DNA of 64,000 bases from a phage. The stretch is taken from sequence record PX068456.1. One strand, written 5' to 3'. The notes under the pieces were generated by a model that ran no database searches, was not told the origin of the DNA, and saw only the letters and a list, made by a program, of their open reading frames with translations. Each line of letters begins with the position of its first letter. Within the stretch, counting starts at the first letter, position 1. A program made the translations under genes and the position numbers. Positions 1 through 64,000 of this stretch are shown one piece after another.

Positions 1-1403
1 AACGCGATTTTTAGCGCCCCCCGATTTCTGCCGACCGTCCCCCTCAAATATCAATGAGAATTATTATCATTTGCATTATCATTCAATGACTTATAAGACT
101 TTTGATTATTTTCTAAGCAAGAAAGGCATTACTCACAACAAAACAGATAAATTCTAAGCAAATCAATGGCTTGGCAAGTCTAAACATCTATATACACCTT
201 GCCAAATGAAATGATCCTGCGTGAAATAGTGCCACCCGTGGAAGATAGCTGATAATGATTATCATTTGCATACTTTCTATACTATAAAACGCCCTAAAAA
301 TCAAAATAATTCTGATTTATTGCGCTTTTAAGAAAGTAGGCTCAACAAATAAGGAGGTACATTGCAACAAATAGGGATATTATTGGGGCAATAGTATGAA
401 AAACCATCTATTCATATATAAATAATTTTGCGCAATAGTGTTAATATTTTTCTTGTCAAGAAAGATTTCTTTGTGTTCACATAGCGCCCCCTGGAAGGTG
501 GCGCATTATGATCATCAGGGTCATTATTCACTATGTTTATTATTGGATAGCTTATATTATAGCCAATGTTCCAAACATTAGCTAATAATAACGCACCGCA
601 ACAATGTAAGGGAATACAATATACCATGTATATTGTTGCGCTTGCAGTTGTTGCAAGCTACATAAGCACAAATAATAACTATCGGTGATGGTTATTATGT
701 GGGGTGTGTAGTTGCGTTATTATTAGCCGCCTATGTGTCCGGCATAGGCTGCTAATGATACGCTTGCGAATTATATTTCTTGTTATAGTTATTGTATGAA
801 ATGATTACGGTATGAAATGATTACTTAGGTAATAGATAGGAAGGTAAAGGTTAGATCATAAATAGATAGGATATGAATTATTTAGTAATGTTACTAACGA
901 TTTAATAGTTACTTTGTGCAATAATTCAATAGATTATAGTTATAGTTTTAAAGGTTAGATAGATTATATTTAGCTTAGTAATGATTTATATTAGTTATTG
1001 TTGTTTAATATAAGGTTATCAATGAGATAGTAACAGTAAGTTATAAATAAAAGTAAGATAATTAGTTTTAATTTAGTTAGATAACTTATTATTTTATAGG
1101 TTAGATGGTCATAAGTTAAGAATGATTATCATTATTGCATTATGCAGTTTATTGCATAAATAATCAGCTATAAATAAGAATGATTATCATTTAAGAGGAA
1201 AGACAAGAAAAAGGCTGTTTTTGCCAGATAGTTGCATGGAGAAATTAAAAATAAGCGGTCTAAAACACGTTGTAAGCGCCTTATGATCTTCATGGTATGG
1301 TTGTTCATCTGCTCCTTGATTAGCTCGATACCGCGATCTATTCACTTTTTTCGGTGAACGTTTTTGATAGGTAAAAGCTATCATCTTTATTGAGGTAAAA
1401 AGA

Positions 1404-1424
1404 AAGGGCGCTTATTGCGCCCTT
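1404..1424 (-). terminator. intrinsic terminator hairpin AAGGGCGC-TTATT-GCGCCCTT
   Basis: inverted repeat followed by T-run on minus strand just downstream of 1439 stop; same hairpin family at 2245 and 5655. Confidence 0.5.
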
Positions 1425-1438
1425 GTATGGAATGTTAT

Positions 1439-1822
1439 TTACTGATAAGCTGGATCGTTTGTTATATCAATCCAATGAGTTAAATTAATTTTATTTTTTG
1501 CTTTCATTTTCTCGATCAACCGTTCGGCTAATGTTTCGGAACGAATATAAACATAATCGCTAAAATCTTGCCCCGTTTCTTCGTCGATCATTTCGCGATA
1601 TTCAATTTTCCCGATAAACGCGTGATTCAGCGCATAAGTTTTACCCGTGTACCAGTTATGTAAATGGATCTCGCATTTATAATCGTCGCTATAACCTTCG
1701 GTTGTTCTAACTTCAACCAAGTCACCTTTGAACACTGATAAGCACCACATAGGATCACGGTCTACAGCGCCGTTAAAATCTTTACCGTTTACAGTAGCCG
1801 CCAGGTTGATGATATTGCTCAT
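1439..1822 (-). CDS. hypothetical small early protein (127 aa)
   Basis: ORF track frame; start moved to internal ATG at 1822 with GAGGA RBS; promoter TTGACA-17-TATTAT upstream at 1863-1897. Confidence 0.5.
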   Translation of the reverse strand: MSNIINLAATVNGKDFNGAVDRDPMWCLSVFKGDLVEVRTTEGYSDDYKCEIHLHNWYTGKTYALNHAFIGKIEYREMIDEETGQDFSDYVYIRSETLAERLIEKMKAKNKINLTHWIDITNDPAYQ

Positions 1823-2244
1823 GGTGATTCCTCGTTTACCGTTTAAAATGATTTGCCCTACGTGATAAATAATAGTGTAAGCGTGATCCGGTGTCAATAG
1901 GTAGAATTGTAAAGATTTGATAGTTTATACCTTTGATGTTTTGTTGTTTAATAGGTATTAGCTATTAATATATAGCGGGATCTTCCGGTGATTATCTTCC
2001 CCTGTCCCCAGGTGCCGCCCGTTCCATAATAATAATCAAAAGCAGAATAAAAGGCAAGATAAAAAGCAAATTATTTCCTATGTGCTTTAAACGCTCTAGA
2101 TAGCTTTATAACGGCTTTTTCATCCTGGTAAGGTGATTAATCATCCCTACCTTGTTTAAGCGGTTATAATCGGTTTTAGGCTGTTTTACGCCACCTTTAC
2201 GCCTATTCTTTACGTGTTGTTTCCATCGTGAAAAAAGAATACAA

Positions 2245-2270
2245 AAAAGGGCGCTTAGTGCGCCCCTTTC
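2245..2270. terminator. bidirectional intrinsic terminator hairpin (GGGCGC stem)
   Basis: AAAAGGGCGCttagtGCGCCCCTTTC flanked by A/T runs, downstream of minus gene ending 2283. Confidence 0.5.
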
Positions 2271-2282
2271 TTTTACCGTGTA

Positions 2283-2672
2283 TTAATATTCATTATAATA
2301 CATCGCTAACTTTTCATCAAAAGCCGATTGACGATCAGCATACTCCCAGAAAATTTCCTGATCCTGTTGTTCGTCATCGTCCATCATATTAAATTGCGCA
2401 ACCTCCTGGTAAGTGATCGCCATATTATAACGATAGGTGATCTCTTCTGCGATGTTTTCCGGTAAAGATGATTCTACACTGTCTAACAGCATATTTAACA
2501 TCATTTCAGCCGCTTTTTCATCATTATCAAAACAGTAAGCAGACCATGCCGCATGATGTTTATTTTTCATCTTTGCAATCAAGCCATTGACTAAAAAAGG
2601 CGCTACGTTGTTAACGATACCCTGTAAAGATTGGAATTTTTCAACGTTAGAAACAGAAACCAGGTTGCGCAT
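2283..2672 (-). CDS. hypothetical small early protein (129 aa)
   Basis: ORF track frame; start at internal ATG 2672 downstream of promoter/hairpin cassette 2696-2756. Confidence 0.5.
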   Translation of the reverse strand: MRNLVSVSNVEKFQSLQGIVNNVAPFLVNGLIAKMKNKHHAAWSAYCFDNDEKAAEMMLNMLLDSVESSLPENIAEEITYRYNMAITYQEVAQFNMMDDDEQQDQEIFWEYADRQSAFDEKLAMYYNEY

Positions 2673-2695
2673 AGTATTTACCTTTTTGATTACCT

Positions 2696-2756
2696 GGCGG
2701 GAAACCATTTCCCGCCCTACGTGGTACACTTTACCAGATAACCGCATATTGTCAAA
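2696..2756 (-). promoter_or_regulatory. promoter + 5'UTR stem-loop cassette (TTGACA-16-TAAAGT, hairpin GGCGGGAAACCATTTCCCGCC)
   Basis: read on minus strand: -35 TTGACA, -10 TAAAGT, then perfect 9-bp-stem hairpin 2696-2716 before RBS. Confidence 0.55.
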
Positions 2757-2951
2757 CTATTTTTTACAAGGGATCAGTAAACTTCTCGCTACTGCTTCAC
2801 GAAAACCTTTACTTTTTATTAGATCTATTGTTGCAGGGTGACAAGTAAAAGCCTTTGACCATTTTTGATCACCTGGTTTACGGGCGAAAATGTATACTTC
2901 CCCGTCAATTTCATCCCAACGAGTATTGCTTGTTAGTTTTTTAAGCGCCAT
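2757..2951 (-). CDS. hypothetical small protein (64 aa)
   Basis: ORF track frame; internal ATG 2951 with AAGAGAAA RBS; cassette 2974-3030 upstream. Confidence 0.4.
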   Translation of the reverse strand: MALKKLTSNTRWDEIDGEVYIFARKPGDQKWSKAFTCHPATIDLIKSKGFREAVARSLLIPCKK

Positions 2952-2973
2952 GATGATTTCTCTTTTAGTTGTG

Positions 2974-3030
2974 AGCGGCACTATTGCCGCCCTACGCAAT
3001 ACATTCTACCCTATTTATAATTATTGTCAA
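2974..3030 (-). promoter_or_regulatory. promoter + stem-loop cassette (hairpin AGCGGCActattGCCGC variant)
   Basis: TTGACA at 3025-3030 (minus), hairpin 2974-2990. Confidence 0.5.
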
Positions 3031-3031
3031 A

Positions 3032-3301
3032 CTATTTTTTCAAGCTCGACCAGTCAAAACACGGCGGGATCTCGTTAAAACTTGTGCCCTGTAAAGCACA
3101 TAATTTTTTAGCAATAGCCGCCGTGACCTGGCGCTGTACGCGCGGATCTGCTACTGATTGGAGAAAGTAGGCGGCTTTATATGTGATCATGCTTTCGCCT
3201 GTTTCCTTGCTAACATGATGCACTATTTTAGCCTTATCATCTTTTACCAGGGTGTAACCGGATTCGATGGCCTTGATTGCAACGTCCAATGATATTTTCA
3301 T
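3032..3301 (-). CDS. hypothetical small protein (89 aa)
   Basis: ORF track; AAGAGATAAATC RBS; hairpin GGCGGGGAATACTCCCCCGCC at 3321-3341 in leader. Confidence 0.5.
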   Translation of the reverse strand: MKISLDVAIKAIESGYTLVKDDKAKIVHHVSKETGESMITYKAAYFLQSVADPRVQRQVTAAIAKKLCALQGTSFNEIPPCFDWSSLKK

Positions 3302-3320
3302 GATTTATCTCTTTATTGAT

Positions 3321-3341
3321 GGCGGGGAATACTCCCCCGCC
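3321..3341 (-). promoter_or_regulatory. 5'UTR stem-loop (GGCGGGGAATACTCCCCCGCC)
   Basis: perfect inverted repeat directly upstream of RBS of 3032..3301. Confidence 0.45.
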
Positions 3342-3348
3342 TTATTAA

Positions 3349-3519
3349 TTACTCTTCATCGTCGCCGTTATAGTATTCAATGCCGTTTTCATCGGTTACG
3401 GTAATATTAACGCCACCGATAGCAACACGATCACGGGCAAACGTCATGGCTTCATTTAAATCTTCAGACCAAAAAATATTGTGACCTTTGCGCGATACGT
3501 AAAACATAGTTGGGATCAT
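3349..3519 (-). CDS. hypothetical small protein (56 aa)
   Basis: ORF track frame; internal ATG 3519 after GAGAAGAGAAAC RBS; cassette upstream. Confidence 0.4.
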   Translation of the reverse strand: MIPTMFYVSRKGHNIFWSEDLNEAMTFARDRVAIGGVNITVTDENGIEYYNGDDEE

Positions 3520-3541
3520 GATTTGTTTCTCTTCTGCTGTG

Positions 3542-3599
3542 AGCGGCACTATTGCCGCCCTATGTGATAAACTTTACTACGTTGTTTGCCTACTGTCAA
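3542..3599 (-). promoter_or_regulatory. promoter + stem-loop cassette (TTGACA-17-TAAAGT, hairpin AGCGGCActattGCCGC)
   Basis: minus-strand reading of 3542-3599. Confidence 0.5.
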
Positions 3600-3600
3600 A

Positions 3601-3885
3601 TTATTTTTTAATGTTTTGCCCTACAAAATTGATCACTTCCTTAAGCTGTTTCTCAGTCATGATCGTGCCTGGTAATTCTTCTTTGATTTCTTGCGGTAAA
3701 TAGATATTACCGCGCCAGGTTAACAAGCAACCATTTTGATCTTTGCAGATAGAATAAGAGAAGATCCACTCATTATCATTCTCAAGCTCCCAAAAGCACA
3801 AAAAATCTTCTTTCCCTAAGTTTTCAACGGTTAAGCATAAGCCGCGACGTGCTGCATAGTTGGAAAGTGCTTTTGTGATCTTCAT
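3601..3885 (-). CDS. hypothetical small protein (94 aa)
   Basis: ORF track; RBS AGAAGAGATAAGAT; cassette 3906-3967 upstream. Confidence 0.5.
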   Translation of the reverse strand: MKITKALSNYAARRGLCLTVENLGKEDFLCFWELENDNEWIFSYSICKDQNGCLLTWRGNIYLPQEIKEELPGTIMTEKQLKEVINFVGQNIKK

Positions 3886-3905
3886 ATCTTATCTCTTCTG
3901 TTAAG

Positions 3906-3967
3906 GCGGGGAAACCATTTCCCCGCTCTATGAGATACAATATATTACTTATCAGGTGTGCTGTCAA
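3906..3967 (-). promoter_or_regulatory. promoter + stem-loop cassette (TTGACA-17-TATATT, hairpin GCGGGGAAACCATTTCCCCGC)
   Basis: minus-strand reading. Confidence 0.55.
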
Positions 3968-4291
3968 TCAATAATCTTTAATATTTTCTACATTTACAAA
4001 AGGGCGTTTATTTTCTAAGTTTTCGCCGTACCATTGCCCCATGTTGATTTCTGCGGTGCGCAACCAGGACATGCCGCGTTCTATCTTTTTGCTCGCAATG
4101 TCGATCCGGCTTTTGCATAGTGCTTTAGCTTGCAATGTAAAAACACTATCGCCCTGTAATGCTTCCAGGTCATCATGTGCAAGGCGATACTCTTTAAAGC
4201 CTGATTCTATCATTTCAATCGCATCAAGTAAACGCGCACGATGATAGAAAAAATCAGAGTTATCCAAATAAACACCGATCACAGATTTCAT
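3968..4291 (-). CDS. hypothetical protein (107 aa)
   Basis: ORF track frame; internal ATG 4291 with AAAGGG RBS; promoter TTGACA at 4357-4362. Confidence 0.45.
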   Translation of the reverse strand: MKSVIGVYLDNSDFFYHRARLLDAIEMIESGFKEYRLAHDDLEALQGDSVFTLQAKALCKSRIDIASKKIERGMSWLRTAEINMGQWYGENLENKRPFVNVENIKDY

Positions 4292-4391
4292 AATTTTACC
4301 CTTTTGTTTGCGGCCTTTGCCGTTTTCAAGATATATTTTAAAGCATAACAAAAAATTGTCAAGCCTTTAAAGCGTACAACTATAAAACCTA

Positions 4392-4511
4392 TTAAAACAC
4401 AATATATAATAACATGGCTATAGTAGCAATACAACATAAAGCCATGCTTGTTTTCCTTCCTTCCTCATATGCTGGATTTATTACGCTATACTGTACGGGA
4501 ATAATTTTCAT
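4392..4511 (-). CDS. tiny hydrophobic peptide (39 aa), putative membrane
   Basis: ATG at 4511 preceded by AAGGAAACAGC; promoter TTGACA-17-TATGCT at 4560-4584; below ORF-track size cutoff. Confidence 0.25.
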   Translation of the reverse strand: MKIIPVQYSVINPAYEEGRKTSMALCCIATIAMLLYIVF

Positions 4512-4620
4512 GCTGTTTCCTTAATGTTTTAAAACGTGGTTTACAATAGAAACAAGCATACAGAAGAAAAAAGATCCTGTCAATAAGATCCCGAAAAATA
4601 AATGTAAATAGGGCATGGTT

Positions 4621-4923
4621 TTACTCCTTAAAAAAATCATTGACAATTAAACTGATAACGCCCAGCACCAGATCACCAGGTAGCGCCGCGCTTTCGTTGT
4701 TGCTTGTTTGCACTTCCTCACTAGTATCAGCATTATAGATCGCATGGTAAGCAATAGTATAATAACCTTTTGTTATTTCTTTAAGATTAATGATTAGCAC
4801 GTTATTTGTTTCATCTTGAAATAATTTAGCGGTGATAGTATTGTTTTCTTTTACACTATCGACTTTTATTGATGGATCATTTACACCAGAAAAAAGAAAA
4901 AACGTTTTAGCTATGCCGTTCAT
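4621..4923 (-). CDS. hypothetical protein (100 aa)
   Basis: ORF track; AAGGAG RBS; promoter TTGACA-18-TAAGAT at 4940-4974. Confidence 0.5.
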   Translation of the reverse strand: MNGIAKTFFLFSGVNDPSIKVDSVKENNTITAKLFQDETNNVLIINLKEITKGYYTIAYHAIYNADTSEEVQTSNNESAALPGDLVLGVISLIVNDFFKE

Positions 4924-4970
4924 GTAGTTCTCCTTTGTTGTGTGTATCTTATAACGTGCTTTCTATATTG

Positions 4971-5372
4971 TCAATCTTTTATCTCGGTACATTTTGCTAG
5001 GGTATACGTTGCAAGTGCTGACACTAGTTTTTCATTGCTACGATCTGCGGCTGTACTGTGTACTTTTTGAATACTTTTTAACCACGGCGTAAAATTTTGA
5101 GTAGTGAGCACACTGGTAATAATTTCACATGGCACATCTTCATTTAAGCCATTAACAATAGATTTATCTATTTTTGCCGTTAATTGTGTAACAGCACCAT
5201 AAGCGATCATGTGTGAATCCTCCATGATTTCATCGGGGATCGCGTTATTAATGATCATGACGTTTTCCATTGCATCAACGGCGCTTAATTCTGCTACTGT
5301 GGAGGATATCGCCGCGCTAGATGTTCCAACCATGCCAAAAGAGATTAAACCAGCGATCAATAATTTTTTCAT
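4971..5372 (-). CDS. putative secreted/periplasmic protein (N-terminal signal peptide MKKLLIAGLISFGMVGTSSAA)
   Basis: ORF track frame; hydrophobic leader with AxA-like cleavage region; start chosen at 5372. Confidence 0.45.
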   Translation of the reverse strand: MKKLLIAGLISFGMVGTSSAAISSTVAELSAVDAMENVMIINNAIPDEIMEDSHMIAYGAVTQLTAKIDKSIVNGLNEDVPCEIITSVLTTQNFTPWLKSIQKVHSTAADRSNEKLVSALATYTLAKCTEIKD

Positions 5373-5380
5373 TTCTTGCC

Positions 5381-5563
5381 TCATATATGTTTTATTGAGA
5401 TTATATTGTCACTATATACAACGTTTTTCAACGTGTCAATAAAAATTTTATTCCCTTCAATCCCCAGGATCACGCCGCTAGTTATAAAGCCATATTGATC
5501 ACGATATCGGGCGCATAACCTTTGCCCCTGGGCTAGTGCCTTGCTTATTTCGTCTAATTTCAT
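5381..5563 (-). CDS. hypothetical small protein (60 aa)
   Basis: ORF track frame; internal ATG 5563 with AGGAG RBS. Confidence 0.35.
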   Translation of the reverse strand: MKLDEISKALAQGQRLCARYRDQYGFITSGVILGIEGNKIFIDTLKNVVYSDNIISIKHI

Positions 5564-5654
5564 TTTTAAAGCTCCTGTAAAGCTGTCTAACGTTGATTTA
5601 TAGGCTTGCCCTGGCGTTACCATTGCCTATGGGTAACAAGCCTCTATATAAGCT

Positions 5655-5680
5655 AAAAGGGCGCTTATTGCGCCCTTTTT
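5655..5680 (-). terminator. intrinsic terminator hairpin AAAAGGGCGCttattGCGCCCTTTTT
   Basis: third copy of GGGCGC hairpin; immediately downstream of small ORF stop at 5682. Confidence 0.5.
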
Positions 5681-5681
5681 G

Positions 5682-5819
5682 TTATCCGTTCCAGTGTCTT
5701 TTAGTGCTGCGATCTCTTTTTGTTTTGTTCCGCTTGTCGCCTTTCTTGGTGATCTCTTCGTTCCAATCTTTACGCGCTTTGTTGCGGTTGAATTTTTCGA
5801 TCTGCTGTGATGCGTTCAT
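5682..5819 (-). CDS. tiny basic protein (45 aa, Lys/Arg-rich)
   Basis: ATG 5819 with GAGAGGAAAAAC RBS, translationally coupled to upstream gene, followed by terminator. Confidence 0.35.
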   Translation of the reverse strand: MNASQQIEKFNRNKARKDWNEEITKKGDKRNKTKRDRSTKRHWNG

Positions 5820-5833
5820 GTTTTTCCTCTCGA

Positions 5834-6193
5834 TTACGCTACGTTATGATATTTTGCCAAAGTTACGATCATGCTTGCAATATATAACCAATAATTTTCC
5901 CGCTCACGGGTAACGGTTGTTTCTTTGCTTGTTTCTTTTATGTACTTCCATTCAATTAACAAGTGATCGATCTCGTTATAATCAAAAGCAATATTGACTT
6001 CTGACGGTAAACCTTGTAACCATGAGGCTATTGCCTTGATCACGTTATAATTGTAACGTTTTTGATTATCGGGATACCAGTATTCAGAATTAAAACGGCG
6101 CATCAGTTCGGTGATTTTTTCTTTTTCGGTTGTAGTACCATCAAAAGAAATAGCCGATAAAATGTAAGTTTTAATTGCTTTTGCTGATTTCAT
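5834..6193 (-). CDS. hypothetical protein (119 aa)
   Basis: ORF track; RBS AAGAGATAAGATT; cassette 6214-6272. Confidence 0.5.
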   Translation of the reverse strand: MKSAKAIKTYILSAISFDGTTTEKEKITELMRRFNSEYWYPDNQKRYNYNVIKAIASWLQGLPSEVNIAFDYNEIDHLLIEWKYIKETSKETTVTRERENYWLYIASMIVTLAKYHNVA

Positions 6194-6213
6194 AATCTTA
6201 TCTCTTTATTGAT

Positions 6214-6272
6214 GGCGGGAAACCATTTCCCGCCGTTGTTGTTACTTTACTTATAAATGATGCTACTGTCAA
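6214..6272 (-). promoter_or_regulatory. promoter + stem-loop cassette (TTGACA-17-TAAAGT, hairpin GGCGGGAAACCATTTCCCGCC)
   Basis: minus-strand reading. Confidence 0.55.
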
Positions 6273-6279
6273 GCGGATA

Positions 6280-6450
6280 TTATTTATTTTTTAACGTTAA
6301 TGTTCCCAGCTTATCAGCGTGACGCAGACCAGGAAAGATCCATTTTCCTGATTCATCTTTCACCGGGGCTTTAAGCGTAGCGCCCAGGTTGGCGGCATTA
6401 ACTTTACGTGCAACGTTGCGAGCGGCTTCACGGGTGGCGAAAGTGATCAT
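6280..6450 (-). CDS. hypothetical small protein (56 aa)
   Basis: hand-translated; ATG 6450 after GAGAAGAGGAAACATC RBS; cassette 6474-6534 upstream; below ORF-track cutoff. Confidence 0.4.
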   Translation of the reverse strand: MITFATREAARNVARKVNAANLGATLKAPVKDESGKWIFPGLRHADKLGTLTLKNK

Positions 6451-6473
6451 GATGTTTCCTCTTCTCTTTGTTA

Positions 6474-6534
6474 GGCGGTGGGCTATTCCACCGCCTTAAT
6501 GAATATAGTTTACTTTATTTTACCAGGTTTGCAA
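6474..6534 (-). promoter_or_regulatory. promoter + stem-loop cassette (TTGCAA-17-TATATT, hairpin GGCGGTGGGCTATTCCACCGCC)
   Basis: minus-strand reading. Confidence 0.45.
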
Positions 6535-6540
6535 GTAGTT

Positions 6541-6756
6541 TTATGAAATAATTGTCAAAGTAAAATCATAATCTTTTGACAGTTTATATTGCACCTTGTT
6601 ACCGTATATGTCACCTTTACGTAAAGATCCACGGATACCGATAACATCCTTCACGTCTTTTAAATTTTTCACGCCTGTAATGTCTTTGTTGAAATACTCG
6701 TCATCTGAAAATAAAACTTGACTTGCATTTTTTAACAGTGTGCGGATATTAACCAT
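6541..6756 (-). CDS. hypothetical small protein (71 aa)
   Basis: ORF track; cassette 6781-6837 upstream. Confidence 0.45.
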   Translation of the reverse strand: MVNIRTLLKNASQVLFSDDEYFNKDITGVKNLKDVKDVIGIRGSLRKGDIYGNKVQYKLSKDYDFTLTIIS

Positions 6757-6780
6757 CGTGATAATCTCTCTTCTGTTATG

Positions 6781-6837
6781 AGCGGCACTATTGCCGCCCT
6801 ACGTAATACAGTTTACTCTTTTTCTTTCCCGTGTCAA
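6781..6837 (-). promoter_or_regulatory. promoter + stem-loop cassette (hairpin AGCGGCActattGCCGC)
   Basis: TTGACA at 6832-6837 (minus), hairpin 6781-6797. Confidence 0.45.
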
Positions 6838-6846
6838 CAATCTTTT

Positions 6847-7074
6847 TCAGATTAATTCATCCAGGCATAACAGACGATCAACATTGAGATCGGTCAGGCT
6901 AATCGTTGGCACCTGGTAGGATTCGATGTACTCAACGCTCGACCATTGCCCAAAGTTAGCGACCGCCCAGCTATTCAAGGAGGAGTGAAGATCATCCCCT
7001 TTCTTCTCGGTGATAACTGCTACTACCTGGGAGATTCCAACCGTGCCGGATACGCGAACAATAACGATAGCCAT
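6847..7074 (-). CDS. hypothetical small protein (75 aa)
   Basis: ORF track; RBS AAAGAAAGG; cassette 7097-7156. Confidence 0.45.
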   Translation of the reverse strand: MAIVIVRVSGTVGISQVVAVITEKKGDDLHSSLNSWAVANFGQWSSVEYIESYQVPTISLTDLNVDRLLCLDELI

Positions 7075-7096
7075 AATGATAACCTTTCTTTCATTT

Positions 7097-7156
7097 GGCG
7101 GGAAACCATTTCCCGCCCTATGTGATAAACTATACCAGATTAAAAAACGTTGTCAA
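7097..7156 (-). promoter_or_regulatory. promoter + stem-loop cassette (TTGACA-16-TATAGT, hairpin GGCGGGAAACCATTTCCCGCC)
   Basis: minus-strand reading; best-matching cassette. Confidence 0.6.
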
Positions 7157-7165
7157 CTGCTTTTA

Positions 7166-7405
7166 TTACATTCCTACCATAGCGGCGCGGATACTGGTTT
7201 TACTGAATTTATAGCCATCTGGCGTAGTATTTTGGCCCATTTCGTTAAGTAGTGACATCATTTCACGCGCGGCGTTATCTTTATTGTTGTTCACGGCTAT
7301 AAATTCTTTTGCCATATTATAAAAACCTGGATCGTTATTAATCCAAAGGCTTACATTCCAATGAGTTTTATTTTTGTGACCGTTGTACATTTTAGATTTA
7401 GCCAT
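7166..7405 (-). CDS. hypothetical small protein (79 aa)
   Basis: ORF track; RBS AAAGAGATTAACATC; cassette 7430-7488. Confidence 0.45.
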   Translation of the reverse strand: MAKSKMYNGHKNKTHWNVSLWINNDPGFYNMAKEFIAVNNNKDNAAREMMSLLNEMGQNTTPDGYKFSKTSIRAAMVGM

Positions 7406-7429
7406 GATGTTAATCTCTTTTTCAGTGAG

Positions 7430-7488
7430 GCGGGAACTATTCCCGCTCTCGATATAAGTATTATATGCTTTTTATTCGTGCTGTCAAT
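7430..7488 (-). promoter_or_regulatory. promoter + stem-loop cassette (hairpin GCGGGAACTATTCCCGC)
   Basis: TTGACA at 7483-7488 (minus). Confidence 0.45.
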
Positions 7489-7493
7489 GCTTT

Positions 7494-7859
7494 TTATAAA
7501 TCTTTTTTACGTTTTACATCGCTTGCATGACTGTATACAGCGATCCCATTGTCACGGCAAAAACGGGAAAGGTAAGCATAATTTGAAAAGTCTTTACCTT
7601 CCAGGTTGATAACCTTGCTAAACTCTTCTAGGGCAACGGTATCAAAATGATCCCCATAGCCATATTGAAACGGAACGTTAACGACTTCAATCAGTTTACC
7701 GCCGATCTCAACGTCAACCATCAAAGAGAAATAAGTATTACCATAAGACTTTTGAAACCAGCGACGGGCGCTAATATGTACCGCTTCAATGCTGGATAGT
7801 TCAATTTTAGCAGTGTTAGCCAGGGTAGCATAAGCAGAAACATTGATATTTTTAGCCAT
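7494..7859 (-). CDS. hypothetical protein (121 aa)
   Basis: ORF track; RBS AAAGAGATTAAAGACT; promoter TTGACA-17-TAATAA at 7885-7935. Confidence 0.5.
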   Translation of the reverse strand: MAKNINVSAYATLANTAKIELSSIEAVHISARRWFQKSYGNTYFSLMVDVEIGGKLIEVVNVPFQYGYGDHFDTVALEEFSKVINLEGKDFSNYAYLSRFCRDNGIAVYSHASDVKRKKDL

Positions 7860-7954
7860 AGTCTTTAATCTCTTTTGATTAGTTAGGAGTATTCCCGATA
7901 AAAGTTATTATGCTTGTACTATCGTTCGTTGTCAATAGCACAAGACTAAAACTT

Positions 7955-8134
7955 TTAACGATAATCATCATATGCTTTATTGACCTGGCGAATATAACAT
8001 TCAAAAGCTAGATCAATAGATTTATATTCACGGATATATTCACCATAGGAAACCACATACATTTCTATAGCTTCCTCATATGCCAGGATGATAGAATCTA
8101 AACCTACGATCTCAGTCTTTGCAATAATAGCCAT
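7955..8134 (-). CDS. hypothetical small protein (59 aa)
   Basis: hand-translated; AAGGAATAAAAGC RBS; consensus promoter TTGACA-17-TATAAT at 8168-8198. Confidence 0.4.
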   Translation of the reverse strand: MAIIAKTEIVGLDSIILAYEEAIEMYVVSYGEYIREYKSIDLAFECYIRQVNKAYDDYR

Positions 8135-8167
8135 GCTTTTATTCCTTAGTAATGTTTCAATCTATAT

Positions 8168-8198
8168 AAGCATTATAGCTTACTGATTTCAGGTGTCA
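8168..8198 (-). promoter_or_regulatory. sigma70-consensus promoter (TTGACA-17-TATAAT)
   Basis: perfect -35 and -10 hexamers on minus strand. Confidence 0.6.
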
Positions 8199-8279
8199 AG
8201 TGATTTTTTATTTCACCTTTGAGGCGTTGCCCCGCTCTATGTGGTATATATTACGGGGCTTGTTTGCATATGTCAAGCC

Positions 8280-8834
8280 TTACACAATGCAATTTTCATA
8301 ATTTTTTAAGGCTTGTCTTTTTTCCTCTTCCGTCGGCATGTATGGCTGGATCTCTTCCTCTTCCAGGGTGGGCATGATTTCTTCCTCTTCCTCCTGGTCG
8401 CCCTGGTCTTCCTCTTGCGCTACTGCAACAAGTTTATTGATCTTCTCCTGGGCTTTAATCAATTTTGCATCTAGCACCATTTTAGCGGTGTTGTATACAG
8501 TCCAGGCCATGCGCTTTTCTTCGTATGCCTTATCTAGTGCGGCTAATTTAGCGGGATACTCTTCCAACACCTTAAAAGCCGGATCAATGCTGTACAAGGG
8601 ATTATTTTTAGCGTCATCGCTTGGATCTGCGGCGCTTGCAATGTCAGCGTTACCATTCGCCAGCCATCCAGGACGAACGGATCGCGTCCTGGTGTTGCCG
8701 TTGCTCTTTGCCGCTCGATTTCCTATCTGCTCCCCGCTATACCCTACCATGTGATCGATCATGTCATCTGGTATTATGCGCGGATCATTTGCGTCATGCT
8801 TTACCCAGGACTGGATCACATATTCACGCCCCAT
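8280..8834 (-). CDS. hypothetical protein with highly acidic Glu-rich C-terminal segment (184 aa)
   Basis: ORF track; RBS AGAAGAGG. Confidence 0.5.
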   Translation of the reverse strand: MGREYVIQSWVKHDANDPRIIPDDMIDHMVGYSGEQIGNRAAKSNGNTRTRSVRPGWLANGNADIASAADPSDDAKNNPLYSIDPAFKVLEEYPAKLAALDKAYEEKRMAWTVYNTAKMVLDAKLIKAQEKINKLVAVAQEEDQGDQEEEEEIMPTLEEEEIQPYMPTEEEKRQALKNYENCIV

Positions 8835-8835
8835 G

Positions 8836-9096
8836 TTAGTTCGCCTCTTCTGTTAGTAGTTTACATACCTTAAACATGCTTGCAGCGTCTTTTGACGGTA
8901 GCCAGCCTATCCGATACACTCCAGGATCTGGATTAGTTACATCAGTCAGTTGCGCGTTGCGATGATTAAAAATAGTGTAACCGCCGCCAGCACGGGGATA
9001 AACATTATCTTTAAACCTGATAGCGTATCTCGCCAGGTCGAACGTTGTAGCATGTTCAAAAGCGATCACATTATCAAAAACTTTTAGAAAAAACAA
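8836..9096 (-). CDS. hypothetical protein (86 aa), TTG start
   Basis: ORF track; GGAGGA RBS 5 nt before TTG. Confidence 0.4.
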   Translation of the reverse strand: MFFLKVFDNVIAFEHATTFDLARYAIRFKDNVYPRAGGGYTIFNHRNAQLTDVTNPDPGVYRIGWLPSKDAASMFKVCKLLTEEAN

Positions 9097-9098
9097 GA

Positions 9099-9245
9099 TT
9101 ATCCTCCCCAGCGTTTAAAGCCCGTTGCACGGTTATTTTTTAGCTCTCGTTTTAGTCTCTTGCAACGGTTTACAAGTGCAAACCGTGCCGGAGTCGTAAC
9201 AGTAGCGCCGTTTTTGGTGTGAATACTCATTACATATTGTTTCAT
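9099..9245 (-). CDS. tiny basic protein (48 aa)
   Basis: hand-translated; ATG 9245 after hairpin cassette 9265-9317; stop overlaps RBS of next gene. Confidence 0.3.
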   Translation of the reverse strand: MKQYVMSIHTKNGATVTTPARFALVNRCKRLKRELKNNRATGFKRWGG

Positions 9246-9264
9246 AAAGTTTTATCCTATGTAA

Positions 9265-9317
9265 GCGGGAATAGTTCCCGCTTTAAGATAGCTTATCAGG
9301 TTTTAGTGCAATGTCAA
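9265..9317 (-). promoter_or_regulatory. promoter + stem-loop cassette (TTGACA-17-TATCTT, hairpin GCGGGAATAGTTCCCGC)
   Basis: minus-strand reading. Confidence 0.45.
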
Positions 9318-9323
9318 CCGTTT

Positions 9324-9686
9324 TTATTCGTAAATTTTACCGCTTTCTACCCATACCATAACACGGCGCATGTTATCCCATGCATCTTGTCGCAGATTTA
9401 AGGCATGCAATTCTTCCGTGGTGCTCATACCTGGAACGGGCTTGCTATATGTTACAAAGAGATCGCCAGCATATTCATAAGCCAGGGTAAGATCACATTG
9501 AATCATCTTTTTAATCATAGCATCAAGCATCATATTAGCGGCATGTTGATCACGTTTCAGCGGTAACGTTGCGATCTGTGTGCGATAGCTTTCGATCCGT
9601 GCATCCACTGCATCACGCGAAAGGTTTTTCACGTCATCGCGGAAAGATACCAGGTTTAACATGATAGTATTGATTTGCTTGCTCAT
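9324..9686 (-). CDS. hypothetical protein (120 aa)
   Basis: ORF track; RBS AAAGAAAGGG; cassette 9709-9769. Confidence 0.5.
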   Translation of the reverse strand: MSKQINTIMLNLVSFRDDVKNLSRDAVDARIESYRTQIATLPLKRDQHAANMMLDAMIKKMIQCDLTLAYEYAGDLFVTYSKPVPGMSTTEELHALNLRQDAWDNMRRVMVWVESGKIYE

Positions 9687-9708
9687 TGTGTTACCCTTTC
9701 TTTGTTTT

Positions 9709-9769
9709 GGCGGGAAACCATTTCCCCGCCTTATGGAGTATATATTACCAAATTATTTTTCAGTGTCAA
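9709..9769 (-). promoter_or_regulatory. promoter + stem-loop cassette (hairpin GGCGGGAAACCATTTCCCCGCC)
   Basis: TTGACA at 9764-9769 (minus). Confidence 0.5.
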
Positions 9770-9772
9770 GAC

Positions 9773-10045
9773 TTAAAGCAAAAACGCTACATCTTGCGCT
9801 TTTAGTGTAGTGTCGATCATTTTCGGGCTTTTATAATCCACAAATCGCGCGGTTTTTTCAATAGCGAAACCGAGATAATCTTGTTTATTGAAATTACATT
9901 CTTTTTTAAACGTTTCCCGTGCCACTGTGATCGCTGCGTCCAGGGATAAACGTCCATCAATATTGATGTTAGCGAAAGATCCGCCACCGCGCATAGGTTT
10001 ACCAGTGATGCCAGCTACGATCATTGATGCGCTATATGATGCCAT
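9773..10045 (-). CDS. hypothetical protein (90 aa)
   Basis: ORF track; RBS AAGAGAGAAATAATC; cassette 10068-10128. Confidence 0.5.
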   Translation of the reverse strand: MASYSASMIVAGITGKPMRGGGSFANINIDGRLSLDAAITVARETFKKECNFNKQDYLGFAIEKTARFVDYKSPKMIDTTLKAQDVAFLL

Positions 10046-10067
10046 GATTATTTCTCTCTTCTGTTAT

Positions 10068-10128
10068 GAGCGGCACTATTGCCGCCCCTCGACAAGATGA
10101 ATACTACGCTACCAGGTGAGGAACGTCA
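10068..10128 (-). promoter_or_regulatory. promoter + stem-loop cassette (TTGACG, hairpin AGCGGCActattGCCGC)
   Basis: minus-strand reading; first cassette of the leftward array. Confidence 0.45.
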
Positions 10129-10240
10129 ACCATTTTTTTAATCTTTTTTTCATTTCTTTTTTGCTTGCTATCTATAAAGGAAACGGCTATTATCTTTCTA
10201 CCGCGCCAACCAGGGCGCACATCAAAGAAAGGGCGATACC

Positions 10241-10507
10241 ATGACAAATACTCCTTTACATCTCATGCACTCATTGGGCTGGCAAGGCGGCACGGTGCAC
10301 CAGGTAGCAAGCGCAACGGGCTTAAAGGTTGAAACCGTTCTCAACCTGGGCGATCATAAGGTGGAAGAAATAGAAAACTTTGATCCGTTCGCTGATGGTT
10401 ATCTATGGGCTTGCAGTGGCGGCGGGGAAAGCAAGATCCCGCCAGGGGCGCGGGGCGACATGTATTTTTGGTTAGGTGTCCTATCCTGGCAAGAAAACAA
10501 AAAATAA
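10241..10507 (+). CDS. hypothetical protein (88 aa) in GC-rich island
   Basis: ORF track; RBS AAAGAAAGGGCG; local GC visibly higher than flanks. Confidence 0.4.
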   Translation: MTNTPLHLMHSLGWQGGTVHQVASATGLKVETVLNLGDHKVEEIENFDPFADGYLWACSGGGESKIPPGARGDMYFWLGVLSWQENKK

Positions 10508-10508
10508 T

Positions 10509-10538
10509 CTTGACAAGCCCAGGGATCGGGCTTATACT
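10509..10538 (+). promoter_or_regulatory. sigma70-like promoter (TTGACA-18-TATACT) with no ORF downstream
   Basis: hexamers read directly; downstream ~150 nt GC-rich and lacks an ATG-initiated ORF. Confidence 0.4.
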
Positions 10539-10759
10539 GTTTTACATACAGAAGAGGAAACGCCACCCCCACGGCGTAAAGGCGGGGCTAACATACCAGG
10601 GGGCACTGGTTGGAAGGTTGATCGCCGGTAGCTCGTCCAAAATAAATTTGTAAAGAAATGTAAAGATAAAAATAATCGCTTGCTTTTGTTGTTGGTTATG
10701 CTATTCTTATTGTATGGCGAGGGGACACGGGAGCGCGAGACAAACACCGCCCCTGCGCG

Positions 10760-10885
10760 TTATTCTGTAAATGAGAAAAATTCTCATTTGCTAATGATTC
10801 TCATTCTCTTAGTGAGAATGCTTATCATTTACATAATTAAATGATAATGATTCTCATTTACAAATGAGAATGATTATCATACGCA
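10760..10885. repeat. cluster of Fur-box-like palindromes (AATGAT-T-ATCATT / ATGAGAAT..ATTCTCAT)
   Basis: at least four overlapping copies; related copies at 56-92, 250-275, 1118-1192. Confidence 0.45.
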
Positions 10886-10904
10886 TACCCATAAAAACAC
10901 GAAA

Positions 10905-11104
10905 TTGAACTTTTCATTTTTGATTTTTCTACGGAAAAAGGCAAAAAAACTTTAAATAAACTGGGGAATTTTTAAAAAATTGAAGTTTTCATTTTCAAAA
11001 TCTGGATAGAAATACATACAAAAACTTTAAATAATTTTGACCAAACTTGAACTTTTCATTTTCAAAATTTGTATCCAAAAATCTGTAAAAACTTTAAATA
11101 ATTT
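10905..11104. repeat. three ~60-65 bp direct repeats (TTGAACTTTTCATTTTCAAAAT ... AAAAACTTTAAATAA)
   Basis: units at about 10905-10960, 10980-11036, 11047-11104 in an AT-rich non-coding stretch. Confidence 0.55.
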
Positions 11105-11320
11105 TGTCCTTTTTATAAAAATGATTTTACTGTTCTGTTATAAATAGTAGTTAAGAGATAGTATGCCTTTTAAAAACCAGATATCATAATCCAACAAACA
11201 AATTAAATAATTTATTAACAGAGTACAAAATAATATTTACTCTGAATATATTATTCAGAGGGTGAATTTCCGTACATGAAACCCACACCCCTTTTTATAA
11301 AAATAAAAATTTTCAAAATA

Positions 11321-11872
11321 TCAGGAAATATCAGATTGTGTTTTTAGAAAAACAGCAAGGTCTGTATGCCATTTTCCTAAAAGATTTTGTCCTTTCCAAC
11401 AATCCTTATTTTCCACGTCCCGATCCCACATCCCCATTTTGATACCATAAATAGAATCATAGGGGCTTGCCTCTACGAACTCCTTATCTGCGTAAGCGAT
11501 AAGTTTATTTTTGAGATCTTCATTTTGTGTGTATTTAAGATACAAACCACGCTTGACAATCTTCTCCCGTAAAGAAGCCCAGGTATCTTCATCATAATCT
11601 TTAACTAATCTGCCTAGTCGCTTATAATATGCTTGTTCTTTTTCTCCTGTATATCTTAGATCTCCGGTTAAAATAGAAGATGCAATGTTGTAATCATAAA
11701 ACAAACATGCTTTTCTCCACATCATATATTGTTCCACACAAGTAAATTCAACAGAACTTGTAATAGAATTATTATACTTGGGAGCTAAAGGTTCAATAAA
11801 AGATGATAGATACCAGTTGCTAAATTCATCTTTTGCCGAGAAGAAGAACACATACTTATCAGTAATCCGCAT
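11321..11872 (-). CDS. NADAR (YbiA-like, DUF1768) domain protein
   Basis: motifs FFFS..EFSNW, EQYMMW, EASPYDSIYGIKMG and KGQNLLGK match YbiA/NADAR pattern by eye. Confidence 0.6.
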   Translation of the reverse strand: MRITDKYVFFFSAKDEFSNWYLSSFIEPLAPKYNNSITSSVEFTCVEQYMMWRKACLFYDYNIASSILTGDLRYTGEKEQAYYKRLGRLVKDYDEDTWASLREKIVKRGLYLKYTQNEDLKNKLIAYADKEFVEASPYDSIYGIKMGMWDRDVENKDCWKGQNLLGKWHTDLAVFLKTQSDIS

Positions 11873-12862
11873 TTACACCTCCTTATTGTATACTAACTTG
11901 CCACCATATTGTGTAATAATTTTTTGAAGATTTTCCAAATCAGAAACACTTACTGTTTCTGTATGACCGTCTTTCAACTCTCTTGCTGTTAAAATACCAG
12001 TTTTTAATTTTTTCTTTATAGCTCTTTCAGCAGCCTTACACTGTTTCACTGTGCTAAAATCATATAAACAAATACGTTCCATAAAAAACAGATTACGGCT
12101 ATTTTGAATGTTTAATCGCCTATCACTATCTTTAGCTATACCAAACTTAAGAGCAACTATAATATTATCATCCTTAACAATATTAATATATAACTGCTGC
12201 TGACTATGACCAGCACACATAGGACAACCTCGACCGAGGCTTAATAAATTATTAGCACTCCCTATCTGCTCACCATGCACAAGACAAAGATATTTAAACT
12301 TACCTATAGAAGAGGGTTTGGTAATCCAATCTACCCAGACATACCCTTTCCCTTCTACTTCCTTTTTTACCCTATAGGTGATCTGGTCTTCTGTATACCG
12401 ATAGTTCCCACAACGACACGGAATATACCCTCGTTTAAGGTTATCTCCTTCAGAGTAAAATTTACCATCACAAACACCTGCTTGAACATATTCATCATGA
12501 GAGCAAACAGGACATTCAACCATCCAGATAATATTCCTACATCCTTTACCCCGTGTTCCTGTGTTAGTGAAGATAGTGCCTTCCTTAAATTCCCCTGTAG
12601 AAAAGAAATCTGCAATATGTTGATCGTCGGACATTGTTTGTGACTTCCTTATATTCTTCCTCCTACATTGTGGACAACCGCTACCACATTTAAAACTGTT
12701 AATACTTGTAGTATCCCATTTATAACCACAATGGCACAACAAATCAAGTTTTGTGTGGACCCCTTTCCATTGTCCCGTCCATCCTAAGATTTGGATTTGC
12801 TTACTCTCTGCTATTGGTATACACTCTTCTTTATATTGTTCCCATGATTTTGGTGCTGCCAT
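11873..12862 (-). CDS. Cys-rich protein with three zinc-ribbon-like repeats and C-terminal T5orf172 (GIY-YIG-like) domain; putative nuclease/DNA-binding
   Basis: repeated C-x-C...CPxC modules; C-terminal KFGIAKDSDRRL resembles T5orf172 KIGxT..RR motif. Confidence 0.45.
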   Translation of the reverse strand: MAAPKSWEQYKEECIPIAESKQIQILGWTGQWKGVHTKLDLLCHCGYKWDTTSINSFKCGSGCPQCRRKNIRKSQTMSDDQHIADFFSTGEFKEGTIFTNTGTRGKGCRNIIWMVECPVCSHDEYVQAGVCDGKFYSEGDNLKRGYIPCRCGNYRYTEDQITYRVKKEVEGKGYVWVDWITKPSSIGKFKYLCLVHGEQIGSANNLLSLGRGCPMCAGHSQQQLYINIVKDDNIIVALKFGIAKDSDRRLNIQNSRNLFFMERICLYDFSTVKQCKAAERAIKKKLKTGILTARELKDGHTETVSVSDLENLQKIITQYGGKLVYNKEV

Positions 12863-12900
12863 CTACTACTCCTCTTATTAAATCTGGCATTAATGCAAGA

Positions 12901-12922
12901 AAACCCGCCGAAGCGGGTTTTT
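12901..12922. terminator. intrinsic terminator hairpin AAACCCGCcgaaGCGGGTTTTT
   Basis: GC stem with T-run; between minus genes. Confidence 0.5.
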
Positions 12923-12936
12923 ATTTGCTGGCTTAC

Positions 12937-14064
12937 TTAAAACACACTTGCCAAAGTTGCACCATTGGTGATAGTTGGTTCCAGAACAATACGGAAAGAA
13001 TCTTCTGGATCATCACTAAACACAACGATTTTACCGCCTGTGATAAGGTCTGCTTTCATTTTTGTCGCATTCAACGGAATTCGAGCATCGCCTTCATCAT
13101 CAAAAACCACGTAAGAGCTATTAGCAAGGGCTTCTTTAGAATCTGCATCACTTGGAGATGACAAGTACACGTCTAGTGTGCACGAGCCACCTAAAAAGAT
13201 TGCAGGTGTAAAGTTATGCCAACTAGATACCCAGCTAACTTTCTGAAGTTTCCCATTAATAACAACACTGCTGATATCCCATTTATTACCACCACCTAAA
13301 GAAACGCCCATCATAGAGATGCATTCTTTAAAGGATAAATCAGGGTAGAAATTAAGTTCTTCTACTATACCTTGGATCACATCAAAGGATAACTCTAAAC
13401 TTACATCCCAAAGCCTTTGAAAATTATCAAAGTGTGCTTTGTTATCCAGGTTTTTATCTAAATAGTCAATCATAGTTTCTAGTGAGATTTTATCATAATT
13501 AAAATTATAAAACACACGACTAGGACGATTTAGAAAGAATTCAGAGATAAAGCCACTGTTTTTAGTTAGAATAAACAGTTTATTACCACTGCCAGTACCA
13601 TCTAACAAAGTGAGAAGTGCTTCTTGATCTTGTTTCTTCTCATATACTTTATCAAACTCGTCAAAAATAATCACTGCTTTGTCGGTGATCTTGCTAATAA
13701 GTTCAATGAAATTAGCATCGCTGTAGGCTTGAGTAACCATAATAGTTGGAATACCTTCTTCTACAAGGTCACGACTAATGAGTTTGGCTAACATAGTTTT
13801 ACCACTACCCTTAGTTCCTGTCAGAAGCAAGCCTGTATTTTTACCTTGTGCACTCCGGCGATGGAATGTACGGATAACGTGATTTGCTCGTTTTTCTGTT
13901 TCACCATACAGAACATCCGGTACACCTGTCAGATTACCACGGCTTAAAAAATAATTGCCAAGGGGATCACGACTAACAGTATAGAATCCAGGTGGAAGAT
14001 AGTTAGATTCCACGCCCATGTCTTTATTTACACTTACAATATCACCATAAATCGTGTATTTCAT
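12937..14064 (-). CDS. AAA-family ATPase (paralogue of 28044..29204)
   Basis: Walker A GTKGSGKT, Walker B IIFDEFDK; N-terminal 200 aa align with 28044 ORF. Confidence 0.65.
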   Translation of the reverse strand: MKYTIYGDIVSVNKDMGVESNYLPPGFYTVSRDPLGNYFLSRGNLTGVPDVLYGETEKRANHVIRTFHRRSAQGKNTGLLLTGTKGSGKTMLAKLISRDLVEEGIPTIMVTQAYSDANFIELISKITDKAVIIFDEFDKVYEKKQDQEALLTLLDGTGSGNKLFILTKNSGFISEFFLNRPSRVFYNFNYDKISLETMIDYLDKNLDNKAHFDNFQRLWDVSLELSFDVIQGIVEELNFYPDLSFKECISMMGVSLGGGNKWDISSVVINGKLQKVSWVSSWHNFTPAIFLGGSCTLDVYLSSPSDADSKEALANSSYVVFDDEGDARIPLNATKMKADLITGGKIVVFSDDPEDSFRIVLEPTITNGATLASVF

Positions 14065-14075
14065 TTTAACCCCTT

Positions 14076-14513
14076 TTATTTTTGTTGAGATGAACGAATT
14101 AAATCAGCAGCAAATTCAATCAGATACACTTTTGGTGCAATAATGATTTTTAGCCAATCAAAATTCGAAAAGAAAATAACAAATCCTAAAAAGAAAAAGA
14201 AAGCACAGACAACAAGACCAACAATAGGTAAAGCAGATACTTCACCATAACGATCTCGTGACCACAGGCATTCTTTATCTTTAATTGCTTTTACGATGTT
14301 CCGCACAGCAATAAAAGTAATAAACATAAAGCAAATACTAAAAAGTTGCCATAAACCTGCGGATACTGCTTTCCACACTAATAATTGATGGATTACTTCT
14401 GGAATTTGTTGTTTTCCAAACTCCACAACATCACTCATTGTTTGAATAGTGACGTTAACCATGTTCAGAAGTACATCCGTTGCTTTATCTGCGATTGCGT
14501 TTGTTTTACTCAT
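14076..14513 (-). CDS. putative membrane protein (145 aa)
   Basis: ORF track; long hydrophobic segments; GAGGAA RBS. Confidence 0.5.
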   Translation of the reverse strand: MSKTNAIADKATDVLLNMVNVTIQTMSDVVEFGKQQIPEVIHQLLVWKAVSAGLWQLFSICFMFITFIAVRNIVKAIKDKECLWSRDRYGEVSALPIVGLVVCAFFFFLGFVIFFSNFDWLKIIIAPKVYLIEFAADLIRSSQQK

Positions 14514-14527
14514 TCTTTATTCCTCAC

Positions 14528-14701
14528 TTACCTTTTAAGGAAACCAATCATAATGAAGAACCACATCCAGGCAGGAGAGATAATAAAGCCAAAGAAACCG
14601 CAAATAACCGCTTTCTTAATCTCTTCCAGACAACCCACCAGGAAAAGAACGAGTGAGACTACAATCCAGATAGCCATAAATACTGTAACAAAGAAACTCA
14701 T
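14528..14701 (-). CDS. small hydrophobic membrane protein (57 aa)
   Basis: hand-translated; GGGAGAAAGG RBS; below ORF-track cutoff. Confidence 0.35.
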   Translation of the reverse strand: MSFFVTVFMAIWIVVSLVLFLVGCLEEIKKAVICGFFGFIISPAWMWFFIMIGFLKR

Positions 14702-14721
14702 ACCTTTCTCCCGTCTGTATT

Positions 14722-14973
14722 TTAAAATTCAACCACCACTTTATCGAGGTGCTCTGCTTCAACTTGATCTAATGTTAACACCTCAACTAAACCCTTGTCA
14801 ATACCTAATTTAATAACATCAACATATTGTCCAAACAGATCCTGGATAGATATCTTGTGTTCGACAACAACAACCACTTCATTCCCTTTTGTGAATTCTC
14901 TCCATACACGTCCACATTTGAAAATAAAGTCTGCTTCATCTGCTGTTATCATTTTAGGTTTGATACTTAACAT
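14722..14973 (-). CDS. hypothetical protein (83 aa)
   Basis: ORF track; overlaps stop of upstream gene. Confidence 0.45.
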   Translation of the reverse strand: MLSIKPKMITADEADFIFKCGRVWREFTKGNEVVVVVEHKISIQDLFGQYVDVIKLGIDKGLVEVLTLDQVEAEHLDKVVVEF

Positions 14974-15524
14974 TATAAAACTCCGTATTCCGGCTCAAAA
15001 TCATATTTTTCACAAATCATGTCCCAGCGTTCGTTGCCGAAGCTGCGACCACAAATTGCATCGTAAGCATAATGCTCTGCTAACCATTTTACAACAGTGT
15101 CTACATCATTATCAAGTGGTAATCTGAATTCTTTGCCATATCGCATACGAAGAACAAATTCATCCCCTTCTTCAAACAAGTGCATATGGCTTTTTGCATA
15201 AGAAGCCAGGTTGAAAAAAGATACCTCTTCCCAGCATTCTTTTTCCACTGCAATTCCGTGATCAACAACTAAAGCACCGATGACGCGATACATAATAGGG
15301 CTAAACAGTGCGCTTGAGCTAGGTTGATCTTCAACTATAGACCAACCTGTTCCCTGCCAAATTTCATTTTTGAACCATTGTTCCATGTTATTTCCTTTTT
15401 CGTCTACAAGGGATCGGTTACGCATTTCAAACCATTCCCCTTCGCAAAAGTATTTATGTTTAACACGTTTGCCTTTTAACATTGCTTCTTTGGCTTCTAC
15501 CCAAGTCAGATCGGTGTTTTGCAT
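14973..15524 (-). CDS. hypothetical protein (183 aa)
   Basis: ORF track frame; start at internal ATG 15524 with GAGGAG RBS. Confidence 0.5.
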   Translation of the reverse strand: MQNTDLTWVEAKEAMLKGKRVKHKYFCEGEWFEMRNRSLVDEKGNNMEQWFKNEIWQGTGWSIVEDQPSSSALFSPIMYRVIGALVVDHGIAVEKECWEEVSFFNLASYAKSHMHLFEEGDEFVLRMRYGKEFRLPLDNDVDTVVKWLAEHYAYDAICGRSFGNERWDMICEKYDFEPEYGVL

Positions 15525-15554
15525 TCGTTTATCTCCTCTCATTTGTGTATGCAT

Positions 15555-15584
15555 TAAGATTAGCACAATAAAACAGTATGTCAA
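15555..15584 (-). promoter_or_regulatory. leftward promoter (TTGACA-16-TAATCT) in divergent switch region
   Basis: hexamers on minus strand; plus-strand cluster begins at 15641. Confidence 0.4.
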
Positions 15585-15640
15585 TACTTGATCTGAAATT
15601 AGTTTCTGGTACTCTGTGTGTATCGTAACAAAAGAGGTAG

Positions 15641-15934
15641 ATGATGAACATTACTTTAGCAACTAAGAATATTTCTGAAACAATTAACGGTTTTGGTGTG
15701 ATTGTAGCCTTGCACGGTAACAATGAGAAATGGTTGGCTTCTTTTGAAGAGGATCGTCAGCACAACATCATTTTAGACGCTCCTATAAAAGTTATGCATA
15801 TTGTTGGTGAAAGCAAAGTGCTCACTTCCTCCCGTTCAAGGGAACAAATTACAAATGAATTAGTAAAACTGCTTGACAATGTTCTTAACATGTTTGATGA
15901 TGCTCCCATCAACACAAAACGTGTCTTAATGTGA
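15641..15934 (+). CDS. hypothetical protein (97 aa)
   Basis: ORF track; RBS AAAGAGGTAG. Confidence 0.5.
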   Translation: MMNITLATKNISETINGFGVIVALHGNNEKWLASFEEDRQHNIILDAPIKVMHIVGESKVLTSSRSREQITNELVKLLDNVLNMFDDAPINTKRVLM

Positions 15935-15946
15935 GAGGAGAACCAA

Positions 15947-16234
15947 ATGTATTATTCACAAGATGAAGTAGCAAACATTAAACTGGCAGTGGGCGATCTT
16001 ATTGTGTCACCTAACTACTATTGGGATAACACAGATTTGGTTGAAGTAGTAACCTATGTTGGAGTTGAAGGTATTGTGCTCTACACACTAGGTGGAGGTG
16101 TTGTTGGGGAAATGGAACGTTATACGACAACGAAGAAACTGGTAAGCTCTTATCACATGTTTTTACACCAAGGTTCGGAAGAGTATACAGCTTTCTTGTT
16201 GAAATTAGATGCAGATCGGGAGAAGGCACGATGA
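15947..16234 (+). CDS. hypothetical protein (95 aa)
   Basis: ORF track; RBS GAGAGGAGAACC. Confidence 0.5.
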   Translation: MYYSQDEVANIKLAVGDLIVSPNYYWDNTDLVEVVTYVGVEGIVLYTLGGGVVGEMERYTTTKKLVSSYHMFLHQGSEEYTAFLLKLDADREKAR

Positions 16235-16584
16235 AAATTGTACACGATGAAATTCAATTTGAAGAGAGTGATCTTCTTGATCTGGATGTGACACTAAGTA
16301 AACTGATCTACAATGCACTTTCTGCGTATCGTGCAAAAGTGATAGCCACAAACAATGTTAAAATTCCTAGTGGGTTACTTCGTCGGATGTACCCACACGC
16401 TAAAGGTGACTATCTACCTTATATGGAAGAACGAGCAGCAGAACACTGGTTAGAAATTCTTGAAAAAATGGAGTCTTCTTTTAAGGACTCAACTCCACCA
16501 GAAGAAGTTAATGAAAAGCAGCGGCAAGATCGTTTAGAAGGTCGCATTTTGTTTGCTAAGTATTTCCATAATCTGTGGATGTAA
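16231..16584 (+). CDS. hypothetical protein (117 aa)
   Basis: ORF track; ATGA overlap coupling. Confidence 0.5.
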   Translation: MKIVHDEIQFEESDLLDLDVTLSKLIYNALSAYRAKVIATNNVKIPSGLLRRMYPHAKGDYLPYMEERAAEHWLEILEKMESSFKDSTPPEEVNEKQRQDRLEGRILFAKYFHNLWM

Positions 16585-16596
16585 TAAGGAGTAAAG

Positions 16597-16752
16597 ATGG
16601 TTATCTACAAAAATAAGTTCACTGGTTGTCTGCGTAAATTTATTGACAAAAAAGGGTATGTTTCTGTTGACAATGGTGTTACGTGGGTGCAAAATGGCAC
16701 TTCAGAACAACTGATCAAGGCTCTACCTTACTACGAGGAGTTTACAAAATGA
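16597..16752 (+). CDS. hypothetical small protein (51 aa)
   Basis: hand-translated; TAAGGAGTAAAG RBS. Confidence 0.35.
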   Translation: MVIYKNKFTGCLRKFIDKKGYVSVDNGVTWVQNGTSEQLIKALPYYEEFTK

Positions 16753-16949
16753 CAGAATGGGTAAAAGTAGAAGATCCATACGATATCCCACTAGGTGAGT
16801 ATGTGGTGGTAATGGAAGATGGTGGAAAAGGGTATTGTGAAGTGCATAAAAGTATGTCTGGTAAGATTATTGTGGTGAACCATCATTTTCACTTTGATTA
16901 CCCTCCTATTGTGGCATATATGCCTTTACCTAAATACGAAGGGGATTAA
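16749..16949 (+). CDS. hypothetical small protein (66 aa)
   Basis: ORF track frame; start at ATG 16749 after GAGGAG. Confidence 0.45.
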   Translation: MTEWVKVEDPYDIPLGEYVVVMEDGGKGYCEVHKSMSGKIIVVNHHFHFDYPPIVAYMPLPKYEGD

Positions 16950-17096
16950 ATGTTATTCTTTAGACTTAATATTGCTTTCTGTTTGTTTGCAAACATTGCA
17001 TTCTGGGTATTAGGTAGTGTAAAATTAGGCTACTTCTTTACTGTACTGCAAGCTATTTGTTTAGCTGGTCAAATAATCACTAAGGGGCGAGTATGA
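16950..17096 (+). CDS. small hydrophobic peptide (48 aa)
   Basis: hand-translated; fills gap; overlaps next start by ATGA. Confidence 0.3.
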   Translation: MLFFRLNIAFCLFANIAFWVLGSVKLGYFFTVLQAICLAGQIITKGRV

Positions 17097-17521
17097 CGCA
17101 ACAAATCCAAGACAAATTTAATGAACTCTATCCAGCAAGCGAAAGCGGCACTCATAACGTGCGTAAATCGCTCTATAACGTCTTTAAAGCAGGATGGGAG
17201 GCTTGCCTTCAGGCTCAAGAAGAACCAGCGTCAGGGACGCGTAACGGCTTTTATATCCCGATTGTTGAAAGTGAGGAAGGATGGGGTAGCAAACATGATG
17301 GTTATATGGTAGGATTCACCATAGAAGATCTTGAAGAACGCCGTAAAGTCTTTGAGGCAGCTAATACAGAAAAGTATGGCTACTATTATGAACGACCTGT
17401 TCGTTACATTCCTGTTGTCCTTAGTCCTAAAGCTGTTGAAACAATGTCTGCAACAGAAAAAGAAAGGACTCGCCATTGTGTATGGTTTGATGATATTGAC
17501 GATTTTCGATTTGGAGAATAA
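17093..17521 (+). CDS. hypothetical protein (142 aa)
   Basis: ORF track; RBS AAGGGGCGAG. Confidence 0.5.
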   Translation: MTQQIQDKFNELYPASESGTHNVRKSLYNVFKAGWEACLQAQEEPASGTRNGFYIPIVESEEGWGSKHDGYMVGFTIEDLEERRKVFEAANTEKYGYYYERPVRYIPVVLSPKAVETMSATEKERTRHCVWFDDIDDFRFGE

Positions 17522-17524
17522 ATT

Positions 17525-17797
17525 ATGAAAAATAAACACCCTTACTATAAATTATTGCATGTACTGCGCCGATTGCGCAATAAACAGATTGAAGATTTCC
17601 GTCACTTCAAGCGTGATCGTGTGAATCGTCAATGGATGGATCATCGTTTCTTCTCTCTAACTGTACGTAAGTTCCGTGAAGAGATTAAGAAGACAGACCA
17701 GGTAATTGCAGGTGCTAAACGTGCAATCTCTATGTCAAAAATCACAGGTGTAAATCATATGTACGACTTCAAAACAGACTCTGTTGTACCTATGTAA
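17525..17797 (+). CDS. hypothetical basic protein (90 aa)
   Basis: ORF track; RBS GGAGAATAAATT. Confidence 0.5.
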   Translation: MKNKHPYYKLLHVLRRLRNKQIEDFRHFKRDRVNRQWMDHRFFSLTVRKFREEIKKTDQVIAGAKRAISMSKITGVNHMYDFKTDSVVPM

Positions 17798-17961
17798 AAG
17801 TATTTTGTAAAGTTTTGTGGAGAGTATTGACTTTTTCAGAAAAACATGCTACCCTAAACCTGAAAGGTGACGAGCGAAGCGAGTTAGTATTCTCTATAGA
17901 TATTGTTCCTGTCACTCATGGAGGGGCAGGAACAGAGTATATTACTGTATAGGAGAATACT

Positions 17962-18228
17962 ATGGATGTTACTACACTAAGGTTTATACTTCTCTTCTTA
18001 CTTATAGTTATAGGATTAATTGTTATACCCTATCTATATGTCTACATGTTATCTCGTAAGTATGGTTATGATCGTATACCATTTTACTATTTAATACCTG
18101 TCTTAATTATCTACCTATTTCTCTTTTGTAGATATTGCCCTGAATTAGTTCCTGAACACTGGAAGTTAGAACCTGTTGAAGTTTACCATTGCGAATGGAA
18201 GACAGAATACAGATCTAACAGTAATTAG
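17962..18228 (+). CDS. small membrane protein (88 aa)
   Basis: ORF track; two hydrophobic helices; RBS AGGAGAATACT. Confidence 0.5.
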   Translation: MDVTTLRFILLFLLIVIGLIVIPYLYVYMLSRKYGYDRIPFYYLIPVLIIYLFLFCRYCPELVPEHWKLEPVEVYHCEWKTEYRSNSN

Positions 18229-18288
18229 TTATTGACTCTATCTACTAAATAATCTAGACTCTATGTAAAATTTACTAAGGAGACTACT

Positions 18289-18453
18289 ATGCAAAACATT
18301 TCTATCACTAAAACAAAAAGATCTGTACCTAAACTTACTCACTCTACATATCCTGTTATCATCCGTAAAGGAAAAGAATGGATTAAAGATGATCATGGTG
18401 GTTATGTAGAAGTGTCAAAGCTGAAAGAAGCAGAAGTTAACTTTGTACGCTAA
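18289..18453 (+). CDS. hypothetical small protein (54 aa)
   Basis: hand-translated; AAGGAGACTACT RBS. Confidence 0.4.
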   Translation: MQNISITKTKRSVPKLTHSTYPVIIRKGKEWIKDDHGGYVEVSKLKEAEVNFVR

Positions 18454-18463
18454 GGAGTAGACT

Positions 18464-18745
18464 ATGACTGAAGAATTTAAGCAATGGTTTGATAAAAACT
18501 TTCTACCCCATCTGTGGCCTAATGAAGAAGAACGTCAAGAGATGATGATCTACACTTGGCTTGCCTGGCGGGATGGTATCCGTAGCAAAGAAGCCCAGGA
18601 AGAGGAACCTATTGCTTACATCTTTAAACATCCAGCAGGTAAGTTGTTTTGGGCTTTAACAGATGAAAGTAATAAAGATCACCACGATGTTATTCCTGTG
18701 TATACCAAGAGCAATGTAAAGGATCAATCAGATGACAAGGTATAG
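18464..18745 (+). CDS. hypothetical protein (93 aa)
   Basis: ORF track; RBS TAAGGAGTAGACT. Confidence 0.5.
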   Translation: MTEEFKQWFDKNFLPHLWPNEEERQEMMIYTWLAWRDGIRSKEAQEEEPIAYIFKHPAGKLFWALTDESNKDHHDVIPVYTKSNVKDQSDDKV

Positions 18746-19214
18746 CATATGGGGTAGAATGGGCGAAGACCATGATTACTATTGCTTGAAAAGTAATGTT
18801 GAACAGGCAGATGTTGATAAAATTATAAAGCACTACCTGAAAACATGGCGTGAAGTGGAGTTTAGAGAGTTCGCTATCCTCCATAGTCAAGAAGGAGAAA
18901 AGGAGATAGACATGAGTACACTAACTAAAGCAGTACAAACGCATAAGGAGTATGAGGAAGCAGTTAAAGATGAAGTAAACCCTACTTCACTGACCTTCGA
19001 AAACCTTACCCCTTTGTTTTGGTCATATGATGGTAATGAAATTTTTACACATGATACACCAGAGGCTGTTAAAAATTGGGAAGGCTGTTGTAATTCCTAT
19101 GAGGTGTTATATGTTGTAGAAGAAGATGATACGTACATTATGTTCCGCATAGATAACGGTTGTGGTGATCAGTGGGATATTGTTCTTTCTAAACATTTGC
19201 AATTGGGTGGTTAA
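18732..19214 (+). CDS. hypothetical protein (160 aa)
   Basis: ORF track. Confidence 0.45.
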   Translation: MTRYSIWGRMGEDHDYYCLKSNVEQADVDKIIKHYLKTWREVEFREFAILHSQEGEKEIDMSTLTKAVQTHKEYEEAVKDEVNPTSLTFENLTPLFWSYDGNEIFTHDTPEAVKNWEGCCNSYEVLYVVEEDDTYIMFRIDNGCGDQWDIVLSKHLQLGG

Positions 19215-19215
19215 A

Positions 19216-19578
19216 ATGCTAAAGTACCTGATGATCACTTGGTTATGTTTACTTTCATTTGCTGTGCATGCAACAGAAGGTTTTAAACTTGGTGCTGACG
19301 GTACTAAATTCTTTACATATTGGGGTGGGAAAGCCTTATACCAAGAAGAAAAGAATAGCATAGAATGTACGGTTAGTAAGAAGATTAAATCAGTAGATCA
19401 ATATGGGGATGCCTATACTGGTGTAGGTTTTAACTGTGGAAAAGATTTATTTCTATTTGTTAAGAAGTATTTAGATGTTAACCTTGTATTGCTTATTGTT
19501 GTAGATCCTGCTAAGTTTGAAGAGCGTAAAGCATATCGTGCAGATATGTTCCTAGAATATGATGATAAGGAGAAATAA
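19216..19578 (+). CDS. putative secreted protein with signal peptide (120 aa)
   Basis: ORF track frame; start at ATG 19216; MLKYLMITWLCLLSFAVHA leader. Confidence 0.45.
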   Translation: MLKYLMITWLCLLSFAVHATEGFKLGADGTKFFTYWGGKALYQEEKNSIECTVSKKIKSVDQYGDAYTGVGFNCGKDLFLFVKKYLDVNLVLLIVVDPAKFEERKAYRADMFLEYDDKEK

Positions 19579-19929
19579 ATGCTTGATGTAACTATTAATG
19601 GTGTTAAATATATTCCTTATGTAGAGAAAAGCAATCCTGATGCCCTGGATGTTATGTTTGAGGATTCAGATCTTGGTACTGTCACTGTACGGGAATATTT
19701 CCGACAACTACTCTCTACGTTATGGAGAGAAGAAGAGTGTTTTAATGGTAAACGTCCATTTGGTAACTCATGCTGGCAATTTGATATGATCCGTGCCTTA
19801 ATTGAGGCAGGGTATATTGAAGGTACAGTTGTGTACGATGAAGATGGATATCCAGAAGAAACTGATTACGACAGTAAAGAAGCTAATAAATTTATACAGG
19901 GCTTGATTGCACAGATGTGTTTGGGTTAA
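19579..19929 (+). CDS. hypothetical protein (116 aa)
   Basis: ORF track. Confidence 0.5.
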   Translation: MLDVTINGVKYIPYVEKSNPDALDVMFEDSDLGTVTVREYFRQLLSTLWREEECFNGKRPFGNSCWQFDMIRALIEAGYIEGTVVYDEDGYPEETDYDSKEANKFIQGLIAQMCLG

Positions 19930-19930
19930 T

Positions 19931-20317
19931 ATGAAAGTATTAAATTTCTACCATTTAGGTAAAGTAATACCTGAAGGTGCAGTGTACATTGGCAGAGCTA
20001 TGCCTCATATGGGGCTAAAAGCCTCAAAGTTTGCAAATCCTTTTAAGCTAAAGGATGATGAACCACGAGGATCAACTATACAAAGATATAAAGAGTGGTT
20101 GTGGGAACAAATTCGTTGTGGTAAAATCACTCTTGAGGATTTGTTAGAATTAGAAGGGAAAGACTTAGTTTGCTTCTGCTCACCTCAACCTTGTCATGGT
20201 GATGTGTTGGTAGCAGCGGTTGCTTGGGCTAGAACAGAGTGGGATAAAAGGCATCCTACTTACACAGATGATTATTGGATTTGGGAGGATATTTATGAAG
20301 ACTACACAAGAAATTAA
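19931..20317 (+). CDS. DUF4326-like protein (128 aa)
   Basis: motifs YIGR...ANPF and CFCSP.PCHGDVL recalled as DUF4326 signature; not verified. Confidence 0.4.
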   Translation: MKVLNFYHLGKVIPEGAVYIGRAMPHMGLKASKFANPFKLKDDEPRGSTIQRYKEWLWEQIRCGKITLEDLLELEGKDLVCFCSPQPCHGDVLVAAVAWARTEWDKRHPTYTDDYWIWEDIYEDYTRN

Positions 20318-20660
20318 CGTATTTGATCTGTCAGGTTTAGATATGGAAAAAGCAACCCTGTATCATCACGATAAAGATAACATTACGTACATCTACATCG
20401 GAGCAGACAAATATAACATTCCTGAAAACTCCCTGGCAGTAATGAAGGAAGGGGATATGCCTTTGCAAGAGAAGATGATTGGTTTTTCCTTTCGTCAAGA
20501 TGTTAAGATGGACGGTGTTATTGCTGTCTTCCAGGTGGACGAGTTTTATATGGTTACTTTTGTCACACCAAATTTCACCAATATCAATGGGGAAGAGGCA
20601 GCAAACGATGTTATTGTTCTAACGTTGGGTAATGCCTTAAAAGATTTAGAAAACGTTTAA
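20295..20660 (+). CDS. hypothetical protein (121 aa)
   Basis: ORF track frame; start at ATG 20295 with GGGAGGA RBS. Confidence 0.45.
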   Translation: MKTTQEINVFDLSGLDMEKATLYHHDKDNITYIYIGADKYNIPENSLAVMKEGDMPLQEKMIGFSFRQDVKMDGVIAVFQVDEFYMVTFVTPNFTNINGEEAANDVIVLTLGNALKDLENV

Positions 20661-20681
20661 CAAACCAATAAGGAAAATATA

Positions 20682-21197
20682 ATGTTTTTTGATGCTCAAT
20701 CTCCACTTGTTGACTCTGTAAGCAGGGCGGTAATATATCCAGACTTTGATGAAAGAGAAATATGGCTTAAGGAACACCACTATGATCCAGAAAATGTCAA
20801 CTGGTGCAATCTGGATGTTGGTAAGTATCCGCGAGATAAGGGCATCTTGAAATATTATGCTTGCTATACGGTGGATAACATCTATGAATATTATGTGTTT
20901 CGTAGTTTGATTATCCATCTAAATAAATTGGGTGCTCTAACAGGGGATTGTCAATTCACTCTAGGCCACTATAAACCATTTAAGAAAGGTGGAGAGCACT
21001 TTCCAAGTAATTGGATTATACAAACATTAAAAGATAATTCTCGTGCTAGTGATGTTATCCCGGACAAAAAAGAAAAGTGGACATGGCATGAGCAAATGGA
21101 GTATATTATACAACATATGCCACAACGTGTATTGTACGATGAAAAGTTGGTCAACCGTTGTGCCGAGTTAATACAAATTGTTAAGGGGTTTTACTAG
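20682..21197 (+). CDS. hypothetical protein (171 aa)
   Basis: ORF track; RBS AAGGAAAATAT. Confidence 0.5.
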   Translation: MFFDAQSPLVDSVSRAVIYPDFDEREIWLKEHHYDPENVNWCNLDVGKYPRDKGILKYYACYTVDNIYEYYVFRSLIIHLNKLGALTGDCQFTLGHYKPFKKGGEHFPSNWIIQTLKDNSRASDVIPDKKEKWTWHEQMEYIIQHMPQRVLYDEKLVNRCAELIQIVKGFY

Positions 21198-21205
21198 GGG
21201 GAAAT

Positions 21206-21682
21206 ATGTCTAAACGTTTTGGTCGTAATCAAAAAAGAAAGTTAAGTGCTCAACTAGCAGCTTTGCAAAAAGAGGTTAACACTTTACAAAAAAGTGTTTG
21301 TGAACTCAAGGAACAAAACCAGCTTGAAAAAGAATGTATTCAGCTTACACAGGAAGTTATTGGGGAGTATTTCCCTTCATTAGTGCCTAAGAAGGTGGCT
21401 CTTAGGGAAAATCTACCTTTTGCCTTATCCTTGATGCAAACAAGGGATAGATTCCAAACTGAAACTGAGGATTTGATGTTTGCAATGCATCAATTACGTG
21501 GTTTAGAATATACAGCACAAGTGGATAAACTTCGTAACATGCTATATGTGCGGGTAGAAACACCTAAAGGTGAGACAGTAGCGTTTAATTATAATTTCCA
21601 ACAACTACCTGATCATATTATTGAACAAATTTTAAAACGAGATTTTGTTCCTATGCTTGTTAAACAAATTAAGAGAGGTTGA
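21206..21682 (+). CDS. hypothetical coiled-coil protein (158 aa)
   Basis: ORF track. Confidence 0.5.
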   Translation: MSKRFGRNQKRKLSAQLAALQKEVNTLQKSVCELKEQNQLEKECIQLTQEVIGEYFPSLVPKKVALRENLPFALSLMQTRDRFQTETEDLMFAMHQLRGLEYTAQVDKLRNMLYVRVETPKGETVAFNYNFQQLPDHIIEQILKRDFVPMLVKQIKRG

Positions 21683-21683
21683 A

Positions 21684-23420
21684 ATGGCTAAGAAAGAGTT
21701 GAGTTTTACTCCAACAGAAGAGCAAACAGCTATTAAGGAGGCTTTTCCAGATCATCGGTTTTTAACTATCCAAGCTAAATCTGGATCAGGAAAAACGTCA
21801 ACACTTTATTTGCTGGCTAACAGTACAGAAGATCGCATTCTTTACTTAGCTTTCAATAAAAGCATGGCAGAAGAAGCACGGCGTAAGATGCCACCAAATG
21901 TAGAATGCCGTACATTGCATTCCATTTGCTATCAATTCCTGGATCATCGTTTACGTGCAAAACTGTCACGACCAGAAGGGCAGTATGTTAACGTTGCAGG
22001 TACAGGTAGTGAGATAGCAAAGAAATTTAAGATTAATAATCTTATTGATAAACGAGGGAAAACACTTTTAACTCGTGCTATGATTGGTTTAATGATCAAG
22101 CAAACCGTAGGTAAGTTTGAATTTTCGGATGATCCTTTTATCAGCCGTAAACATTTTCCTGGTGTACATCTTGCAGATATTAAAAGAAAAGGTATTAACG
22201 AACACAAACTAATTACAGAAGTAGTTAAGTATGCAAAACAATTGTGGCGAGAGCGCATTGATCCTAACACAGATACTTTGATGACGCATGACACCTATGT
22301 AAAATTGTTTGAATTGTCTGGTGCTGATCTTGGTTATGACATTATTTTTGGGGATGAATTCCAGGATGTTAACCCTGCATTCTTGTCTATTCTGCGGAAT
22401 GCTAAATCTGCAAAACAAGTAGTGGTGGTGGGAGATGAATATCAGAGCATCTACCAGTTCCGTGGAAGCCAAAATATGATGAAGGAAACCTCTACATATG
22501 GGGCAGAGCTTCCATTAACTGCTTGCTTCCGTTTTGGCCCCAAAGTGGCAAACATTGCGAATATGATTTTAAGTGATAAAGAACCTTTGCGTCATCCTTT
22601 GGTTGGTAAAGGCTTTGATACTGTAGTAGGTAGCTACAAATCAGATGTTGTAGACTATACAAAACCTTACACTATCATCTTTCGCAAGAATTTAACCTTG
22701 CTTATGGAGGCAATGGATCGTATTGCAGATGGGGAAGAAATTATTATTAACGTAGATACCAGGGATTTTATCTCTATGGTAGATAGTGTTAATGCTCTTC
22801 GGAGAGGAGATATTGAGAAAGTAAAACATGAAACTGTATTACCTTACGCAGACTGGAATGAATTTGTTGAGTGTGCAGAGGCTGATCCAGATGCTAAACG
22901 CTTGTTAAACATCGTAGTTTCTGGCAAGGCAAACACTATAGCACATACACTTAGAACGCATAGAAACTCTCCTACAGCAAAAGTCACACTGACTACAGCA
23001 CATAAGTCTAAAGGTTTGGAGTGGGATCAGGTTATTGTTGCTAATGATTTTCCTTCCAACTATGATAAAAAGACTGGTGAGTGGGTAGGACTAGAAGAGG
23101 CAGAGCGAAACCTATTGTATGTAGCGCATACCCGTTGTGTTAAATGCTTACAATGGAACACAACCGTACAGGAGATTATAGATATCAACCGTGTTGCAAC
23201 AGAGAAAGTACCCACAAGCACTACTTTACCGATCAATGGTATTAAACTTGGTGTATTTGGTGCTGGCACATCTCGAAAAACTGTAGAAAAATTTGTTGCA
23301 GATTCTTTTGATGGTAACTATAATCATGCACAAGCATATGAGAGTTGGCTAGAGGAAGGTGAAGGTGATTTCTTAGGTGAAATAAATCTTTTACCAGACA
23401 TAAATAAACTGGTAAACTAA
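21684..23420 (+). CDS. UvrD/Rep-like superfamily 1 DNA helicase
   Basis: Walker A AKSGSGKTST, motif II IFGDEFQD, motif III VVVGDEYQSIYQFRG, motif VI TAHKSKGLEWDQV. Confidence 0.7.
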   Translation: MAKKELSFTPTEEQTAIKEAFPDHRFLTIQAKSGSGKTSTLYLLANSTEDRILYLAFNKSMAEEARRKMPPNVECRTLHSICYQFLDHRLRAKLSRPEGQYVNVAGTGSEIAKKFKINNLIDKRGKTLLTRAMIGLMIKQTVGKFEFSDDPFISRKHFPGVHLADIKRKGINEHKLITEVVKYAKQLWRERIDPNTDTLMTHDTYVKLFELSGADLGYDIIFGDEFQDVNPAFLSILRNAKSAKQVVVVGDEYQSIYQFRGSQNMMKETSTYGAELPLTACFRFGPKVANIANMILSDKEPLRHPLVGKGFDTVVGSYKSDVVDYTKPYTIIFRKNLTLLMEAMDRIADGEEIIINVDTRDFISMVDSVNALRRGDIEKVKHETVLPYADWNEFVECAEADPDAKRLLNIVVSGKANTIAHTLRTHRNSPTAKVTLTTAHKSKGLEWDQVIVANDFPSNYDKKTGEWVGLEEAERNLLYVAHTRCVKCLQWNTTVQEIIDINRVATEKVPTSTTLPINGIKLGVFGAGTSRKTVEKFVADSFDGNYNHAQAYESWLEEGEGDFLGEINLLPDINKLVN

Positions 23421-23431
23421 GGGGGGTTAAA

Positions 23432-23683
23432 GTGGCAGGGTATCATTTGAAGGAGATTAGCAAAGAGGAATATGGTTCTGTTGCTAAGATTCAAGAAGAG
23501 CTTTATGAACTTCAGGATGCTATTGCTCAAGATTGCAAGCTGATGCAACTTATTGAGTTATCAGATATTGTAGGCGCTGTTGAAGGTGTTCTTGAACAGC
23601 ATTTTCCTGATATGACGCTTCAAGATTTGATCACTATGTCAAACATTACTAAACGTGCATTCCGCAGCGGAGGTCGATCATGA
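23432..23683 (+). CDS. putative MazG/HisE-like all-alpha NTP pyrophosphohydrolase (83 aa), GTG start
   Basis: EE..EL...A.....L.ELSD pattern resembles MazG-type NTP-PPase. Confidence 0.35.
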   Translation: MAGYHLKEISKEEYGSVAKIQEELYELQDAIAQDCKLMQLIELSDIVGAVEGVLEQHFPDMTLQDLITMSNITKRAFRSGGRS

Positions 23684-24252
23684 ATGTTGCAGTAATAGCT
23701 CAAGCTATTGATTACTATGGTCGGTTTGCACAAATGTTGGAAGTTCCCTATCTCGTGGATGCTGATATACTGGCGTACACACTACCAGAAAATAAAGAGG
23801 ATCGCCCATTAGGGCATCCTAACGGTAAATACTATGTAGCTAGTGCAGAACAATCTTTCCTGCAAATGGAGAAGGATGGTTTTGAATTTGCAGCAGGTAA
23901 TCCGTATATGGCACTAACACCATGTTACCGTACAGAAGAAAATTTAGATGATACCCATTTTAATATTTTCTTGAAATTGGAGTTGATTGAGTTCTACCCT
24001 GATGCTACAATTGAAGAGTATGCTAACGCTATGCGCTGTTTCTTCTCTACTTATTATGGAGTTAAAACATATTTAGTACCCACTAATATTGGGGTTGACG
24101 TAGAGGATGAATATGGTTTAGAATTAGGTTCATTCGGTATGAGGGAGTCTCCAAAAGGTCATCCTTATATCTATGCAACAGGTATTGCAGAGCCTAGGGC
24201 TTCACTGGCAATAAACCGTGTTGTAAATAACATTCAAAGCATTAGCAAATAA
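23680..24252 (+). CDS. class-II aminoacyl-tRNA-synthetase-like catalytic core fragment (190 aa)
   Basis: motif-2-like TPCYRTEE....HF..LELIEF and motif-3-like GIAEPRASLAI; pattern recognition only. Confidence 0.35.
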   Translation: MNVAVIAQAIDYYGRFAQMLEVPYLVDADILAYTLPENKEDRPLGHPNGKYYVASAEQSFLQMEKDGFEFAAGNPYMALTPCYRTEENLDDTHFNIFLKLELIEFYPDATIEEYANAMRCFFSTYYGVKTYLVPTNIGVDVEDEYGLELGSFGMRESPKGHPYIYATGIAEPRASLAINRVVNNIQSISK

Positions 24253-24264
24253 GAGGAGAATAGA

Positions 24265-24699
24265 ATGTCTATTGTGACACAAATGAAAGCAGATCGTATC
24301 TTAGCACGTACAACCGATAAGGGTGCTTTTGCTTTGTTAACTAATATTATTGGTGAGTTTGACCTTGCTCGTACTCAAAAGGCAAATCTAAACAAATCAG
24401 AAGACGATATTATGATTAACATTGTTAAGATTGGTATTGCACACGCTAAAGAGGAACTAGACTCGCTTAAGAAAGTTAATGCTTCCATTAGTAAGTGTGA
24501 GCGAGCTATGCGTGATATCACCACTCTGGAAAAATATTTACCAGAAATGCTATCTGAAGATGATCTTCGCGCTATTGCTGAAGAATTTGCCTTGACAGGC
24601 AAGAAAATGCCAGATATGATGAAACACCTTAAAGCAGAGTATCCGAATCAATATGATGGAAAACTTGCTTCTACCATTGCAAAAGAAATTTTAAACTAA
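24265..24699 (+). CDS. GatB/YqeY-domain protein (144 aa)
   Basis: C-terminal YLPEMLSEDDLRAIAEEF...DGKLASTIAKEIL matches YqeY-domain pattern. Confidence 0.45.
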   Translation: MSIVTQMKADRILARTTDKGAFALLTNIIGEFDLARTQKANLNKSEDDIMINIVKIGIAHAKEELDSLKKVNASISKCERAMRDITTLEKYLPEMLSEDDLRAIAEEFALTGKKMPDMMKHLKAEYPNQYDGKLASTIAKEILN

Positions 24700-24716
24700 T
24701 TTAGAAGGAGAACATA

Positions 24717-25667
24717 ATGATTGCATTTTACGCTAATAAACTGGAAGTTAAAAAAGCAGCAGAAGAGATGGGTATCCTGCATATTCTTAACGAAGCAATT
24801 CACAAGAGTTTTGGTTACACAACTGAAGCAGAAATCAATGATCTGATTCACAGTGTTAATGATTTGTTCTTCTACCCTAACTTTCTACAGCAGTTAGATG
24901 GTTGTGGATTTGAATATATGGAACTTCATCCTGAATATACATTTATGGAAGTAACACCTGAAGGTTTTCTGGAAATTATTCGTACTGAATATCTTGCTAA
25001 TGAGGATAAAGAAAAAGATATGGCTGAAAAAGTACAACTGACTGTGCATAATACGTGTTTCCTGGATACTGATGCCACGGAAGAAGATATTAGTTATCTG
25101 CTTTCAGTTTGTAATCCTCGTTGTCCACAACCACATTGGAAAAATGCAGATCATTATCTAATGTATTCAACTGAAGAAAACATTACTTTCTTCGATGAAA
25201 ACAGTGGTATTAATGGTGCACATAAGAATTCTCCATATCGGAAAGATCGGTTTGTAGTTGATGTAAAAACATTTACTAAACTGTTTGAGGAGTATTATTC
25301 AAAAGATGAAAGTAAAACTGAATCTTCACCAAAACCACGTTTTCGCCGACCGCGTAAACCTGTGCCTACTCGTTCTGTAAGTTATGTTCGTATCATTTAC
25401 ACTACACAGCAGGTATATACTCTTAAGAACGTAAGTGTTCTTACTGTACAAGAAGATGCAATTAATATTGTGCGCAATAATGTTATTACAGAGGGTATTG
25501 AGGAAAAGATTATGTCTGTTATCGATCCTAAACTTGTTATGGCAATCATTATTAATGAACCAAAAGGTGTAACAACATTGTTCCGAAATATTCATGGTAC
25601 TTGGGAAACTCAAGTTGACGGTTTGACTTCTGACGGTTGTACACGTATTACCAAAAACCTTGACTAA
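24717..25667 (+). CDS. hypothetical protein (316 aa)
   Basis: ORF track; RBS GAAGGAG. Confidence 0.5.
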   Translation: MIAFYANKLEVKKAAEEMGILHILNEAIHKSFGYTTEAEINDLIHSVNDLFFYPNFLQQLDGCGFEYMELHPEYTFMEVTPEGFLEIIRTEYLANEDKEKDMAEKVQLTVHNTCFLDTDATEEDISYLLSVCNPRCPQPHWKNADHYLMYSTEENITFFDENSGINGAHKNSPYRKDRFVVDVKTFTKLFEEYYSKDESKTESSPKPRFRRPRKPVPTRSVSYVRIIYTTQQVYTLKNVSVLTVQEDAINIVRNNVITEGIEEKIMSVIDPKLVMAIIINEPKGVTTLFRNIHGTWETQVDGLTSDGCTRITKNLD

Positions 25668-25714
25668 GATCAAGGACAATCTTACGAAAAAGATTTAAAA
25701 TAAAGATCCACCCT

Positions 25715-25740
25715 AAAGCCAGCTTAATGCTGGCTTTTAT
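25715..25740 (+). terminator. intrinsic terminator AAAGCCAGCttaatGCTGGCTTTTAT
   Basis: GC stem plus T-run. Confidence 0.5.
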
Positions 25741-25756
25741 TTTCCACGGAGGATTA

Positions 25757-27556
25757 ATGACCCAAAAACTATATGAGGATGTAATCGGATTCCTCGAACA
25801 AACATCCGAAGAATTTACTCGTGAAAATGCAAACAAACCTGCAATGATTGTTAATACTCACCGAGACTTACTAGCAGGTATTCTGAGCAAGCACATGGCA
25901 ATGACCCATATTTTACCGGAAGATTTAGCAGAATGGCATAAAAGCGGGTATGGTCACATTCACGATTTAGATTATTTACTCTCACCTTTAACTAATTGTT
26001 GCCTGGTAAATTACCAAGATATGCTTGAGAACGGTTTCCGTATTGGTAATGCACATATTGAAAAACCAAAATCTATCGGTGTAGCAACTACTGTTCTAAC
26101 TCAAATTATTCAAGCAGTAGCTTCTAGCCAATATGGTGGACAAACTTGTGCACATATTGATACTGGGCTTAGTCAATACGTTAAAGCAAGTTTTAATAAA
26201 ATATATGCCGATGTTGGCGATTATGATATTGCTATGCGTATGGTAGATAAACAGGTCTATGATGCAATGCAAACTTTAATCTACCAGGTGAACACCCTAA
26301 TGAGTGTAAATGGTCAGTCACCTTTTATAACAATTAGTTTAGGTTTGGATACCTCTGCTTTTGGTAGAATGATCACTAAAAACTACCTAATGGTGCACAA
26401 ACAAGGTTTAGGAAAAGATAGGGTAACTCCTGTGTTCCCTAAAGTTATCTTCTTCTTGGAAGATGGTGTTAACATGAAAGCTGGTGATCCAAACTACGAT
26501 TTGAAGCAACTGGCAATGGAGTGTTGTGCTGAACGCATTTATCCTGATTTTATCTCTGTACCTTTAAACAAAGAAGTTACAGGATCTTCAGATGGTCGCG
26601 TCACAAGCATGGGTTGTAGAAGTTTCTTGTCATACTATGCAACAGAGCAAGGTGAAAAATATGATGGTCGTTTCAATTTAGGCGTAGTTTCTTTAAACTT
26701 ACCTATCATTGCAGCAGAGTCCCGTGAAAAGGGCATCTTATTTACTGAACTGTTGGAACAACATATGGAGATGGCGTATAAGGCACATATGCTACGTGTT
26801 AACCGTATTAGACATACCAAAGCATCTCAAAACCCTACATTGTTTATGGAAGGGGCTTTAGCTCGATTAGAAGCTAATGAAGAGATTGGTAAACTATTTG
26901 AAGGTGGTTATGCCTCTATTAGTATCGGTTATGTAGGTTTAGCAGAAGCTATGGAGATTTTATACCCAAATAACACCAATCCAAAAGCAATGGGTAAAAA
27001 CATCCTTCAATATATGAAGGATATCTGTTGCACATTTAAAGAACGTTCTGGTTTAGCTTTTAGTTTGTATGGAACACCAGCAGAATCCTTGTGCTATAAA
27101 TTTGCCAAAGCGTTAAATGATCGCTACCCTGGTTCTATTGATCGTGACTACTTGACAAACTCTTTCCATCAACCTGTATGGATGCACACTACCCCGTTCC
27201 AAAAATGGGATTATGAGGAAGGTTTTGCACAAATTAGTAATGGTGGGAACATAGGTTATGTAGAAACACCGAACCTTAAAAATAACTTGCAAGCACTGGA
27301 AACTCTTGTAGATTATGCCTACAACAAAATTCCTTATTTTGGCGTGAACCAACCTGTAGATCAGTGTTTCAAATGTGGTTTTCATGGTGAATTTAAGGCA
27401 ACAGCTAAAGGCTTCGAGTGTCCAAGTTGTGGAAATCATGAAGAAGAATCCATATCTGTGATCAGAAGAGTGTCAGGATACCTTTCTGCCCCTAACTCTC
27501 GCCCTTATAATAAAGGTAAAATGCAAGAGGTACTAGAAAGGGAGAAACACTTTTGA
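25757..27556 (+). CDS. nrdD: anaerobic ribonucleoside-triphosphate reductase
   Basis: size and N-terminal region; C-terminal Zn site CFKCG...CPSCG and glycyl-radical-type motif RRVSGYL. Confidence 0.8.
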   Translation: MTQKLYEDVIGFLEQTSEEFTRENANKPAMIVNTHRDLLAGILSKHMAMTHILPEDLAEWHKSGYGHIHDLDYLLSPLTNCCLVNYQDMLENGFRIGNAHIEKPKSIGVATTVLTQIIQAVASSQYGGQTCAHIDTGLSQYVKASFNKIYADVGDYDIAMRMVDKQVYDAMQTLIYQVNTLMSVNGQSPFITISLGLDTSAFGRMITKNYLMVHKQGLGKDRVTPVFPKVIFFLEDGVNMKAGDPNYDLKQLAMECCAERIYPDFISVPLNKEVTGSSDGRVTSMGCRSFLSYYATEQGEKYDGRFNLGVVSLNLPIIAAESREKGILFTELLEQHMEMAYKAHMLRVNRIRHTKASQNPTLFMEGALARLEANEEIGKLFEGGYASISIGYVGLAEAMEILYPNNTNPKAMGKNILQYMKDICCTFKERSGLAFSLYGTPAESLCYKFAKALNDRYPGSIDRDYLTNSFHQPVWMHTTPFQKWDYEEGFAQISNGGNIGYVETPNLKNNLQALETLVDYAYNKIPYFGVNQPVDQCFKCGFHGEFKATAKGFECPSCGNHEEESISVIRRVSGYLSAPNSRPYNKGKMQEVLEREKHF

Positions 27557-28023
27557 ATTACGCCGGATATGAACCTGTTGACATGCTCAACGGTGACGGT
27601 GTAAGATGCTCTTTGTGGGTGAGCGGTTGTAGCCACGGTTGCCGTGGCTGCTTTAACCAGAAAGCCTGGTCGTATAACTACGGACAAGAGTTCACTACTG
27701 AAACATTAGATTTTATCTTGGAAGATTTATCTCGACCTTTCATTAAAGGATTAACAGTTTTAGGTGGTGAACCTCTTGACAAAGAGAACATTGACACTGT
27801 AGAGTATGTTCTTGAGAAGGTAAGAGATTGTTTTGGAAACAAAAAAGATATTGTCTTATATACAGGATATCTTTTTGAAGAAATTCCAGAGAAAATTAAA
27901 AAACTGGTTGACATAGTGATAGATGGTAAGTATGATATGAATCAACCAACAACGAAACGTTATAGAGGTTCAGATAATCAACGAATGTGGGTTAAGAAAG
28001 ACAACATTTGGGAATCTGACTAA
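27553..28023 (+). CDS. nrdG: anaerobic ribonucleotide reductase activating protein (radical SAM), TTG start
   Basis: CSHGCRGCFN radical-SAM cysteine motif; overlaps nrdD stop. Confidence 0.75.
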   Translation: MNYAGYEPVDMLNGDGVRCSLWVSGCSHGCRGCFNQKAWSYNYGQEFTTETLDFILEDLSRPFIKGLTVLGGEPLDKENIDTVEYVLEKVRDCFGNKKDIVLYTGYLFEEIPEKIKKLVDIVIDGKYDMNQPTTKRYRGSDNQRMWVKKDNIWESD

Positions 28024-28043
28024 ATTAAATAGAGGAGAAAACT

Positions 28044-29204
28044 ATGTTTACAGTATTCGGCAATCAAATCTTCCTGCGTCAGAAGTCTGGTACAGATATT
28101 GAAGAAATTCCAGCAGGAACTTTTGGTGTAGGTGTTACTCAAAGTGGCGAGTTCTTCCTGTATCCTAAAAATGATATGGAAGTCCCTTCAGTAACATACG
28201 GTGATACTGATGATAAATCAGAACGTATTATCAAGACGTTCCTTAGCCGCAAAGGTAAAAACACAGGTGTTCTCCTTGAGGGTACGAAAGGTAGCGGTAA
28301 AACTTTGCAAGCTAAAATGTTGTCTTCTGCTCTTCGTGAAATGGGTATTCCTACTATTTCTATCGGTAGTGCTTTTAATGGTGAAGGCTTTATCAATTTT
28401 ATGTCTAAAATCACACAACCTGTGATGATTATGATTGATGAATTTGATAAACTGTATGCTGAAAAAGATGCACAAGATGGTTTGCTTACCCTGCTGGATG
28501 GTGTTGGTGGTTATGACAAGCTGTTTGTATTGACTAAAAATGATGGTTATGTATCAGAATTTTTGCGTAATCGTCCTAGCCGTATTTTCTACAGTTTTAG
28601 CTATAAGAAACTACCTAAAGCTACTATGGATGATTATCTGGCTAAAAATCTGGAGAACAAAGCCTTCTTACCAGATTTTGAAACGCTTTATAATCTCTCC
28701 GTGGATTTGAACTTTGATATTGTTCAGTCATTAGTAGAAGAACTTAACCGTTATCCTAATGACAAATTCTCTGATGCACTTGCATTAATGGGTATCAGTA
28801 TTACTGAACACCGCTATGCTGCAAAAGAAGTTAAACTTCTGAAAGTTAACGGTGTAGATCGTACAGCAGATGTTTCGTCAGACACCGATATTGACGGTAT
28901 GACAGCACAAGGTTTGTTTAGCGGTAATCGTTATGTTGTAGCTGTAGATCATAAGTCAGGAGAAGAGCATCTTCCTGAAATGGAAGGGATTGTTACCGTA
29001 GAAGATAAAGATGAAGAAGGTGACTACTACTGGGGTGTAGACCGTATCTTGCTAACGTATGATGAAAAACACATTCGTACAATGGGTGGTGACGGTTATC
29101 ACTTTATGTTCACCGATGATAAAGGTAACAACATTGAAGTTGTTATTAAAAACAAAGAACGTAAAAACTACACAGAGTATGTGTTTGGTGGTCGTTCTTA
29201 CTAA
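28044..29204 (+). CDS. AAA-family ATPase (paralogue of 12937..14064)
   Basis: Walker A GTKGSGKT, Walker B IMIDEFDK; shared N-terminal region with minus-strand paralogue. Confidence 0.65.
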   Translation: MFTVFGNQIFLRQKSGTDIEEIPAGTFGVGVTQSGEFFLYPKNDMEVPSVTYGDTDDKSERIIKTFLSRKGKNTGVLLEGTKGSGKTLQAKMLSSALREMGIPTISIGSAFNGEGFINFMSKITQPVMIMIDEFDKLYAEKDAQDGLLTLLDGVGGYDKLFVLTKNDGYVSEFLRNRPSRIFYSFSYKKLPKATMDDYLAKNLENKAFLPDFETLYNLSVDLNFDIVQSLVEELNRYPNDKFSDALALMGISITEHRYAAKEVKLLKVNGVDRTADVSSDTDIDGMTAQGLFSGNRYVVAVDHKSGEEHLPEMEGIVTVEDKDEEGDYYWGVDRILLTYDEKHIRTMGGDGYHFMFTDDKGNNIEVVIKNKERKNYTEYVFGGRSY

Positions 29205-29209
29205 GTGAT

Positions 29210-29238
29210 AAAAGGAGGCGAAAGCCTCCTTTATTTAT
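29210..29238 (+). terminator. intrinsic terminator AAAAGGAGGCgaaaGCCTCCTTTATTTAT
   Basis: GC stem plus T-run. Confidence 0.55.
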
Positions 29239-29250
29239 ATGGAGGGTATT

Positions 29251-29442
29251 ATGGATCATTATTTTGTTTTTAAAGATAAAGTTGATACCGCAGGTGGTCA
29301 CGTTGCTAAAAATGATCGTGACATTAAAGAAGTATTAGGAGATTTGATTAACATTTTAGAACAAAAAGAGTTGCTTTTAGATAAGGATATTGCTAGACTT
29401 CTGGGTGTGGGGCTAAGTGACATACAAAGATTACCATTCTAA
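29251..29442 (+). CDS. hypothetical small protein (63 aa)
   Basis: ORF track frame; start at ATG 29251 after GGAGGG. Confidence 0.4.
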   Translation: MDHYFVFKDKVDTAGGHVAKNDRDIKEVLGDLINILEQKELLLDKDIARLLGVGLSDIQRLPF

Positions 29443-29453
29443 AGGGGAAGAAA

Positions 29454-29609
29454 ATGCTTACAGATGATGAATATAAAGCTATCCAGGAAAAACTAACGGA
29501 GCTTGAAATTCTTGCTGTCAATATTAAAGATCAATCACATGCTGGAAAGTTACTACATCAAGAGATCAATAAAATTAAGCAGATGATATTCTTTTGGACG
29601 GAGGATTAA
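29454..29609 (+). CDS. hypothetical small protein (51 aa)
   Basis: hand-translated; AAAGGGGAAGAAA RBS. Confidence 0.35.
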   Translation: MLTDDEYKAIQEKLTELEILAVNIKDQSHAGKLLHQEINKIKQMIFFWTED

Positions 29610-29611
29610 AA

Positions 29612-30268
29612 ATGACTGTTAAGCATATTTCTTTTGATGTATGGAATACTCTTATTACTGCTAATCCTTTGTATGCAGAAGAACGCAACAAGGTTATTGC
29701 CGAGTATGCCTCTTGTTCTGAGGCAGAAGCAGCTACCGTATATAAAGAGGTAAAAACTCTCCTGGATTTAAAAGCAGAAAAAGGCATTTGTGGAACGTCT
29801 AGGAATGCTTGGGAAACACTTTCTGCTCGTTTGAACATTGATCTTGATAAAGTAGATGGGTTAAAAAGAGACTGTTTAGCAATGTTTATAAAACATCCTC
29901 CAATATTGAACCCTGAGCTTTGCAAGAAGTTGGAAGAGCTAAGTTCAACCTATTCTTTGAGTATTAAGAGCAATACTAATTTTGTACCAGGTAGTTTCTT
30001 AGCTGTATATTCTGGCTTAACAAAATTACCATTTGATTTTATGCATTTTTCTGATGAGTTTTGCTTGTGTAAACCAGATCCTAGGTTTTTTAAACTCTCT
30101 TTTGATGAAATGGTAACGTTTGATCTCGCACCAGAGGAGATTTTACACGTTGGAGATAGTTTGATTTATGATGGAAAAGCTGTTGACATAGGGATGAAGT
30201 TCTGTCATATTACTAATCCAGAAGACTTGTTGGCTAAACTTAAAAAAGAGGAACTTATTAATGCGTAA
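29612..30268 (+). CDS. HAD-superfamily-like hydrolase (218 aa)
   Basis: N-terminal ISFDVWNTLI (motif I-like, second Asp replaced) and C-terminal HVGDSLIYDG (motif IV-like). Confidence 0.45.
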   Translation: MTVKHISFDVWNTLITANPLYAEERNKVIAEYASCSEAEAATVYKEVKTLLDLKAEKGICGTSRNAWETLSARLNIDLDKVDGLKRDCLAMFIKHPPILNPELCKKLEELSSTYSLSIKSNTNFVPGSFLAVYSGLTKLPFDFMHFSDEFCLCKPDPRFFKLSFDEMVTFDLAPEEILHVGDSLIYDGKAVDIGMKFCHITNPEDLLAKLKKEELINA

Positions 30269-31118
30269 TCAAATTCAACATTTTGCTAATACTTTTACTA
30301 ACCTGAAGGAAGCAAAATTTAACATTGCAGATTATTCCAAACTAAAGTTTGGTAGTAACCAGGCAGCAAAAAGAATGGGACGCATTCTGGCTGAAAGTTT
30401 CTTTTCTAAATATGAAGAACGACTAGTAAATGAAAGTTTTGTTGTTATTCCATCTCCATACAACTATGTGAAAAATGCAGCTACAGTGTTATCTGAACAT
30501 TTTGTAGATCACCTCAACTACCTAATCTCTATCAAAGGAGGTAAAGCAGTAGAGTGGGATATCGTTCATCGTAAAGTGAGTTATATCAATGATTATGGAT
30601 TTCTTAGCAAAGAAGATCGTAAGGCTTTGATCGATGGTGACACTTTCTCTATCAATCGTGATTTCTGGGGTAATAAAACTCTGATTTTCATTGATGATGT
30701 TAATATTACAGGAACACACGAAGAAAAACTTATTGAAATTTTAGACAAAGAAGGTGTTGAAAACGATACGTTTTTTCTGTACTTTGCAAAGTATGAAGGT
30801 ACAGAAGCCAACACCGAAGCTGCACTTAACTTCAACTATATCAATAACCTGGCAGCTTTTATTAAAATGATTAAGCAAGAAACTGATGCTAAATGTTTGG
30901 TTCGTCCTATTAAGTATCTAATGAGTCAAAGCGAAGTTGATTTTAAAATTGCACTTTCACAACTTCCTTTGTATTATGTAGAACAACTGTTCTTTGGTTG
31001 CCTTGCAGAAGGTTACAATAATATTGAAAAATACAAAGAGAACTTTGATTTCCTGCGTCAATTTTTTGAAAGCAACATTATCAACAAATCTAATGTTAAA
31101 GGGGATTATTATGTCTAA
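30261..31118 (+). CDS. type I phosphoribosyltransferase (PRTase) family protein (285 aa)
   Basis: PRPP-binding signature LIFIDDVNITGTHEE. Confidence 0.55.
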   Translation: MRNQIQHFANTFTNLKEAKFNIADYSKLKFGSNQAAKRMGRILAESFFSKYEERLVNESFVVIPSPYNYVKNAATVLSEHFVDHLNYLISIKGGKAVEWDIVHRKVSYINDYGFLSKEDRKALIDGDTFSINRDFWGNKTLIFIDDVNITGTHEEKLIEILDKEGVENDTFFLYFAKYEGTEANTEAALNFNYINNLAAFIKMIKQETDAKCLVRPIKYLMSQSEVDFKIALSQLPLYYVEQLFFGCLAEGYNNIEKYKENFDFLRQFFESNIINKSNVKGDYYV

Positions 31119-31827
31119 TAAAGTGACGACTTTCGGAGATCCTATCACCAATATTACAGAAAAAGATTTTGGGCGTGTAGCAACAGATAAAGATGGTGTC
31201 TTAAGAATTCGTGTACAAGGCATTACAGCACAGGATGAATATGCTGTGTATGTTTCAGGTCTTAATTATATTGATGATCGCATCACACAAAACTTTGCAC
31301 TGATCGGTGGTGTAGAGAAAATGTACTGGGAAGATGAAATTGTAACAAGTTATCCAGCAGGTATCATTGAGGTATACGGTGATCTTTTAGCAGCAGCCGA
31401 GAGAGGCGATATCGACGCTATAGCACACTGCTGTAACTGTTTTTGCACTATGGGTAGTGGTATTGCACCAAAAATTAAAAGCAAGTGGCCTGGTGCGTTT
31501 AAAGCAGATTGTGCCACTAAACGTGGTGATTATAAAAAATTAGGTACGTTTACTAAGTATACAGAAAACAATTTGACAATTTATAATTTATATGGACAAT
31601 ATGGTTATAGTCGTCGTGAGGAAGGTAAGCGTGACCTGAATTATGAAGCTATCTACAATGCGTTAGATAGTATGGGAGACGATGTTGTATCTTCAGGCGG
31701 TAAAATTGTAGGTTTACCAATGCTTGGTTGTGGTTTGGCTGGAGGTTCTTGGAATATTGTAAAACTTATGATCGAAGAAACTCTAGTAAACAAAGGTTTA
31801 AATGTAATTGTTTACAAACTGAAATAA
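31111..31827 (+). CDS. macro-domain protein (ADP-ribose binding/processing) with ~100 aa N-terminal extension
   Basis: GDIDAIAHCCN and GLPMLGCGLAGGSW resemble macro-domain GDIT..DAIVNAAN and P.I.tGvyG motifs. Confidence 0.45.
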   Translation: MSNKVTTFGDPITNITEKDFGRVATDKDGVLRIRVQGITAQDEYAVYVSGLNYIDDRITQNFALIGGVEKMYWEDEIVTSYPAGIIEVYGDLLAAAERGDIDAIAHCCNCFCTMGSGIAPKIKSKWPGAFKADCATKRGDYKKLGTFTKYTENNLTIYNLYGQYGYSRREEGKRDLNYEAIYNALDSMGDDVVSSGGKIVGLPMLGCGLAGGSWNIVKLMIEETLVNKGLNVIVYKLK

Positions 31828-31836
31828 GGAGAAAGT

Positions 31837-32043
31837 ATGGCAGGTGTTTTAGCAGTATTAGGTTGTTTTATTGTTGTATTCTTGATTGTGTTAATCCCTA
31901 GTTGGCTACTGCTTTTAGCATACAACTATATGATTGACATTATCGGTTTAGACTGGCATCATGTTCCTGTAACGTTTTGGAGTGTAGTCTGTGTGACGTT
32001 CATTCTTGCGGTACTTCGTGGTATCTTTCAATCTAACAAATAA
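31837..32043 (+). CDS. small membrane protein (68 aa)
   Basis: ORF track; two hydrophobic helices; RBS AAGGAGAAAGT. Confidence 0.45.
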   Translation: MAGVLAVLGCFIVVFLIVLIPSWLLLLAYNYMIDIIGLDWHHVPVTFWSVVCVTFILAVLRGIFQSNK

Positions 32044-32057
32044 GAGAGGATTTTTAT

Positions 32058-32306
32058 ATGCGTAAAGTAAATGTTGAAGTGCTTGAAAAATTTATAAACA
32101 CTCGTGATTGTACTGTTGGTAAGGTTTATGAGGCTATTCTCCTTGAAGATGGAGATATTGTTCCTGCCCCGTATCACGCCTTTAATGGCCAGGTTAGCAA
32201 AGTGGAAGGTGGTCTTGCTGTTTGCTTTATTGATGATGTAGGTGATGCTGTAGCTTTCCCTATCATTAACAAAGAAGATAAACTTAAAATTACAGAACTG
32301 AACTAG
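32058..32306 (+). CDS. hypothetical protein (82 aa)
   Basis: ORF track. Confidence 0.45.
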   Translation: MRKVNVEVLEKFINTRDCTVGKVYEAILLEDGDIVPAPYHAFNGQVSKVEGGLAVCFIDDVGDAVAFPIINKEDKLKITELN

Positions 32307-32346
32307 TTGACTTTCTTTAAAAACAGTTTATAGTATACGACATAGA

Positions 32347-32365
32347 GCGGAGGATTGTCCTCCGC
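32347..32365 (+). promoter_or_regulatory. stem-loop GCGGAGGAttgTCCTCCGC upstream of TerC-like gene
   Basis: perfect 8-bp inverted repeat, no clear U-tract. Confidence 0.35.
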
Positions 32366-32383
32366 ATTAAAGAGGAGAAAAGA

Positions 32384-33361
32384 ATGCAACTGGGTTTCCC
32401 AATTATTGATGTGGTTGTTTTAGTGGGTATTTTAGTCTTGTCGATTTGTATTGATTTCTTTGGACACAGGGAAAACAAAGAAATTTCATTTAAATCTGCA
32501 ATTGGCTGGTCAATTTTCTGGATTGGGGTATCATTAGCCTACTATGGTTTTGTATACTTCCAACACGGTGCTGATTTTGCGAGCTTGTTCTTGAGTGGGT
32601 ATGTGTTGGAGAAATCTCTTTCTGTAGATAACTTAGTAGTATTTGTGGCAGTATTCGCAAGTTTTGGTATTAAAAGTACACACTTGCAACACAAGATTCT
32701 ACTTTGGGGTATTGCAGGTGCGATTGTCTTCCGAGGTGTGTTTGTAGCAGTAGGTACTTACTTGTTGAGTTTGGGCTGGTATGTTAATATCTTCTTCGGT
32801 GCGGTCATCCTTTTCTGTGCAGCTAAAATGGTATTCGCTGGAGATAATGACGCAGAAGTTGATTACTCTAAACACTGGGCTACTCGCATTGTTCGTAAGC
32901 TGTTCCCTGTATCTGATCAGATGGATGGTGAGAAGTTCTTCACAATCAAAAATGGTGTTCGTGTAGCAACTCCTGCATTGGTTTGTGTGTTTGTAATGGA
33001 AATGGTTGACGTAATCTTTGCAGTAGACTCTGTTCCAGCAGTAATTGCAGTGACACAAGAACCTCTGCTTGTATTTTCTTCAATGCTGTGTGCAATTTTA
33101 GGTCTACGTGCTCTGTTCTTTGTCCTTAGTGTTGCACTGAAATATTTGGTTCATCTGGAGAAAGCAGTTATCGTAGTCCTGGTATTTGTGGGTGTAAAAC
33201 TGATGTATCACCCGTTTGCAGAAACTCTGCACGCAAAAATGAGTTTCCTGCCAGCACACATTGATCCGACGATCAGTATGTATATTGTGTTAGGTACTCT
33301 TGGGCTGGGTGTTATTGCAAGTTTAATCTTCCCTGAAAAAGAAGACCAGACTGTTGCTTAA
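32384..33361 (+). CDS. TerC-family integral membrane protein
   Basis: hallmark EKSLSVDN motif, multiple TM helices, size 325 aa. Confidence 0.7.
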   Translation: MQLGFPIIDVVVLVGILVLSICIDFFGHRENKEISFKSAIGWSIFWIGVSLAYYGFVYFQHGADFASLFLSGYVLEKSLSVDNLVVFVAVFASFGIKSTHLQHKILLWGIAGAIVFRGVFVAVGTYLLSLGWYVNIFFGAVILFCAAKMVFAGDNDAEVDYSKHWATRIVRKLFPVSDQMDGEKFFTIKNGVRVATPALVCVFVMEMVDVIFAVDSVPAVIAVTQEPLLVFSSMLCAILGLRALFFVLSVALKYLVHLEKAVIVVLVFVGVKLMYHPFAETLHAKMSFLPAHIDPTISMYIVLGTLGLGVIASLIFPEKEDQTVA

Positions 33362-33366
33362 TTCAT

Positions 33367-33385
33367 TAAGCCCCTTCGGGGGCTT
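33367..33385 (+). terminator. hairpin AAGCCCCttcgGGGGCTTT
   Basis: GC stem with short T-run after TerC gene. Confidence 0.4.
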
Positions 33386-33400
33386 TGTTGAGGTGATCTG

Positions 33401-33607
33401 ATGGTGGTTTTACGTGTTCTTTGGATTCTGTTTGAAAATATTTGTTTTGCTTTAGGGCTATTTTGTTTGATTTTTATATTGACAACATATATTGATAACC
33501 ATACAATTACTATCAACAGGAACGGAGAACAGATGTATTGTTTCTCTAGAGATTTTAAAAATTGTGTTGAGACTTTAAATGAGAGGGTTACAAATGAAAA
33601 ACATTAA
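33401..33607 (+). CDS. small hydrophobic protein (68 aa)
   Basis: ORF track; RBS GAGGTGA; overlaps next gene start. Confidence 0.35.
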   Translation: MVVLRVLWILFENICFALGLFCLIFILTTYIDNHTITINRNGEQMYCFSRDFKNCVETLNERVTNEKH

Positions 33608-34184
33608 ATCTTTTATTGTTGCAGTTGTTTTAGGCAGTGCATTGCTGGTAGGTTGTGATGATTCTGAAAATGTACAAAACCAACGTTACCAACAAACACC
33701 AAATCAGATGGTAGATGAACAATATGTAAATCAACCTGCACCTCAAGTTGTTCAAGCAGCACCTGCACAACCTTCAACAGTTGTTGTGCAAGGAGGCGGC
33801 AGTGGTTCTTCTGGTGTAGGTGAGTTTGCTACAGGTATGCTTCTTGGTCATATGTTGAGTGGTAATAGTGGCGGTGGTGGTTATAGAGATGGTGGTAGCA
33901 ATACAACAGTTATTAATAACAACGCTGCTCCTACAACTAACAGTAAAGCATATACAACACAAAAGCATAGTTTTTATGATAAACAAGGGAATACATATAC
34001 AACCACTAAACAAAACACAATTAAGCAGCAAAGTGTACAAACGTATTCACGCCCATCAACAACAAAAGTGAATAGTAATTACTCTGCTCGTAAGTCTTAC
34101 TCAAGCCCTATTAGCTCTTATAGTAAGTCTTCGAAAAGTTATTCTTCGTCGAAACGTAGTTTTAGTAGCTCACGTCGTCGTTAA
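33594..34184 (+). CDS. putative lipoprotein with Gly/Ser-rich low-complexity tail
   Basis: signal peptide with lipobox LLVGC; Ser-Tyr-Lys repeats at C-terminus. Confidence 0.5.
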   Translation: MKNIKSFIVAVVLGSALLVGCDDSENVQNQRYQQTPNQMVDEQYVNQPAPQVVQAAPAQPSTVVVQGGGSGSSGVGEFATGMLLGHMLSGNSGGGGYRDGGSNTTVINNNAAPTTNSKAYTTQKHSFYDKQGNTYTTTKQNTIKQQSVQTYSRPSTTKVNSNYSARKSYSSPISSYSKSSKSYSSSKRSFSSSRRR

Positions 34185-34219
34185 TAATTTAATACAGATT
34201 AAATAAGAAGGAGAAACAG

Positions 34220-35071
34220 ATGAAACTAGAAGTTGGTAAAGTGTATCGCCTGGAAGGTTGGATCTTTAATCAAGAAATTCTTGAGAAGAATAAGGATGGT
34301 TTTGAGTTTGTTGGTACTACCAAAGAAAGTATGCACGATGACGAATACTGTAAATTCGTTGGTAAAAATACAGGTCAAGAACAATTTTGCTTTAAAAGCG
34401 CAATCGGTGATTATGCTTCTGTAATGCCAACGCCAGAAAAAACTTCGAAACAATATACTGTCTTTGGTGTAAAACTTGAAGAGCTTGTAGAACACCCACG
34501 TTTTGAAGAGTTTAAGGTTGCTGCAATGTGCAAGCATTCTGAAATTAAGATACATAATTTGTTTGATTTAGAAGATCGGTTTGATATCTTTATGTATGAT
34601 CGCAGGGGAAAGCATTTTGATGCAACGACTTCAAAATTTGCTGCAACAGAGGATATTAAAATCCTTGATGTTGATACCTTTCTTGAGAGTGTATCGTTTG
34701 TATTCATTCCTAAATGCAAAAAACGTAGTGATCATAAACGTGTGAAAGGAACTCCTCGTAAAAAACGTACTGTAAACAAAGCAACTTTGCACTTCACTTC
34801 TGGTGATAAATATACTCTCAAAGGGTTTGAAAGTGTTTTGTATGATGCTGGAACGGGTAATATCAAGTTTATCATTAAGGCAACCTACAAAGGTACGGTA
34901 TTGCACGAAGAGGCTGTTACACTACCTGTATTCGATATCTCTCGTGTTGAGGTACGGGGTGTTAAAGAGTCCTTCGATCTGGATTTCTTAACCACTAATG
35001 CTACTGGTTATGTTAATCTGGAAGCAGATGGAGCATTTATTACTACAAATTATTTAGATATGTTTGTTTAA
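34220..35071 (+). CDS. hypothetical protein (283 aa)
   Basis: ORF track; RBS AAGAAGGAGAAACAG. Confidence 0.5.
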   Translation: MKLEVGKVYRLEGWIFNQEILEKNKDGFEFVGTTKESMHDDEYCKFVGKNTGQEQFCFKSAIGDYASVMPTPEKTSKQYTVFGVKLEELVEHPRFEEFKVAAMCKHSEIKIHNLFDLEDRFDIFMYDRRGKHFDATTSKFAATEDIKILDVDTFLESVSFVFIPKCKKRSDHKRVKGTPRKKRTVNKATLHFTSGDKYTLKGFESVLYDAGTGNIKFIIKATYKGTVLHEEAVTLPVFDISRVEVRGVKESFDLDFLTTNATGYVNLEADGAFITTNYLDMFV

Positions 35072-35139
35072 TACTTAATTTGTGTTATGATGGTGGTACA
35101 GAGGTATCACCATCTACTAAAGAATATGGAGGAAATTGA

Positions 35140-36243
35140 ATGTCCAGTCCTTTTATCAGTGCCGTAAAAAGCAAACCGTCTGAAATGAGTGTATTCACGG
35201 CAACAACAGAAAAAAGTAAGTCTTTGTTTGCTCCAAGTGCTATGGATGCAAGCCCTGTATATGCCCCTGCTGTTGCACGACCTGTACAAATGCTGCCTCC
35301 AATGTCTCGTGAAGAGATTGAACAAGTTGGTGCTGATGCAGGACTTACTCTTCGTAACCTTAATGCTGAAGTGCTTAAACACCAGCGTTCATCTCAGGGG
35401 GATGAAATGAGTGAACGTTTAACTGCACTTATTAAGCAAGCAAAGCAACTTGATCCTAATTCTATTAAACAATCTAAAGGCTTAGGTAAACTAGTTAAGA
35501 AAGTATTAGGTATGAAAGAAGATTTGTTTGGTGAATTTGACACCATCAATAATCGTATTGAAGGTTTGGTAAAGACACTCCAAACAGACTTGAAAAAAGA
35601 AGAAGATTCTTTACGATATCTGCAACGTTTAGAAGAGGCTATTGCAAAATATGCTCTTAGCTTAAACAGGGATATAGAGCTTCTAACAGCTACTTATGAA
35701 AAAGAAGAAGTTCGCCTTAATACACTACCTGAAAATGAAGTAGAAGAGCGTCAACGTACTCGTGATACTATGGATCTGCTTGAAATTCGTATTGCAGACC
35801 TGAAAGCCTTGCGTTTACTGTGTGTTCAGATGGGGCCACGTGTACAAAGTATGCAGAAAGTATCTGCAAGTTTGATGCGATCAGCCCGTAATATTGTGAA
35901 TAATGTTATTCCTGCTTACTCTGCAAACTTTTCTATGTATATTGAAAGTCTACGCCAGAAGAAAGCAGCCGATACACAGAACAATGTACTGAATGAATTT
36001 AATGCGGCTATTGCAATGGGTAGTGATCTGGCTGCACAAAACCAAATTGAAGCTACGCAACTTGCTAATCGTCAAGTATTGGATATTGAAACATTACGTC
36101 GCGATCAAGAAAACTTAGTTAAAATGTTGGAAGAAACTAACCGAATCAACACTGAAGCCCGTGCTGCTCGTATTGATTACATTCAAGAAGTGCAATCTCT
36201 TGAAGATGGTATGATTCAAACTGTTAAACGTGGTCTACTTTAA
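35140..36243 (+). CDS. TelA/KlaA-like toxic-anion-resistance family protein (coiled-coil)
   Basis: size 367 aa, coiled-coil composition and context next to TerC/TerD/vWA; family call by resemblance only. Confidence 0.4.
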   Translation: MSSPFISAVKSKPSEMSVFTATTEKSKSLFAPSAMDASPVYAPAVARPVQMLPPMSREEIEQVGADAGLTLRNLNAEVLKHQRSSQGDEMSERLTALIKQAKQLDPNSIKQSKGLGKLVKKVLGMKEDLFGEFDTINNRIEGLVKTLQTDLKKEEDSLRYLQRLEEAIAKYALSLNRDIELLTATYEKEEVRLNTLPENEVEERQRTRDTMDLLEIRIADLKALRLLCVQMGPRVQSMQKVSASLMRSARNIVNNVIPAYSANFSMYIESLRQKKAADTQNNVLNEFNAAIAMGSDLAAQNQIEATQLANRQVLDIETLRRDQENLVKMLEETNRINTEARAARIDYIQEVQSLEDGMIQTVKRGLL

Positions 36244-36256
36244 GGAGAAATATATT

Positions 36257-36463
36257 ATGAATATTAAAATTTACAAACTGTCTGGTTCTATGATCGCTGT
36301 CCAGTATGACAATGAAGATCGTTATGTTCTCCTCCAGGATGCCTGGTTAGATGATCCTAATGTATTTACTGTCCTGCGAGAACTACGTTCTGTCTATACC
36401 TATTCTTCTAAAGATGGTTTTGATAGTTCAACGATGGAATTGGTAAAAGAGGAGAATGTGTAA
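36257..36463 (+). CDS. hypothetical small protein (68 aa)
   Basis: ORF track frame; ATG 36257 after AAGGAGAAAT. Confidence 0.45.
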   Translation: MNIKIYKLSGSMIAVQYDNEDRYVLLQDAWLDDPNVFTVLRELRSVYTYSSKDGFDSSTMELVKEENV

Positions 36464-36663
36464 TGAATAAAGATATTCACTTAACTCGTGAAGAATTACA
36501 AACCATTATGGAAGATGCTTTCATTGATGGTTGGAAACAAGGTCAAGAGTCAGATTGGTATGATGCCGAAGACTTTTTGTATTATCATATGACTGCACCT
36601 GTAGACGAGCAAACACATTCTGAAACAACTTTGGCTTTAATTGATCTTAAGGCTGGTGTATAA
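36463..36663 (+). CDS. hypothetical small acidic protein (66 aa)
   Basis: ORF track; coupled starts. Confidence 0.45.
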   Translation: MNKDIHLTREELQTIMEDAFIDGWKQGQESDWYDAEDFLYYHMTAPVDEQTHSETTLALIDLKAGV

Positions 36664-37226
36664 TGGGATGTTTTAGTTTCTTGTGCAAAGAGTCTGGTAA
36701 TGCTGCTCTTTCTACCTCTTTCGATGGTTCTCCTTGCTACCTATTTCTTTTGAAAGGTGGTAAAGTTGTTGAAGAGATGTATGGCAATTATGATAGCTAT
36801 GGTAGTGTTTTCTCTAATGAAGAAGATAAACATGGCAATCGTAAAAGATTTAAGTGGTCTATGCCTTGGGAAGAAGTTTGTAATTTGATGTTCTCTTCCG
36901 ATCTTGGAGATGGTATCGCTATGGTATTAGAAGAGCACTTTACAGGTGAGATCCCAACAGAAAGATCTGAAGAAGACCCTAACCAGGGTTGGGGTGATGG
37001 AGAAGAAGATCCAGATTGCTTCTTCAGCACTGAAAATAATAAATTTAAACGTGTTGACAATCCTTACCACAAAGTGCATAATACTTGCATTGAGACAGAA
37101 GAAGACTCAAAGCTAGAAATTGAAGATGATTTAGTTGTAACTATCTCTTTAAACGAGTTGCAAAAGATCACCAGAGAGGCTTTCTATTTAGGCTGGAGGG
37201 CAGGTAAAGGAGAAGACAGTGCTTAA
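36663..37226 (+). CDS. hypothetical protein (187 aa)
   Basis: ORF track. Confidence 0.5.
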   Translation: MGCFSFLCKESGNAALSTSFDGSPCYLFLLKGGKVVEEMYGNYDSYGSVFSNEEDKHGNRKRFKWSMPWEEVCNLMFSSDLGDGIAMVLEEHFTGEIPTERSEEDPNQGWGDGEEDPDCFFSTENNKFKRVDNPYHKVHNTCIETEEDSKLEIEDDLVVTISLNELQKITREAFYLGWRAGKGEDSA

Positions 37227-37488
37227 ATTTAATATCAAAGACGATAAATCAGATGAACCTAAATGTTTTGGAGAACTTGACGCAGGTGATACATTCGTAT
37301 ATTATGTTGCGTATCAAGATTCTGGTTTAGATACGTTCAGAAACTTAGTGTTTATTAAAGTTAATACAAACCAAGCAATGTGTCTGAACGGTTCACAAAG
37401 AGGTCAACTTAGCTGTATTTCATATGATACAGAAATGGTAGAAGTGGATTTAGAAGTTACTAACATTACACTCAGAAAGGAGAAATAA
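37219..37488 (+). CDS. hypothetical protein (89 aa), GTG start
   Basis: ORF track; AAAGGAGAAGACA RBS. Confidence 0.45.
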   Translation: MLKFNIKDDKSDEPKCFGELDAGDTFVYYVAYQDSGLDTFRNLVFIKVNTNQAMCLNGSQRGQLSCISYDTEMVEVDLEVTNITLRKEK

Positions 37489-37489
37489 T

Positions 37490-38284
37490 ATGTCCAATAA
37501 AATCAGTCTTAAAAAACGTCAAGAAACTCTTACTGTATCTCTGCGTAAGAAAAAGATTAACGATGTTGTTCTTCGTGTCGGTAGCGCCTTAGATATTTCG
37601 GGTAGTATGTGTGAGCTGTATCGTGATGGCACTGTTAGTGATTTTGTAGGTAAACTGCTGCCGTTTGGTATGAAGTTTGATGACAATGCACAGATTGACA
37701 TGTGGGCTTTCAATAGTTCTTCTTTTGAACTGCCTCCTGCAACGGCTGATGTGTATGATGATTATGTCGGCTCTTGCATGTCTAATGTTTGCATCAATGG
37801 TGGTACTGCTTATGCTCCAGTAATGCAGGAGATCTATGATACATACTTCGGTAGTGTACCTATGAAAAATATTACACGCGAAGTCGTTGAGTATGAAGAA
37901 GTCCCAGCTAAGGGTTTCCTTGCTAAACTAACTGGTAAAAAAGAACTTGTAGAAGTAACACGTACTGTTGTAGAACAGGTTGTAGATACTGATGCACAAG
38001 TTGATCGTACTCCTGCAATGATTTTCTTCCAAACTGACGGGGAAAACATGGATACTTCAGCAGTACGTAGCTTACTGAACAAACACCGCAATACGCCTGT
38101 TTACTGGTTTATGGTTGGTGTAGGTAATGCAAACTTTAAATTCCTGAAAGACTTGGCAAAAGAGTACGATAATGTTGATTTTATCGGTATTGCAGATTTG
38201 TCCTTGTCTGATGAAGAACTTTACGATAAATTGTTATCTGAAGAGTTTGGTGAGTGGGTTAAAAAATTCGGAGCAAAAGCGTAA
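37490..38284 (+). CDS. von Willebrand factor A (vWA) domain protein, TerY-like
   Basis: MIDAS motif LDISGSM plus GGTAYAP; adjacent to TerD. Confidence 0.6.
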   Translation: MSNKISLKKRQETLTVSLRKKKINDVVLRVGSALDISGSMCELYRDGTVSDFVGKLLPFGMKFDDNAQIDMWAFNSSSFELPPATADVYDDYVGSCMSNVCINGGTAYAPVMQEIYDTYFGSVPMKNITREVVEYEEVPAKGFLAKLTGKKELVEVTRTVVEQVVDTDAQVDRTPAMIFFQTDGENMDTSAVRSLLNKHRNTPVYWFMVGVGNANFKFLKDLAKEYDNVDFIGIADLSLSDEELYDKLLSEEFGEWVKKFGAKA

Positions 38285-38293
38285 AAAAAACGC

Positions 38294-38322
38294 TTGACTT
38301 TGTAGAAAAGATTAGTAAAATA
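38294..38322 (+). promoter_or_regulatory. sigma70-like promoter TTGACT-17-TAAAAT upstream of TerD gene
   Basis: hexamers read directly. Confidence 0.45.
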
Positions 38323-38358
38323 GACAACGTAAATTAACAACAAAGGAGATAATAAATT

Positions 38359-38955
38359 ATGACTCAGAAAATTTCCCTGAAAAAAGGTTCTAGCGAAAAA
38401 GTTTCTCTGAAAAAGATCGCACCAGCACTGAAACGCATTCGTCTGGAATTCTCTTGGAAATCTAACGAAAAACTGGATCTGGATGTTAGTGCTCTGATTT
38501 GCCGACACAATGCATCTGGTCTGCCGGAACTGTTGTCTCCTCGTCACCTGGTGTGCTACGCACAGAAATTTGATCCTGAACGTTCTACTTTTGCAGGTGA
38601 AGATGTTCGTGATGGTGTAGGACAGATGGAGCAGATTGATGTTACACTGGATAATATCTCTGCTGAAGCACAGGAAATTGCATTCGTAATTACTATTGAT
38701 GACGAAACGGGTAAGAAACGCCTTGGTCACGCTACCGAAGGTTTCCTTAAAATCTTCGATGATGAACGTAATGTTGAACTGCTGGACTTTGACTTCTTGG
38801 CTCCAGAACTTGCAGGTAACACCATTTGCCACGTTGCCTCCCTGGTGCGAGAAGATAGCGAATGGAAACTGAAAGCATATGGTGTAGGTAAAGCTGGGCT
38901 TGACATTTACGATGTAGTTAAAGCGTTTGGCGCTGGCGAAGATTGGTTCGAGTAA
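38359..38955 (+). CDS. TerD-family stress protein
   Basis: N-terminal ISLKKG..VSLKK, DLDVSA, FAGEDVRDG, FVITI and C-terminal GEW-type signature match TerD architecture. Confidence 0.65.
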   Translation: MTQKISLKKGSSEKVSLKKIAPALKRIRLEFSWKSNEKLDLDVSALICRHNASGLPELLSPRHLVCYAQKFDPERSTFAGEDVRDGVGQMEQIDVTLDNISAEAQEIAFVITIDDETGKKRLGHATEGFLKIFDDERNVELLDFDFLAPELAGNTICHVASLVREDSEWKLKAYGVGKAGLDIYDVVKAFGAGEDWFE

Positions 38956-38975
38956 TACATCAAGTAATAAATCAT

Positions 38976-38991
38976 AGCGCCCTTCGGGGCG
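38976..38991 (+). terminator. hairpin GCGCCCttcgGGGCGC
   Basis: GC stem after TerD gene. Confidence 0.4.
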
Positions 38992-39019
38992 CATATTTGA
39001 AATAAAAGAGGAGAAAACA

Positions 39020-39622
39020 ATGAGTATTACTTTAGAAGGTCAAAAACTTATTCGTAGCGGCAATTTTCTTGTAGATATTGACAACAATGAAGATTATGCT
39101 TTAGAAGTTAGTGATGTGCTGTTTGATGCTTTGCAGTCTGGTTTCAATTTTGAAGTTTATGAAGTAATCCGTGGAACTAAACTCAGAGAAACCCTTGGAT
39201 CATCTAGTGATGTTTATTCGGCAATCTGGCAATATTTCGGGTTAATGGAGGGTAAGACATATCTTACTGATAGTTATTCTGAAGATGTTGTTTATCTTGA
39301 TATGGAAGAGTTTCGTCGTCTGTTCAAAAGTGAAGAAAATGAAGAAGAGGGTGAACTTTTTGAAGGAATTACTCTCGAAGGTAATGTTGAAATTGTGTAT
39401 AAAGCAGGAAAAACATTCCACTTACGCGAGAACGGTAAAGCAAAAGTTGATTTTGTAAACAAGACAGTGACAACTGAACATAATTATCTTAAAGATGGTC
39501 AACCAGCTTTTGAACGTGTAAAAATTAAATTTAAAGTGTTGTCTGCACTAGTTACGGATCAAGAACGTATTGATTTTGTAGAAGATGGTGTAGTAACTCA
39601 TACAAAGGTTTACAATATCTAA
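39020..39622 (+). CDS. hypothetical protein (200 aa)
   Basis: ORF track; RBS AAAGAGGAGAAAAC. Confidence 0.5.
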   Translation: MSITLEGQKLIRSGNFLVDIDNNEDYALEVSDVLFDALQSGFNFEVYEVIRGTKLRETLGSSSDVYSAIWQYFGLMEGKTYLTDSYSEDVVYLDMEEFRRLFKSEENEEEGELFEGITLEGNVEIVYKAGKTFHLRENGKAKVDFVNKTVTTEHNYLKDGQPAFERVKIKFKVLSALVTDQERIDFVEDGVVTHTKVYNI

Positions 39623-39714
39623 CAGGGTGTAAGAGGGGGATTATCCCCCTCCACTTGCAAAATAGCCTCTTCTGTGTTACAATAAAAGTTCGTTTAACAA
39701 AATAGGAGGCAAGT

Positions 39715-40224
39715 TTGTCAATAAAAACCTTTGTCGCAATTGCGTTACTATCCTTAACTGCTTTTACATTTACACCTGTTGTGGCGCAAGCCGAAGCTGC
39801 AAACGTAAAAACTGCTAAAGTAGTTCACAAGTGTACAAAGCGTGATAGTAAAGAAAATCTATTAGCTTGTGCAATCTATGCAGAAAGTCGTAATCAAGGA
39901 AAGCGCGGTATGTCTGCTGTTGGTAATGTAGTATTGAATAGGGCGAGAGATTCATATTTCCCTGATACTATAAAAGAAGTTTTGTTTCAAAAAGGACAAT
40001 TCTCTTACACGAAGACATTCAACGTTATGGAACACGATAAGTGGAAAGACGCTAAAGCTATAGCAGAACGTCTACTTTATCTCGATAACCATTTTCCAGA
40101 ATTACGAATTGCATTAGATATTACAAAAGGAGCACTATACTTTAAAAAATCTACAATAAGAGCACACTGGGAAAAAGATATGGTTCTAGTGTACCGCTAC
40201 AAAGAACATCAATTCTATCGCTAA
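39715..40224 (+). CDS. SleB-like cell-wall hydrolase with signal peptide (TTG start)
   Basis: CAIYAESRNQG...VGNVVLNRARDSYFPDTIKEVLFQKGQF resembles Hydrolase_2/SleB signature. Confidence 0.45.
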   Translation: MSIKTFVAIALLSLTAFTFTPVVAQAEAANVKTAKVVHKCTKRDSKENLLACAIYAESRNQGKRGMSAVGNVVLNRARDSYFPDTIKEVLFQKGQFSYTKTFNVMEHDKWKDAKAIAERLLYLDNHFPELRIALDITKGALYFKKSTIRAHWEKDMVLVYRYKEHQFYR

Positions 40225-40234
40225 GGAGATATAG

Positions 40235-40513
40235 ATGAAAGATGGCGTTATCGTTGCAAGTTATCTTGTTATTGGTCTTACAGAAGAGGATGTACATTAC
40301 ATTAGGAAACATTTAGAACAGTTTGCAATGATGTTCATCGAAGACGAAGACAATGTGGATGTTTATTCAATTGAAATGATCAATGATAACGTCTATCCTT
40401 GTATAGCTTTACGAGTCGATGAAGATGTTTGGGAACGTTTTTCACGTAGTCACGATAATGTTGAATGTTCTATGGTTATGTCACAAAACAACATACTGGG
40501 AGTGTTACACTGA
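40235..40513 (+). CDS. hypothetical protein (92 aa)
   Basis: ORF track; RBS TAAGGAGATATAG. Confidence 0.45.
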   Translation: MKDGVIVASYLVIGLTEEDVHYIRKHLEQFAMMFIEDEDNVDVYSIEMINDNVYPCIALRVDEDVWERFSRSHDNVECSMVMSQNNILGVLH

Positions 40514-40743
40514 TGGCTGATGTTATTGAAGTTAACTTTAAAACAAAAAAGAAAGTTGATAAGTATACAATCTTAAAAAATATTTGCGTTGTGTGCTTCA
40601 ATTCTGTAATATATGACTCACGTAAGGGCGAAAATGAAAATGAACCTTACATCCAGATTTCTAAAGGTAAAGGGCAGTGTATCTGCAAAAACTGCGCTGT
40701 AGCAATTAAGGAGGTTGTAGATGAAAACCATTGGGATCAATGA
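40513..40743 (+). CDS. small zinc-ribbon protein (76 aa)
   Basis: CVVCF...CICKNC cysteine pairs; ORF track frame. Confidence 0.4.
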   Translation: MADVIEVNFKTKKKVDKYTILKNICVVCFNSVIYDSRKGENENEPYIQISKGKGQCICKNCAVAIKEVVDENHWDQ

Positions 40744-40915
40744 TACTGGTGAAGTTGTAAAATCTTGGGATGATCTTAGTGGTATCCCTACAGATAAACT
40801 GATTAAACTGCGTGATGTTTGTCGTGATCATCTTAACGAAACATATAAAGAGTATATGGAAGCACGAGATCACAGTTTAGCTATCCAAATGGAACTCGCA
40901 AAACGTAATCAATAG
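40721..40915 (+). CDS. hypothetical small protein (64 aa)
   Basis: ORF track; AAGGAGG RBS. Confidence 0.4.
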   Translation: MKTIGINDTGEVVKSWDDLSGIPTDKLIKLRDVCRDHLNETYKEYMEARDHSLAIQMELAKRNQ

Positions 40916-40972
40916 GTAAAACCATTTGGACTTTTTAGTCTAAAAATGCTAAAGTAATAATACGGAGGGAGT

Positions 40973-41536
40973 ATGATATTTCACATAACTCCCTATCTTT
41001 CTGGAGATATTGGAAAAGGTATCAATGACACAATAAGTGTCTTACCAGAAGATAGTTGGATTTGCCTAAGAGACATTGATACAATGTTTCTTCTTCCAGA
41101 ACAACCTGCTTGGTTGGAATCAATAGTCCGTTCAAATCCTGATTTTGATGTTCTTGGTGCATCTTGTAATAGATTGGGATCAACATATCAATTATTTAAT
41201 AATGAAAGAAGTGAAGATCCAAATATATTACACCACATTGAGATTGCAAAAAGAGCACATCTAGAATGGGGAAACTCAGTAGAGGAAGTACCTACAGATG
41301 CTATCTTAGCAGGATTCTTTCTTCTCTTTCGTAAGAGTCTGTGGAATGAAATCCCTTTTGAGGAAAGATCAATACAGTTTGATATAATTTTCTCTAAAGC
41401 ATTACACGCTAACAATAAAAGGCTAGGTTTACTACGTGGGTTATATTTATTTCACACATACCGTTTAGGTAATGATGATCCTAGAAAAGCTGTTTCACAC
41501 CTTTTACATTGTCAAGACATGAATAAAATTATTTAA
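40973..41536 (+). CDS. putative glycosyltransferase-like protein (DxD-type, GT-A-like)
   Basis: LRDIDTMF DxD-like motif; context next to three other glycosyltransferases. Confidence 0.35.
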   Translation: MIFHITPYLSGDIGKGINDTISVLPEDSWICLRDIDTMFLLPEQPAWLESIVRSNPDFDVLGASCNRLGSTYQLFNNERSEDPNILHHIEIAKRAHLEWGNSVEEVPTDAILAGFFLLFRKSLWNEIPFEERSIQFDIIFSKALHANNKRLGLLRGLYLFHTYRLGNDDPRKAVSHLLHCQDMNKII

Positions 41537-41545
41537 GGAGTTATT

Positions 41546-42232
41546 TTGGAAAATACAAAAATTGGTGTTGGTGTTATTACTGTAGGTAAGCGTCCTCTTA
41601 AAGATTATCTTGTGACTGATCCTAATGCTACTTTTGTTGTACAGTATGATCGGGAACGAAAAGGTGTTGCATATGCCCGTAATGAACTGATGAAAAAGTT
41701 TTATGATGAAGGGTATGATTACTGGTTTATTTTTGATGATGATTGCTATCCGGTTGTGCCAGGTTGGGAAACATATTTTGTAAAACAGGCTAAGGAAAAT
41801 GGCTGGGATTTCTTTGGTATGCCTGAATATTTTAAAGATAAAGTAAAAGGTATTGAAGGTGAAGTGGTTATTTGGGAACTAGGTATGTGCCAGTTTGGTA
41901 TGTATTCCCGTGCAGTTATTGAGAAAGCTGGCTATTTCCGTTCATACACCCACGGTTATGGATATGAAGATGCAGAGTGGATTCAGCGCGTTCCACTGGC
42001 AGGTTTGAACCGAGGTATTCACGGCGTACCATGTCCTATTCGAATTATGGCGTTTATCCATCCTGACGATGTGTTTGGAGATAATCCTTTACCTTTTGCA
42101 AATCTGTCAAAAGAAGAGAAAGAACAGGGGATTGGTGTAAACTGGGAACAATATAAACAATCACTGGAGGATCTTCGCAATGGTAAAACTTTTATCTCTT
42201 ATGAGGAGGCTCAAAAATATGGTAAATCCTAA
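41546..42232 (+). CDS. glycosyltransferase family 2-like protein (TTG start)
   Basis: YDYWFIFDDDCYP DxD motif and YGYEDAEW. Confidence 0.5.
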   Translation: MENTKIGVGVITVGKRPLKDYLVTDPNATFVVQYDRERKGVAYARNELMKKFYDEGYDYWFIFDDDCYPVVPGWETYFVKQAKENGWDFFGMPEYFKDKVKGIEGEVVIWELGMCQFGMYSRAVIEKAGYFRSYTHGYGYEDAEWIQRVPLAGLNRGIHGVPCPIRIMAFIHPDDVFGDNPLPFANLSKEEKEQGIGVNWEQYKQSLEDLRNGKTFISYEEAQKYGKS

Positions 42233-43193
42233 TACTCCTGTACTTAAGTGTGATAATAAGTTAGGCAGTGGTTGTGATTACCATCGTATTGTAATGCCAT
42301 TTGCGGGAAATACGTTTAAGCCTAAGAAAGACGTTTTAGTTTTTAATAGAGTGTATTCTCGTGGATCAGACGAAGTTAAACGCCTGAAGGCACAAGGTGT
42401 TAAGATTATTGTTGATTTAGATGACTTTTATTCGCTTAATCCTGAACATTATATGGCTGGCGTATTTACTAATCACTCAAAGACTATTGTAGAGATGGTT
42501 AAGTTAGCAGATGTTGTTACTGTAACAACAGAATACCTAGCTTACAAAATTCGTCATTTAAATCGTAATGTTGTCGTTATTAGAAACGCACTACCTTACG
42601 ATGAAGGTCAATTTACTTTGACAAAAGACCGTTATTCTGACACGCCTATCGTTTGGGCTGGAGGAGCAAGCCATGAACCTGATTTATCTCTTGTAGCTAA
42701 CACATTTGATGATACGCTATTGACAATTGCAGGGTATGAAGTGTATCCTTCTGCACCTGTTGGAAATAATAGTCAGTATCTAACTACTGCGGAGTGGGTT
42801 AAAGTAAAACGTAAAATTCCAAATGCACAGTATAAACCAGCTATTAAAAATTTAGGTGAGTATATGTCTGTGTATGACGGTCACAGTATTGCAATTGCTC
42901 CTCTGGTAGATAATGACTTCAACAACTGTAAAAGCAATCTGAAGATTTTGGAAGCAGGTGCAAAGGGTCTTCCTATTATCTGTTCTCCTGTGCTGCCGTA
43001 CTTCAATCCTGTGGATGCAAAGGCTGTTATTTATGCAGACTCCAAAGCATCTTGGCATTATGAAGTTGTCAAGCTAATGAGGAACCCTAGATACACAGAA
43101 GATCGTGGTATGATGCTTGCAGAACACGTTCGTCTTAATTATAATCTTGCAGATGCCAATGAACTGCGTCGTCAAGTTATTGAAAGTCTTTAA
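42219..43193 (+). CDS. GT-B-fold glycosyltransferase (paralogue 1)
   Basis: KSNLKILEAGAKGLPIICSP resembles GT1/GT4 E..G..EA.A.G.P motif; paralogous to 43205 ORF. Confidence 0.5.
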   Translation: MVNPNTPVLKCDNKLGSGCDYHRIVMPFAGNTFKPKKDVLVFNRVYSRGSDEVKRLKAQGVKIIVDLDDFYSLNPEHYMAGVFTNHSKTIVEMVKLADVVTVTTEYLAYKIRHLNRNVVVIRNALPYDEGQFTLTKDRYSDTPIVWAGGASHEPDLSLVANTFDDTLLTIAGYEVYPSAPVGNNSQYLTTAEWVKVKRKIPNAQYKPAIKNLGEYMSVYDGHSIAIAPLVDNDFNNCKSNLKILEAGAKGLPIICSPVLPYFNPVDAKAVIYADSKASWHYEVVKLMRNPRYTEDRGMMLAEHVRLNYNLADANELRRQVIESL

Positions 43194-43204
43194 CAAGGAG
43201 CCAT

Positions 43205-44149
43205 ATGCCTAATATTATTCTTGACACACGTGGACATGAAAGGTATAGTGTATGTGATTTTCATAGAATCATTTTGCCATATAAACGCAAACTGACCATT
43301 AATCCTAAGCATAATATTTTTGTGTTCAATGGAGTACCAACTCGTGGAAAGCCAGGTTTCCTGGCTCTTAAACAACTTGGGTTTAAATTGGTAATGGATC
43401 TGGATGATTCTTTAATTATTCCTGAAGGGCATATGTTGGAAGGATTATTTGAAAATCAAATCCGAGACGACCTAAAATGGTTCCTTGAAAGAAGCGATCT
43501 TGTAACTACAACAACTCCAGCATTAAAGGTTGAATTAAGCCAATACAATGATAATGTACATATTGTGCCTAACGGACTACCTTTTGATGAAGGGCAGTTT
43601 GTTCTTACTAAAGATCGTTATTCTAAAAGCCCACTGGTTTGGGCGGGAAGTGAAACACATAAACATGATTTAGCAATTCTTCCTACTTTTGGTAAAGATT
43701 TAACGTTATGTGGATTTCGTAGAGATCACGAAGAGTTAAGTAGTGCTCAATGGTTGCAAATTAAAGAAGAGATTCAACCAGATTGTGTTTATGAAGGTAT
43801 TCGTCCTTATGAGTGTTATATGGAGGCATACGATGGTCATCAAATCTCCATAGCTCCATTAGTAAATAATCATTTTAATAATGCCAAAAGTAATTTAAAA
43901 ATTCTTGAGGCTGGTGCTAAAGGTTTGCCACTCGTTTGTTCTCCACGAGAGAACTACTATACGGAAGAATTTAAAGATCTAATCTTCTTTGCTGATTCAG
44001 TTAAAGAGTGGAAAGATGTTGTAGAATACTTAATCGAATCTCCTGATGTTTGTATTGAGAAAGGATTAGCTCTTGCTAAGTATGTAAGAGATAACTACAA
44101 TATTGATGATTTAAATGAAACCCGCAGACTGCTTATCGAGGATTTATAA
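43205..44149 (+). CDS. GT-B-fold glycosyltransferase (paralogue 2)
   Basis: shares LPFDEGQF.LTKDRYS, YDGH.I.IAPLV.N.FNN.KSNLKILEAGAKGLP with 42219 ORF. Confidence 0.5.
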   Translation: MPNIILDTRGHERYSVCDFHRIILPYKRKLTINPKHNIFVFNGVPTRGKPGFLALKQLGFKLVMDLDDSLIIPEGHMLEGLFENQIRDDLKWFLERSDLVTTTTPALKVELSQYNDNVHIVPNGLPFDEGQFVLTKDRYSKSPLVWAGSETHKHDLAILPTFGKDLTLCGFRRDHEELSSAQWLQIKEEIQPDCVYEGIRPYECYMEAYDGHQISIAPLVNNHFNNAKSNLKILEAGAKGLPLVCSPRENYYTEEFKDLIFFADSVKEWKDVVEYLIESPDVCIEKGLALAKYVRDNYNIDDLNETRRLLIEDL

Positions 44150-44418
44150 TGAACACTTTTGATTTTGAGTATAAACAAGATAATAAAGAACCTATTATTG
44201 TTGAAGTAGATTACTATTATGAAGAACCTAATCCTTTTTCACGAGAAAGTGATTGGGATTATTATGGTGGCCTTATTGTTGATGGTATTAGGTTCTATTC
44301 TGGTACAAAAGAACTTTTTGATATAGATATTTCACCATCGGAAATTGTTTACCAATTTAAGAAACATATGGAAGATTTGGAAATGCAATATATTATGGAG
44401 ACAAACGAATCATTTTAG
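44149..44418 (+). CDS. hypothetical protein (89 aa)
   Basis: ORF track. Confidence 0.45.
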   Translation: MNTFDFEYKQDNKEPIIVEVDYYYEEPNPFSRESDWDYYGGLIVDGIRFYSGTKELFDIDISPSEIVYQFKKHMEDLEMQYIMETNESF

Positions 44419-44430
44419 TAGGAGAATCAT

Positions 44431-46203
44431 GTGTCTTATGTTGTAAATAAATATGGGTATAACATTGACCTAAGTCAAGAAGGACATACTGGGTGTCCTC
44501 GTTGTATGAAAGGAGGGCGTGATCGCTCACAAAACAATTTGATGGTATATGGCTTAGATGCCGATGAAGACCATCGAGGCGCACATTGTTTTTCTTGTGG
44601 CTTTACTATCCCTGATCAAAAATGGTTAAATGCACACGGCGAAGAAATTGAAGAGGAGGATATCTTGGGTAGTGAGTTTAATCCAGAAGTACATGATAAG
44701 CTAAAAGCCAGCACTGGAACTAATCCAAAAGGTTATCGCGGTATTCGTGAAGATATCTCTAAACCTTTCGGTGTACGCTATATGTACGATGAAGCTACTG
44801 GCGAAGTAATTTCAACATTATACCCTACAACTAAAGATTACAATATTGCTGGGTATAAACAACGTATCGATCCAAAAGATTTTTCACATCCTATTGGTGA
44901 AACAGGAAAGGATTGTGATCTTTTTGGGGAGTTTAAATATCGTAACCACAGCGGTACTATTCTAATCGTTGGTGGTGAACACGATATGCTGGCTGCAACA
45001 CAGATGCTAAAAGATTATAACAAGGGCGGTAAATATCCTGTTCCTGCTGTAGTATCTGGTACTTGTGGCGAAACATCTCTGCATAAGCAGCTTCAACATC
45101 GTTATAAATTTTTAGATCAATTTAAAAAGATTGTTCTGTGTATGGATAATGATGAAGCTGGACGTGCAGCAGTTGAGAAATGTGTTAAAATCTTACCACG
45201 TAATAAAGTTTATGTGATGGAACTAACGGATGTTAAAGATCCTAACCAGGCACTAGTAGAAGGAAAAATTGATCACTTTCTTGATCGTTTTTTCAAAGCT
45301 AAACTGTACACACCTGCTGGTGTTTATGCTTCTAACGTACTGTATGAAGCAGCCTTGGAATGCCTGGAAGCTAAAATGATCACCCTTCCTCCATTCATGC
45401 GTGTTGCTTCTAATATGTTAGGTGGAGGCTTGGTAGAAGAAGAAATTACTGTTATACTTGCAAAAACAAGTATCGGTAAAACACTGTTGGTTAACGAGAT
45501 TACAAAGCACATTATTCTTGCACACCCAGAACATACTCTTGGTATTTTATCTTTGGAGGCAACGTATAAGAAGTATTCTCGTAACTTACTGTCTTCATTC
45601 TTGCACATCCCTCTTCACCGTAAAACAAAAGAAGAGAAGGAAAAGATTTTAAAAGATAATGAAGAAAAGATTCGTGATTTTTACGAACGAGAAGATGGAA
45701 CACCACGTTTCTATGTTTGTGATGATCGTGGAGCTAACGTAGATGTGATTAAAGAGAAGGTTCTGGAAATGATTATTTATTTCGGAGTAACCATTCTTGT
45801 TATCGACCCTTATTCTGACTTGCTTTCTGGTATGGACGTGTCACAACAAGAGGAACTTGCGACGTGGCTCAAACGCATTATGAAAGAGTACGCAATTACC
45901 ATTGTTGTAATTTCACACGTTAAAAAGTCTTCTAACAATAGTAATGAACATATTGTAGAAGATGATGCAATGGGTAGTAGCTTCCTTGCTAAAGGTGCTG
46001 GTATCACAATTGCGCTGGAGCGTGATAAACAAGCTGAAGATCCTATGGAACGTAACCGCACATATTGCTACATCCTAAAGAACCGTGAGTTCTCAGAGAC
46101 TGGTGCAGCAGGTAGTTTCTTCTATGAGATTAAAACAGCGACACTTCACGATTACGATCAATACACAAGTAACCCAGAGAATATTCCTGATGGTTCTTAT
46201 TAA
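44431..46203 (+). CDS. bifunctional DNA primase/helicase (T7 gp4-like), GTG start
   Basis: N-terminal Zn finger CPRC...CFSC, TOPRIM-like IVGGEHDM / CMDNDEAGR, C-terminal P-loop and Walker B VLVIDPYSD. Confidence 0.7.
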   Translation: MSYVVNKYGYNIDLSQEGHTGCPRCMKGGRDRSQNNLMVYGLDADEDHRGAHCFSCGFTIPDQKWLNAHGEEIEEEDILGSEFNPEVHDKLKASTGTNPKGYRGIREDISKPFGVRYMYDEATGEVISTLYPTTKDYNIAGYKQRIDPKDFSHPIGETGKDCDLFGEFKYRNHSGTILIVGGEHDMLAATQMLKDYNKGGKYPVPAVVSGTCGETSLHKQLQHRYKFLDQFKKIVLCMDNDEAGRAAVEKCVKILPRNKVYVMELTDVKDPNQALVEGKIDHFLDRFFKAKLYTPAGVYASNVLYEAALECLEAKMITLPPFMRVASNMLGGGLVEEEITVILAKTSIGKTLLVNEITKHIILAHPEHTLGILSLEATYKKYSRNLLSSFLHIPLHRKTKEEKEKILKDNEEKIRDFYEREDGTPRFYVCDDRGANVDVIKEKVLEMIIYFGVTILVIDPYSDLLSGMDVSQQEELATWLKRIMKEYAITIVVISHVKKSSNNSNEHIVEDDAMGSSFLAKGAGITIALERDKQAEDPMERNRTYCYILKNREFSETGAAGSFFYEIKTATLHDYDQYTSNPENIPDGSY

Positions 46204-46213
46204 GGAGAGAAAT

Positions 46214-46609
46214 ATGAAAGACAACGAAAATATCCTCTATGGGGTATCCCCTTCTGCGTTAGGGTATGATTATACGAAAACTATTGCCAAGTTTAAATTT
46301 CAAGATGGATCGGAGTTAGAACCATACGGTTATGCTTATGGCGAACATTTGTGGTTTGAGGATGGTTGCCTATACCTTCTCATTCAAACTACCAGTGGTT
46401 TTGTGGGAGAGCTTGTAGATCGCATGCTGAAAAATGTTAGTGATAAAGTTGTTCTTGATATCGCTAGTAAGGATGAAAACATTAATAACATTGTTTCCAC
46501 TTTTAGTGGCTTAACAGGAACAGTTAAAATTGACCGTGTAGGCTTGAGAAATACCAATGGTGTCCCTAATTGCCTTATTAAAGTACAATTAAGTGCTGAC
46601 AATAAATAA
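46214..46609 (+). CDS. hypothetical protein (131 aa)
   Basis: ORF track frame; ATG 46214 after AAGGAGAGAAAT. Confidence 0.5.
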   Translation: MKDNENILYGVSPSALGYDYTKTIAKFKFQDGSELEPYGYAYGEHLWFEDGCLYLLIQTTSGFVGELVDRMLKNVSDKVVLDIASKDENINNIVSTFSGLTGTVKIDRVGLRNTNGVPNCLIKVQLSADNK

Positions 46610-46613
46610 CAAG

Positions 46614-46631
46614 AAGGGGCGAAAGCCCCTT
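46614..46631 (+). terminator. hairpin AAGGGGCgaaaGCCCCTT
   Basis: GC stem, weak T-run. Confidence 0.4.
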
Positions 46632-46699
46632 TACAAAACAATTAATTTATGGTACAGTATTAACAAATTAAGACTTTAGAAATATTTTAAGGAGGGAGA

Positions 46700-49279
46700 A
46701 TGGGAGCTTTTACTTTCGACATTGAAAGTAACAACTTGCTTAATGACGAAAGTGTAGATTACTTGGCAAGTCCATATCGTTTAAAAGATAGTTTTGCAAT
46801 GCACTGTATTGTGTGTGAAAGTCATGATACTGGAGAGATTATTGCTTTCCATGATGGTGATAAATATCTTTTCGATGGTCGTCCGTATATTGAGACTGAC
46901 GGAAAGTATGAATACCGACTGGAGGAATATGAGCATTTAGAATATACCCATTTCCCTCTTAAAGATTTTCCTGATTTTGTAAATGGAACAGGTAAATTTA
47001 AAGGTAATTCAAACTATAAAATTACCAAAGTAGTTGGACACAACATCATTAACTTCGACTTACTGGCAATTAAATTATTTTTTAAACTCAACTACAGTAT
47101 TAAGTACAATACTTGGGGTAATAGTAACATTGAAATTTGTGATACTATGATCTTAAGTAAGACACTAAACCCTGATCGCTTCGGTGGTCATAGTCTGGCA
47201 GAGTTATCTAAGAAAGCTGGAGGGGATGTTAAAATTGATTTTAGAAAAAACATCCCTGAAACTGAAAGATTTAGAACATTTGCAGCAGATATGCTGTATT
47301 ACTGTATTTACGATAACAAAGCTAACACCGCAGTGTTCCGTTATTTGATGGAAGAGTGGGGTGATTATAATAAGTGGTCTGAACCATTTAACTTAGAACA
47401 ACGTGTAGCTGATATTATTACACGTCAAGAGCACCGTGGCTTTGCTTTCAATATGAAACAAGCAGAAGATAATATTCGTGATCTGGATGCTCGAATGGAA
47501 GCATGTCGTTTAGAGGCAGAACCTGTACTACCTCCTAAACCTGCTACTAAAGGTTATTTGAAATCATTCATTCCACCTAAACTACAGTTTAAAAAGAATG
47601 GTGAACCTTCAAGTAACATGATAAAGTTTGCAGAGAAACATTCTGGTGAACTTGTACAAAAAGAAGATGGTTGGTGGTTATTTGCATTAGGTAAAGAGTT
47701 TAAACTACCTATTCCAGCAGAAGAACCTATTTGTGATCCTACAGTACCTGCTACTTTAGACGACACTACACATATTAAAAATTGGTTAGTTGGTTTAGGT
47801 TGGAGTCCATCTGAATATAAAGATAAAGATATCACTCTTAAATCTGGCACTAAGATTAAGAAAGATGAAGCACAAATGGAGAAAGCTATTCGTGACTATG
47901 TTGATCAAACATTAGCATCTAACTTCTGCCAGGATAGATGTGATCATCTGGAGTGCACACCAGAAACTTTGGAATGGAAACTAAGAGATCGTATTGCTAA
48001 AGCTAAAGGTCGTGGTGTTAAAGTGCTTACTAACCCTTCCTTTACAAAAGGGCAAGAGAAGGATATTTGTCCTAACTTGGAAGCACTAGGTGAAAAGTTT
48101 CCTTACGCTACGCAGATTGTGCAGTATCTTACGTATAAACATCGTAGAAACTCTATTCTAGGTGGTGGTGCTGATTGGGAAGAGGATGAAGAGGATTACG
48201 ATAAAGGTTATCTGGCGGCAGTAAGGGCTGATGGTCGTATACCAACTCCTGCTGCAACGTGTGATGCAGCTACGTCTCGTATGAAACATAGGTTAGTAGC
48301 AAATATTCCACGTGTAACATCTCTGTACGGATATGAAATGCGTAACTTATTTGGTGTAGAAGTTCCAAAATACTTCCAAATTGGTTATGACTTTGATTCT
48401 CTTGAGGCAAAGATAGAATCACACTACTGTTGGCGGTACGAGCAGGAACCACACGAATATTGTAATGCTCTATTGTTGGAAAAACCTAATGATGTTCATA
48501 CAATGATGGCTCGACGTATTTCTGACACTATTGGTCGTAAGTTTGAACGAAGCCCTGCTAAATCTGTTAAGTATGGTATTACTTATGGTGCTCAAGCTGC
48601 AAAAGTAGCAAAAACTATTGGTAGTGATATGTATACAGGACAGCTTGTATACGATGCTTTCTGGGAAGCTGCAAAACCTCTTGCACTTCTTAAAGAACGT
48701 CTGCATGATTTTTGGGTTAAAACAGGTAAGAAATACATTCTTGGTATTGATGGTAGGAAAGTACCTACACGATCTGCACACGCAATACTTAACTCTCTGT
48801 TCCAGAGTGGTGGTGTTATTTGTGCAAAAAGAGCAATGGTTATCTACGATGATCTTATCGAAGAAGAAGGATTAGCTGTTGACTTTTTTGTTGATGACTG
48901 GAAAAATAAGTCATTCGTTCAACAAATGATTGCATATCACGATGAAGCACAGCTTGAAGTAACTCGTGATCTCGTGCATTTTAAATGGTTCTCTAAAGAA
49001 TCTTTAGGTTGGACTCAAGTTGATGATCCAGAAGAACAAAAGAAAATTGATAAAGAATGTTTGGATAAAGTTAACGCCTGGAAAGAAGAGGAAGAGAAAC
49101 GTACTGGCAAGATTTGGGCTAACGTACATGAATCTCCGAAAGGTGGTTGGTTTACAGCCTATAGTCGTGCTGGAGAGTTAGCATCTATCGCTGTTAATAA
49201 AGCTGGTGAGTATTACAATCTTAATGTACCTCTCACTGCTGGTTACGATGTTGGTAACTCATGGGCCAGTTGTCACTGA
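46700..49279 (+). CDS. family A DNA polymerase with 3'-5' exonuclease domain
   Basis: Exo I FDIES, Exo II HNIINFD; motif B-like R..AKSVKYGITYGA; motif C HDE. Confidence 0.8.
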   Translation: MGAFTFDIESNNLLNDESVDYLASPYRLKDSFAMHCIVCESHDTGEIIAFHDGDKYLFDGRPYIETDGKYEYRLEEYEHLEYTHFPLKDFPDFVNGTGKFKGNSNYKITKVVGHNIINFDLLAIKLFFKLNYSIKYNTWGNSNIEICDTMILSKTLNPDRFGGHSLAELSKKAGGDVKIDFRKNIPETERFRTFAADMLYYCIYDNKANTAVFRYLMEEWGDYNKWSEPFNLEQRVADIITRQEHRGFAFNMKQAEDNIRDLDARMEACRLEAEPVLPPKPATKGYLKSFIPPKLQFKKNGEPSSNMIKFAEKHSGELVQKEDGWWLFALGKEFKLPIPAEEPICDPTVPATLDDTTHIKNWLVGLGWSPSEYKDKDITLKSGTKIKKDEAQMEKAIRDYVDQTLASNFCQDRCDHLECTPETLEWKLRDRIAKAKGRGVKVLTNPSFTKGQEKDICPNLEALGEKFPYATQIVQYLTYKHRRNSILGGGADWEEDEEDYDKGYLAAVRADGRIPTPAATCDAATSRMKHRLVANIPRVTSLYGYEMRNLFGVEVPKYFQIGYDFDSLEAKIESHYCWRYEQEPHEYCNALLLEKPNDVHTMMARRISDTIGRKFERSPAKSVKYGITYGAQAAKVAKTIGSDMYTGQLVYDAFWEAAKPLALLKERLHDFWVKTGKKYILGIDGRKVPTRSAHAILNSLFQSGGVICAKRAMVIYDDLIEEEGLAVDFFVDDWKNKSFVQQMIAYHDEAQLEVTRDLVHFKWFSKESLGWTQVDDPEEQKKIDKECLDKVNAWKEEEEKRTGKIWANVHESPKGGWFTAYSRAGELASIAVNKAGEYYNLNVPLTAGYDVGNSWASCH

Positions 49280-49416
49280 CATCCCTTTGATTTTAAAGGA
49301 GTTTTTATGTGGGACAATCTATTATTGCCAAGGTTGTTCCACACTTTTAAACCATTTCATAATTAGATGTTTGAACATCTAGAATAACGCAAAGACCATA
49401 AGAGATAGGAGAAAAT

Positions 49417-50010
49417 ATGAATATTGAAGATCAAAAAGTACGCGCTTTAGAAGTATTACGTATGTGCCAACTGGTAGATCCGTTTGCAATTGTAGCTGGC
49501 GGCGCTGTACGTGATTGGCGATTAGAAACACCTGCGCAAGATATTGACATTTACTTGCGTATGCCTAACCACAATACAACCGTACTGGTAGAGAAATTTT
49601 TGATGTTGGGTGTTGGTGCACGTAATGTTAAACAACTTACTAAGCAAACAGAACACACTTATGCCGAACTACCACATTTGAAATGGGTATTTGAAGCATA
49701 CTATAAAGATCTTAAGTTTAACTTTATGATCATGGAAGAGGGTGTACGCAGTGAAATCGTATGGAACTTTGACGTAGCTATTTGCCTGTGTTACTGGGAT
49801 GGTCAAAATTATGTATATCATCCAGACTTTGACTTTGCATTGAAGACTAATATTTGCACTATTAATCACCGATACACAGGTAAAGAAGCACACGTCCGTA
49901 AAATGGCAGAACGTTTCCCTATGTTCCGCTTTGTAAAAGACGTTTTCATCCCCAAAGAACCAGAAGTACGTACACTGGATTCGTTTAACAACGAAGAATT
50001 TAAGATTTAA
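49417..50010 (+). CDS. hypothetical protein (197 aa)
   Basis: ORF track; RBS GATAGGAGAAAAT. Confidence 0.5.
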   Translation: MNIEDQKVRALEVLRMCQLVDPFAIVAGGAVRDWRLETPAQDIDIYLRMPNHNTTVLVEKFLMLGVGARNVKQLTKQTEHTYAELPHLKWVFEAYYKDLKFNFMIMEEGVRSEIVWNFDVAICLCYWDGQNYVYHPDFDFALKTNICTINHRYTGKEAHVRKMAERFPMFRFVKDVFIPKEPEVRTLDSFNNEEFKI

Positions 50011-50033
50011 GTGTTGACAAACCTTACAATTAT
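50004..50033 (+). promoter_or_regulatory. sigma70-like promoter TTGACA-18-TATTAT
   Basis: hexamers read directly upstream of 50054 gene. Confidence 0.45.
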
Positions 50034-50053
50034 GTGTTATTATGAGGACTTGA

Positions 50054-50452
50054 ATGACAGACAATCGTTCTAAAATCTTAGTCGAGACGTTCTATAGTAG
50101 AGAAACTAATCGTCTTGAACTAACTAAAAAAGATGTTGAACCTCAAGATAATACCTTTTTTATTCAAATACTATGTCTCTTTGGTGGATACAACCGTTTA
50201 ACAGTGCGGGTAGAAGACAAAGAGATATCTGAAACCACTATCACAAAACGTGATCTAATGCTACTACAGGACACAATACGAGATGTTTTGGACAATCCTG
50301 GAAAAGCAAAAGTAATTAACCTTGGTGGAGAAAAGATACAAATTCTCCATTTTGAAAGTGGTGAAATAGGATTTGGTATTGGTCTTGGTAAATACCTGTT
50401 GGAAGAAACTGACGCTACTCTTTTACGAGAGTTTTGTGTTAAAGTAATGTAA
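50054..50452 (+). CDS. hypothetical protein (132 aa)
   Basis: ORF track. Confidence 0.5.
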   Translation: MTDNRSKILVETFYSRETNRLELTKKDVEPQDNTFFIQILCLFGGYNRLTVRVEDKEISETTITKRDLMLLQDTIRDVLDNPGKAKVINLGGEKIQILHFESGEIGFGIGLGKYLLEETDATLLREFCVKVM

Positions 50453-50468
50453 TTATAGAGGAGAATTT

Positions 50469-51416
50469 ATGCCAGTAATTAATTCTGAAATCGACCGCCG
50501 TACTAAAAAAGAAGCATTCTGGGCTGAAGGTATTGTCGAATATGTCAAACTAGATAAGTTTGATGAAATGAAAGTCTCTTATATTAAGGTTGCAGGTCAG
50601 CCAGATAAGAAAATTGAATCAACTCACAAAGCATCTCTGCTTATTAAAGAGAAAGGTGCTGGTGCTGATGATAAAGGTGTTTGGGTTAGCCTAGGTGAAG
50701 TTAAACTGCACCCAGAACATGAAAATCTGCAAGTTAAAGATGGTGATAAGTGGGTTACTATCGAAAAAGGTGTAGAACTAACTATGGATGTTAAACCTTC
50801 TGAATGGAATGGCAAAACATACTACAACTCCTCTAAAGGTAAAATCACTATTCTTTCAACAGAAGGTGTTCAGCAAGCGCAATCCTCCTCAAAAGGTGGA
50901 AATAAGCCATCTAATAACGACGGTAGCAAGCCTAACTACAAAAAACGTGATACCGTAGGGATTGAAACAGGACACGCTGTAAACGGCGCTCTGGAGCTTC
51001 TACGTGCTGGTGTGAAAGGTGATGCTTTCGACTTGGCTGGTGTGGTACAATCTGCAACTGTTACTCTGAAAGCTGAAATTGCTAAAGATCGTGGCGTTGA
51101 TGTAACTGACTATGATCTTGGTGCTTCAGTTGGACACGCAATTCTTAACGCTTGTCGTGATCATACAGGTAAAACTGTAACGGCAGAAGAGATTATTGAA
51201 GCTGCTCGTGAAGTTCTTGCTTTGTCTGATAAAGTAGCTGCTGCTATCCGTGGAATGTCTACCCCAGTACAAGAAGTTAAGAAAGAAACTAAAAAAGTAG
51301 AGAAGAAAGAGCCAGCACCGAAAGAACCAGAACCTGTTGTTCAAGATTTCGATGATGATATCCCATTTGCTCCTATTGGTTTGCAATATGGTCGAAACTT
51401 CCTGCACTGTTTCTAA
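50469..51416 (+). CDS. putative single-stranded DNA-binding protein (SSB-like acidic tip DFDDDIPF near C-terminus)
   Basis: DFDDDIPF is identical to the E. coli SSB C-terminal tip; location within replication module. Confidence 0.45.
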   Translation: MPVINSEIDRRTKKEAFWAEGIVEYVKLDKFDEMKVSYIKVAGQPDKKIESTHKASLLIKEKGAGADDKGVWVSLGEVKLHPEHENLQVKDGDKWVTIEKGVELTMDVKPSEWNGKTYYNSSKGKITILSTEGVQQAQSSSKGGNKPSNNDGSKPNYKKRDTVGIETGHAVNGALELLRAGVKGDAFDLAGVVQSATVTLKAEIAKDRGVDVTDYDLGASVGHAILNACRDHTGKTVTAEEIIEAAREVLALSDKVAAAIRGMSTPVQEVKKETKKVEKKEPAPKEPEPVVQDFDDDIPFAPIGLQYGRNFLHCF

Positions 51417-51438
51417 TAATTAAATATTGTGTGAATAT

Positions 51439-51464
51439 AAGGAGCCTAACGGCTCCTTTTCTTT
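51439..51464 (+). terminator. intrinsic terminator AAGGAGCCtaacGGCTCCTTTTCTTT
   Basis: GC stem plus T-run. Confidence 0.55.
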
Positions 51465-51476
51465 GAAGGAGATATA

Positions 51477-52208
51477 ATGAGCGAATTTGTAAACAACACC
51501 GCATTAAACTACCTGCAAACCCTCGAAAGCAATAGTGTAGATTTGATTCTTACTGACCCACCATATGCTATTTCTCGTGACACAAATTTTCAATCTGGAG
51601 AGCCTACTGGAAAAGATACGGATAGATTCCGTGTATCTTACAACTTTGGTGACTGGGATGTTGTAGATATTCCTTACTTTAGAGAAGTATTCAAAGAAGC
51701 CTATAGGGTGCTTAGAAAAGGTGGCACTTGCATAGTTTGGTATGATATCTGGAAGATCCAGGAGCTACGTGAAATCCTTGAACCGCTTGGTTTTCGTATG
51801 TTCCGTACTATTGAATGGATTAAAACAAACCCTGTACCCATCAACAGTGGTGTTAACTACCTTAGTAACGCTAAAGAGATGGCTATTGTTTGTGTTAAAG
51901 GTTCGAAGCCAACCTTCAATGCTTCCTACCATAAGGGTGTGTTTGAGTATCCTATCTATCAAGGAGCAGATCGTTTTCATCCAACACAAAAACACTTGAC
52001 TTTGTTTTGTGACCTTATTAATATACATACCAACGAAGGAGATGTAGTCTTAGACTTCTTCTCTGGAAGTGCAACAACACAAATTGCGGCACTTTTAACA
52101 GGTAGAGAATACTTAGGCTGTGAAGCCGATGTAAATATTTTTAAGCAAGCGGAGGAACGACTAAATGAGTACACTGAACAGCAAAATCACCCTGAAAGCA
52201 CTGATTAA
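51477..52208 (+). CDS. DNA N6-adenine (or N4-cytosine) methyltransferase, beta-class
   Basis: motif IV DPPY near N-terminus, motif I DFFSGSATT near C-terminus. Confidence 0.7.
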   Translation: MSEFVNNTALNYLQTLESNSVDLILTDPPYAISRDTNFQSGEPTGKDTDRFRVSYNFGDWDVVDIPYFREVFKEAYRVLRKGGTCIVWYDIWKIQELREILEPLGFRMFRTIEWIKTNPVPINSGVNYLSNAKEMAIVCVKGSKPTFNASYHKGVFEYPIYQGADRFHPTQKHLTLFCDLINIHTNEGDVVLDFFSGSATTQIAALLTGREYLGCEADVNIFKQAEERLNEYTEQQNHPESTD

Positions 52209-52596
52209 CAACGGTATGAATTTGGACTCTGGTCTGTCTCCAAAGATTTCTATGGCACGACTGGAACAAGTTACTGGTCTTCGTCAAGTAAGTAATGGCG
52301 GTAAGATTATTCGTGATGACGCTGTACCTTTTAATAAATTTCAGATTGAACGTCACTACGATCCTGTAACTGCAAGTCTTACTGGTGTAACTTTCTCAGG
52401 TTATCGTACTGCTGGATACCAACGTAAGGTTGTAGCTGAACGTATTAAGAGTCGCAAACAGAAAATTGCAACATTGAAGAAACTGGTAGAGAAAGATGTT
52501 TCAGAACTTCTTAACCTGTATGAAACTCTTGAGACAAAAGGTGAAAATCATAAACTCTTTTCTAAAGAAGATGTAAGCGTAATTTTCACTGATTAA
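52165..52596 (+). CDS. hypothetical protein (143 aa)
   Basis: ORF track; RBS GGAGGAACGACTAA. Confidence 0.5.
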   Translation: MSTLNSKITLKALINNGMNLDSGLSPKISMARLEQVTGLRQVSNGGKIIRDDAVPFNKFQIERHYDPVTASLTGVTFSGYRTAGYQRKVVAERIKSRKQKIATLKKLVEKDVSELLNLYETLETKGENHKLFSKEDVSVIFTD

Positions 52597-52605
52597 GATA
52601 AAAGA

Positions 52606-52630
52606 AAAGGAGCCTAATGGCTCCTTTTTT
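52606..52630. terminator. bidirectional terminator AAAAGGAGCCtaatGGCTCCTTTTTT at convergent junction
   Basis: GC stem flanked by A-run and T-run between plus and minus gene ends. Confidence 0.6.
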
Positions 52631-52631
52631 A

Positions 52632-55451
52632 TTAGTCGTAATATTTCAAACCTGTAATAAAGACTGATCCCCAATCGTACAAGCTGGAGTAGTTTATTGT
52701 CCAAGTAGATGCCGTACCAGAGAATACGTCACGAACAACGTCTCCGTTGGAATAGTAAACATCCACACCAGTATGTCCGTTCCTTGGTATAGTGAAGGAT
52801 ACTCCTCCTAAATTTCCAGGATACGTGCAGACATAAGGCGATCCAGCTTTTGATGTTTCTCCTGTAGAAGCACCTTCAAGCTGTGGCAACCAAACTGCAA
52901 GGTTACTAGTACCATCCCCAGCGAAAATCTCCGCACCAGTTGCATCCAAGGCAATTATTTCAAAACTTATGGAGGACTGTTTGGCTATCCCTGTTTTATG
53001 CAGAATAGCACGATACCAACCGTTGCCCATAGATATAATATTAGCTTCACTTCCTGTGAATGTACCTGCTGCTAAATCAAAAGTACCCTCATTAACTTCA
53101 GTTCCTGCTTTTAATCTTAGTTTGGCCTTAGTAATCCCGTTCGCTTTCAAGAAAACAGAGGCAGACCAGTTACGTCCGGCAGATATGTTGTACGCGTTAG
53201 TATATGTTGCAGTTAAGATATGACTACCAGAGGTTGTAGTCGGAGTTAATTTGAATACATTAGCAGTAGTTCCAGCCGGAGAGTTATCAGATGAAGCTGC
53301 AACAGTTAAGTTGGTCTTTACCCACGGGCTTGCACTTGTTAAGGCGTTGTTGACAAAAATTTGTGTAGCTGTGTTAGCTGTTACACGTCTACCTACAGGG
53401 GTAGTGCCAACATACTCCAACGGAGCAACCAAGGTGTTAGTGGCTACAAGTGTATCTCCAGAAGCACGAGCAAAAGAGTTCCCACCATTAACCTTAACAT
53501 CTGATGGAAGAGTTTCTTGCGTCAAATCATAGTCCATCACGACAGGTTTATCTTCTACTTTTCCTGCTGTAACGCTAACATTAAAACGTACTAAAGGAGA
53601 TAACACATCATTTGCTTCGTCATAATATGCAACATCAAATATCGTAGTACCTGCTGCAAAACCATATTGTTCTACTTGATCTGCATAGGTAAACGTATAA
53701 CTGTTCGTATTAAGCGTTTGTTCAGTTAATACAGATGCTGTTAAGACGTTAATATTACGGAAGTAGTGTTTACTATAACCTTGAGCATCCCATGCTAAGA
53801 TTGTATCTTGATTAGGTTGGGAAGTAGCTGTTGCTCCAGTTGGAACAGCCATATCAACCCAAACAGGTGACGTTGATGTTAGGTCTGTACCGTCTGCTGC
53901 TGATTTAGCAAGTTTTGTAGCTGCTGTCTGGTATACAGAAGAAATATAATGGATACGACCATCAATACCTTCTTCATAAACATAACCACTGTAACGTTCA
54001 GCACCATCTACCCAAGAACCAATGATAACATCATCACGTGCCGTAGAGATGGCTCTTTGTACATTTCTGTATTTCTGCCAATCCACACCATTAACTTCTA
54101 CACCATATAGATAAGAACGTCCTAGGATCTGCCAAACAATTTTTGCTTGAGAAGCAGGAACTATTGTACGCATCTTATCAAAGATAGCTATCGTAGCATC
54201 ATGGTAACGTGTAGTGTTACTGTATCTACCTGCAACAGTCGAAGATGCTGATACAGCATCATTTTCACCTTGTCCCCAAATAATCGCTTTAACCTTACTT
54301 GCATAAGGTGTGACTTTAGTGATAAAGTTAGTTAAGCATGGCCCGTCTGCTGTGTTATCCAGATCATACCAGTAGTTGTCTGGTGTACCTGTTCCGGCTT
54401 TATCATCTGCATATTTATCTGCTGCTGACGATCCAGAAGCTGTATTTAACGGGAGAACTTCAGCATTTGCTAAACCACGTTGCGTAGCATATGCATTACG
54501 GGCTGTTGTGCTACTCATTGCTGCTTTATTTGCACCAGATAGTTCTGTAAAGTGTGCATTTACGTTATCTTGTCCAGCAAAGACAATAACTTCTTTAATG
54601 AATGAATCATCTGTAGCTATTGAGTTATTAAAGATAACGGGTGCTGCTTTGGTGCTCTTAACGCTAATTTTAAGGTATGTTGGAGCAAACCCATAAAGAG
54701 GAATAGAGTCAGAGATATCAAAGTAAGCGTAAGTATTCGTGGTTGTTGTAGTCCACTGGACACTGTTATTACTTAAATCTAATACTTCTACAGTATAAGT
54801 ATCACCATCTAGCGGATCAGCTACATCCCAAGCAACACGAACGTCTCCGTAGCTGTTTGCCACGGCTGTTACATTAGAAATAACAGGAACAGCATTAACA
54901 CCTAAATAAGAACTATCAGAGGCCACCACTGTTCCTTGATAAGTTGCAGTGCAACCTATACGGCAACTGCCATCTTTAAGAGCAGTTATTAATCCTGTAG
55001 GACTTACAGTAGCTACTTCTGGATCTGTTGTGGTGTACGTAATTACCATATCTGGAAGGTCTTTAGCACCTTCTGGACTGATTGTAGCAACCAATTGTTG
55101 AGTAGTTCCTGCATCCATAGCAGACAGACTTTCAGTGTACACACTTAATTCTGAAGCATAGCCACCAGATTGATCAGTTAAGACAGCACCTAAATTATTT
55201 TTAGCTGTCATTATTGCATCAAAACCGCCTTCAGCAACAAACTCCATCATACCGTTATTATCTATAACCATTTTGGTATTATCTGAAGATGAAAAAGCTA
55301 TATCAAATAACGCACCATCTTCCGGTGAAACTGTGTATGTCAGTTGCTTTTTACTACCAACTATTGCAATACCAATAGAGGAAGTGGTTATAGATGTAGC
55401 TGTTACTACTGAAGCTGATGTTGTTGACATAAATAAAGGAATAGGATACAT
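52632..55451 (-). CDS. tail fibre / structural protein with Ig-like (BIG2-type) domain and SGNH-esterase-like region
   Basis: 939 aa; BIG2-like TDPEVATVSPTGLITALKDGSC; FAGQDNVNAHF and WGQGENDA resemble sialate O-acetylesterase motifs. Confidence 0.5.
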   Translation of the reverse strand: MYPIPLFMSTTSASVVTATSITTSSIGIAIVGSKKQLTYTVSPEDGALFDIAFSSSDNTKMVIDNNGMMEFVAEGGFDAIMTAKNNLGAVLTDQSGGYASELSVYTESLSAMDAGTTQQLVATISPEGAKDLPDMVITYTTTDPEVATVSPTGLITALKDGSCRIGCTATYQGTVVASDSSYLGVNAVPVISNVTAVANSYGDVRVAWDVADPLDGDTYTVEVLDLSNNSVQWTTTTTNTYAYFDISDSIPLYGFAPTYLKISVKSTKAAPVIFNNSIATDDSFIKEVIVFAGQDNVNAHFTELSGANKAAMSSTTARNAYATQRGLANAEVLPLNTASGSSAADKYADDKAGTGTPDNYWYDLDNTADGPCLTNFITKVTPYASKVKAIIWGQGENDAVSASSTVAGRYSNTTRYHDATIAIFDKMRTIVPASQAKIVWQILGRSYLYGVEVNGVDWQKYRNVQRAISTARDDVIIGSWVDGAERYSGYVYEEGIDGRIHYISSVYQTAATKLAKSAADGTDLTSTSPVWVDMAVPTGATATSQPNQDTILAWDAQGYSKHYFRNINVLTASVLTEQTLNTNSYTFTYADQVEQYGFAAGTTIFDVAYYDEANDVLSPLVRFNVSVTAGKVEDKPVVMDYDLTQETLPSDVKVNGGNSFARASGDTLVATNTLVAPLEYVGTTPVGRRVTANTATQIFVNNALTSASPWVKTNLTVAASSDNSPAGTTANVFKLTPTTTSGSHILTATYTNAYNISAGRNWSASVFLKANGITKAKLRLKAGTEVNEGTFDLAAGTFTGSEANIISMGNGWYRAILHKTGIAKQSSISFEIIALDATGAEIFAGDGTSNLAVWLPQLEGASTGETSKAGSPYVCTYPGNLGGVSFTIPRNGHTGVDVYYSNGDVVRDVFSGTASTWTINYSSLYDWGSVFITGLKYYD

Positions 55452-55469
55452 TTAATCTCCTTAAATAAT

Positions 55470-55488
55470 AAGCCCCCGAAGGGGCTTT
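55470..55488 (-). terminator. hairpin AAGCCCCcgaaGGGGCTTT between late genes
   Basis: GC stem. Confidence 0.4.
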
Positions 55489-55490
55489 GA

Positions 55491-57461
55491 TTATGTGCGT
55501 TTAGCAACAATAGCATCCACGTAATCGCCAACACCACAATATGTTAGTTGTAGTATTGTTACTCCGTTAGGATCTGTATTAATATCACTAGAACCAATTA
55601 CTTTGTAAGATGGATCTAAAGTAACAGTACGACCTCCAGTGGCATCTTGGATAAGATAAACTATTGCAGAGAATGGTTTAGGTTTTGTACTATCTTCGAC
55701 ACCAGGCCATGCTTTTATAGTAGCGTTACCAGTAAGATTCAACACATTCATGTTATGTGTTCCTGGAGGTGTCCAGTCACCTGTAACAGAATTGTTGGTA
55801 TATGCTGTAACCTCTATAAAATTAGTTGTTACTTTTGTTGGAACTATATCTTGACCATCTACAGAATTAGTGAGTTCTTCCCATGCCCCATCTTTACGAG
55901 CATAAGTCTTACCATCACTAGGTGCATCTGTGATACTAGGTAGTGTACCTTGAGAAGTCCAGACCGTTGCAGATGTTTTTAAGAACACCTCGCCAGTGGA
56001 GATATTAAAGGCATAATCACCTTGTTTACCATCACTAGAGATTGGATCTGTTGTTTTAACAATCCAAGTTGCACCGTCTGTACCGTTAGTACCAGCGTCA
56101 CCTTTCTCACCTTTTTCACCCTTATCACCTTTCAAACTACCCATATCTACATATTCAGCAGTTTGAGTTTGTTCATTATAGGTGTAAATGTAAAGATGAC
56201 CTGTATCTTCCGTCAGATAAGCATCACCGTAATTGGCTGTAGGAGGAAGCGCACTTGCAGACGCAACGTGTCCTTTTGCAGTGATTGGAGTACCAGCTAA
56301 ACGACCAACATTTGTCCACTCTGTGGCTCCTTGCAACCAGACCCAAAGTTCACTATTGATCAGATAACCATCACCCTCTTCTCCAGTTTGTGGTAGTTCA
56401 GAAGTGTTAGTCAGAATGTCAATAATGGTCAACCCTGCACCAGTTGGCCCCGTCAAGCCTTGTATACCCTGTTCACCTTGATCACCCTTGTCTCCCTTAT
56501 CACCTTTTTCTCCTTTCAGAGAGGCAATATATTCGTCAATAGTACCAACGTTACCAGCATTTAACCAGACTTGATAAGCTGAATCACCAGTGTTACCCTT
56601 ATCTCCTTTGTCGCCTTTATCTCCTTTTGGCCCCACTATAGCACCCATATTAATCCATTCTACACCGTTTGACACGTATAGATATGTACCAACACTCCAT
56701 GCTTGAGATGTGTTTCCATGAGATGCAGAAGGAAGATCTGAAACGGAATTAGCTGCGCCTTGGTAATCAAAACCATTAGCATTGTTACCTGGCACACCTT
56801 GTGGCCCCTCTGGGCCAGGCTCCCCTTTATCACCTTTAATTGAAGCAAGATAGTCTAGTTCTGTACCTTCATTTCCTGCTGCAAGCCATACTTCATAAGC
56901 AGATTTACCTTCTGGCCCCTGTGAGTTTACTTTTCTCCAAGCAGTACCATCCCAAGCATACATATTCTCGCCTACAATCCATGCATCCCCTGCATTGTTT
57001 CCACTTGTAGGTAATTGGTTGGTATTAGATAGTGTCCCTAATAGCTTTAATGGAGCACCTGGATCACCTTTTAAAGAAGCCAACCACTGTGTCTCAGTAC
57101 CTTGGAAACCATTGTCTACGGCAATCTGGTAAGCTGATTTACCAGCTTCTGGGATGGATTCTCTAAGATCTTCAATTTCAGCTTCAATAGCATCTAATTC
57201 TGATTCTATTTGAGCAATGTCATCTGCATTACCCACATTTTTCCAAGCTGTATCTGAAATCCCTCCAGTAGATGTAGGAGTAGAGTTAGCAGGTACAACT
57301 TTAGGTAGAGAACCTTTCCACTGATAGTAGTTACCGTCAGCTTCAAAGAGCAATGCTTCACGAGCATCTCTTAAGGTAAAACCACTTGCAAAACTTCTAC
57401 GCTTTCTATAGCGAGACTCTACCATGTCTGCAATGGCACTATTTGGACGTGTTAAAATCAC
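55491..57461 (-). CDS. tail fibre protein with collagen-like Gly-X-Y repeats and repeated fibre modules
   Basis: GDKGDKGDKG / KGEKGDKGDKGDQGEQG runs; three copies of SAYQ.W...G..GT...Y.ASLKG module. Confidence 0.65.
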   Translation of the reverse strand: MILTRPNSAIADMVESRYRKRRSFASGFTLRDAREALLFEADGNYYQWKGSLPKVVPANSTPTSTGGISDTAWKNVGNADDIAQIESELDAIEAEIEDLRESIPEAGKSAYQIAVDNGFQGTETQWLASLKGDPGAPLKLLGTLSNTNQLPTSGNNAGDAWIVGENMYAWDGTAWRKVNSQGPEGKSAYEVWLAAGNEGTELDYLASIKGDKGEPGPEGPQGVPGNNANGFDYQGAANSVSDLPSASHGNTSQAWSVGTYLYVSNGVEWINMGAIVGPKGDKGDKGDKGNTGDSAYQVWLNAGNVGTIDEYIASLKGEKGDKGDKGDQGEQGIQGLTGPTGAGLTIIDILTNTSELPQTGEEGDGYLINSELWVWLQGATEWTNVGRLAGTPITAKGHVASASALPPTANYGDAYLTEDTGHLYIYTYNEQTQTAEYVDMGSLKGDKGEKGEKGDAGTNGTDGATWIVKTTDPISSDGKQGDYAFNISTGEVFLKTSATVWTSQGTLPSITDAPSDGKTYARKDGAWEELTNSVDGQDIVPTKVTTNFIEVTAYTNNSVTGDWTPPGTHNMNVLNLTGNATIKAWPGVEDSTKPKPFSAIVYLIQDATGGRTVTLDPSYKVIGSSDINTDPNGVTILQLTYCGVGDYVDAIVAKRT

Positions 57462-57477
57462 TTTACTACTCCTTTTA

Positions 57478-57500
57478 TAAAGGGGCTTTCGCCCCTTTTA
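57478..57500 (-). terminator. hairpin AAAGGGGCtttcGCCCCTTTT between late genes
   Basis: GC stem plus T-run. Confidence 0.45.
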
Positions 57501-57501
57501 A

Positions 57502-59916
57502 TTAAGCATTATTGACAGTAACAAAAGTAACAGGGTTCAGAGCTTTAATTTGTGTATTCTCTGCTGTAGGTGTTACAATTGGATCTGCAATATCTATTGT
57601 GTACAAACTATTTGTCACATATGTAGCACGTGCTATAGTTGTCACAAGATCGCCGCCATTTGCACCTGCACCTGGAATAACAATCTTAGTACCTGCTGCT
57701 TTAGCGTAGCCATTACTAGCCCAGTTTAAAGCATTAGACTGTAGATAGGTTTGACCTGTAACAGTTGCTTTTATTTTCTCGTTGTCACTAAAGAAAGCAC
57801 CACCTACTGTAACAACATGTTTTTTACCGCTGGCACAATGAATAACTGTTCCAGTAGGGAAGTCACGCCCACCTGGGAATTCATCATAATCTGTAAAATA
57901 TTGTTCAGAAATAGTGGTTAAAACTGGCCCACGATGACCTGTACCATCAACAGCAGTTGGAACACCAAAGTTATTTCCAACCTGATCGCAACGATCCGTG
58001 TAGATTTTAGCAAAGGAAACTGTTGTTTCATCTCCGCTAAGTGCTGTACATCCTACCCACTTCATATATGTGAATTGGCTGCGAGCATAGAAACCGCCAC
58101 CACTTCCTTCTCCGCTTCCGTGTTGACCAATAAAGTCAATACTACGGCAACGAATATTATTAAAAGTAGAGCTAGATGGTAGCCCACGCCATTTAAAATC
58201 ATTACAATTGATGTTACTAACAATTGTAGAGTTTTCCCAGGCGTCTGATCCAGCCGTTGCAATCTCAATCGAAGATTCTGGAATATCCAAATTCTTAATT
58301 GTAAAGTTAATTGGTGGCCCCGCATATCTTCCACCGTTAACACCCCAGTCAATAAAGACCATGCGTGTTGAAACAGACGGATCATTAAGCAGATAACCAG
58401 TTAAACCATCAACTTCAAAGTCTTGGCATCCGTATAATGCAACACCACAAGTAGTTAAACCTGTACCTGTTGAAACTGCTGTGTTAGGATAAACTTCGTT
58501 ATCACGTATTGTGAAGTTTTTACCCATTTCAACGTGTAGACATTGACGGCAATTGTAAACTCTATTTCCAACGATACTGAAGTTACGTACATATTGTGAA
58601 TCAGGAGCATCAACACCATATGGGCCACTACCTGCTACACCAATACCAATACCCCAGTTTGCACCTTGTCCAGAAGCATCTACGTTAGCAATGTGGTTAT
58701 TCTCGATGATCAAACCTTCAGTGTAGTGTCTTTGAACTACGTTAAGTTCAATAGCATCACCTTTAATATCGTGAATATAGTTGTTAGAGTAACGCCCATA
58801 GGTCATTACTTCTCCAGTACCTTGTTGCAGGATCGCATATTTACAACCATACATTTCGTTGTAACTGAAGTCCAACGTACCTTCACTTGTCATTGCTTGC
58901 ATTAAGAATGCTGCTGTAGATGTTGCGTTGGAGAAGATATTACGATAGAATCGGCAATCACCACCTAACATCTTAACATAACATTTTTCAAAGCGAACGT
59001 TTTCAATCCAACAGGACACAGTAGAAATCATTGTTCCACCGTTACCAGTGAATGTACCACCATACCAACGAATACCAGACATAGCAATTGAGCTTGTGAA
59101 TCTATAATTCTTATCTGCTCGTACTTGAATGTTATTCGTGTTAGCGAAAGTAATGGTTTTTAGAATTGCTTGAGTATCATCGGTAACTCCATCACCAATT
59201 GCACCAAACTGCTCAGGCGTTACAAAGTATTGAGCTTGTAACAGGTTGCCTCCAGATGGAAGACCAACCATTGCTGCACCAGTGGTAGATGACAAAAGGT
59301 TTTTCTCTACGTAAGAAGTAGAGGCTGTTGTTTTACCAATAAAAGCAAACAATTTGTTAGGTAGACCAGTAGACGGATCTAAACCTAATGGTTCTGCCAG
59401 AATAATTTTACTATCTTTGATAGTAAATGCTTCACCCTGAATCTGAATTACACCGTTAATGGTGACAATAGCATTATCAAAGATATAAGGAGGACTGATT
59501 TCTGTTTCATATCCTGTAGCACCTTTAAAATACCAAGGATACACATCTGAAGCTAACTGTTCAGTTTTAAGAGCATACAGAGTCCAGTTACTGTCTCCTA
59601 CAGGTGTACCCTGCATAGGTACAGGGTTCGCAGTAGTGGCAGATGGAGCATAGTAGTACCCACTCAAGATACCGTTTTCAAAATAACGTAACTGGTTAAA
59701 TACAGTTTCAGTTGATCCTGCTGACCAAGCAACAGGACTCTTAAAGAAGAAGTTATCAACAAGTGCTTTACGCAGTGTAGGTATTAAACCTGTTTCGGTT
59801 TCTACAGTTGCTGTAGCATCCCCGTTAATAACATCATGCATCTGGTTAGACGAGAATATAACCAGATCAACACCTTGTTCTAGTGTCGTAGCAGGATATG
59901 TTGGAAAATTCGCCAT
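57502..59916 (-). CDS. tail spike / tail fibre protein (804 aa, beta-rich)
   Basis: size, composition and position among fibre genes; no enzymatic motif confirmed. Confidence 0.5.
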   Translation of the reverse strand: MANFPTYPATTLEQGVDLVIFSSNQMHDVINGDATATVETETGLIPTLRKALVDNFFFKSPVAWSAGSTETVFNQLRYFENGILSGYYYAPSATTANPVPMQGTPVGDSNWTLYALKTEQLASDVYPWYFKGATGYETEISPPYIFDNAIVTINGVIQIQGEAFTIKDSKIILAEPLGLDPSTGLPNKLFAFIGKTTASTSYVEKNLLSSTTGAAMVGLPSGGNLLQAQYFVTPEQFGAIGDGVTDDTQAILKTITFANTNNIQVRADKNYRFTSSIAMSGIRWYGGTFTGNGGTMISTVSCWIENVRFEKCYVKMLGGDCRFYRNIFSNATSTAAFLMQAMTSEGTLDFSYNEMYGCKYAILQQGTGEVMTYGRYSNNYIHDIKGDAIELNVVQRHYTEGLIIENNHIANVDASGQGANWGIGIGVAGSGPYGVDAPDSQYVRNFSIVGNRVYNCRQCLHVEMGKNFTIRDNEVYPNTAVSTGTGLTTCGVALYGCQDFEVDGLTGYLLNDPSVSTRMVFIDWGVNGGRYAGPPINFTIKNLDIPESSIEIATAGSDAWENSTIVSNINCNDFKWRGLPSSSTFNNIRCRSIDFIGQHGSGEGSGGGFYARSQFTYMKWVGCTALSGDETTVSFAKIYTDRCDQVGNNFGVPTAVDGTGHRGPVLTTISEQYFTDYDEFPGGRDFPTGTVIHCASGKKHVVTVGGAFFSDNEKIKATVTGQTYLQSNALNWASNGYAKAAGTKIVIPGAGANGGDLVTTIARATYVTNSLYTIDIADPIVTPTAENTQIKALNPVTFVTVNNA

Positions 59917-60257
59917 TAATTTTTGTCCTTACTTTGTGTGCGCTTCGTAATCTCCTCTAGCATTAATTGAACAGGAGCATTTTTTAAATCCATTATTTTT
60001 TCAATCTTCTGTTCTAAGGCAGTATTATTTGCCATTAATGTAGAGTTGATCTGGTTAAGCATTTGAGCAAGTTCTGCTTTGGTAGCATAAGTGGATTCAA
60101 CAAACACCAACTTCTTTTCTAGTTCACGGTATTTGTCTTCCATTTTATCCAAATCACTTGCTATATCATCTATCTTCTGTTTGAAGACCACCCAGATTAC
60201 ACCAATAAGAGGGATAATCGCCTCTTTAGCGATATCCCATACTTCTGTTAGCTCCAT
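59916..60257 (-). CDS. hypothetical coiled-coil protein (113 aa)
   Basis: ORF track; coupled to downstream gene. Confidence 0.45.
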   Translation of the reverse strand: MELTEVWDIAKEAIIPLIGVIWVVFKQKIDDIASDLDKMEDKYRELEKKLVFVESTYATKAELAQMLNQINSTLMANNTALEQKIEKIMDLKNAPVQLMLEEITKRTQSKDKN

Positions 60258-60266
60258 ACATTACCC

Positions 60267-60818
60267 CTATTTCTTAGGTCTTGTAGGCCAAGTTATATTA
60301 GGTGCATCTTCAACGTTAATTTGAATCAGTGTTGCACGATATAGTTTAACTTTTCCTAACCAATCTTTTTGTTCTTCAGATAAACCTTGTAATTCCTCTA
60401 AATCTTGAATTGCAGATATTTGATTTGTGGCCCAAGTTAATTCTTTTTCCATTTTAAGGTTGGCATCTTCTATTGCAAACCCATTATGAGAAATAAACTT
60501 ACCATTGTCATATTTCCACGATCCTAGATTGCTTTCTTCTTCTATCTTATCTGGAACATTGTATGTTACAAGAACAGTAAGACCAGCGGGAAAATATGTA
60601 GAAACATCTTTCGTAGCTGCAACAACTACATTGTTGTGATCTAGAGTTAAGAAATAGGCATCAGGGTAATTTTTGGATAAATATTTCTGAATTTCGTACC
60701 AATCATTACCATCTTTATCTTTAAGAAAACCAGCACCTATTGAAAGATAGATGACATTTTCTTCTGTCAATTCTGGTTGATATAGTTCAAAGCCAGTGTA
60801 AATAACATCTTTTTTCAT
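60267..60818 (-). CDS. putative tail fibre assembly/structural protein (183 aa)
   Basis: ORF track; position. Confidence 0.35.
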   Translation of the reverse strand: MKKDVIYTGFELYQPELTEENVIYLSIGAGFLKDKDGNDWYEIQKYLSKNYPDAYFLTLDHNNVVVAATKDVSTYFPAGLTVLVTYNVPDKIEEESNLGSWKYDNGKFISHNGFAIEDANLKMEKELTWATNQISAIQDLEELQGLSEEQKDWLGKVKLYRATLIQINVEDAPNITWPTRPKK

Positions 60819-60830
60819 GTGTTCTCCTTA

Positions 60831-61811
60831 CTAAACGTTGGTTACTGTTATCCACCTACCATTAATGTAATATTGTAGTGGGGCAGACCAATACCAAGCA
60901 CCACGAAGTTCTTTCTTATCACCAAAACCCCAGCCTGTGATCACGTGACCAGCATAGAAAGGAGATTCAGATACACCAGCTTTAATACGTGTACCTAAAC
61001 GGATAGAAGACACAACAGAGGAAACTCTATTGTTAATGTTATTAATTTGGCCTTGCAAGTTACTATTAACGTTGTTAATATTATTTTGCAGTGTACTTTG
61101 CAATGAGTTTAGTCTTGAGTTAAGATAATCTAATCTTACAAGAGCATTACCATTGCCAGTATCTTGACCAGAATTAGAACGAGGATTGTCTATTAAAACA
61201 TAACCTGCATCATACAAACGGACTCCACAAGATGTTCCTCCAGTAGATGGATTTATTCTATAAATATAGAGTTGACCACCTGCACCTGGTTCAGAAGACA
61301 TATTGCCTACTGTTTGTCCATTATAGTTTCTAAAAAATAATGTTGCAGGATCTGTAGCACCTGTACCACAAGTGTAAATATCACCTGCATAGATAGCACC
61401 ACCATTATCACGCTTAACAAGGACATTCCCTACAACTTGGTTTGATGTTGCGTCTGTAATGTTAGCTGATAAGTGATTATGGCTGTTATCTACGACTTGA
61501 ATAGATAATGTTACAGCAGCATTACCATTCCATGTAACTTCACCTGTAGCATCACCTGCCATTGTAATTTTAGTACCGACTATAGGAAGATATGTAGTAG
61601 GCAATGTTGGGAAGAATTCATCTTGCATATAACGAATCCAAGACCCAATATTGTTTAAGATCCAGTTCATTTCTTCACAAGTCATAATCTGACCAAAGTC
61701 CATACCGACATTACGGATGGTTTCTTTTGGTCTAATCTTGTTTGTGTTTCCCGTTCCTGGGAGGGTTACTGTTTGTGTCGCCCAGTCAGGGTAGTATTGT
61801 GGCTTTGCCAT
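60831..61811 (-). CDS. putative baseplate/tail fibre protein (326 aa)
   Basis: ORF track; Asn/Gln-rich C-terminal repeats; position. Confidence 0.4.
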   Translation of the reverse strand: MAKPQYYPDWATQTVTLPGTGNTNKIRPKETIRNVGMDFGQIMTCEEMNWILNNIGSWIRYMQDEFFPTLPTTYLPIVGTKITMAGDATGEVTWNGNAAVTLSIQVVDNSHNHLSANITDATSNQVVGNVLVKRDNGGAIYAGDIYTCGTGATDPATLFFRNYNGQTVGNMSSEPGAGGQLYIYRINPSTGGTSCGVRLYDAGYVLIDNPRSNSGQDTGNGNALVRLDYLNSRLNSLQSTLQNNINNVNSNLQGQINNINNRVSSVVSSIRLGTRIKAGVSESPFYAGHVITGWGFGDKKELRGAWYWSAPLQYYINGRWITVTNV

Positions 61812-61824
61812 TAAGAGTAACTCC

Positions 61825-62454
61825 TTATTCTATTTGAGCTATCAGCATAGTCATTCGCCCTGTATCATCTCCTTCAGCCTCTGTGTAAAGAGAACCTAAA
61901 CCACCTATACCATGAGGTGGCTTTGTGGCATAATAGGAAGTGAAACCAAAGGCTGCACCCGCTTTCGCACCTAAGCGATAACTACTTAGGATCGGGAAAA
62001 CGTTAAGTAACTGTGCTACTGCCTGATCGGATTGTAGACACAAATTATAAAAGAATACGTCGAATGTTTTATTTAATCCAACGTATGTATTGATCGTTTC
62101 TTTTTCTGTTCCTGTAAAACGAGCGAACATATCAATGATATCATCTCGCGTACCAGAAGACGCAACACGATAAGCCCTGATTTTTAATATTGTACGATAC
62201 TCTTCATCCGTAGCACCATTTCTCTCCATCCCCATCTCTTCACCAATAAGATCTAAATACTTACCAGTTGCAGTAGAGATTAAGCGGTGTTTGGCAAGAT
62301 AGATCATTGCCTGATCTATCTTTTGTTTTTCGCTAGAAATGATATAGAGTAGTTTGACAATGTTCGGAGAAGATTTAAAATCTTCAATCAGTAGGTCTTT
62401 AACATCTTCATTGATACTATCCCACGTTGTCACATGGTCAACACTCACTGCCAT
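61825..62454 (-). CDS. putative baseplate protein (209 aa)
   Basis: ORF track; position next to baseplate J-like gene. Confidence 0.4.
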   Translation of the reverse strand: MAVSVDHVTTWDSINEDVKDLLIEDFKSSPNIVKLLYIISSEKQKIDQAMIYLAKHRLISTATGKYLDLIGEEMGMERNGATDEEYRTILKIRAYRVASSGTRDDIIDMFARFTGTEKETINTYVGLNKTFDVFFYNLCLQSDQAVAQLLNVFPILSSYRLGAKAGAAFGFTSYYATKPPHGIGGLGSLYTEAEGDDTGRMTMLIAQIE

Positions 62455-62456
62455 TT

Positions 62457-63944
62457 TTAGACTCCGTACTCGTAGGAAATATTATCAAGGTCAAAGGATG
62501 GTACAACATTGTACGCTGGAGTGATATCTCCCTCATTATATTTACTGTCATCCTCAGTATTAAGTTTAACATAAACACGGAGAGAAGTCAAGCGTCCGAA
62601 CGCAAGTGCAGAATAAATTACACCTTTTATCTGGTCGTTAGTTACTGTTGACCCTAATTCAAAATAAGCCTGTAAGTTTGCAAGAGCAGAAACAATATTT
62701 TCTCTTTCTGTTGTACTTAACACACTACCATTACCAGTTTGATATACCAGTTTAAGTGAGTATTCCGCATTATCACCAGGAGAAAAACGAATTACTTCTT
62801 GACCACCATCTTCTGTTACGATAGTAATTGCTGTCGTACCATAAGTTAATGTGTTAATAGGCTTAGTATTATAAATAACCTGTGCAACTTCTTCTGCTGT
62901 ACCACCGTACACAATAGTTTGGAATGTCATAGCTGGAGCATGTTCCTGATCGTGTAGTGTAGGGTTATCATAAATCTTAACCTTTGTCACACCATCTGTC
63001 AGTAATAGAGCTTTAACAATAGCAGCACGAGTAGCAGCATTAGCTTCATCCATATTATCATTGAAACGAGAACGGAATTCTGCATCTGTTTCAACATCTG
63101 TACCTGGAGAGAACGGATAGAAGTTACCTGTATCTAAAAAGCCTGTAAACGTTGAAGAAATACCTGTAATACTTTCTGTACCTACTGGATTATAACCAAC
63201 ATCTGAACACGTAACTGGAATTTCACTCCATTTTGTACCAATTGCAATGGATGCATAAAATTTCACTGGTGTTACTAGACCTATTGGGTTAACATTATCT
63301 TCTGGATTATAACCCATATAAACATTACTAGCATCATTCCATACTAAAGCACGATCTGTTGTTGATACGTTAGCTTTAATGAAATTCGTGAGATCTACAA
63401 TAAAGTTTGTATTGCTAGGACTTAGTGTTTTACTGTTAAGACCACCATCAATAGCACTTTGAATGTAGAAAGTAATAGAAGTTTCACCAGAAGCTGTTGC
63501 GTTTGCTTTAGAAATGGTATATGCTCCAATCTTAGCATTCAACATTGTTGGTGCACTGACATAATATGTCAAATCGTTATCGGCATTAAAATAAACATCT
63601 GTGCTTAGTTCATAAGTCCAAGCTGCCTTATTGTTAGATTTAACATAAGCATAACCACTACCAGCAGAAGCAGCTTTACGATAAAAACCTCTTTTAGAGA
63701 AGATTTCATCAAGGTAAATACCTTCTGCACCATCTAAGGTTTGGGTATTGTAAACACCTTGCATACCTTCCCAAAGGGTGTAATCTGTATATGCAATAAT
63801 ACGAAACAGTTGACCAAAGACAGTATCTTCAGATGTAGCTGTATCTGCACCGAAAGTGTTTTTCAATGCTGTCATATAATTATTTAAAATATCATCAAAC
63901 GTTGGAATGACAAAACCAGCATCTGTTAAACCATAATCTGCCAT
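62457..63944 (-). CDS. putative baseplate wedge protein (baseplate J-like)
   Basis: size 495 aa and position upstream of tail-fibre genes; RBS AAGGAGGATAACTA. Confidence 0.4.
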   Translation of the reverse strand: MADYGLTDAGFVIPTFDDILNNYMTALKNTFGADTATSEDTVFGQLFRIIAYTDYTLWEGMQGVYNTQTLDGAEGIYLDEIFSKRGFYRKAASAGSGYAYVKSNNKAAWTYELSTDVYFNADNDLTYYVSAPTMLNAKIGAYTISKANATASGETSITFYIQSAIDGGLNSKTLSPSNTNFIVDLTNFIKANVSTTDRALVWNDASNVYMGYNPEDNVNPIGLVTPVKFYASIAIGTKWSEIPVTCSDVGYNPVGTESITGISSTFTGFLDTGNFYPFSPGTDVETDAEFRSRFNDNMDEANAATRAAIVKALLLTDGVTKVKIYDNPTLHDQEHAPAMTFQTIVYGGTAEEVAQVIYNTKPINTLTYGTTAITIVTEDGGQEVIRFSPGDNAEYSLKLVYQTGNGSVLSTTERENIVSALANLQAYFELGSTVTNDQIKGVIYSALAFGRLTSLRVYVKLNTEDDSKYNEGDITPAYNVVPSFDLDNISYEYGV

Positions 63945-64000
63945 TAGTTATCCTCCTTATCAGGGGCAGGTGATCTGCCCCAACGTAAATCTATTAAATT

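Follow-up and report, generated by a model that had tools for sequence, protein, structure and literature searches.

An 813 bp non-coding island near the left end of a phi92-like phage genome carries three tandem direct repeats which, on comparison with related phages, prove to be a selected cis-acting DNA element composed of six putative recognition blocks, arranged as three pairs of a left (L) and a right (R) block. The sequence analysed here (the window) is a single stretch of 64,000 nt (record PX068456.1), in which the array is defined as positions 10901–11104 and comprises three direct repeats of approximately 70 bp. Its role may be that of a replication origin or that of a regulatory site, with an origin as the tentative leading guess.

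Sequence similarity identifies the window as the leftmost 64 kb of a phi92-like genome, of the genus Justusliebigvirus. Among the 142 phage records matched in a megablast search, the best matches of positions 9500–13500 were Escherichia coli myoviruses of the genus Justusliebigvirus (phi92-like, Stephanstirmvirinae), at 96–99% identity. Positions 1–2556 align with positions 1–2600 of phage BME3, and the window and the BME3 record start at the same base. As the start of the BME3 record is a PhageTerm-defined end with a 342 bp direct terminal repeat (PMC12210895), window coordinates represent distances from the physical left end. The Klebsiella phage FKP3 was oriented independently by PhageTerm and has a 317 bp repeat (PMC11663894); its start is homologous to that of BME3 and of the window to within about 13 bp. 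The array lies 10.9–12.0 kb from the left end.

The features of the region are collected in the table. As well as the array, several elements at the left end of the genome merit description. Near-consensus Fur boxes occur at 54–76 and 250–266 (in the 342 bp terminal repeat), 1118–1133 and 1176–1191, and Fur-like boxes bracket the early gene block on both sides. The lowest stability of any 200 bp in the whole genome is that of the short repeats (GGTTAGAT/TAGATAGG) at 780–1110. The terminal region of BME3 (L006 46169–47371 and L004 1–342) contains an 861 bp tandem duplication with Fur-like boxes (146221, 147082 and position 53), the terminal sequence of FKP3 is repeated at about 488, and the ends of both genomes are repeat-rich. 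Between 1500 and 10250, on the minus strand, nearly every small early gene has a cassette of its own, consisting of a perfect TTGACA, a 16–17 bp spacer, a −10 element, a hairpin of the GGCGGGAAATGGTTTCCCGCC type and an AAAGAGA ribosome site; these cassettes resemble the promoter-early stem-loop cassettes of T4-type phages.

Table. Features of the left end of the window and of the array-bearing island
Feature	Position	Strand or direction	Remarks
AT-rich non-coding region with Fur-like boxes	1–1400		Left end
Small leftward genes	about 9 kb	leftward	Nearly each with its own perfect TTGACA promoter, then a conserved GC hairpin
88 aa protein gene	10241–10507	rightward	One small rightward gene before the island
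Hairpin and TTGACA-17-TATACT consensus promoter	10510–10538	rightward	Left part of the island, followed by a GC-rich segment
Second promoter-like site, then second GC-rich segment			Between the first GC-rich segment and the Fur-box-like cluster
Fur-box-like palindrome cluster	10762–10890	.	Inverted and direct repeats; immediately left of the array
Unit 1 L block (GAAATTGAACTTTTCATTTTTGATTTT)	10901–10927	+	46 bp upstream of R1; gapless alignment with its counterparts (16 units, six lineages)
Unit 1 R block (AAAAAAACTTTAAATAA)	10943–10959	+	Exact 14-mer common to the three units
Unit 2 L block (AAATTGAAGTTTTCATTTTCAAAAT)	10976–11001	+	Repeat search, L 22-mer matches, alignment
Unit 2 R block (ACAAAAACTTTAAATAAT)	11018–11035	+	Repeat search, exact 14-mer, alignment
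Unit 3 L block (AAACTTGAACTTTTCATTTTCAAAAT)	11043–11068	+	Repeat search, L 22-mer matches, alignment
Unit 3 R block (GTAAAAACTTTAAATAAT)	11085–11102	+	Repeat search, exact 14-mer, alignment
Lineage-specific, very AT-rich spacer right of the array	11105–11239	.	About 135 bp
9-3-9 hairpin CTCTGAATA-TAT-TATTCAGAG	11240–11260	-	Right end of the AT-rich spacer

To the left of the array, the island is entered through the gene for the 88 aa protein, which belongs to phrog_19316 and has an invariant N-terminal motif (LGWQGGTVHQV..TGL) and a C-terminal half that exists in several unrelated versions. The first GC-rich segment (10545–10640), downstream of the TTGACA-17-TATACT promoter, is conserved across both subfamilies considered here and looks like a structured small RNA with a pseudoknot: the proposed 11 pairs were formed in 91.5% of cells, compared with 24–42% in slid controls, compensatory changes were seen in three pairs, and a search of Rfam with this segment gave no match. 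A promoter-like site and GC-rich hairpin (GGCGAGGGGACACGGG...CCGCCCCTGCGCG) at 10680–10760 are conserved in all lineages, including a Vibrio phage, and always end in YATTCYG.AAATG, running into the first Fur-like box. The palindromes that follow resemble the Fur-box consensus, and we take them to be candidate Fur boxes. This cluster precedes the array in every lineage examined and is part of the conserved island, separate from the array itself. Similar Fur-like clusters occur in phage Spc35 (1456–1610 of L140) and in the Vibrio phage (2160–2230 of L139), the likeness in the latter being one of architecture.

On the right, the spacer that follows the array is not alignable between genera. The initial annotation had correctly placed the repeats to the right of the Fur-box-like cluster, but had them next to the start of the leftward module; they in fact abut its 3′ end. 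The leftward operon (NADAR, endonuclease and AAA ATPase genes) ends at the right of the island, with the NADAR stop codon at 11321. A palindrome reported to follow the array is also present, although its arms are separated by three rather than four nucleotides. It folds best on the minus strand (−14.6 kcal/mol, z = −3.6) and is followed there by a U-rich tail, so it is probably the intrinsic terminator of the NADAR/endonuclease/ATPase operon; in Phapecoctavirus genomes, the corresponding site is occupied by a strong bidirectional terminator. A direct repeat, AAATATCA(GG)AAATATCA, at 11316–11334 overlaps the NADAR stop codon; every lineage keeps this repeat where the island ends on the right, even when the array is of the second type described below or the neighbouring gene is a different one. 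Further right, the gene for a CapR-domain/T5orf172 endonuclease (11873–12862) encodes 329 aa here, 396 aa in phi92 and 465 aa in phage alia, and is replaced in Tr1 and KP2025; this variation in length and presence among close relatives suggests a mobile, homing-endonuclease-like gene.

A repeat search located three direct copies at 10902–10980, 10977–11055 and 11044–11122, with start-to-start distances of 75 and 67 bp, and Tandem Repeats Finder reported a period of 67 for the two best copies (score 185), bearing out the repeats that had been noticed by inspection. The shared blocks hold equally well. Each unit consists of an L block and an R block (AAAAACTTTAAATAA) with a spacer between them that is not conserved; the R 14-mer AAAACTTTAAATAA has three exact copies, all in the array, and the L 22-mer TTGAACTTTTCATTTTCAAAAT has two matches with up to three mismatches, where 0.01 would be expected. 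The distance from L core to R core is 46 bp in all units, whilst the gaps from R to the next L are 29 and 21 bp, and the R blocks are spaced at 75 bp (R1–R2) and 67 bp (R2–R3), or 142 bp overall. As the initial annotation stated, no ORF crosses the repeats: none of at least 40 aa spans 10845–11320.

These sequences are a property of this locus. The R core CTTTAAATAA has three occurrences in the 147 kb BME3 genome, all of them in the array, compared with 1.6 expected; within the window, the isolated 11-mer core was found eight times, three of these in the array, compared with 6.7 expected; and TTTAAATAA occurs nine times in the BME3 genome, compared with 8.4 expected. The island is single-copy in all 128 records, the longest assemblies included. 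An apparent second genomic copy, seen as two places per record in BLAST output, was traced by local BLAST to out-of-register self-alignment of the array. The DNA at and beyond the right end of the array (11054–11253) ranks second in the genome for low stability among 200 bp stretches, at about 4 SD from the mean.

We compared the island with those of Citrobacter phage Tr1, Klebsiella phages KP2025 and FKP3, phAPEC8-type phages and phiWec190, all with what we call type I arrays. The order of elements was identical and three units were present in each of these lineages, although the middle unit is degenerate in Phapecoctavirus. When anchored on the R core, all 16 units from six lineages align gaplessly from L to R, with the distance of 46 bp maintained. 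Identity is 0.76–0.86 in the L block and 0.83–0.86 in the R block, compared with a near-random 0.42–0.47 in the spacers. L blocks are more alike within a genome (0.86) than between same-position units of different genomes (0.76), which indicates, from the pattern of identities, that they undergo concerted evolution. The L and R cores of phAPEC8 share one sequence, AAACTTTAAAT, which means that each unit holds two related sub-sites. Scanning IMG/VR for two R cores at the array spacing returned almost exclusively chance tandem repeats in AT-rich DNA, with one true relative, and a stricter pattern found two. In the GenBank records of phages alia and inny, the array is present as an unlabelled repeat_region.

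Arrays of a second type were reached via the flanking 88 aa protein, first in metagenome contigs and then by a search of the phage collection. The island recurs in 86 records of the Vequintavirinae, Mydovirus and Certrevirus among them, with its elements in the same order: the 88 aa protein, two GC-rich segments, the Fur-like cluster and three bipartite direct units. The blocks of these type II arrays (AATACGAT, GATCGAGAAC and GATCGAGA(AC)) are GATC-rich and unrelated in sequence to those of type I; their sub-sites lie an invariant 25 bp apart, and the arrays contain 5–7 GATC sites per 250 bp. A third type of repeat, within an island of this same order, occurs in a Vibrio phage. AT-richness of the array and its flank is not conserved across lineages (33–51% GC): the arrays of CR3 and L151 have 51% GC, and the right flanks of other lineages 33–43%. 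Two or three copies of TTTGAGATAA, an extended −10-like sequence, lie just to the right of the arrays in Phapecoctavirus (L011, L134 and L137) and Mydovirus (L162 and L166), and the degenerate middle R block of Phapecoctavirus is this same sequence.

The geometry of the array is more rigid than its individual periods. The two periods are 75+67, 76+67 or 75+66 bp in type I arrays, 67+74 bp in the type II arrays of Mydovirus and 63–64+78 bp in those of CR3, L150 and L151, yet the distance from first to third unit is 141–143 bp in all ten complete arrays (141–142 bp in type II). Over these ten, which represent about six independent lineage groups and three partition classes, the span has an SD of 0.67 bp, whereas the two periods have an SD of 5 bp and a correlation of −0.99; the middle unit slides while the outer units keep their span. 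On sequence comparison, the type of array is set by the phage backbone, not by the neighbouring DNA: Stephanstirmvirinae have type I and Vequintavirinae type II. Between L149 (type II) and phi1_175008 (type I), identity is 92% over the 88 aa gene, both GC-rich segments and the Fur cluster, and this similarity stops exactly at the start of the array, where the two are unrelated. Klebsiella phages are found with either array type, so a single host factor cannot explain both.

Conserved blocks, free spacers, rigid geometry, concerted evolution, uniqueness in the genome and backbone-linked specificity together lead us to predict, with considerable confidence, that a phage-encoded, sequence-specific DNA-binding factor reads the array and builds one complex of about 200 bp on it. 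The active form of the array is duplex DNA rather than a hairpin or folded RNA: RNAalifold found no conserved pairs in the units, single-sequence folds equalled those of shuffled sequences (z = −0.3 and −0.5), and the only Rfam hits were chance miRNA-like ones on palindromes. Phasing of A/T tracts gave an unconvincing period-11 peak (p = 0.012 before correction for six periods). The genes next to the array did not provide a reader. Alleles of the 88 aa protein are exchanged between subfamilies (that of L149 is 98% identical to that of phi1_175008, 92% to that of SF1-1 and about 40% to that of the window); as a binder this protein was rejected, since the same allele (98% identity) stands beside type I and type II arrays and KP2025 lacks it. 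It had no match in Pfam or the PDB, and a single-sequence AlphaFold model was unusable (pLDDT 34). The right-hand neighbour may be NADAR, DUF6939 or an unrelated ORF, irrespective of the array type, and was set aside as a trans factor, whilst the AAA ATPase, considered as an initiator, is a classical AAA protein of the p97/Cdc48-like kind. Searches of the literature found no description of the array element, and nothing relevant on transcript maps, origins or such an array for Phapecoctavirus, Justusliebigvirus or the Vequintavirinae.

Our leading guess, which we offer tentatively, is that the array complex marks a site of replication initiation. Under this model, the predicted backbone-encoded factor would occupy the blocks to form a single nucleoprotein complex of about 200 bp with the outer units in register, the complex would mark the site of initiation, rightward sigma-70-type promoters in the island would transcribe into the array, and this transcription could be gated by host Fur at the neighbouring box cluster. 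The array does consist of repeated copies, all in one direction, of a recognition sequence confined to this locus, and this iteron-like logic is accompanied by unstable DNA, a primase-helicase, rightward promoters and, in type II arrays, an abundance of GATC. The primase-helicase is of the T7 gp4 type (E = 1e-27). Helicases of this type go with transcription-primed origins that need no initiator, and origins of the T7 and T4 types depend on transcription into easily melted DNA and not on a DnaA-like initiator. Directly upstream of the Mydovirus array, a TTGACT-17-GATACT promoter points into it.

Other observations speak against an origin, and the initial annotation's description of the repeats as iteron-like therefore stands only in part: the array is, to judge from its conservation, a selected, genome-unique set of cis-acting recognition blocks, but the hallmarks of an origin for which we looked were absent or not conserved. 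No initiator (Rep) gene adjacent to the repeats and co-varying with them was found among the neighbouring genes. DnaA-like sites (five, compared with 3.1 expected) and IHF-like sites (four, compared with 2.7 expected, both with up to one mismatch) were at chance level, and none was conserved. The array shows no change in cumulative GC skew, which turns solely at switches in the direction of transcription and has its minimum at 16.6 kb; being dominated by transcription direction, it is uninformative about an origin. A period of approximately 70 bp is unusual for iterons. On composition alone, a second and less stable non-coding region at 780–1100 is just as good a candidate for the origin. The analogous region of T5-like phages, with a Fur-like cluster and direct repeats, has been stated not to be the origin (Davison, 10.1101/866236).

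Known binding-site arrays help to place the element, which appears to resemble several of them (iterons and cosB-like sites) but to fit none on the defining features tested. Iteron origins such as ori-lambda, P1 oriR and those of R6K and pSC101 share with it locus-unique direct repeats in the same orientation, concerted blocks, modular exchange of specificity among related genomes, neighbouring AT-rich DNA (in this phage) and clustering of GATC (in type II). They differ in having iterons of 19–22 bp with a period of about 22 bp, as opposed to bipartite units of about 70 bp, and the array has no adjacent initiator gene, DnaA sites or IHF sites, nor is its AT-rich flank conserved. Transcription-primed origins include the primary origin of T7, which consists of two tandem promoters and an AT-rich region, and oriF, oriG and oriE of T4. 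The gp4-type primase-helicase and the succession of promoters, repeats and very unstable DNA are shared with these, whereas the array units are not recognizable phage promoters and the unstable flank is specific to the genus.

Less likely than an origin, in our estimation, is a function in the control of transcription, in which the units would act either as three tandem activator-dependent rightward promoters (R as a −10-like element and L as an activator or UP site about 46 bp away) or as an operator or insulator separating the leftward operon that ends at 11321 from the leftward early module. R ends in AATAAT, drift has turned the middle R of Phapecoctavirus into TTTGAGATAAT or TTTTAAGATAAT (also given as TGAGATAAT), which is extended −10-like, the units are about the size of a promoter, and many have a G-rich patch 5–8 nt after R. 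The spacing of the type II sub-sites is near that of −35 and −10 elements, with a AAAAATTTTTT block 24 bp further upstream in Mydovirus, and the bidirectional terminator of Phapecoctavirus lies downstream as if rightward transcripts exist. A promoter scan also called unit 2, as TAGAAA-17-AATAAT with 9 of 12 matches. However, nine matches is the bare threshold of that scan (15 sites in the region, compared with 7.5 expected), units 1 and 3 were not called, and no unit has a −35 element, whereas the real early promoters of this phage all have a perfect TTGACA and score 10–12 of 12. Two lineages have AATAAA in unit 1, the 16 bp over which R is conserved greatly exceed the requirement of sigma-70, the type II blocks AATACGAT and GATCGAGAAC are not sigma-70-like, no gene or conserved sequence lies downstream of the array, and independent promoters would not be expected to hold a 142 bp span constant while the middle unit slides. 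The proposal of a promoter array made in the initial annotation is weakened by units that lack TTGACA, of which one in three reaches the scan threshold, and by type II equivalents that are not −10-like; that of operator sites is weakened by the confinement of the motif to the array in BME3 and its chance frequency elsewhere, as an operator regulon would need isolated copies. A dispersed phage promoter consensus was rejected on the same genome-wide counts of CTTTAAATAA and TTTAAATAA, and readings by eye as sigma-E, sigma-28, CRP, FNR, OmpR or CpxR sites gave partial matches in one lineage only, none of them conserved, with −10 partners absent. The T7 A1, A2 and A3 early promoters, which are consensus sigma-70 promoters about 125 bp apart that drive genes, are likewise three same-facing units near the left end, but the array units have neither a −35 element nor a downstream gene. 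The rightward promoters upstream in the island could also yield a non-coding RNA, AU-rich and repetitive, that serves as a decoy or sponge, perhaps by mimicking a ToxI-like antitoxin, and the rV5-like phage phiTE does express a repeat RNA (pseudo-ToxI) that neutralizes ToxN (PMC3475682). This seems very improbable for the array: the phiTE pseudo-ToxI lies at a different locus, between tRNA genes and a structural gene, the array units are unequal (75 and 67 bp) with two unequal internal gaps, unlike antitoxin repeats, and the folding and Rfam results described above are negative. Neither the equal pseudoknot repeats of about 34–45 nt that mark type III antitoxins nor the phiTE escape locus was found in the array.

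Position within the genome invites a further comparison, with the DNA-entry region of phage T5. The array and Fur-like cluster might form a boundary or DNA-entry checkpoint at the inner edge of the first approximately 8% of the genome to enter, like T5 Repeat Region 3, an untranslated region that is a candidate injection-stop region (Davison, 10.1101/866236); the shear point of T5 first-step-transfer DNA maps to Davison's DRE/palindrome region (10.1101/866236). The window starts at a PhageTerm-defined left end common to BME3 and FKP3, the array lies at 7.5–8.2% of the genome and T5 first-step-transfer DNA makes up 7.9%, and the leftmost region consists of small genes that each have their own strong sigma-70 promoter. 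The Fur-like cluster also has BLAST matches in T5-like phages at about 9–10 kb, in or next to the left terminal repeat and followed by eight or nine direct repeats. Repeat Region 3 resembles the island in being non-coding, about 8% from the left end, and in the order of Fur-like cluster and direct repeats, but differs from it in having paired DnaA boxes, eight or nine copies of an unrelated 14-mer (TGTGCAAATCCGAC) and a position at the edge of a 10 kb terminal repeat (10.1101/866236), whereas the island has three bipartite units, no DnaA-box pairs, a terminal repeat of about 0.3 kb (317–342 bp) and a single copy in every record. The likeness of the clusters may reflect a shared Fur-box consensus only, and the T5 analysis makes no mention of Fur boxes (10.1101/866236). 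PhiTE, a member of the Vequintavirinae, is reported to be circularly permuted (PMC3475682), which would make a checkpoint at a fixed distance impossible there, yet its subfamily keeps the array; we regard the checkpoint as improbable. A Fur-gated nucleoprotein switch, differing in sequence from group to group, might be common to rV5-like, phi92-like, possibly T5-like and some Vibrio phages, which we think rather doubtful; Fur at the palindromes would then govern either transcription into the three-unit array or access to it. If true, Fur gating would make an early step, either replication initiation or the completion of genome entry at the approximately 8% boundary, depend on host iron status. 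A set of three repeated sites within about 200 bp also resembles recognition regions of the terminase small subunit, and the type II blocks hold GATC, as does P1 pac. The lambda cosB sites (R3-R2-R1) and P1 pac are sets of a few repeated protein-binding sites over 120–160 bp that form one complex. A packaging site of the pac or cos type, or a terminal-repeat boundary, is nevertheless highly improbable: PhageTerm, applied independently to two genomes, located short direct terminal repeats about 11–12 kb to the left, at homologous sites, so that, unlike in these terminase recognition regions, the physical ends are about 11 kb away. The single copy of the island in all 128 records tells against this reading too, and on the same ground a long collapsed terminal repeat containing the island was rejected. 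Lastly, tandem duplications are common in AT-rich non-coding DNA, but there is hardly any likelihood that the array is a functionless recent duplication in an AT-rich spacer, given blocks that are conserved beside randomized spacers, and a three-unit geometry that persists even where identity between lineages drops to about 70% in this region, and also in a second subfamily whose array sequence is unrelated.

Overall, our work describes a defined cis-element that is present in well over 200 sequenced genomes. The rV5-like and phi92-like myoviruses are widely used as therapeutic and model coliphages. The anatomy of the array, with three bipartite units, a rigid 142 bp span and two unrelated specificity types that follow the backbone, gives a handle on the protein that reads it and allows its role as an origin to be tested. 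The association with a Fur-box cluster and the parallel with the T5 injection-stop region suggest a link between iron sensing and an early phage decision. If the array is essential, it would be a site to avoid or to exploit in the engineering of these phages.

Follow-up and report, generated by a model that had tools for sequence, protein, structure and literature searches.

The closest described counterpart of the locus analyzed here is AdfN^Bas60, a NADAR protein encoded by the BASEL phages Bas60, Bas61, and Bas62 that neutralizes DarT1 in E. coli (Johannesman, Carlson and LeRoux, Nat Commun 2025;16:1598; PMC11825919). AdfN^Bas60 restored the plaquing of RB69, T5, and Bas25 on DarTG1 hosts and was without effect on DarTG2; expressed from a plasmid, it neutralized DarT1 with no help from other phage factors, and three unrelated phages were rescued (PMC11825919). 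It groups with bacterial NADARs that are not associated with DarT, and its activity extends beyond its own phage, in contrast to that of AdfN^T4 (PMC11825919). A second family of relevance is that of the ICP1-type CapR-T5orf172 proteins (Barth, Dunham and Seed, NAR Genom Bioinform 2023), described as homing endonucleases in which CapR zinc fingers are repeated; for the T5orf172 domain, nuclease activity has been demonstrated in Odn (PMC10448857).

In the phage DNA studied here, a window of 64,000 nucleotides (sequence record PX068456.1), genes of both kinds lie side by side. The window is part of the genome of an E. coli phage of the genus Justusliebigvirus (phi92-like, Stephanstirmvirinae); its DNA is 98.8% identical to that of phage SD2, and 55 Justusliebigvirus-type records each cover at least 80% of the region. 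Both genes are on the minus strand and match exactly the ORF coordinates of the initial annotation. The upstream gene (11873..12862) codes for a homing-endonuclease-like CapR-T5orf172 nuclease of 329 aa, assigned from Pfam matches to CapR (three times) and T5orf172 and from PHROG 681; the downstream, adfN-type gene (11321..11872) codes for a 183-aa NADAR of the YbiA fold, assigned from Pfam NADAR, orthology to AdfN^Bas60, and AF2/Foldseek. The NADAR neighborhood consists of an AAA ATPase gene, the nuclease gene, and small unknown ORFs.

The TAA stop of the nuclease gene (11873-11875) directly abuts the ATG of the NADAR gene (11870-11872), and a Shine-Dalgarno sequence for the latter, AAGGAGGTG, can be read within the last codons of the former (11876..11884, minus strand); the same arrangement is found in the phi92 annotation. 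The nuclease gene is separated from the AAA ATPase gene upstream of it by an intrinsic terminator-like hairpin, AAAACCCGC-TTCG-GCGGGTTTT (12896..12925, minus strand; -17.8 kcal/mol and z -3.8 by RNA folding), which is kept in phi92, muut, and Ro121c4, with a different hairpin at that place in ESCO13. A pattern scan did not list this hairpin, probably because its A/T tracts pair. A sigma-70 scan of the gap between terminator and nuclease gene, and of the nuclease gene for a promoter serving NADAR, gave 18 matches against 14.9 expected, none of them convincing, and Rfam and tRNA scans over the whole window returned nothing. With stop and start abutting and a terminator directly ahead of the pair, joint expression of the two genes is probable, presumably by co-transcription; this agrees with a joint role but is no evidence for one.

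The initial annotation had called the 183-aa product a NADAR protein from matching motifs, and profile searches bear this out: the ORF scores 125.8 bits (E 2.6e-36) against Pfam NADAR (PF08719; cutoff 35.1) and passes NCBIfam TIGR02464 as well (110 bits; cutoff 73.7). Its sequence also matches PDB entry 8BAU, a NADAR, at E 3e-13. With the AF2 model (pLDDT 95.8) as a Foldseek query, 8BAU was again the best match (TM 0.76), followed by YbiA (2B3W, TM 0.69-0.74), with none further below E 1. In the phmmer alignment to 8BAU, residues E47, K54, K84, R88, and E134 align with E43, K50, K75, R79, and E125 of PnNADAR, whose catalytic and ADP-ribose-binding roles have been described (PMC11543638). Four of them (E47, K54, K84, and E134) are invariant among 19 NADAR homologs, and R88 is kept in at least 90%, with Lys in one. 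The protein is identical to those of Bas61 and Bas62 at 180 and 179 of 183 positions, respectively (98%), and none of the three or four substitutions affects a catalytic position.

Given this 98% identity to the Bas61/Bas62 proteins, at the same locus and in the same phage genus as AdfN^Bas60, the same activity is expected of the 183-aa NADAR, namely that of a guanine-specific DNA ADP-ribosylglycohydrolase that neutralizes DarT1. In such a scheme, host DarT1 would ADP-ribosylate guanines in the phage DNA, and the NADAR, as an orphan-antitoxin counter-defense enzyme, would hydrolyze the ADP-ribose-guanine bond so that replication can go on; it would act on the DarTG1 (guanine) branch and not on the DarTG2 (thymine) branch. 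No ART domain or DarT gene stands next to NADAR among the Pfam-scanned neighbors, as expected for an orphan antitoxin. The same orphan-antitoxin-on-phage logic applies to AdfN^T4 (gp30.3), which, like the NADARs of DarG1, has the NADAR/YbiA fold in common with the present protein and is associated with the same guanine-ADP-ribose reaction. The three differ in the catalytic residue of the last strand, which is Glu here (E134), His in the gp30.3 type, and Asp in DarG1; in vitro, NADARs of the Glu type are capable of removing cytidine-ADP-ribose as well (PMC12945103). The link to reversal of DarT-type guanine ADP-ribosylation, which the initial annotation had drawn, is supported by the DarT1 neutralization that others have shown for the 98%-identical AdfN^Bas60 (PMC11825919). 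Thus, the anti-DarT reading is right but already known, having been published in 2025 for a near-identical protein.

The 329-aa product of the upstream gene matches PHROG 681, ‘endonuclease’ (E 4.7e-68), and, in three stretches, the Pfam CapR homology domain (PF21817; E 1.7e-25). These stretches, together with visible Cys pairs, confirm the three zinc ribbons of the initial annotation. The repeats lie at about aa 21-68, 92-152, and 173-218 (12209..12802, minus strand), contain the ligand clusters C43xC45...C63xxC66, C117xxC120...C149xC151, and C193xxH196...C213xxC216, and presumably form the DNA-recognition part. The C-terminal part (aa 221-329; 11876..12202, minus strand) is the T5orf172 domain, with a Pfam score (PF10544, residues 231-317) of 21.5 bits, marginally over the cutoff of 20. 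Sequence comparison of the nuclease with PDB chains gave chance antibody matches only, and its GIY-YIG kinship came to light only through a fold search. The AF2 model of the protein has a pLDDT of 88; the C-terminal domain has a GIY-YIG fold, and the earlier description of this end as T5orf172/GIY-YIG-like stands. The segment KFGIAKDSDRRL, on which that description had drawn, corresponds to residues 239-250. R249 is located eight residues past G241 of the K-F-G-I motif, a spacing we take to be that of G19 and R27 in I-TevI; R249 and E302, to which a catalytic role may be assigned by spacing, are invariant in 17 homologs. Nuclease-domain residues remain invariant down to 31% identity. Judged by these scores, the domain calls of both genes are profile matches far beyond chance and not motif resemblances.

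The 329-aa gene is a member of the CapR-T5orf172 family of homing endonucleases known from ICP1 and other phages. As in the ICP1-type enzymes, repeated CapR zinc fingers precede a T5orf172 domain, and in a tblastn search with the nuclease, the CapR part aligned with ICP1 genes at about 32% identity. By analogy with the family, the zinc-ribbon array would read a DNA site that the GIY-YIG-fold domain would cut, and we infer nuclease activity and homing for the protein on this basis. Changes in repeat number and domain swapping, described below, also match the description of the ICP1-type family. Unlike its ICP1-type relatives, the present gene occurs in a Stephanstirmvirinae lineage, as a single copy fixed at one locus rather than expanded to many copies, and it adjoins accessory early genes, not essential genes; it is not discussed in the paper by Barth, Dunham and Seed. 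PLE CapR shares the zinc-finger DNA-binding domain but lacks the nuclease domain, whereas the 329-aa protein keeps both ancestral parts; ICP1 Odn has the T5orf172 nuclease domain in common with it. Compared with SLX1 and the GIY-YIG homing endonucleases of T4 (I-TevI and the Seg proteins), the 329-aa protein has the reverse domain order, its nuclease part being at the C-terminus; it also has other DNA-binding modules, and K-F-G-I stands in place of the first Tyr-Ile-Gly motif.

The nuclease evolves much faster than the NADAR. Orthologs at the same locus carry 3, 4, or 5 CapR repeats, corresponding to 325-330, 390-412, and 465-486 aa. For instance, the nucleases of L005 and L006 are one 67-aa repeat apart, with no amino-acid change in the aligned part. 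In other cases, the gene has been exchanged as a whole: the flanks of the locus are 98.8% and 97.2% identical between Ro121c4 and ESCO13, while the nuclease proteins are only about 35% identical. The replaced stretch spans the entire nuclease ORF and its upstream spacer, with breakpoints a few bases from the ATPase stop and about 16 nt ahead of the nuclease stop, and this pattern of cassette replacement is seen in about half of the listed Phapecoctavirus records. Phage phiWec179 has a second nuclease paralog at another locus, on the strand opposite to its neighbors.

Between the window and EmilieFrey, nonsynonymous and synonymous changes number 24:1 in the CapR part, 9:8 in the T5orf172 part, 3:15 in the NADAR gene, and 0:25 in the ATPase gene. 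In the T5orf172 part, pN/pS values of 0.1-0.4 indicate purifying selection. For the CapR part, pN/pS exceeds 1 in one close pair only, a single pair picked after the fact (binomial p 0.03), and is 0.4-0.7 in the remaining pairs; on these values, proven positive selection was set aside, and the CapR part appears to be under relaxed or diversifying constraint. The nuclease would persist as a selfish or semi-domesticated cassette at the locus, with a DNA-binding array that changes fast as repeats are gained or lost, alleles replaced, and amino acids substituted.

The nuclease occurs in practically all members sequenced. NADAR is present in 56 records at no less than 95% identity and the nuclease, likewise, in 56 at no less than 60%. 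In all Justusliebigvirus and Phapecoctavirus records seen, the nuclease gene occupies one locus, usually as a single copy per genome, and one match was found within the 64-kb window. A recently mobile homing gene normally leaves nuclease-free empty sites. No clean case of such a site was found among the records of the subfamily, where EP57 alone is without the gene; we did not accept EP57 as a natural empty site, as it has several other deletions, including two-thirds of NADAR, and may be a poor assembly.

The gene order ATPase, nuclease, ..., NADAR is conserved in two genera, but in Phapecoctavirus, the sister genus, two unrelated small genes separate the nuclease from NADAR. Outside Stephanstirmvirinae, no association of NADAR with such a nuclease emerged. 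CapR and T5orf172 are absent from the 25 commonest of 46 Pfam families in a scan of 111 immediate neighbors of NADAR genes from 56 other viral lineages, where the recurrent neighbors are NAPRTase, NUDIX, Macro, and nucleoside deoxyribosyltransferase; one T5orf172 neighbor may lie among the less common families. Similarly, a survey of 80 NADAR loci from IMG/VR (58 clusters) with our own CapR and T5orf172 HMMs gave, beyond Stephanstirmvirinae, only three weak cases within 6 kb. Along the same lines, the independently acquired AdfN^Bas32 of phage IrisVonRoten (L088, 43642-44091; Pfam NADAR E 8e-22) has no nuclease beside it, its neighbors being an unknown 94-aa protein and a DUF7022 protein. In Vequintavirinae, NADAR genes are directly followed by an HNH-type nuclease gene, and a loose, recurrent association of NADAR and nuclease genes is conceivable within the sample used. 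Neither the paper on AdfN, nor that on ICP1 AdfB, nor the HIDEN-SEQ preprint mentions a link between homing endonucleases and anti-DarT genes.

We interpret the locus, with a probability of roughly 80%, as a jointly transcribed pair of genes with independent functions, a counter-defense NADAR downstream of a resident selfish homing-type nuclease. The NADAR gene would simply come after the nuclease gene and have a strong ribosome-binding site of its own; it may profit from the nuclease or be dragged along by it, and would have no need of it. Among the alternatives in the initial annotation, a selfish nuclease with a passenger or neighbor is the best fit to the comparative genomics, whereas a coupled counter-defense or repair module is not upheld, the nuclease being a swappable, independently evolving cassette whose adjacency to NADAR is limited to one subfamily. 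A true two-gene module, in which the nuclease recognizes or excises ADP-ribosylated or damaged DNA for NADAR or regulates its expression, would account for the abutting stop and start, the Shine-Dalgarno sequence within the upstream gene, the terminator ahead of the pair, the order kept across two genera, and the HNH nuclease adjoining NADAR in Vequintavirinae. Such a module is nonetheless very improbable: AdfN^Bas60 from a plasmid is enough against DarT1 (PMC11825919), two genes intervene in Phapecoctavirus, nuclease alleles about 35% identical sit beside NADAR regions about 98% identical, no such partner stands among the commonest neighbor families of NADAR in the 56 other viral lineages or beside AdfN^Bas32, and nuclease families and positions vary by lineage. 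That the NADAR is instead metabolic, a YbiA-type N-glycosidase acting on riboflavin-pathway intermediates or small ribosyl compounds and not on DNA, is extremely improbable, even though TIGR02464, which it passes, is named ‘riboflavin biosynthesis intermediates N-glycosidase’, E134 is the Glu that distinguishes the YbiA/NADAR class, DarG1 having Asp and gp30.3 His at this position, and GenBank labels include ‘YbiA-like N-glycosidase’ and ‘GTP cyclohydrolase II’. For the 98%-identical ortholog, activity against DarT1 has been demonstrated directly (PMC11825919), and no riboflavin genes lie near the locus; moreover, E. coli YbiA also strips guanine-ADP-ribose in vitro, so the family label leaves DNA possible as a substrate (PMC11125620).

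The independence of the NADAR as an anti-DarT1 protein would be unaffected if the nuclease were domesticated, either as a fixed, Odn-like weapon against satellites or competing phages or as a CapR-like repressor, with zinc ribbons that track a changing target. Fixation of the nuclease across the subfamily would fit a domesticated function as well, and so would the single locus and usually single copy in all Justusliebigvirus and Phapecoctavirus records seen, the conserved nuclease domain under purifying selection next to a CapR part of relaxed or diversifying constraint, and the family precedents of CapR and Odn. Efficient homing can also give fixation, though, and the cassette replacement with sharp borders and the second copy in phiWec179 are the behavior of a selfish element; we regard domestication as credible but unlikely. 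It is rather doubtful that the nuclease is a fast-retargeting driver that spreads the adfN locus in mixed infections by co-conversion, or else a domesticated weapon with diversifying zinc ribbons, a reading that draws on the 24:1 ratio, the alleles of 3, 4, and 5 repeats, and the whole-cassette swaps.

For NADAR biology, the locus adds nothing new, as the function has been in print since 2025 for a near-identical protein of a phage in this genus. It does allow correction of many GenBank records, in which the NADAR appears as ‘GTP cyclohydrolase II’ or ‘hypothetical protein’ and the nuclease as ‘hypothetical protein’. For the nuclease family, it offers a clear and well-sampled case, from outside ICP1, of a CapR-T5orf172 nuclease that evolves as repeats are gained or lost and as whole cassettes are replaced between near-identical flanks. 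An effect of the nuclease on adfN inheritance that goes beyond linkage is unlikely; if the nuclease did bias that inheritance, the locus would provide a concrete example of an anti-defense gene spread by a selfish element. Under the driver reading, the adjacency of NADAR and nuclease genes in two subfamilies, with T5orf172 here and HNH in Vequintavirinae, would reflect selection linking selfish nucleases to anti-defense cargo.

Two open reading frames on the minus strand, one of 329 aa (11873-12862) and one of 183 aa (11321-11872), were recovered by direct reading exactly as the initial annotation had placed and described them. In the sequence, the TAA of the former directly abuts the ATG of the latter, and a strong Shine–Dalgarno sequence for the downstream gene, AAGGAGGTG, lies within the final codons of the upstream one. 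A 375-aa AAA ATPase gene (12937-14064) stands upstream of the pair, separated from it by a terminator-like hairpin, AAAACCCGC-TTCG-GCGGGTTTT (folding energy -17.8 kcal/mol, z -3.8), after which the 329-aa ORF has a good ribosome-binding site. On the 3' side of the 183-aa ORF, the coding strand switches after an 810-nt non-coding stretch; plus-strand ORFs in the region are short and unsupported. Identity across the region is 98.8% with Escherichia phage SD2 and 96-98% with ~55 other Justusliebigvirus records, among them phi92, EmilieFrey (Bas61), and JohannJBalmer (Bas62), and identical sequences of both proteins are already in public databases. GenBank names the downstream product variously as hypothetical, ‘YbiA-like N-glycosidase’, or ‘GTP cyclohydrolase II’, and the upstream product as hypothetical or ‘endonuclease’. 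The ATPase goes under the names ‘FtsH-like protease’, ‘Zn metalloprotease’, and ‘regulatory inactivator’. Campylobacter, Acinetobacter, Pseudomonas, Serratia, and Klebsiella are given as hosts for near-identical relatives of this coliphage; both the host labels and product names of the matched records look unreliable.

The non-coding DNA 3' of the NADAR gene has features of its own. Positions 10500-10977 retain 78-90% DNA identity to two Phapecoctavirus loci (L003 and L008), whereas the flanking protein genes are only 68-71% identical between the two genera, which suggests a functional non-coding element; neither an Rfam nor a tRNA scan gave a match there. A 19-bp palindrome that looks like the E. 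coli Fur box, AATGAGAAT-C-ATTCTCATT, was matched at six sites when up to 3 mismatches were allowed (0.07 expected), all within non-coding stretches: 53-71, 1173-1191, 10770-10788, 10811-10829, 10840-10858, and 10863-10881. The last four cluster just 3' of the NADAR gene as nested inverted repeats, and the palindromes may serve a phage regulator as operators or bind host Fur. The Fur-box motif GATAATGATAATCATTATC has 5 matches at four sites (up to 3 mismatches, 0.05 expected). Three direct repeats of ~70-79 nt, 65-71% identical and spaced by 75 and 67 nt, occupy 10902-11122, each containing TTGAACTTTTCATTTTC and AAAAACTTTAAATAA; the muut record carries repeat_region features at this place. The repeats may mark a replication origin or belong to some iteron-like element.

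The 183-aa protein was called a YbiA-like NADAR from motifs, and the profile search bears this out: it matches Pfam NADAR (PF08719) with an E-value of 2.6e-36 and NCBIfam TIGR02464, labelled riboflavin N-glycosidase, above cutoff, while a sequence search matched the Phytophthora NADAR crystal structure 8BAU (E 3e-13). Its AlphaFold model (pLDDT 95.8) superposed on 8BAU (TM 0.76) and E. coli YbiA, and on nothing else. The PnNADAR active-site residues E43, K50, K75, R79, and E125 (PMC11543638) correspond to E47, K54, K84, R88, and E134, four of which are invariant in 19 diverse homologues, with R88 kept in at least 90% and replaced by Lys in one. The last-strand residue is Glu, the YbiA/NADAR type, in contrast to Asp in DarG1 and His in T4 gp30.3. 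Phages Bas60, Bas61, and Bas62 encode a NADAR named AdfN^Bas60, which, expressed alone, neutralised the DarT1 toxin in E. coli and restored plaquing of RB69, T5, and Bas25 on DarTG1 hosts, with no effect on DarTG2 (Johannesman, Carlson, LeRoux, Nat Commun 2025;16:1598). The window protein is identical to the Bas61 and Bas62 proteins at 180/183 and 179/183 positions, respectively, with none of the substitutions at catalytic positions. Because of this near-identity to a tested protein, the proposed anti-DarT function is right, and it is also published knowledge for the same orthologue group. By analogy with its orthologue, the window NADAR would be a phage anti-DarTG1 enzyme working alone. The riboflavin N-glycosidase label reflects the matched family model and does not conflict with this role, since guanine-ADP-ribose, too, is a substrate of YbiA-type enzymes in vitro (PMC11125620); Glu-type NADARs remove cytidine-ADP-ribose too (PMC12945103).

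The upstream gene belongs, by sequence, to a described nuclease family. In line with the three zinc ribbons and T5orf172-like C-terminus first read by eye, three stretches of the protein match the Pfam CapR homology domain (E 1.7e-25) and its score for T5orf172 is barely above threshold (21.5 bits vs 20); it also matches PHROG 681 ‘endonuclease’ (E 4.7e-68). Among 17 homologues, the most distant at 31% identity, Y225, K239-x-G241-I242, R249, E279, and E302 do not vary, and the spacing of R249 after the ‘YIG-like’ motif is presumably that of the catalytic Arg in I-TevI. Using tblastn, the protein recovered ICP1 homing endonuclease genes at ~32% identity and hundreds of further phage genes, with several in one genome being frequent. 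In ICP1, T5-like, and other phages, T5orf172 genes that carry one or more CapR-type zinc fingers were classed as homing endonuclease genes by Barth, Dunham, and Seed (2023), who noted repeat-mediated recombination and domain swapping in them and cited nuclease activity for the T5orf172 domain of Odn; they did not discuss this gene of phi92-like phages.

The nuclease behaves quite unlike its neighbouring genes. Its orthologues measure 325-330, 390-412, or 465-486 aa, corresponding to three, four, and five repeats, and the three-repeat form of the window equals residues 71-396 of the four-repeat form in muut. Recent gain or loss of a repeat in frame is seen cleanly in two metagenomic alleles from IMG/VR contigs (L005, 4828-5997, and L006, 4180-5148): they differ by one 67-aa repeat (390 vs 323 aa), yet where their CapR parts align there are 9 synonymous differences and no nonsynonymous ones. 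Larger exchanges also occur. In phi92, a diverged CapR part has been swapped in, while the nuclease domain and both flanks are still 96-98% identical. Ro121c4 and ESCO13 share the two flanks at 98.8% and 97.2% identity, but a segment that begins 5 bases past the ATPase stop and ends 16 bases short of the nuclease stop has been exchanged for an allele ~35% identical in protein, a pattern seen in about half of the Phapecoctavirus records among the matches listed. A second nuclease paralogue is present in phiWec179, far from the first and encoded on the other strand from the genes around it. Compared with EmilieFrey, the CapR part has 24 nonsynonymous and 1 synonymous differences, the T5orf172 part 9 and 8, the NADAR gene 3 and 15, and the ATPase gene 0 and 25. 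When all pairs are considered, the CapR part has pN/pS values of 0.4-0.7 and the nuclease domain values of 0.1-0.4; a value above 1 in one pair is suggestive only, because it was noticed post hoc with p about 0.03.

A coupled counter-defence or repair module, as the initial annotation had entertained, is not supported by these data. Although the Justusliebigvirus order is ATPase, terminator, nuclease, and NADAR, two unrelated small genes in Phapecoctavirus (121 and 62 aa, no Pfam match) separate the nuclease from NADAR, and nuclease cassettes are swapped. To look beyond the subfamily, IMG/VR was scanned with a degenerate pattern, which gave 80 NADAR loci in 58 clusters; in these, HMMs built from the CapR and T5orf172 parts detected the nuclease in the four Stephanstirmvirinae loci only, plus three weak cases (one T5orf172-like ORF beside the NADAR of a jumbo phage, and two ORFs with zinc ribbons no more than 2 kb away). 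A handful of nuclease neighbours in ~58 lineages would be expected, given how densely homing endonuclease genes populate large virulent phages. CapR and T5orf172 were absent from the 25 commonest Pfam families among 111 immediate NADAR neighbours in the other 56 clusters, where NAPRTase (4), nucleoside 2-deoxyribosyltransferase-like (3), NUDIX (3), Macro (2), and HNH (2) recurred. Dihydrofolate reductase (DHFR), dCMP deaminase, and thymidylate synthase genes also adjoin NADAR in the IMG/VR loci L009-L084, and in other viral lineages NADAR repeatedly sits beside NAD/ADP-ribose or nucleotide-metabolism genes. AdfN^Bas32, acquired independently by a T5-like phage, has no nuclease neighbour. In the Vequintavirinae 4MG (L091, 4001-4946) and KpS8 (L092, 4001-4946), a NADAR homologue 38-41% identical lies in a replication/repair gene block, followed directly by a 145-aa HNH endonuclease gene and an exonuclease gene; unlike the T5orf172 protein of the window, that nuclease is of another family and in another position. 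A true cooperative module is very improbable.

The most economical reading is an independent NADAR beside a resident homing-type nuclease, whose DNA-recognition array would be undergoing reshuffling; the two would be tied only by position and probably by transcription. ‘A selfish nuclease with a passenger’ came closest among the alternatives first proposed. The nuclease was at the locus in all NADAR-bearing records (56 vs 56 in Justusliebigvirus). In EP57 (OR544956.1, L085), a Phapecoctavirus record of 130.7 kb, a deletion that opens 10 nt ahead of the ATPase stop and closes 19 nt short of the nuclease stop removes the nuclease gene almost precisely. The initial two-thirds of its NADAR gene are missing as well, along with several other small segments, so that this is either a phage with multiple deletions or a faulty assembly. 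Because no clean nuclease-free allele was found among the records compared and the nuclease is fixed across two genera, the protein may have been domesticated, for instance into an Odn-like weapon or into a regulator, though we regard this as unlikely. What is new here are the repeat-number alleles, the cassette swaps, and the contrasting selective regimes beside a counter-defence gene; these locus-specific observations add new details rather than a new kind of system.

Follow-up and report, generated by a model that had tools for sequence, protein, structure and literature searches.

Two paralogous classic-clade AAA ATPases of one phage-specific family in a phi92-like coliphage

Two genes for AAA-type ATPases lie on opposite strands of a phi92-like coliphage genome, which raises the question of how closely their products are related and what a phage might do with both. 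We analysed a 64,000-nucleotide stretch of sequence record PX068456.1 (the window), which derives from a Justusliebigvirus. An earlier note, made from the letters of the window, had described the two open reading frames; both were found and translated as claimed (paralogues A and B; Table 1), and each ATG is preceded by a Shine-Dalgarno-like sequence (AAGGGG for A, GAGGAG for B). A search across the window returned A and B as the only copies of their family.

Two members of one phage protein family

An exact-sequence look-up identified A with gp221 of phi92, and B shares a 90% cluster with phi92 gp190. Both phi92 proteins are named 'ATPase', the label that A and B alike carry in GenBank, where they have been so deposited in dozens of phi92-like genomes. 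Both match phrog_2376, with E values of 6.6e-108 for A (residues 1-367 on profile positions 1-357 of 363) and 2.2e-104 for B (residues 1-376 on positions 2-359 of 363). The PHROG entry for this family reads 'ATPase', category 'other'. The family extends to ~3,300 clusters at 50% identity (E <= 1e-30), with members in therapeutic-candidate myoviruses, Herelleviridae, jumbo phages and crAss-like phages, and full-length structural relatives come from Erwinia, Salmonella, Agrobacterium, Proteus, Lactobacillus and crAss-like phages. No characterised member was found in the literature searched. The searched literature on phi92, Justusliebigvirus and Stephanstirmvirinae and on CRISPRi-ART, HIDEN-SEQ and transposon screens contained nothing on the function or essentiality of either gene, and no discussion of the paralogy or of the clade structure described below (A, B and an intermediate clade, I) was found in searchable papers.

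BLASTP aligned A 3-256 with B 2-253 at 119/254 identities (47%, E 1e-81), and the alignment takes in the N-terminal beta domain, the entire AAA alpha/beta core and the lid. The earlier note had proposed that the two proteins share an N-terminal ~200 aa and have different C-terminal halves. The shared region is homologous, spans ~254 aa, or two-thirds of the protein, and is thus not limited to the P-loop. The divergence is also real, but it concerns only the last third (~120-135 aa), and even there homology can be traced. Comparison of the C-terminal regions by hhalign gave an E value of 1.7e-5 for A against B, and values of 5.5e-10 (A against I) and 8.3e-11 (B against I) by way of the intermediate clade; the regions from all three clades align collinearly. 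A C-terminal domain swap was ruled out, the C domains being homologous and having similar predicted beta-rich secondary structure. Judged from these alignments, the C-terminal thirds of A and B are fast-evolving, diverged homologues and not unrelated domains.

The divergence between A and B is distributed by domain, with identities of 56% in the alpha/beta core, 28% in the N domain and 18% in the C domain. A comparison of B with its relative P0033 gave 92% in the core and 45% in the C domain. A conserved motor with drifting peripheral domains would fit two client specificities mounted on one engine. The genes were also considered as recombining inverted DNA repeats and rejected as such, with a DNA identity of 66% over 322 nt and a longest exact word of 16 nt. 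We conclude that A and B are paralogues over their full length and that both belong to a phage-specific family (PHROG 2376) of soluble AAA ATPases of the classic clade.

Table 1. Positions in the window of the two genes, their domains and motifs, and a nearby hairpin
Feature	Position	Strand	Remarks
Paralogue A	12937..14064	minus	375 aa; ORF and translation
A N-terminal five-strand beta domain, aa 1-55	13900..14064	minus	DSSP
A linker helix and AAA alpha/beta core, aa 56-192	13489..13899	minus	translation-checked coordinates
A Walker A, GTKGSGKT	13795-13818	minus	
A pore-loop-1 equivalent, TQAYSD	13717-13734	minus	
A Walker B, FDEFDK	13648-13665	minus	
A sensor-1 N169 to R180/R183	13513-13566	minus	
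A helical lid, aa 193-254	13303..13488	minus	DSSP, column counts
A acidic beta-rich C-terminal domain, aa 255-375	12940..13302	minus	flexible tail ...SVF
Paralogue B	28044..29204	plus	386 aa; ORF and translation
B N-terminal beta domain, aa 1-54	28044..28205	plus	DSSP
B linker helix and AAA alpha/beta core, aa 55-189	28206..28610	plus	
B Walker A, GTKGSGKT	28281-28304	plus	
B pore-loop-1 equivalent, GSAFNG	28365-28382	plus	
B Walker B, IDEFDK	28434-28451	plus	
B sensor-1 N166 to R177/R180	28533-28586	plus	
B helical lid, aa 190-251	28611..28796	plus	DSSP
B acidic beta-rich C-terminal domain, aa 252-386	28797..29201	plus	tail ...RSY
Terminator-like hairpin	29211..29232	plus	9-bp stem, 5 G-C pairs, T-rich tail; pattern match only

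Domain organization and motor motifs

Structure prediction yielded AF2 models of A and B that share one four-part layout at a pLDDT of ~90 (means of 90.9 for A and 89.8 for B), and secondary structure was read from these models by DSSP. The Pfam AAA family PF00004 (cutoff 21.2 bits) matched A at 38.9 bits and B at 29.4 bits, and was the top Pfam family in 114/114 relatives. When the family profile was searched against PDB sequences, only classic AAA proteins appeared at the top (p97 D2 with E 3.6e-13, VAT, NVL, AFG2 and Rix7), in alignments that run from Walker A to the RPGR motif. These sequence matches place the motor of A and B in the classic AAA clade, which includes both unfoldases and remodellers.

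The catalytic motifs are intact in both proteins. As the earlier note had read them, the Walker A sequences are identical and the Walker B sequences nearly so; the latter differ at their first position (Phe in A, Ile in B). Among 114 family sequences the alignment columns of G83, G86, G88, K89, D135, E136, N169, R180 and R183 of A are invariant; these belong to Walker A (G83-T90), Walker B (D135-E136) and sensor-1 (N169), for which B has G80-T87, D132-E133 and N166 in the same columns, and to the second region of homology. The latter reads NRPSR, and its two invariant arginines (R180/R183 in A, R177/R180 in B) align to the RPGR of p97 D2.

The pore loops appear to depart from the canonical pattern. 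The pore-loop-1 column (Y114 in A, F111 in B) is aromatic in 96/114 sequences and is followed, after one variable residue, by Gly (81) or Asp (26). The loop is a turn of only ~6 residues and reads Y-S-D in A and F-N-G in B, which at best partly resembles the canonical aromatic-hydrophobic-glycine motif. Relative to p97 D2, the family profile lacks ~12 residues between Walker B and alpha3, the place of pore loop 2. A short helix between beta2 and alpha2 is a hallmark of the classic clade; it was not visible in DSSP of either AF2 model, in which no further element separates strand 107-110 from helix 117-125.

The N domain of A consists of strands 3-6, 9-12, 18-20, 27-32 and 38-43, with conserved residues G7, P24, L40, Y53 and G54, and is closed by the near-invariant Y53-G54 pair. 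The lid of A contains helices 195-205, 209-221, 227-239 and 245-252 and the invariant residues F227, D228 and N238. F227, the position proposed for sensor-2 from a by-eye comparison with the GAD motif of FtsH, is Phe in 114/114 sequences, and the sensor-2 arginine thus appears to be missing. Both proteins are acidic in the N, lid and C domains. The C domain has a net charge of -6 in A, where the tail is predicted with low pLDDT, and a negative one in 94% of relatives; in A and B alike it ends in a flexible tail, and the final residue is aromatic in 79/114 family members. No Pfam family covers either the N-terminal or the acidic C-terminal beta domain, and a profile search of the C domain against PDB sequences gave nothing significant, the best match being the cNMP domain of a PKA regulatory subunit (E 0.3). 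A match of A residues 201-291 to the influenza NS1 effector domain (E ~8e-4) was taken as chance. No transmembrane segment was found in A or B, for which the maximum 19-residue hydropathy is ~1.0.

Duplication, selection and genomic context

Phylogenetic analysis resolved clades A, B and I with bootstraps of 98, 100 and 100, and a grouping of A, B, I and relative P0030 with a bootstrap of 84. Both copies are present in every Justusliebigvirus record examined and in some Klebsiella phages; the sister genus Phapecoctavirus has the A type only. These copy numbers, together with the tree, establish a lineage-specific duplication that arose inside a Stephanstirmvirinae-like lineage. Recent horizontal acquisition of one copy is unsupported, as A, B and I group with P0030 in a single clade and the GC contents of A (0.374) and B (0.377) are close to that of the window (0.378). 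Compared with phage JohannJBalmer, the codon differences number 15 synonymous and 1 non-synonymous in A, and 23 synonymous and 2 non-synonymous in B. These ratios rule out a decaying duplicate and show that purifying selection is keeping both genes.

The two genes are 14 kb apart and belong to different operons. The neighbourhoods are those that the earlier note had reported: B directly follows nrdD (25727-27556) and nrdG (27553-28023), and A is flanked by small membrane-type ORFs and by a CapR/T5orf172 'endonuclease' (11873-12862) followed by NADAR (11321-11872). The terminator-like hairpin starts 7 nt past the B stop codon and, from its sequence pattern, probably closes an nrdD-nrdG-B transcription unit. 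The adjacency to nrdDG is not conserved. In Klebsiella phage KP2025 the B orthologue occupies the same syntenic block without nrdDG, so the position of B after nrdD-nrdG carries no functional weight and a functional tie of B to nrdDG was ruled out. No conserved partner gene was present across ~11 diverse contexts surveyed, and these indicated no client. Both copies adjoin NADAR/macrodomain genes, and relatives often appear to have NAMPT/NUDIX NAD-salvage genes beside them.

Proposed function and comparison with known systems

Homology, architecture, motif integrity, phylogeny and selection are established by the results above. For function, we propose as the most likely reading that A and B are two ring-forming protein remodellers that act on different clients, and we give this about an even chance of being correct. 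By analogy with classic AAA proteins, each would build a nucleotide-dependent ring in which ATP would be hydrolysed at inter-subunit sites by Walker A K89, Walker B E136 and sensor-1 N169, with R180/R183 supplied in trans. Hydrolysis would drive the pore-loop-1 aromatic (Y114 or F111) against a protein client chosen by the diverged N- and C-terminal domains, so that each paralogue would remodel or disassemble a target of its own. The lack of pore loop 2 and the shortness of pore loop 1 leave processive threading uncertain; by analogy with Bcs1, NSF and Trip13, local remodelling or complex disassembly appears more likely than processive unfolding. The earlier suggestion of substrate-specific remodelling or unfoldase functions thus retains its basis in true paralogues with an intact classic-clade motor, and loses the part that leaned on unlike C-terminal halves, which was overstated.

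A and B would probably act as separate homo-oligomers, since they are encoded in different operons and one copy is enough in the sister genus. The opposite arrangement, in which both are subunits of one heteromeric ring in the style of Pex1/Pex6 or the proteasomal Rpt proteins and form an asymmetric motor in place of two motors, is in our judgement unlikely. Paralogous classic AAA proteins are often hetero-hexameric, the catalytic and arginine-finger residues are all kept in A and B, and the two proteins are conserved together throughout the Justusliebigvirus records. Against this stand the wide separation of the genes on opposite strands, the single copy in Phapecoctavirus and thousands of other phages, the modest core identity and the strong divergence of the N and C domains.

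It is improbable that A and B serve DNA replication as AAA+ factors of the helicase-loader, clamp-loader-like or initiator-like kind, with DNA or replisome proteins as their targets. Secondary PHROG matches to a clamp loader and a DnaC-like loader (E 1e-8 to 1e-6), a weak NCBIfam match to Hda and relatives named 'DnaC' or 'DNA replication protein' in some sources would agree with it, as would primase, helicase and recombination genes around the gene in a crAss-like phage and in contig L012, and the location of B inside a helicase/nrd region. The scores, however, fall far under the family cutoffs (Hda 29.8 bits against 194.8, IstB 19.9 against 200, RFC ~13 against 280-303), the top PDB profile matches are confined to the classic clade, and RPxR, the LLTLLDG motif and the missing sensor-2 arginine are classic-clade traits. 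In addition, the acidic N, lid and C domains are poorly suited to DNA binding, and the neighbourhoods are not consistently replicative.

Similarly improbable is that A and B are anti-defence remodellers that pry apart host immune assemblies, much as Trip13 disassembles HORMA-CD-NTase complexes, with two paralogues for two targets; we rate no higher its corollary that the fast-evolving C domain tracks host targets. The Trip13 score did not differ from those of other classic AAA proteins, with only the AAA core aligned. The PADLOC models gave no Trip13/Cap6 match and nothing above P-loop noise (best mad8, E 8.5e-4), and NCBIfam returned sub-threshold P-loop matches only. Within the genus, selection on both C domains is purifying and not diversifying, and the phages that carry the family infect widely different hosts, Gram-positive ones among them, and include crAss-like phages, which suggests a host-independent role. 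A more specific version is a long shot: PHROG 2376 proteins might be phage-specific ring remodellers that dismantle oligomeric defence complexes or NAD/ADP-ribose-based effectors and so disarm host immunity, with the acidic C domain and aromatic tail as a docking module and A and B as two specificities. If true, it would explain the NADAR/macrodomain genes beside both copies and the NAMPT/NUDIX genes near relatives. Finally, the GenBank labels 'FtsH-like protease' and 'putative ATPase or Zn metalloprotease', and the FtsH and FtsHi AAA modules among the structural matches, would point to ATP-dependent zinc metalloproteases, a reading effectively refuted by the lack of a Peptidase_M41 match in Pfam, of HExxH in A or B and of a transmembrane segment, the proteins stopping after a beta-rich domain of ~120-135 aa.

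Paralogy by itself changes little, as the genes were already deposited as ATPases and duplicated AAA motors are common. The family, however, ranks among the larger of the uncharacterised families of phage proteins, and the labels 'FtsH-like protease', 'Zn metalloprotease' and 'DnaC' that mislead in databases can now be corrected. With two diverged copies against one in the sister genus, phi92 and the BASEL phages Bas61 and Bas62, which grow on E. coli K-12, offer a convenient genetic system for the function of the family.

Returning to the proposed pair of remodellers, A and B resemble the classic AAA proteins (p97/Cdc48 D2, NSF, FtsH, Rpt, spastin) in Walker A and B, the sensor-1 Asn, the RPxR pair, the LLxxxDG motif and the absence of a sensor-2 arginine, and their lid motif FD(M/V)(L/I)..LVEE resembles the classic GAD(L/I)..L..EA. 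They differ in that identity is only ~16-20%, pore loop 2 is deleted, pore loop 1 is cut to [P/A]-aromatic-x-[G/D], no beta2-alpha2 helix is visible in the model, and the N-terminal beta and acidic C-terminal beta domains are unique to the phage proteins. The nearest solved fold, though only weakly so and with a score little above those of other classic AAA proteins, is Bcs1, a mitochondrial AAA protein whose heptameric ring moves the folded Rieske protein; the structural overlap of ~200-255 residues or alignment columns covers essentially the AAA module only. Unlike Bcs1, the phage proteins have no transmembrane anchor and no Bcs1_N Pfam match, and carry an extra C-terminal domain. Bacterial Trip13/Cap6 of CBASS (E. 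coli MS115-1, PDB 6p8v) is 13% identical, with alignment in the AAA core only and N domains that appear unrelated as far as they were compared. The Pex1/Pex6 and Yta10/Yta12 pairs, which form obligate hetero-rings, are likewise duplicated classic AAA motors whose accessory domains have diverged; A and B differ from them in that their genes are unlinked and the sister genus needs one copy.

Two paralogues of a widespread phage family

The two AAA ATPase paralogues, A and B, were found on opposite strands exactly where the earlier note had placed them, each with a Shine-Dalgarno-like sequence 5' of its ATG, and no further copy is present in the window, making a total of two. BLASTP aligned A and B over 254 residues with 47% identity and 70% positives (E 1e-81). 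The Walker A motif is identical in both proteins (GTKGSGKT) and the Walker B motif nearly so (FDEFDK in A, IDEFDK in B), as had been reported. The claim that homology extends beyond the P-loop also held: the two proteins are alike from the N-terminal domain through all of the AAA core to the lid, which rules out a similarity confined to the P-loop.

The pair is real, was rightly observed and is already catalogued, and is unsurprising in a phage of 148 kb; we consider statements on the identity of A and B close to certain. Across an 18-kb region, identity to genomes of Justusliebigvirus (phi92-like coliphages of the Stephanstirmvirinae) is 97-99%, and more than 50 such genomes match at this level. 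Protein A has the same sequence as phi92 gp221, and B shares a 90%-identity cluster with phi92 gp190. The PHROG family phrog_2376 ('ATPase') matches both end to end (E 6.6e-108 for A, 2.2e-104 for B). Searching the family profile against 1.84 billion representatives yielded, with E ≤ 1e-30, 3,331 clusters built at 50% identity, nearly all of 350-400 aa and matched over the whole profile. Cultured carriers include Phapecoctavirus, Salmonella phage 7-11, crAss-like phages, Herelleviridae of Bacillus, Enterococcus and Lactobacillus, large siphoviruses of Lactococcus and Staphylococcus, and jumbo phages infecting Erwinia, Yersinia and Agrobacterium. Our literature search found no paper on the function of phrog_2376. 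In three records titled 'Campylobacter phage C3/A145/A110a' (MG065656, MG065645, MG065689; about 146.4 kb) the proteins are 98-100% identical to those of the E. coli phages; these records look like Justusliebigvirus genomes, and their host label may be wrong.

Gene neighbourhoods

Coordinates of A, B and nearby features in the window
Feature	Position	Strand	Remarks
NADAR gene	11321-11872		beside A
CapR + T5orf172 'endonuclease'	11873-12862	minus	329 aa
A	12937..14064	minus	ORF, 375 aa
C-terminal tail of A	12940-12960	minus	
NS1-matching stretch of A	13192-13464		residues 201-291
UvrD/Rep helicase ORF	21645-23420	plus	at most 591 aa
316-aa gene	24717-25667	plus	PHROG 15930
Hairpin 1	25715-25737		overlaps annotated nrdD start codon at 25727
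nrdD-nrdG	25727-28023		between 316-aa gene and B
B	28044..29204	plus	ORF, 386 aa
C-terminal tail of B	29181-29201	plus	
Hairpin 2	29211-29232		3' of B
HAD, PRTase_3 (ComF-like), macrodomain gene	29594-31118		after B

A is the last gene but two of a leftward operon, with small ORFs upstream, one encoding a 145-aa protein that weakly matches a PHROG membrane-protein family, and the 'endonuclease' and NADAR genes downstream. This agrees with the earlier description of small membrane proteins and a NADAR/nuclease pair beside A. The pairing of A with the endonuclease is also present in phAPEC8. In phage JohannJBalmer the endonuclease measures 390 aa, in phAPEC8 394 aa; the difference from the window is likely explained by a 183-nt indel, possibly one CapR zinc-ribbon repeat gained or lost.

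B lies directly 3' of nrdD-nrdG, also as described, and is followed by a strong terminator-like hairpin. In Klebsiella phage KP2025 the B orthologue lies in the corresponding block, which runs from a helicase to a protein of about 320 aa, B, HAD, PRTase and macrodomain without nrdDG, and the adjacency of B to nrd is therefore incidental. Because the cassette is missing from this syntenic position, nrdD-nrdG behaves like a two-gene module that is mobile or was lost. The nrdD-nrdG-B unit is bracketed by two strong hairpins with 9-bp stems and 5 G-C pairs; given its overlap with the nrdD start codon, the first may be the upstream gene's terminator or a regulatory element. The 316-aa protein matches a PHROG family labelled 'ribonucleotide reductase' (E 1.8e-184) and has no Pfam match at E ≤ 0.001; the label looks unsupported. 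The JohannJBalmer orthologue of the helicase is a 924-aa precursor with a 347-aa intein, and from the length of its own ORF the window's phage lacks this intein. The missing intein and the CapR indel account for the difference of roughly 1.2 kb in alignment length.

Across about 11 diverse contexts no constant partner gene was found; in 5 of them a NAMPT or NUDIX gene of NAD salvage is located at most about 6 kb from the ATPase gene. NAMPT is this close in Salmonella phage 7-11 and three metagenomic contigs, sometimes accompanied by NUDIX/NMNAT or PRPP synthetase, and NUDIX is near in a fourth contig. Genes of NAD/ADP-ribose metabolism recur near family members (neighbourhoods L003, L008, L010, L011 and L014, and in the window NADAR near A and the HAD, PRTase_3 and macrodomain genes near B), which may reflect joint placement in a counter-defence/auxiliary gene region. 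In L008 and L013, metagenomic phage contigs unrelated to each other, a Band_7/SPFH gene adjoins or lies near the ATPase, and an SspB-like (ClpX adaptor) gene lies 3 kb downstream in L014.

Divergence of the C-terminal parts and origin of the pair

The earlier note had described the C-terminal halves as different, and pairwise BLAST likewise detects no A-B similarity past residue about 256. Profile-profile comparison qualifies this: the C-terminal regions of the A and B clades match at E 1.7e-5 (probability 79%), and each matches an intermediate metagenomic clade, I (P0024-29), more strongly (E 5.5e-10 for A, 8.3e-11 for B). The alignment of all three is collinear, with the common landmarks MMGI, VNG, D(E/D)EGD, GG(K/H)xVF and (R/E)(I/V)V(L/I)E. 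These E values and the collinearity rule out a domain swap, and the sequence comparisons indicate that the C-terminal parts diverged from a common origin. Identity between A and B is 28% in the N domain, 56% in the core, 45% in the lid and 18% in the C domain; among orthologues the rate of change in the C domain is two to four times that in the core (e.g. 45% versus 92% identity).

A neighbour-joining tree of 60 sequences gave bootstrap values of 98 for A, 100 for B, 100 for I and 70 for B+I. A, B and I grouped with P0030 apart from all other phage relatives (bootstrap 84), which points to duplication inside a Stephanstirmvirinae-like phage lineage. Every Justusliebigvirus record examined has two copies, as do Klebsiella phages phi1_175008 and KP2025; Phapecoctavirus (A type) and more distant phages have one. 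A and B have the GC content of the window, and their longest common DNA stretch is 16 nt. Codons that differ from JohannJBalmer are synonymous in 15 cases and non-synonymous in 1 in A, and in 23 and 2 cases in B; the picture is the same within the C domains. This synonymous excess indicates that both genes are under purifying selection.

Domain layout, AAA class and proposed mechanism

AlphaFold2 models built from 114-sequence alignments are confident (mean pLDDT 90.9 for A, 89.8 for B) and have a common layout. An N-terminal five-strand beta domain (about residues 1-45) is followed by a long helix and then by the AAA alpha/beta core; after the core come a lid of four helices, a C-terminal domain rich in beta structure (about 120-135 residues) and a low-confidence tail. 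Invariant columns are the glycines and lysine of Walker A, the D-E pair of Walker B and sensor-1 N169, together with K139, Q147, the LLTLLDG motif (D155-G156), Y186, arginines R180 and R183 within NRP(G/S)R, and F227, D228 and N238 in the lid (protein A numbering). Both proteins are acidic (pI 4.9), the AAA core being their one basic part; in 94% of relatives the C domain carries net negative charge. In 79 of 114 relatives the protein ends in an aromatic residue, which mostly comes after A, L or V. Weak, repeated phmmer matches of the influenza A NS1 effector domain to the lid and start of the C domain of A (E 8e-4 to 5e-2) are probably due to chance.

PF00004 scored above cutoff for A and B, and each of the 114 relatives has it as its top Pfam match. 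The top PDB-sequence matches of the family profile were all classic-clade (p97/Cdc48 D2, E 3.6e-13; VAT, NVL, AFG2, Rix7), with alignments spanning Walker A to RPGR. Foldseek with model B placed Bcs1 at the top (E 2.4e-8, TM about 0.41-0.43); Rpt subunits, FtsHi and NSF came next. The aligned part in these comparisons is the AAA module only, and no solved structure covered the N or C domain in either search. Together, the analyses show that A and B are paralogues over their full length, both intact and under selection, that they represent a soluble AAA of the classic clade, and that their N and C domains are family-specific.

We tentatively propose, at somewhat less than an even chance for the mechanism as a whole, that A and B would each assemble into a nucleotide-dependent ring in which hydrolysis relies on arginines donated in trans and the pore-loop aromatic residue contacts a protein client; the N and C domains would choose the client, and the two paralogues would have separate clients. 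A mixed A/B ring is an unlikely arrangement. Slightly less likely again is a replication loader, since A and B score far below the family cutoffs of loader and clamp-loader models. An anti-defence remodeller, a special case of the proposed mechanism, is about as improbable as a loader, PADLOC defence models giving only P-loop noise. GenBank records name the pair 'ATPase (x2)', 'putative ATPase or Zn metalloprotease (x2)' or 'FtsH-like protease'; a protease we reject with near certainty because neither protein has an M41 domain, an HExxH motif or a transmembrane helix.

Classic-clade AAA proteins have a two-arginine second region of homology, an LLxxxDG motif and a lid motif like GAD(L/I)..L..EA without a sensor-2 arginine. 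The family likewise has the first two features, and its lid motif resembles that of the clade, again without the sensor-2 arginine. It departs from the clade in lacking pore loop 2 and in having a pore loop 1 of only six residues, a turn whose aromatic position is nevertheless retained in 96 of 114 sequences; it may also lack the beta2-alpha2 helix, which neither predicted model shows. The missing pore loop 2 and short pore loop 1 lead us to favour complex disassembly or local remodelling, in the style of Bcs1, NSF or Trip13, over processive unfolding. With its conserved aromatic terminus, the flexible tail may be a docking element; it recalls the docking tails of other AAA rings.
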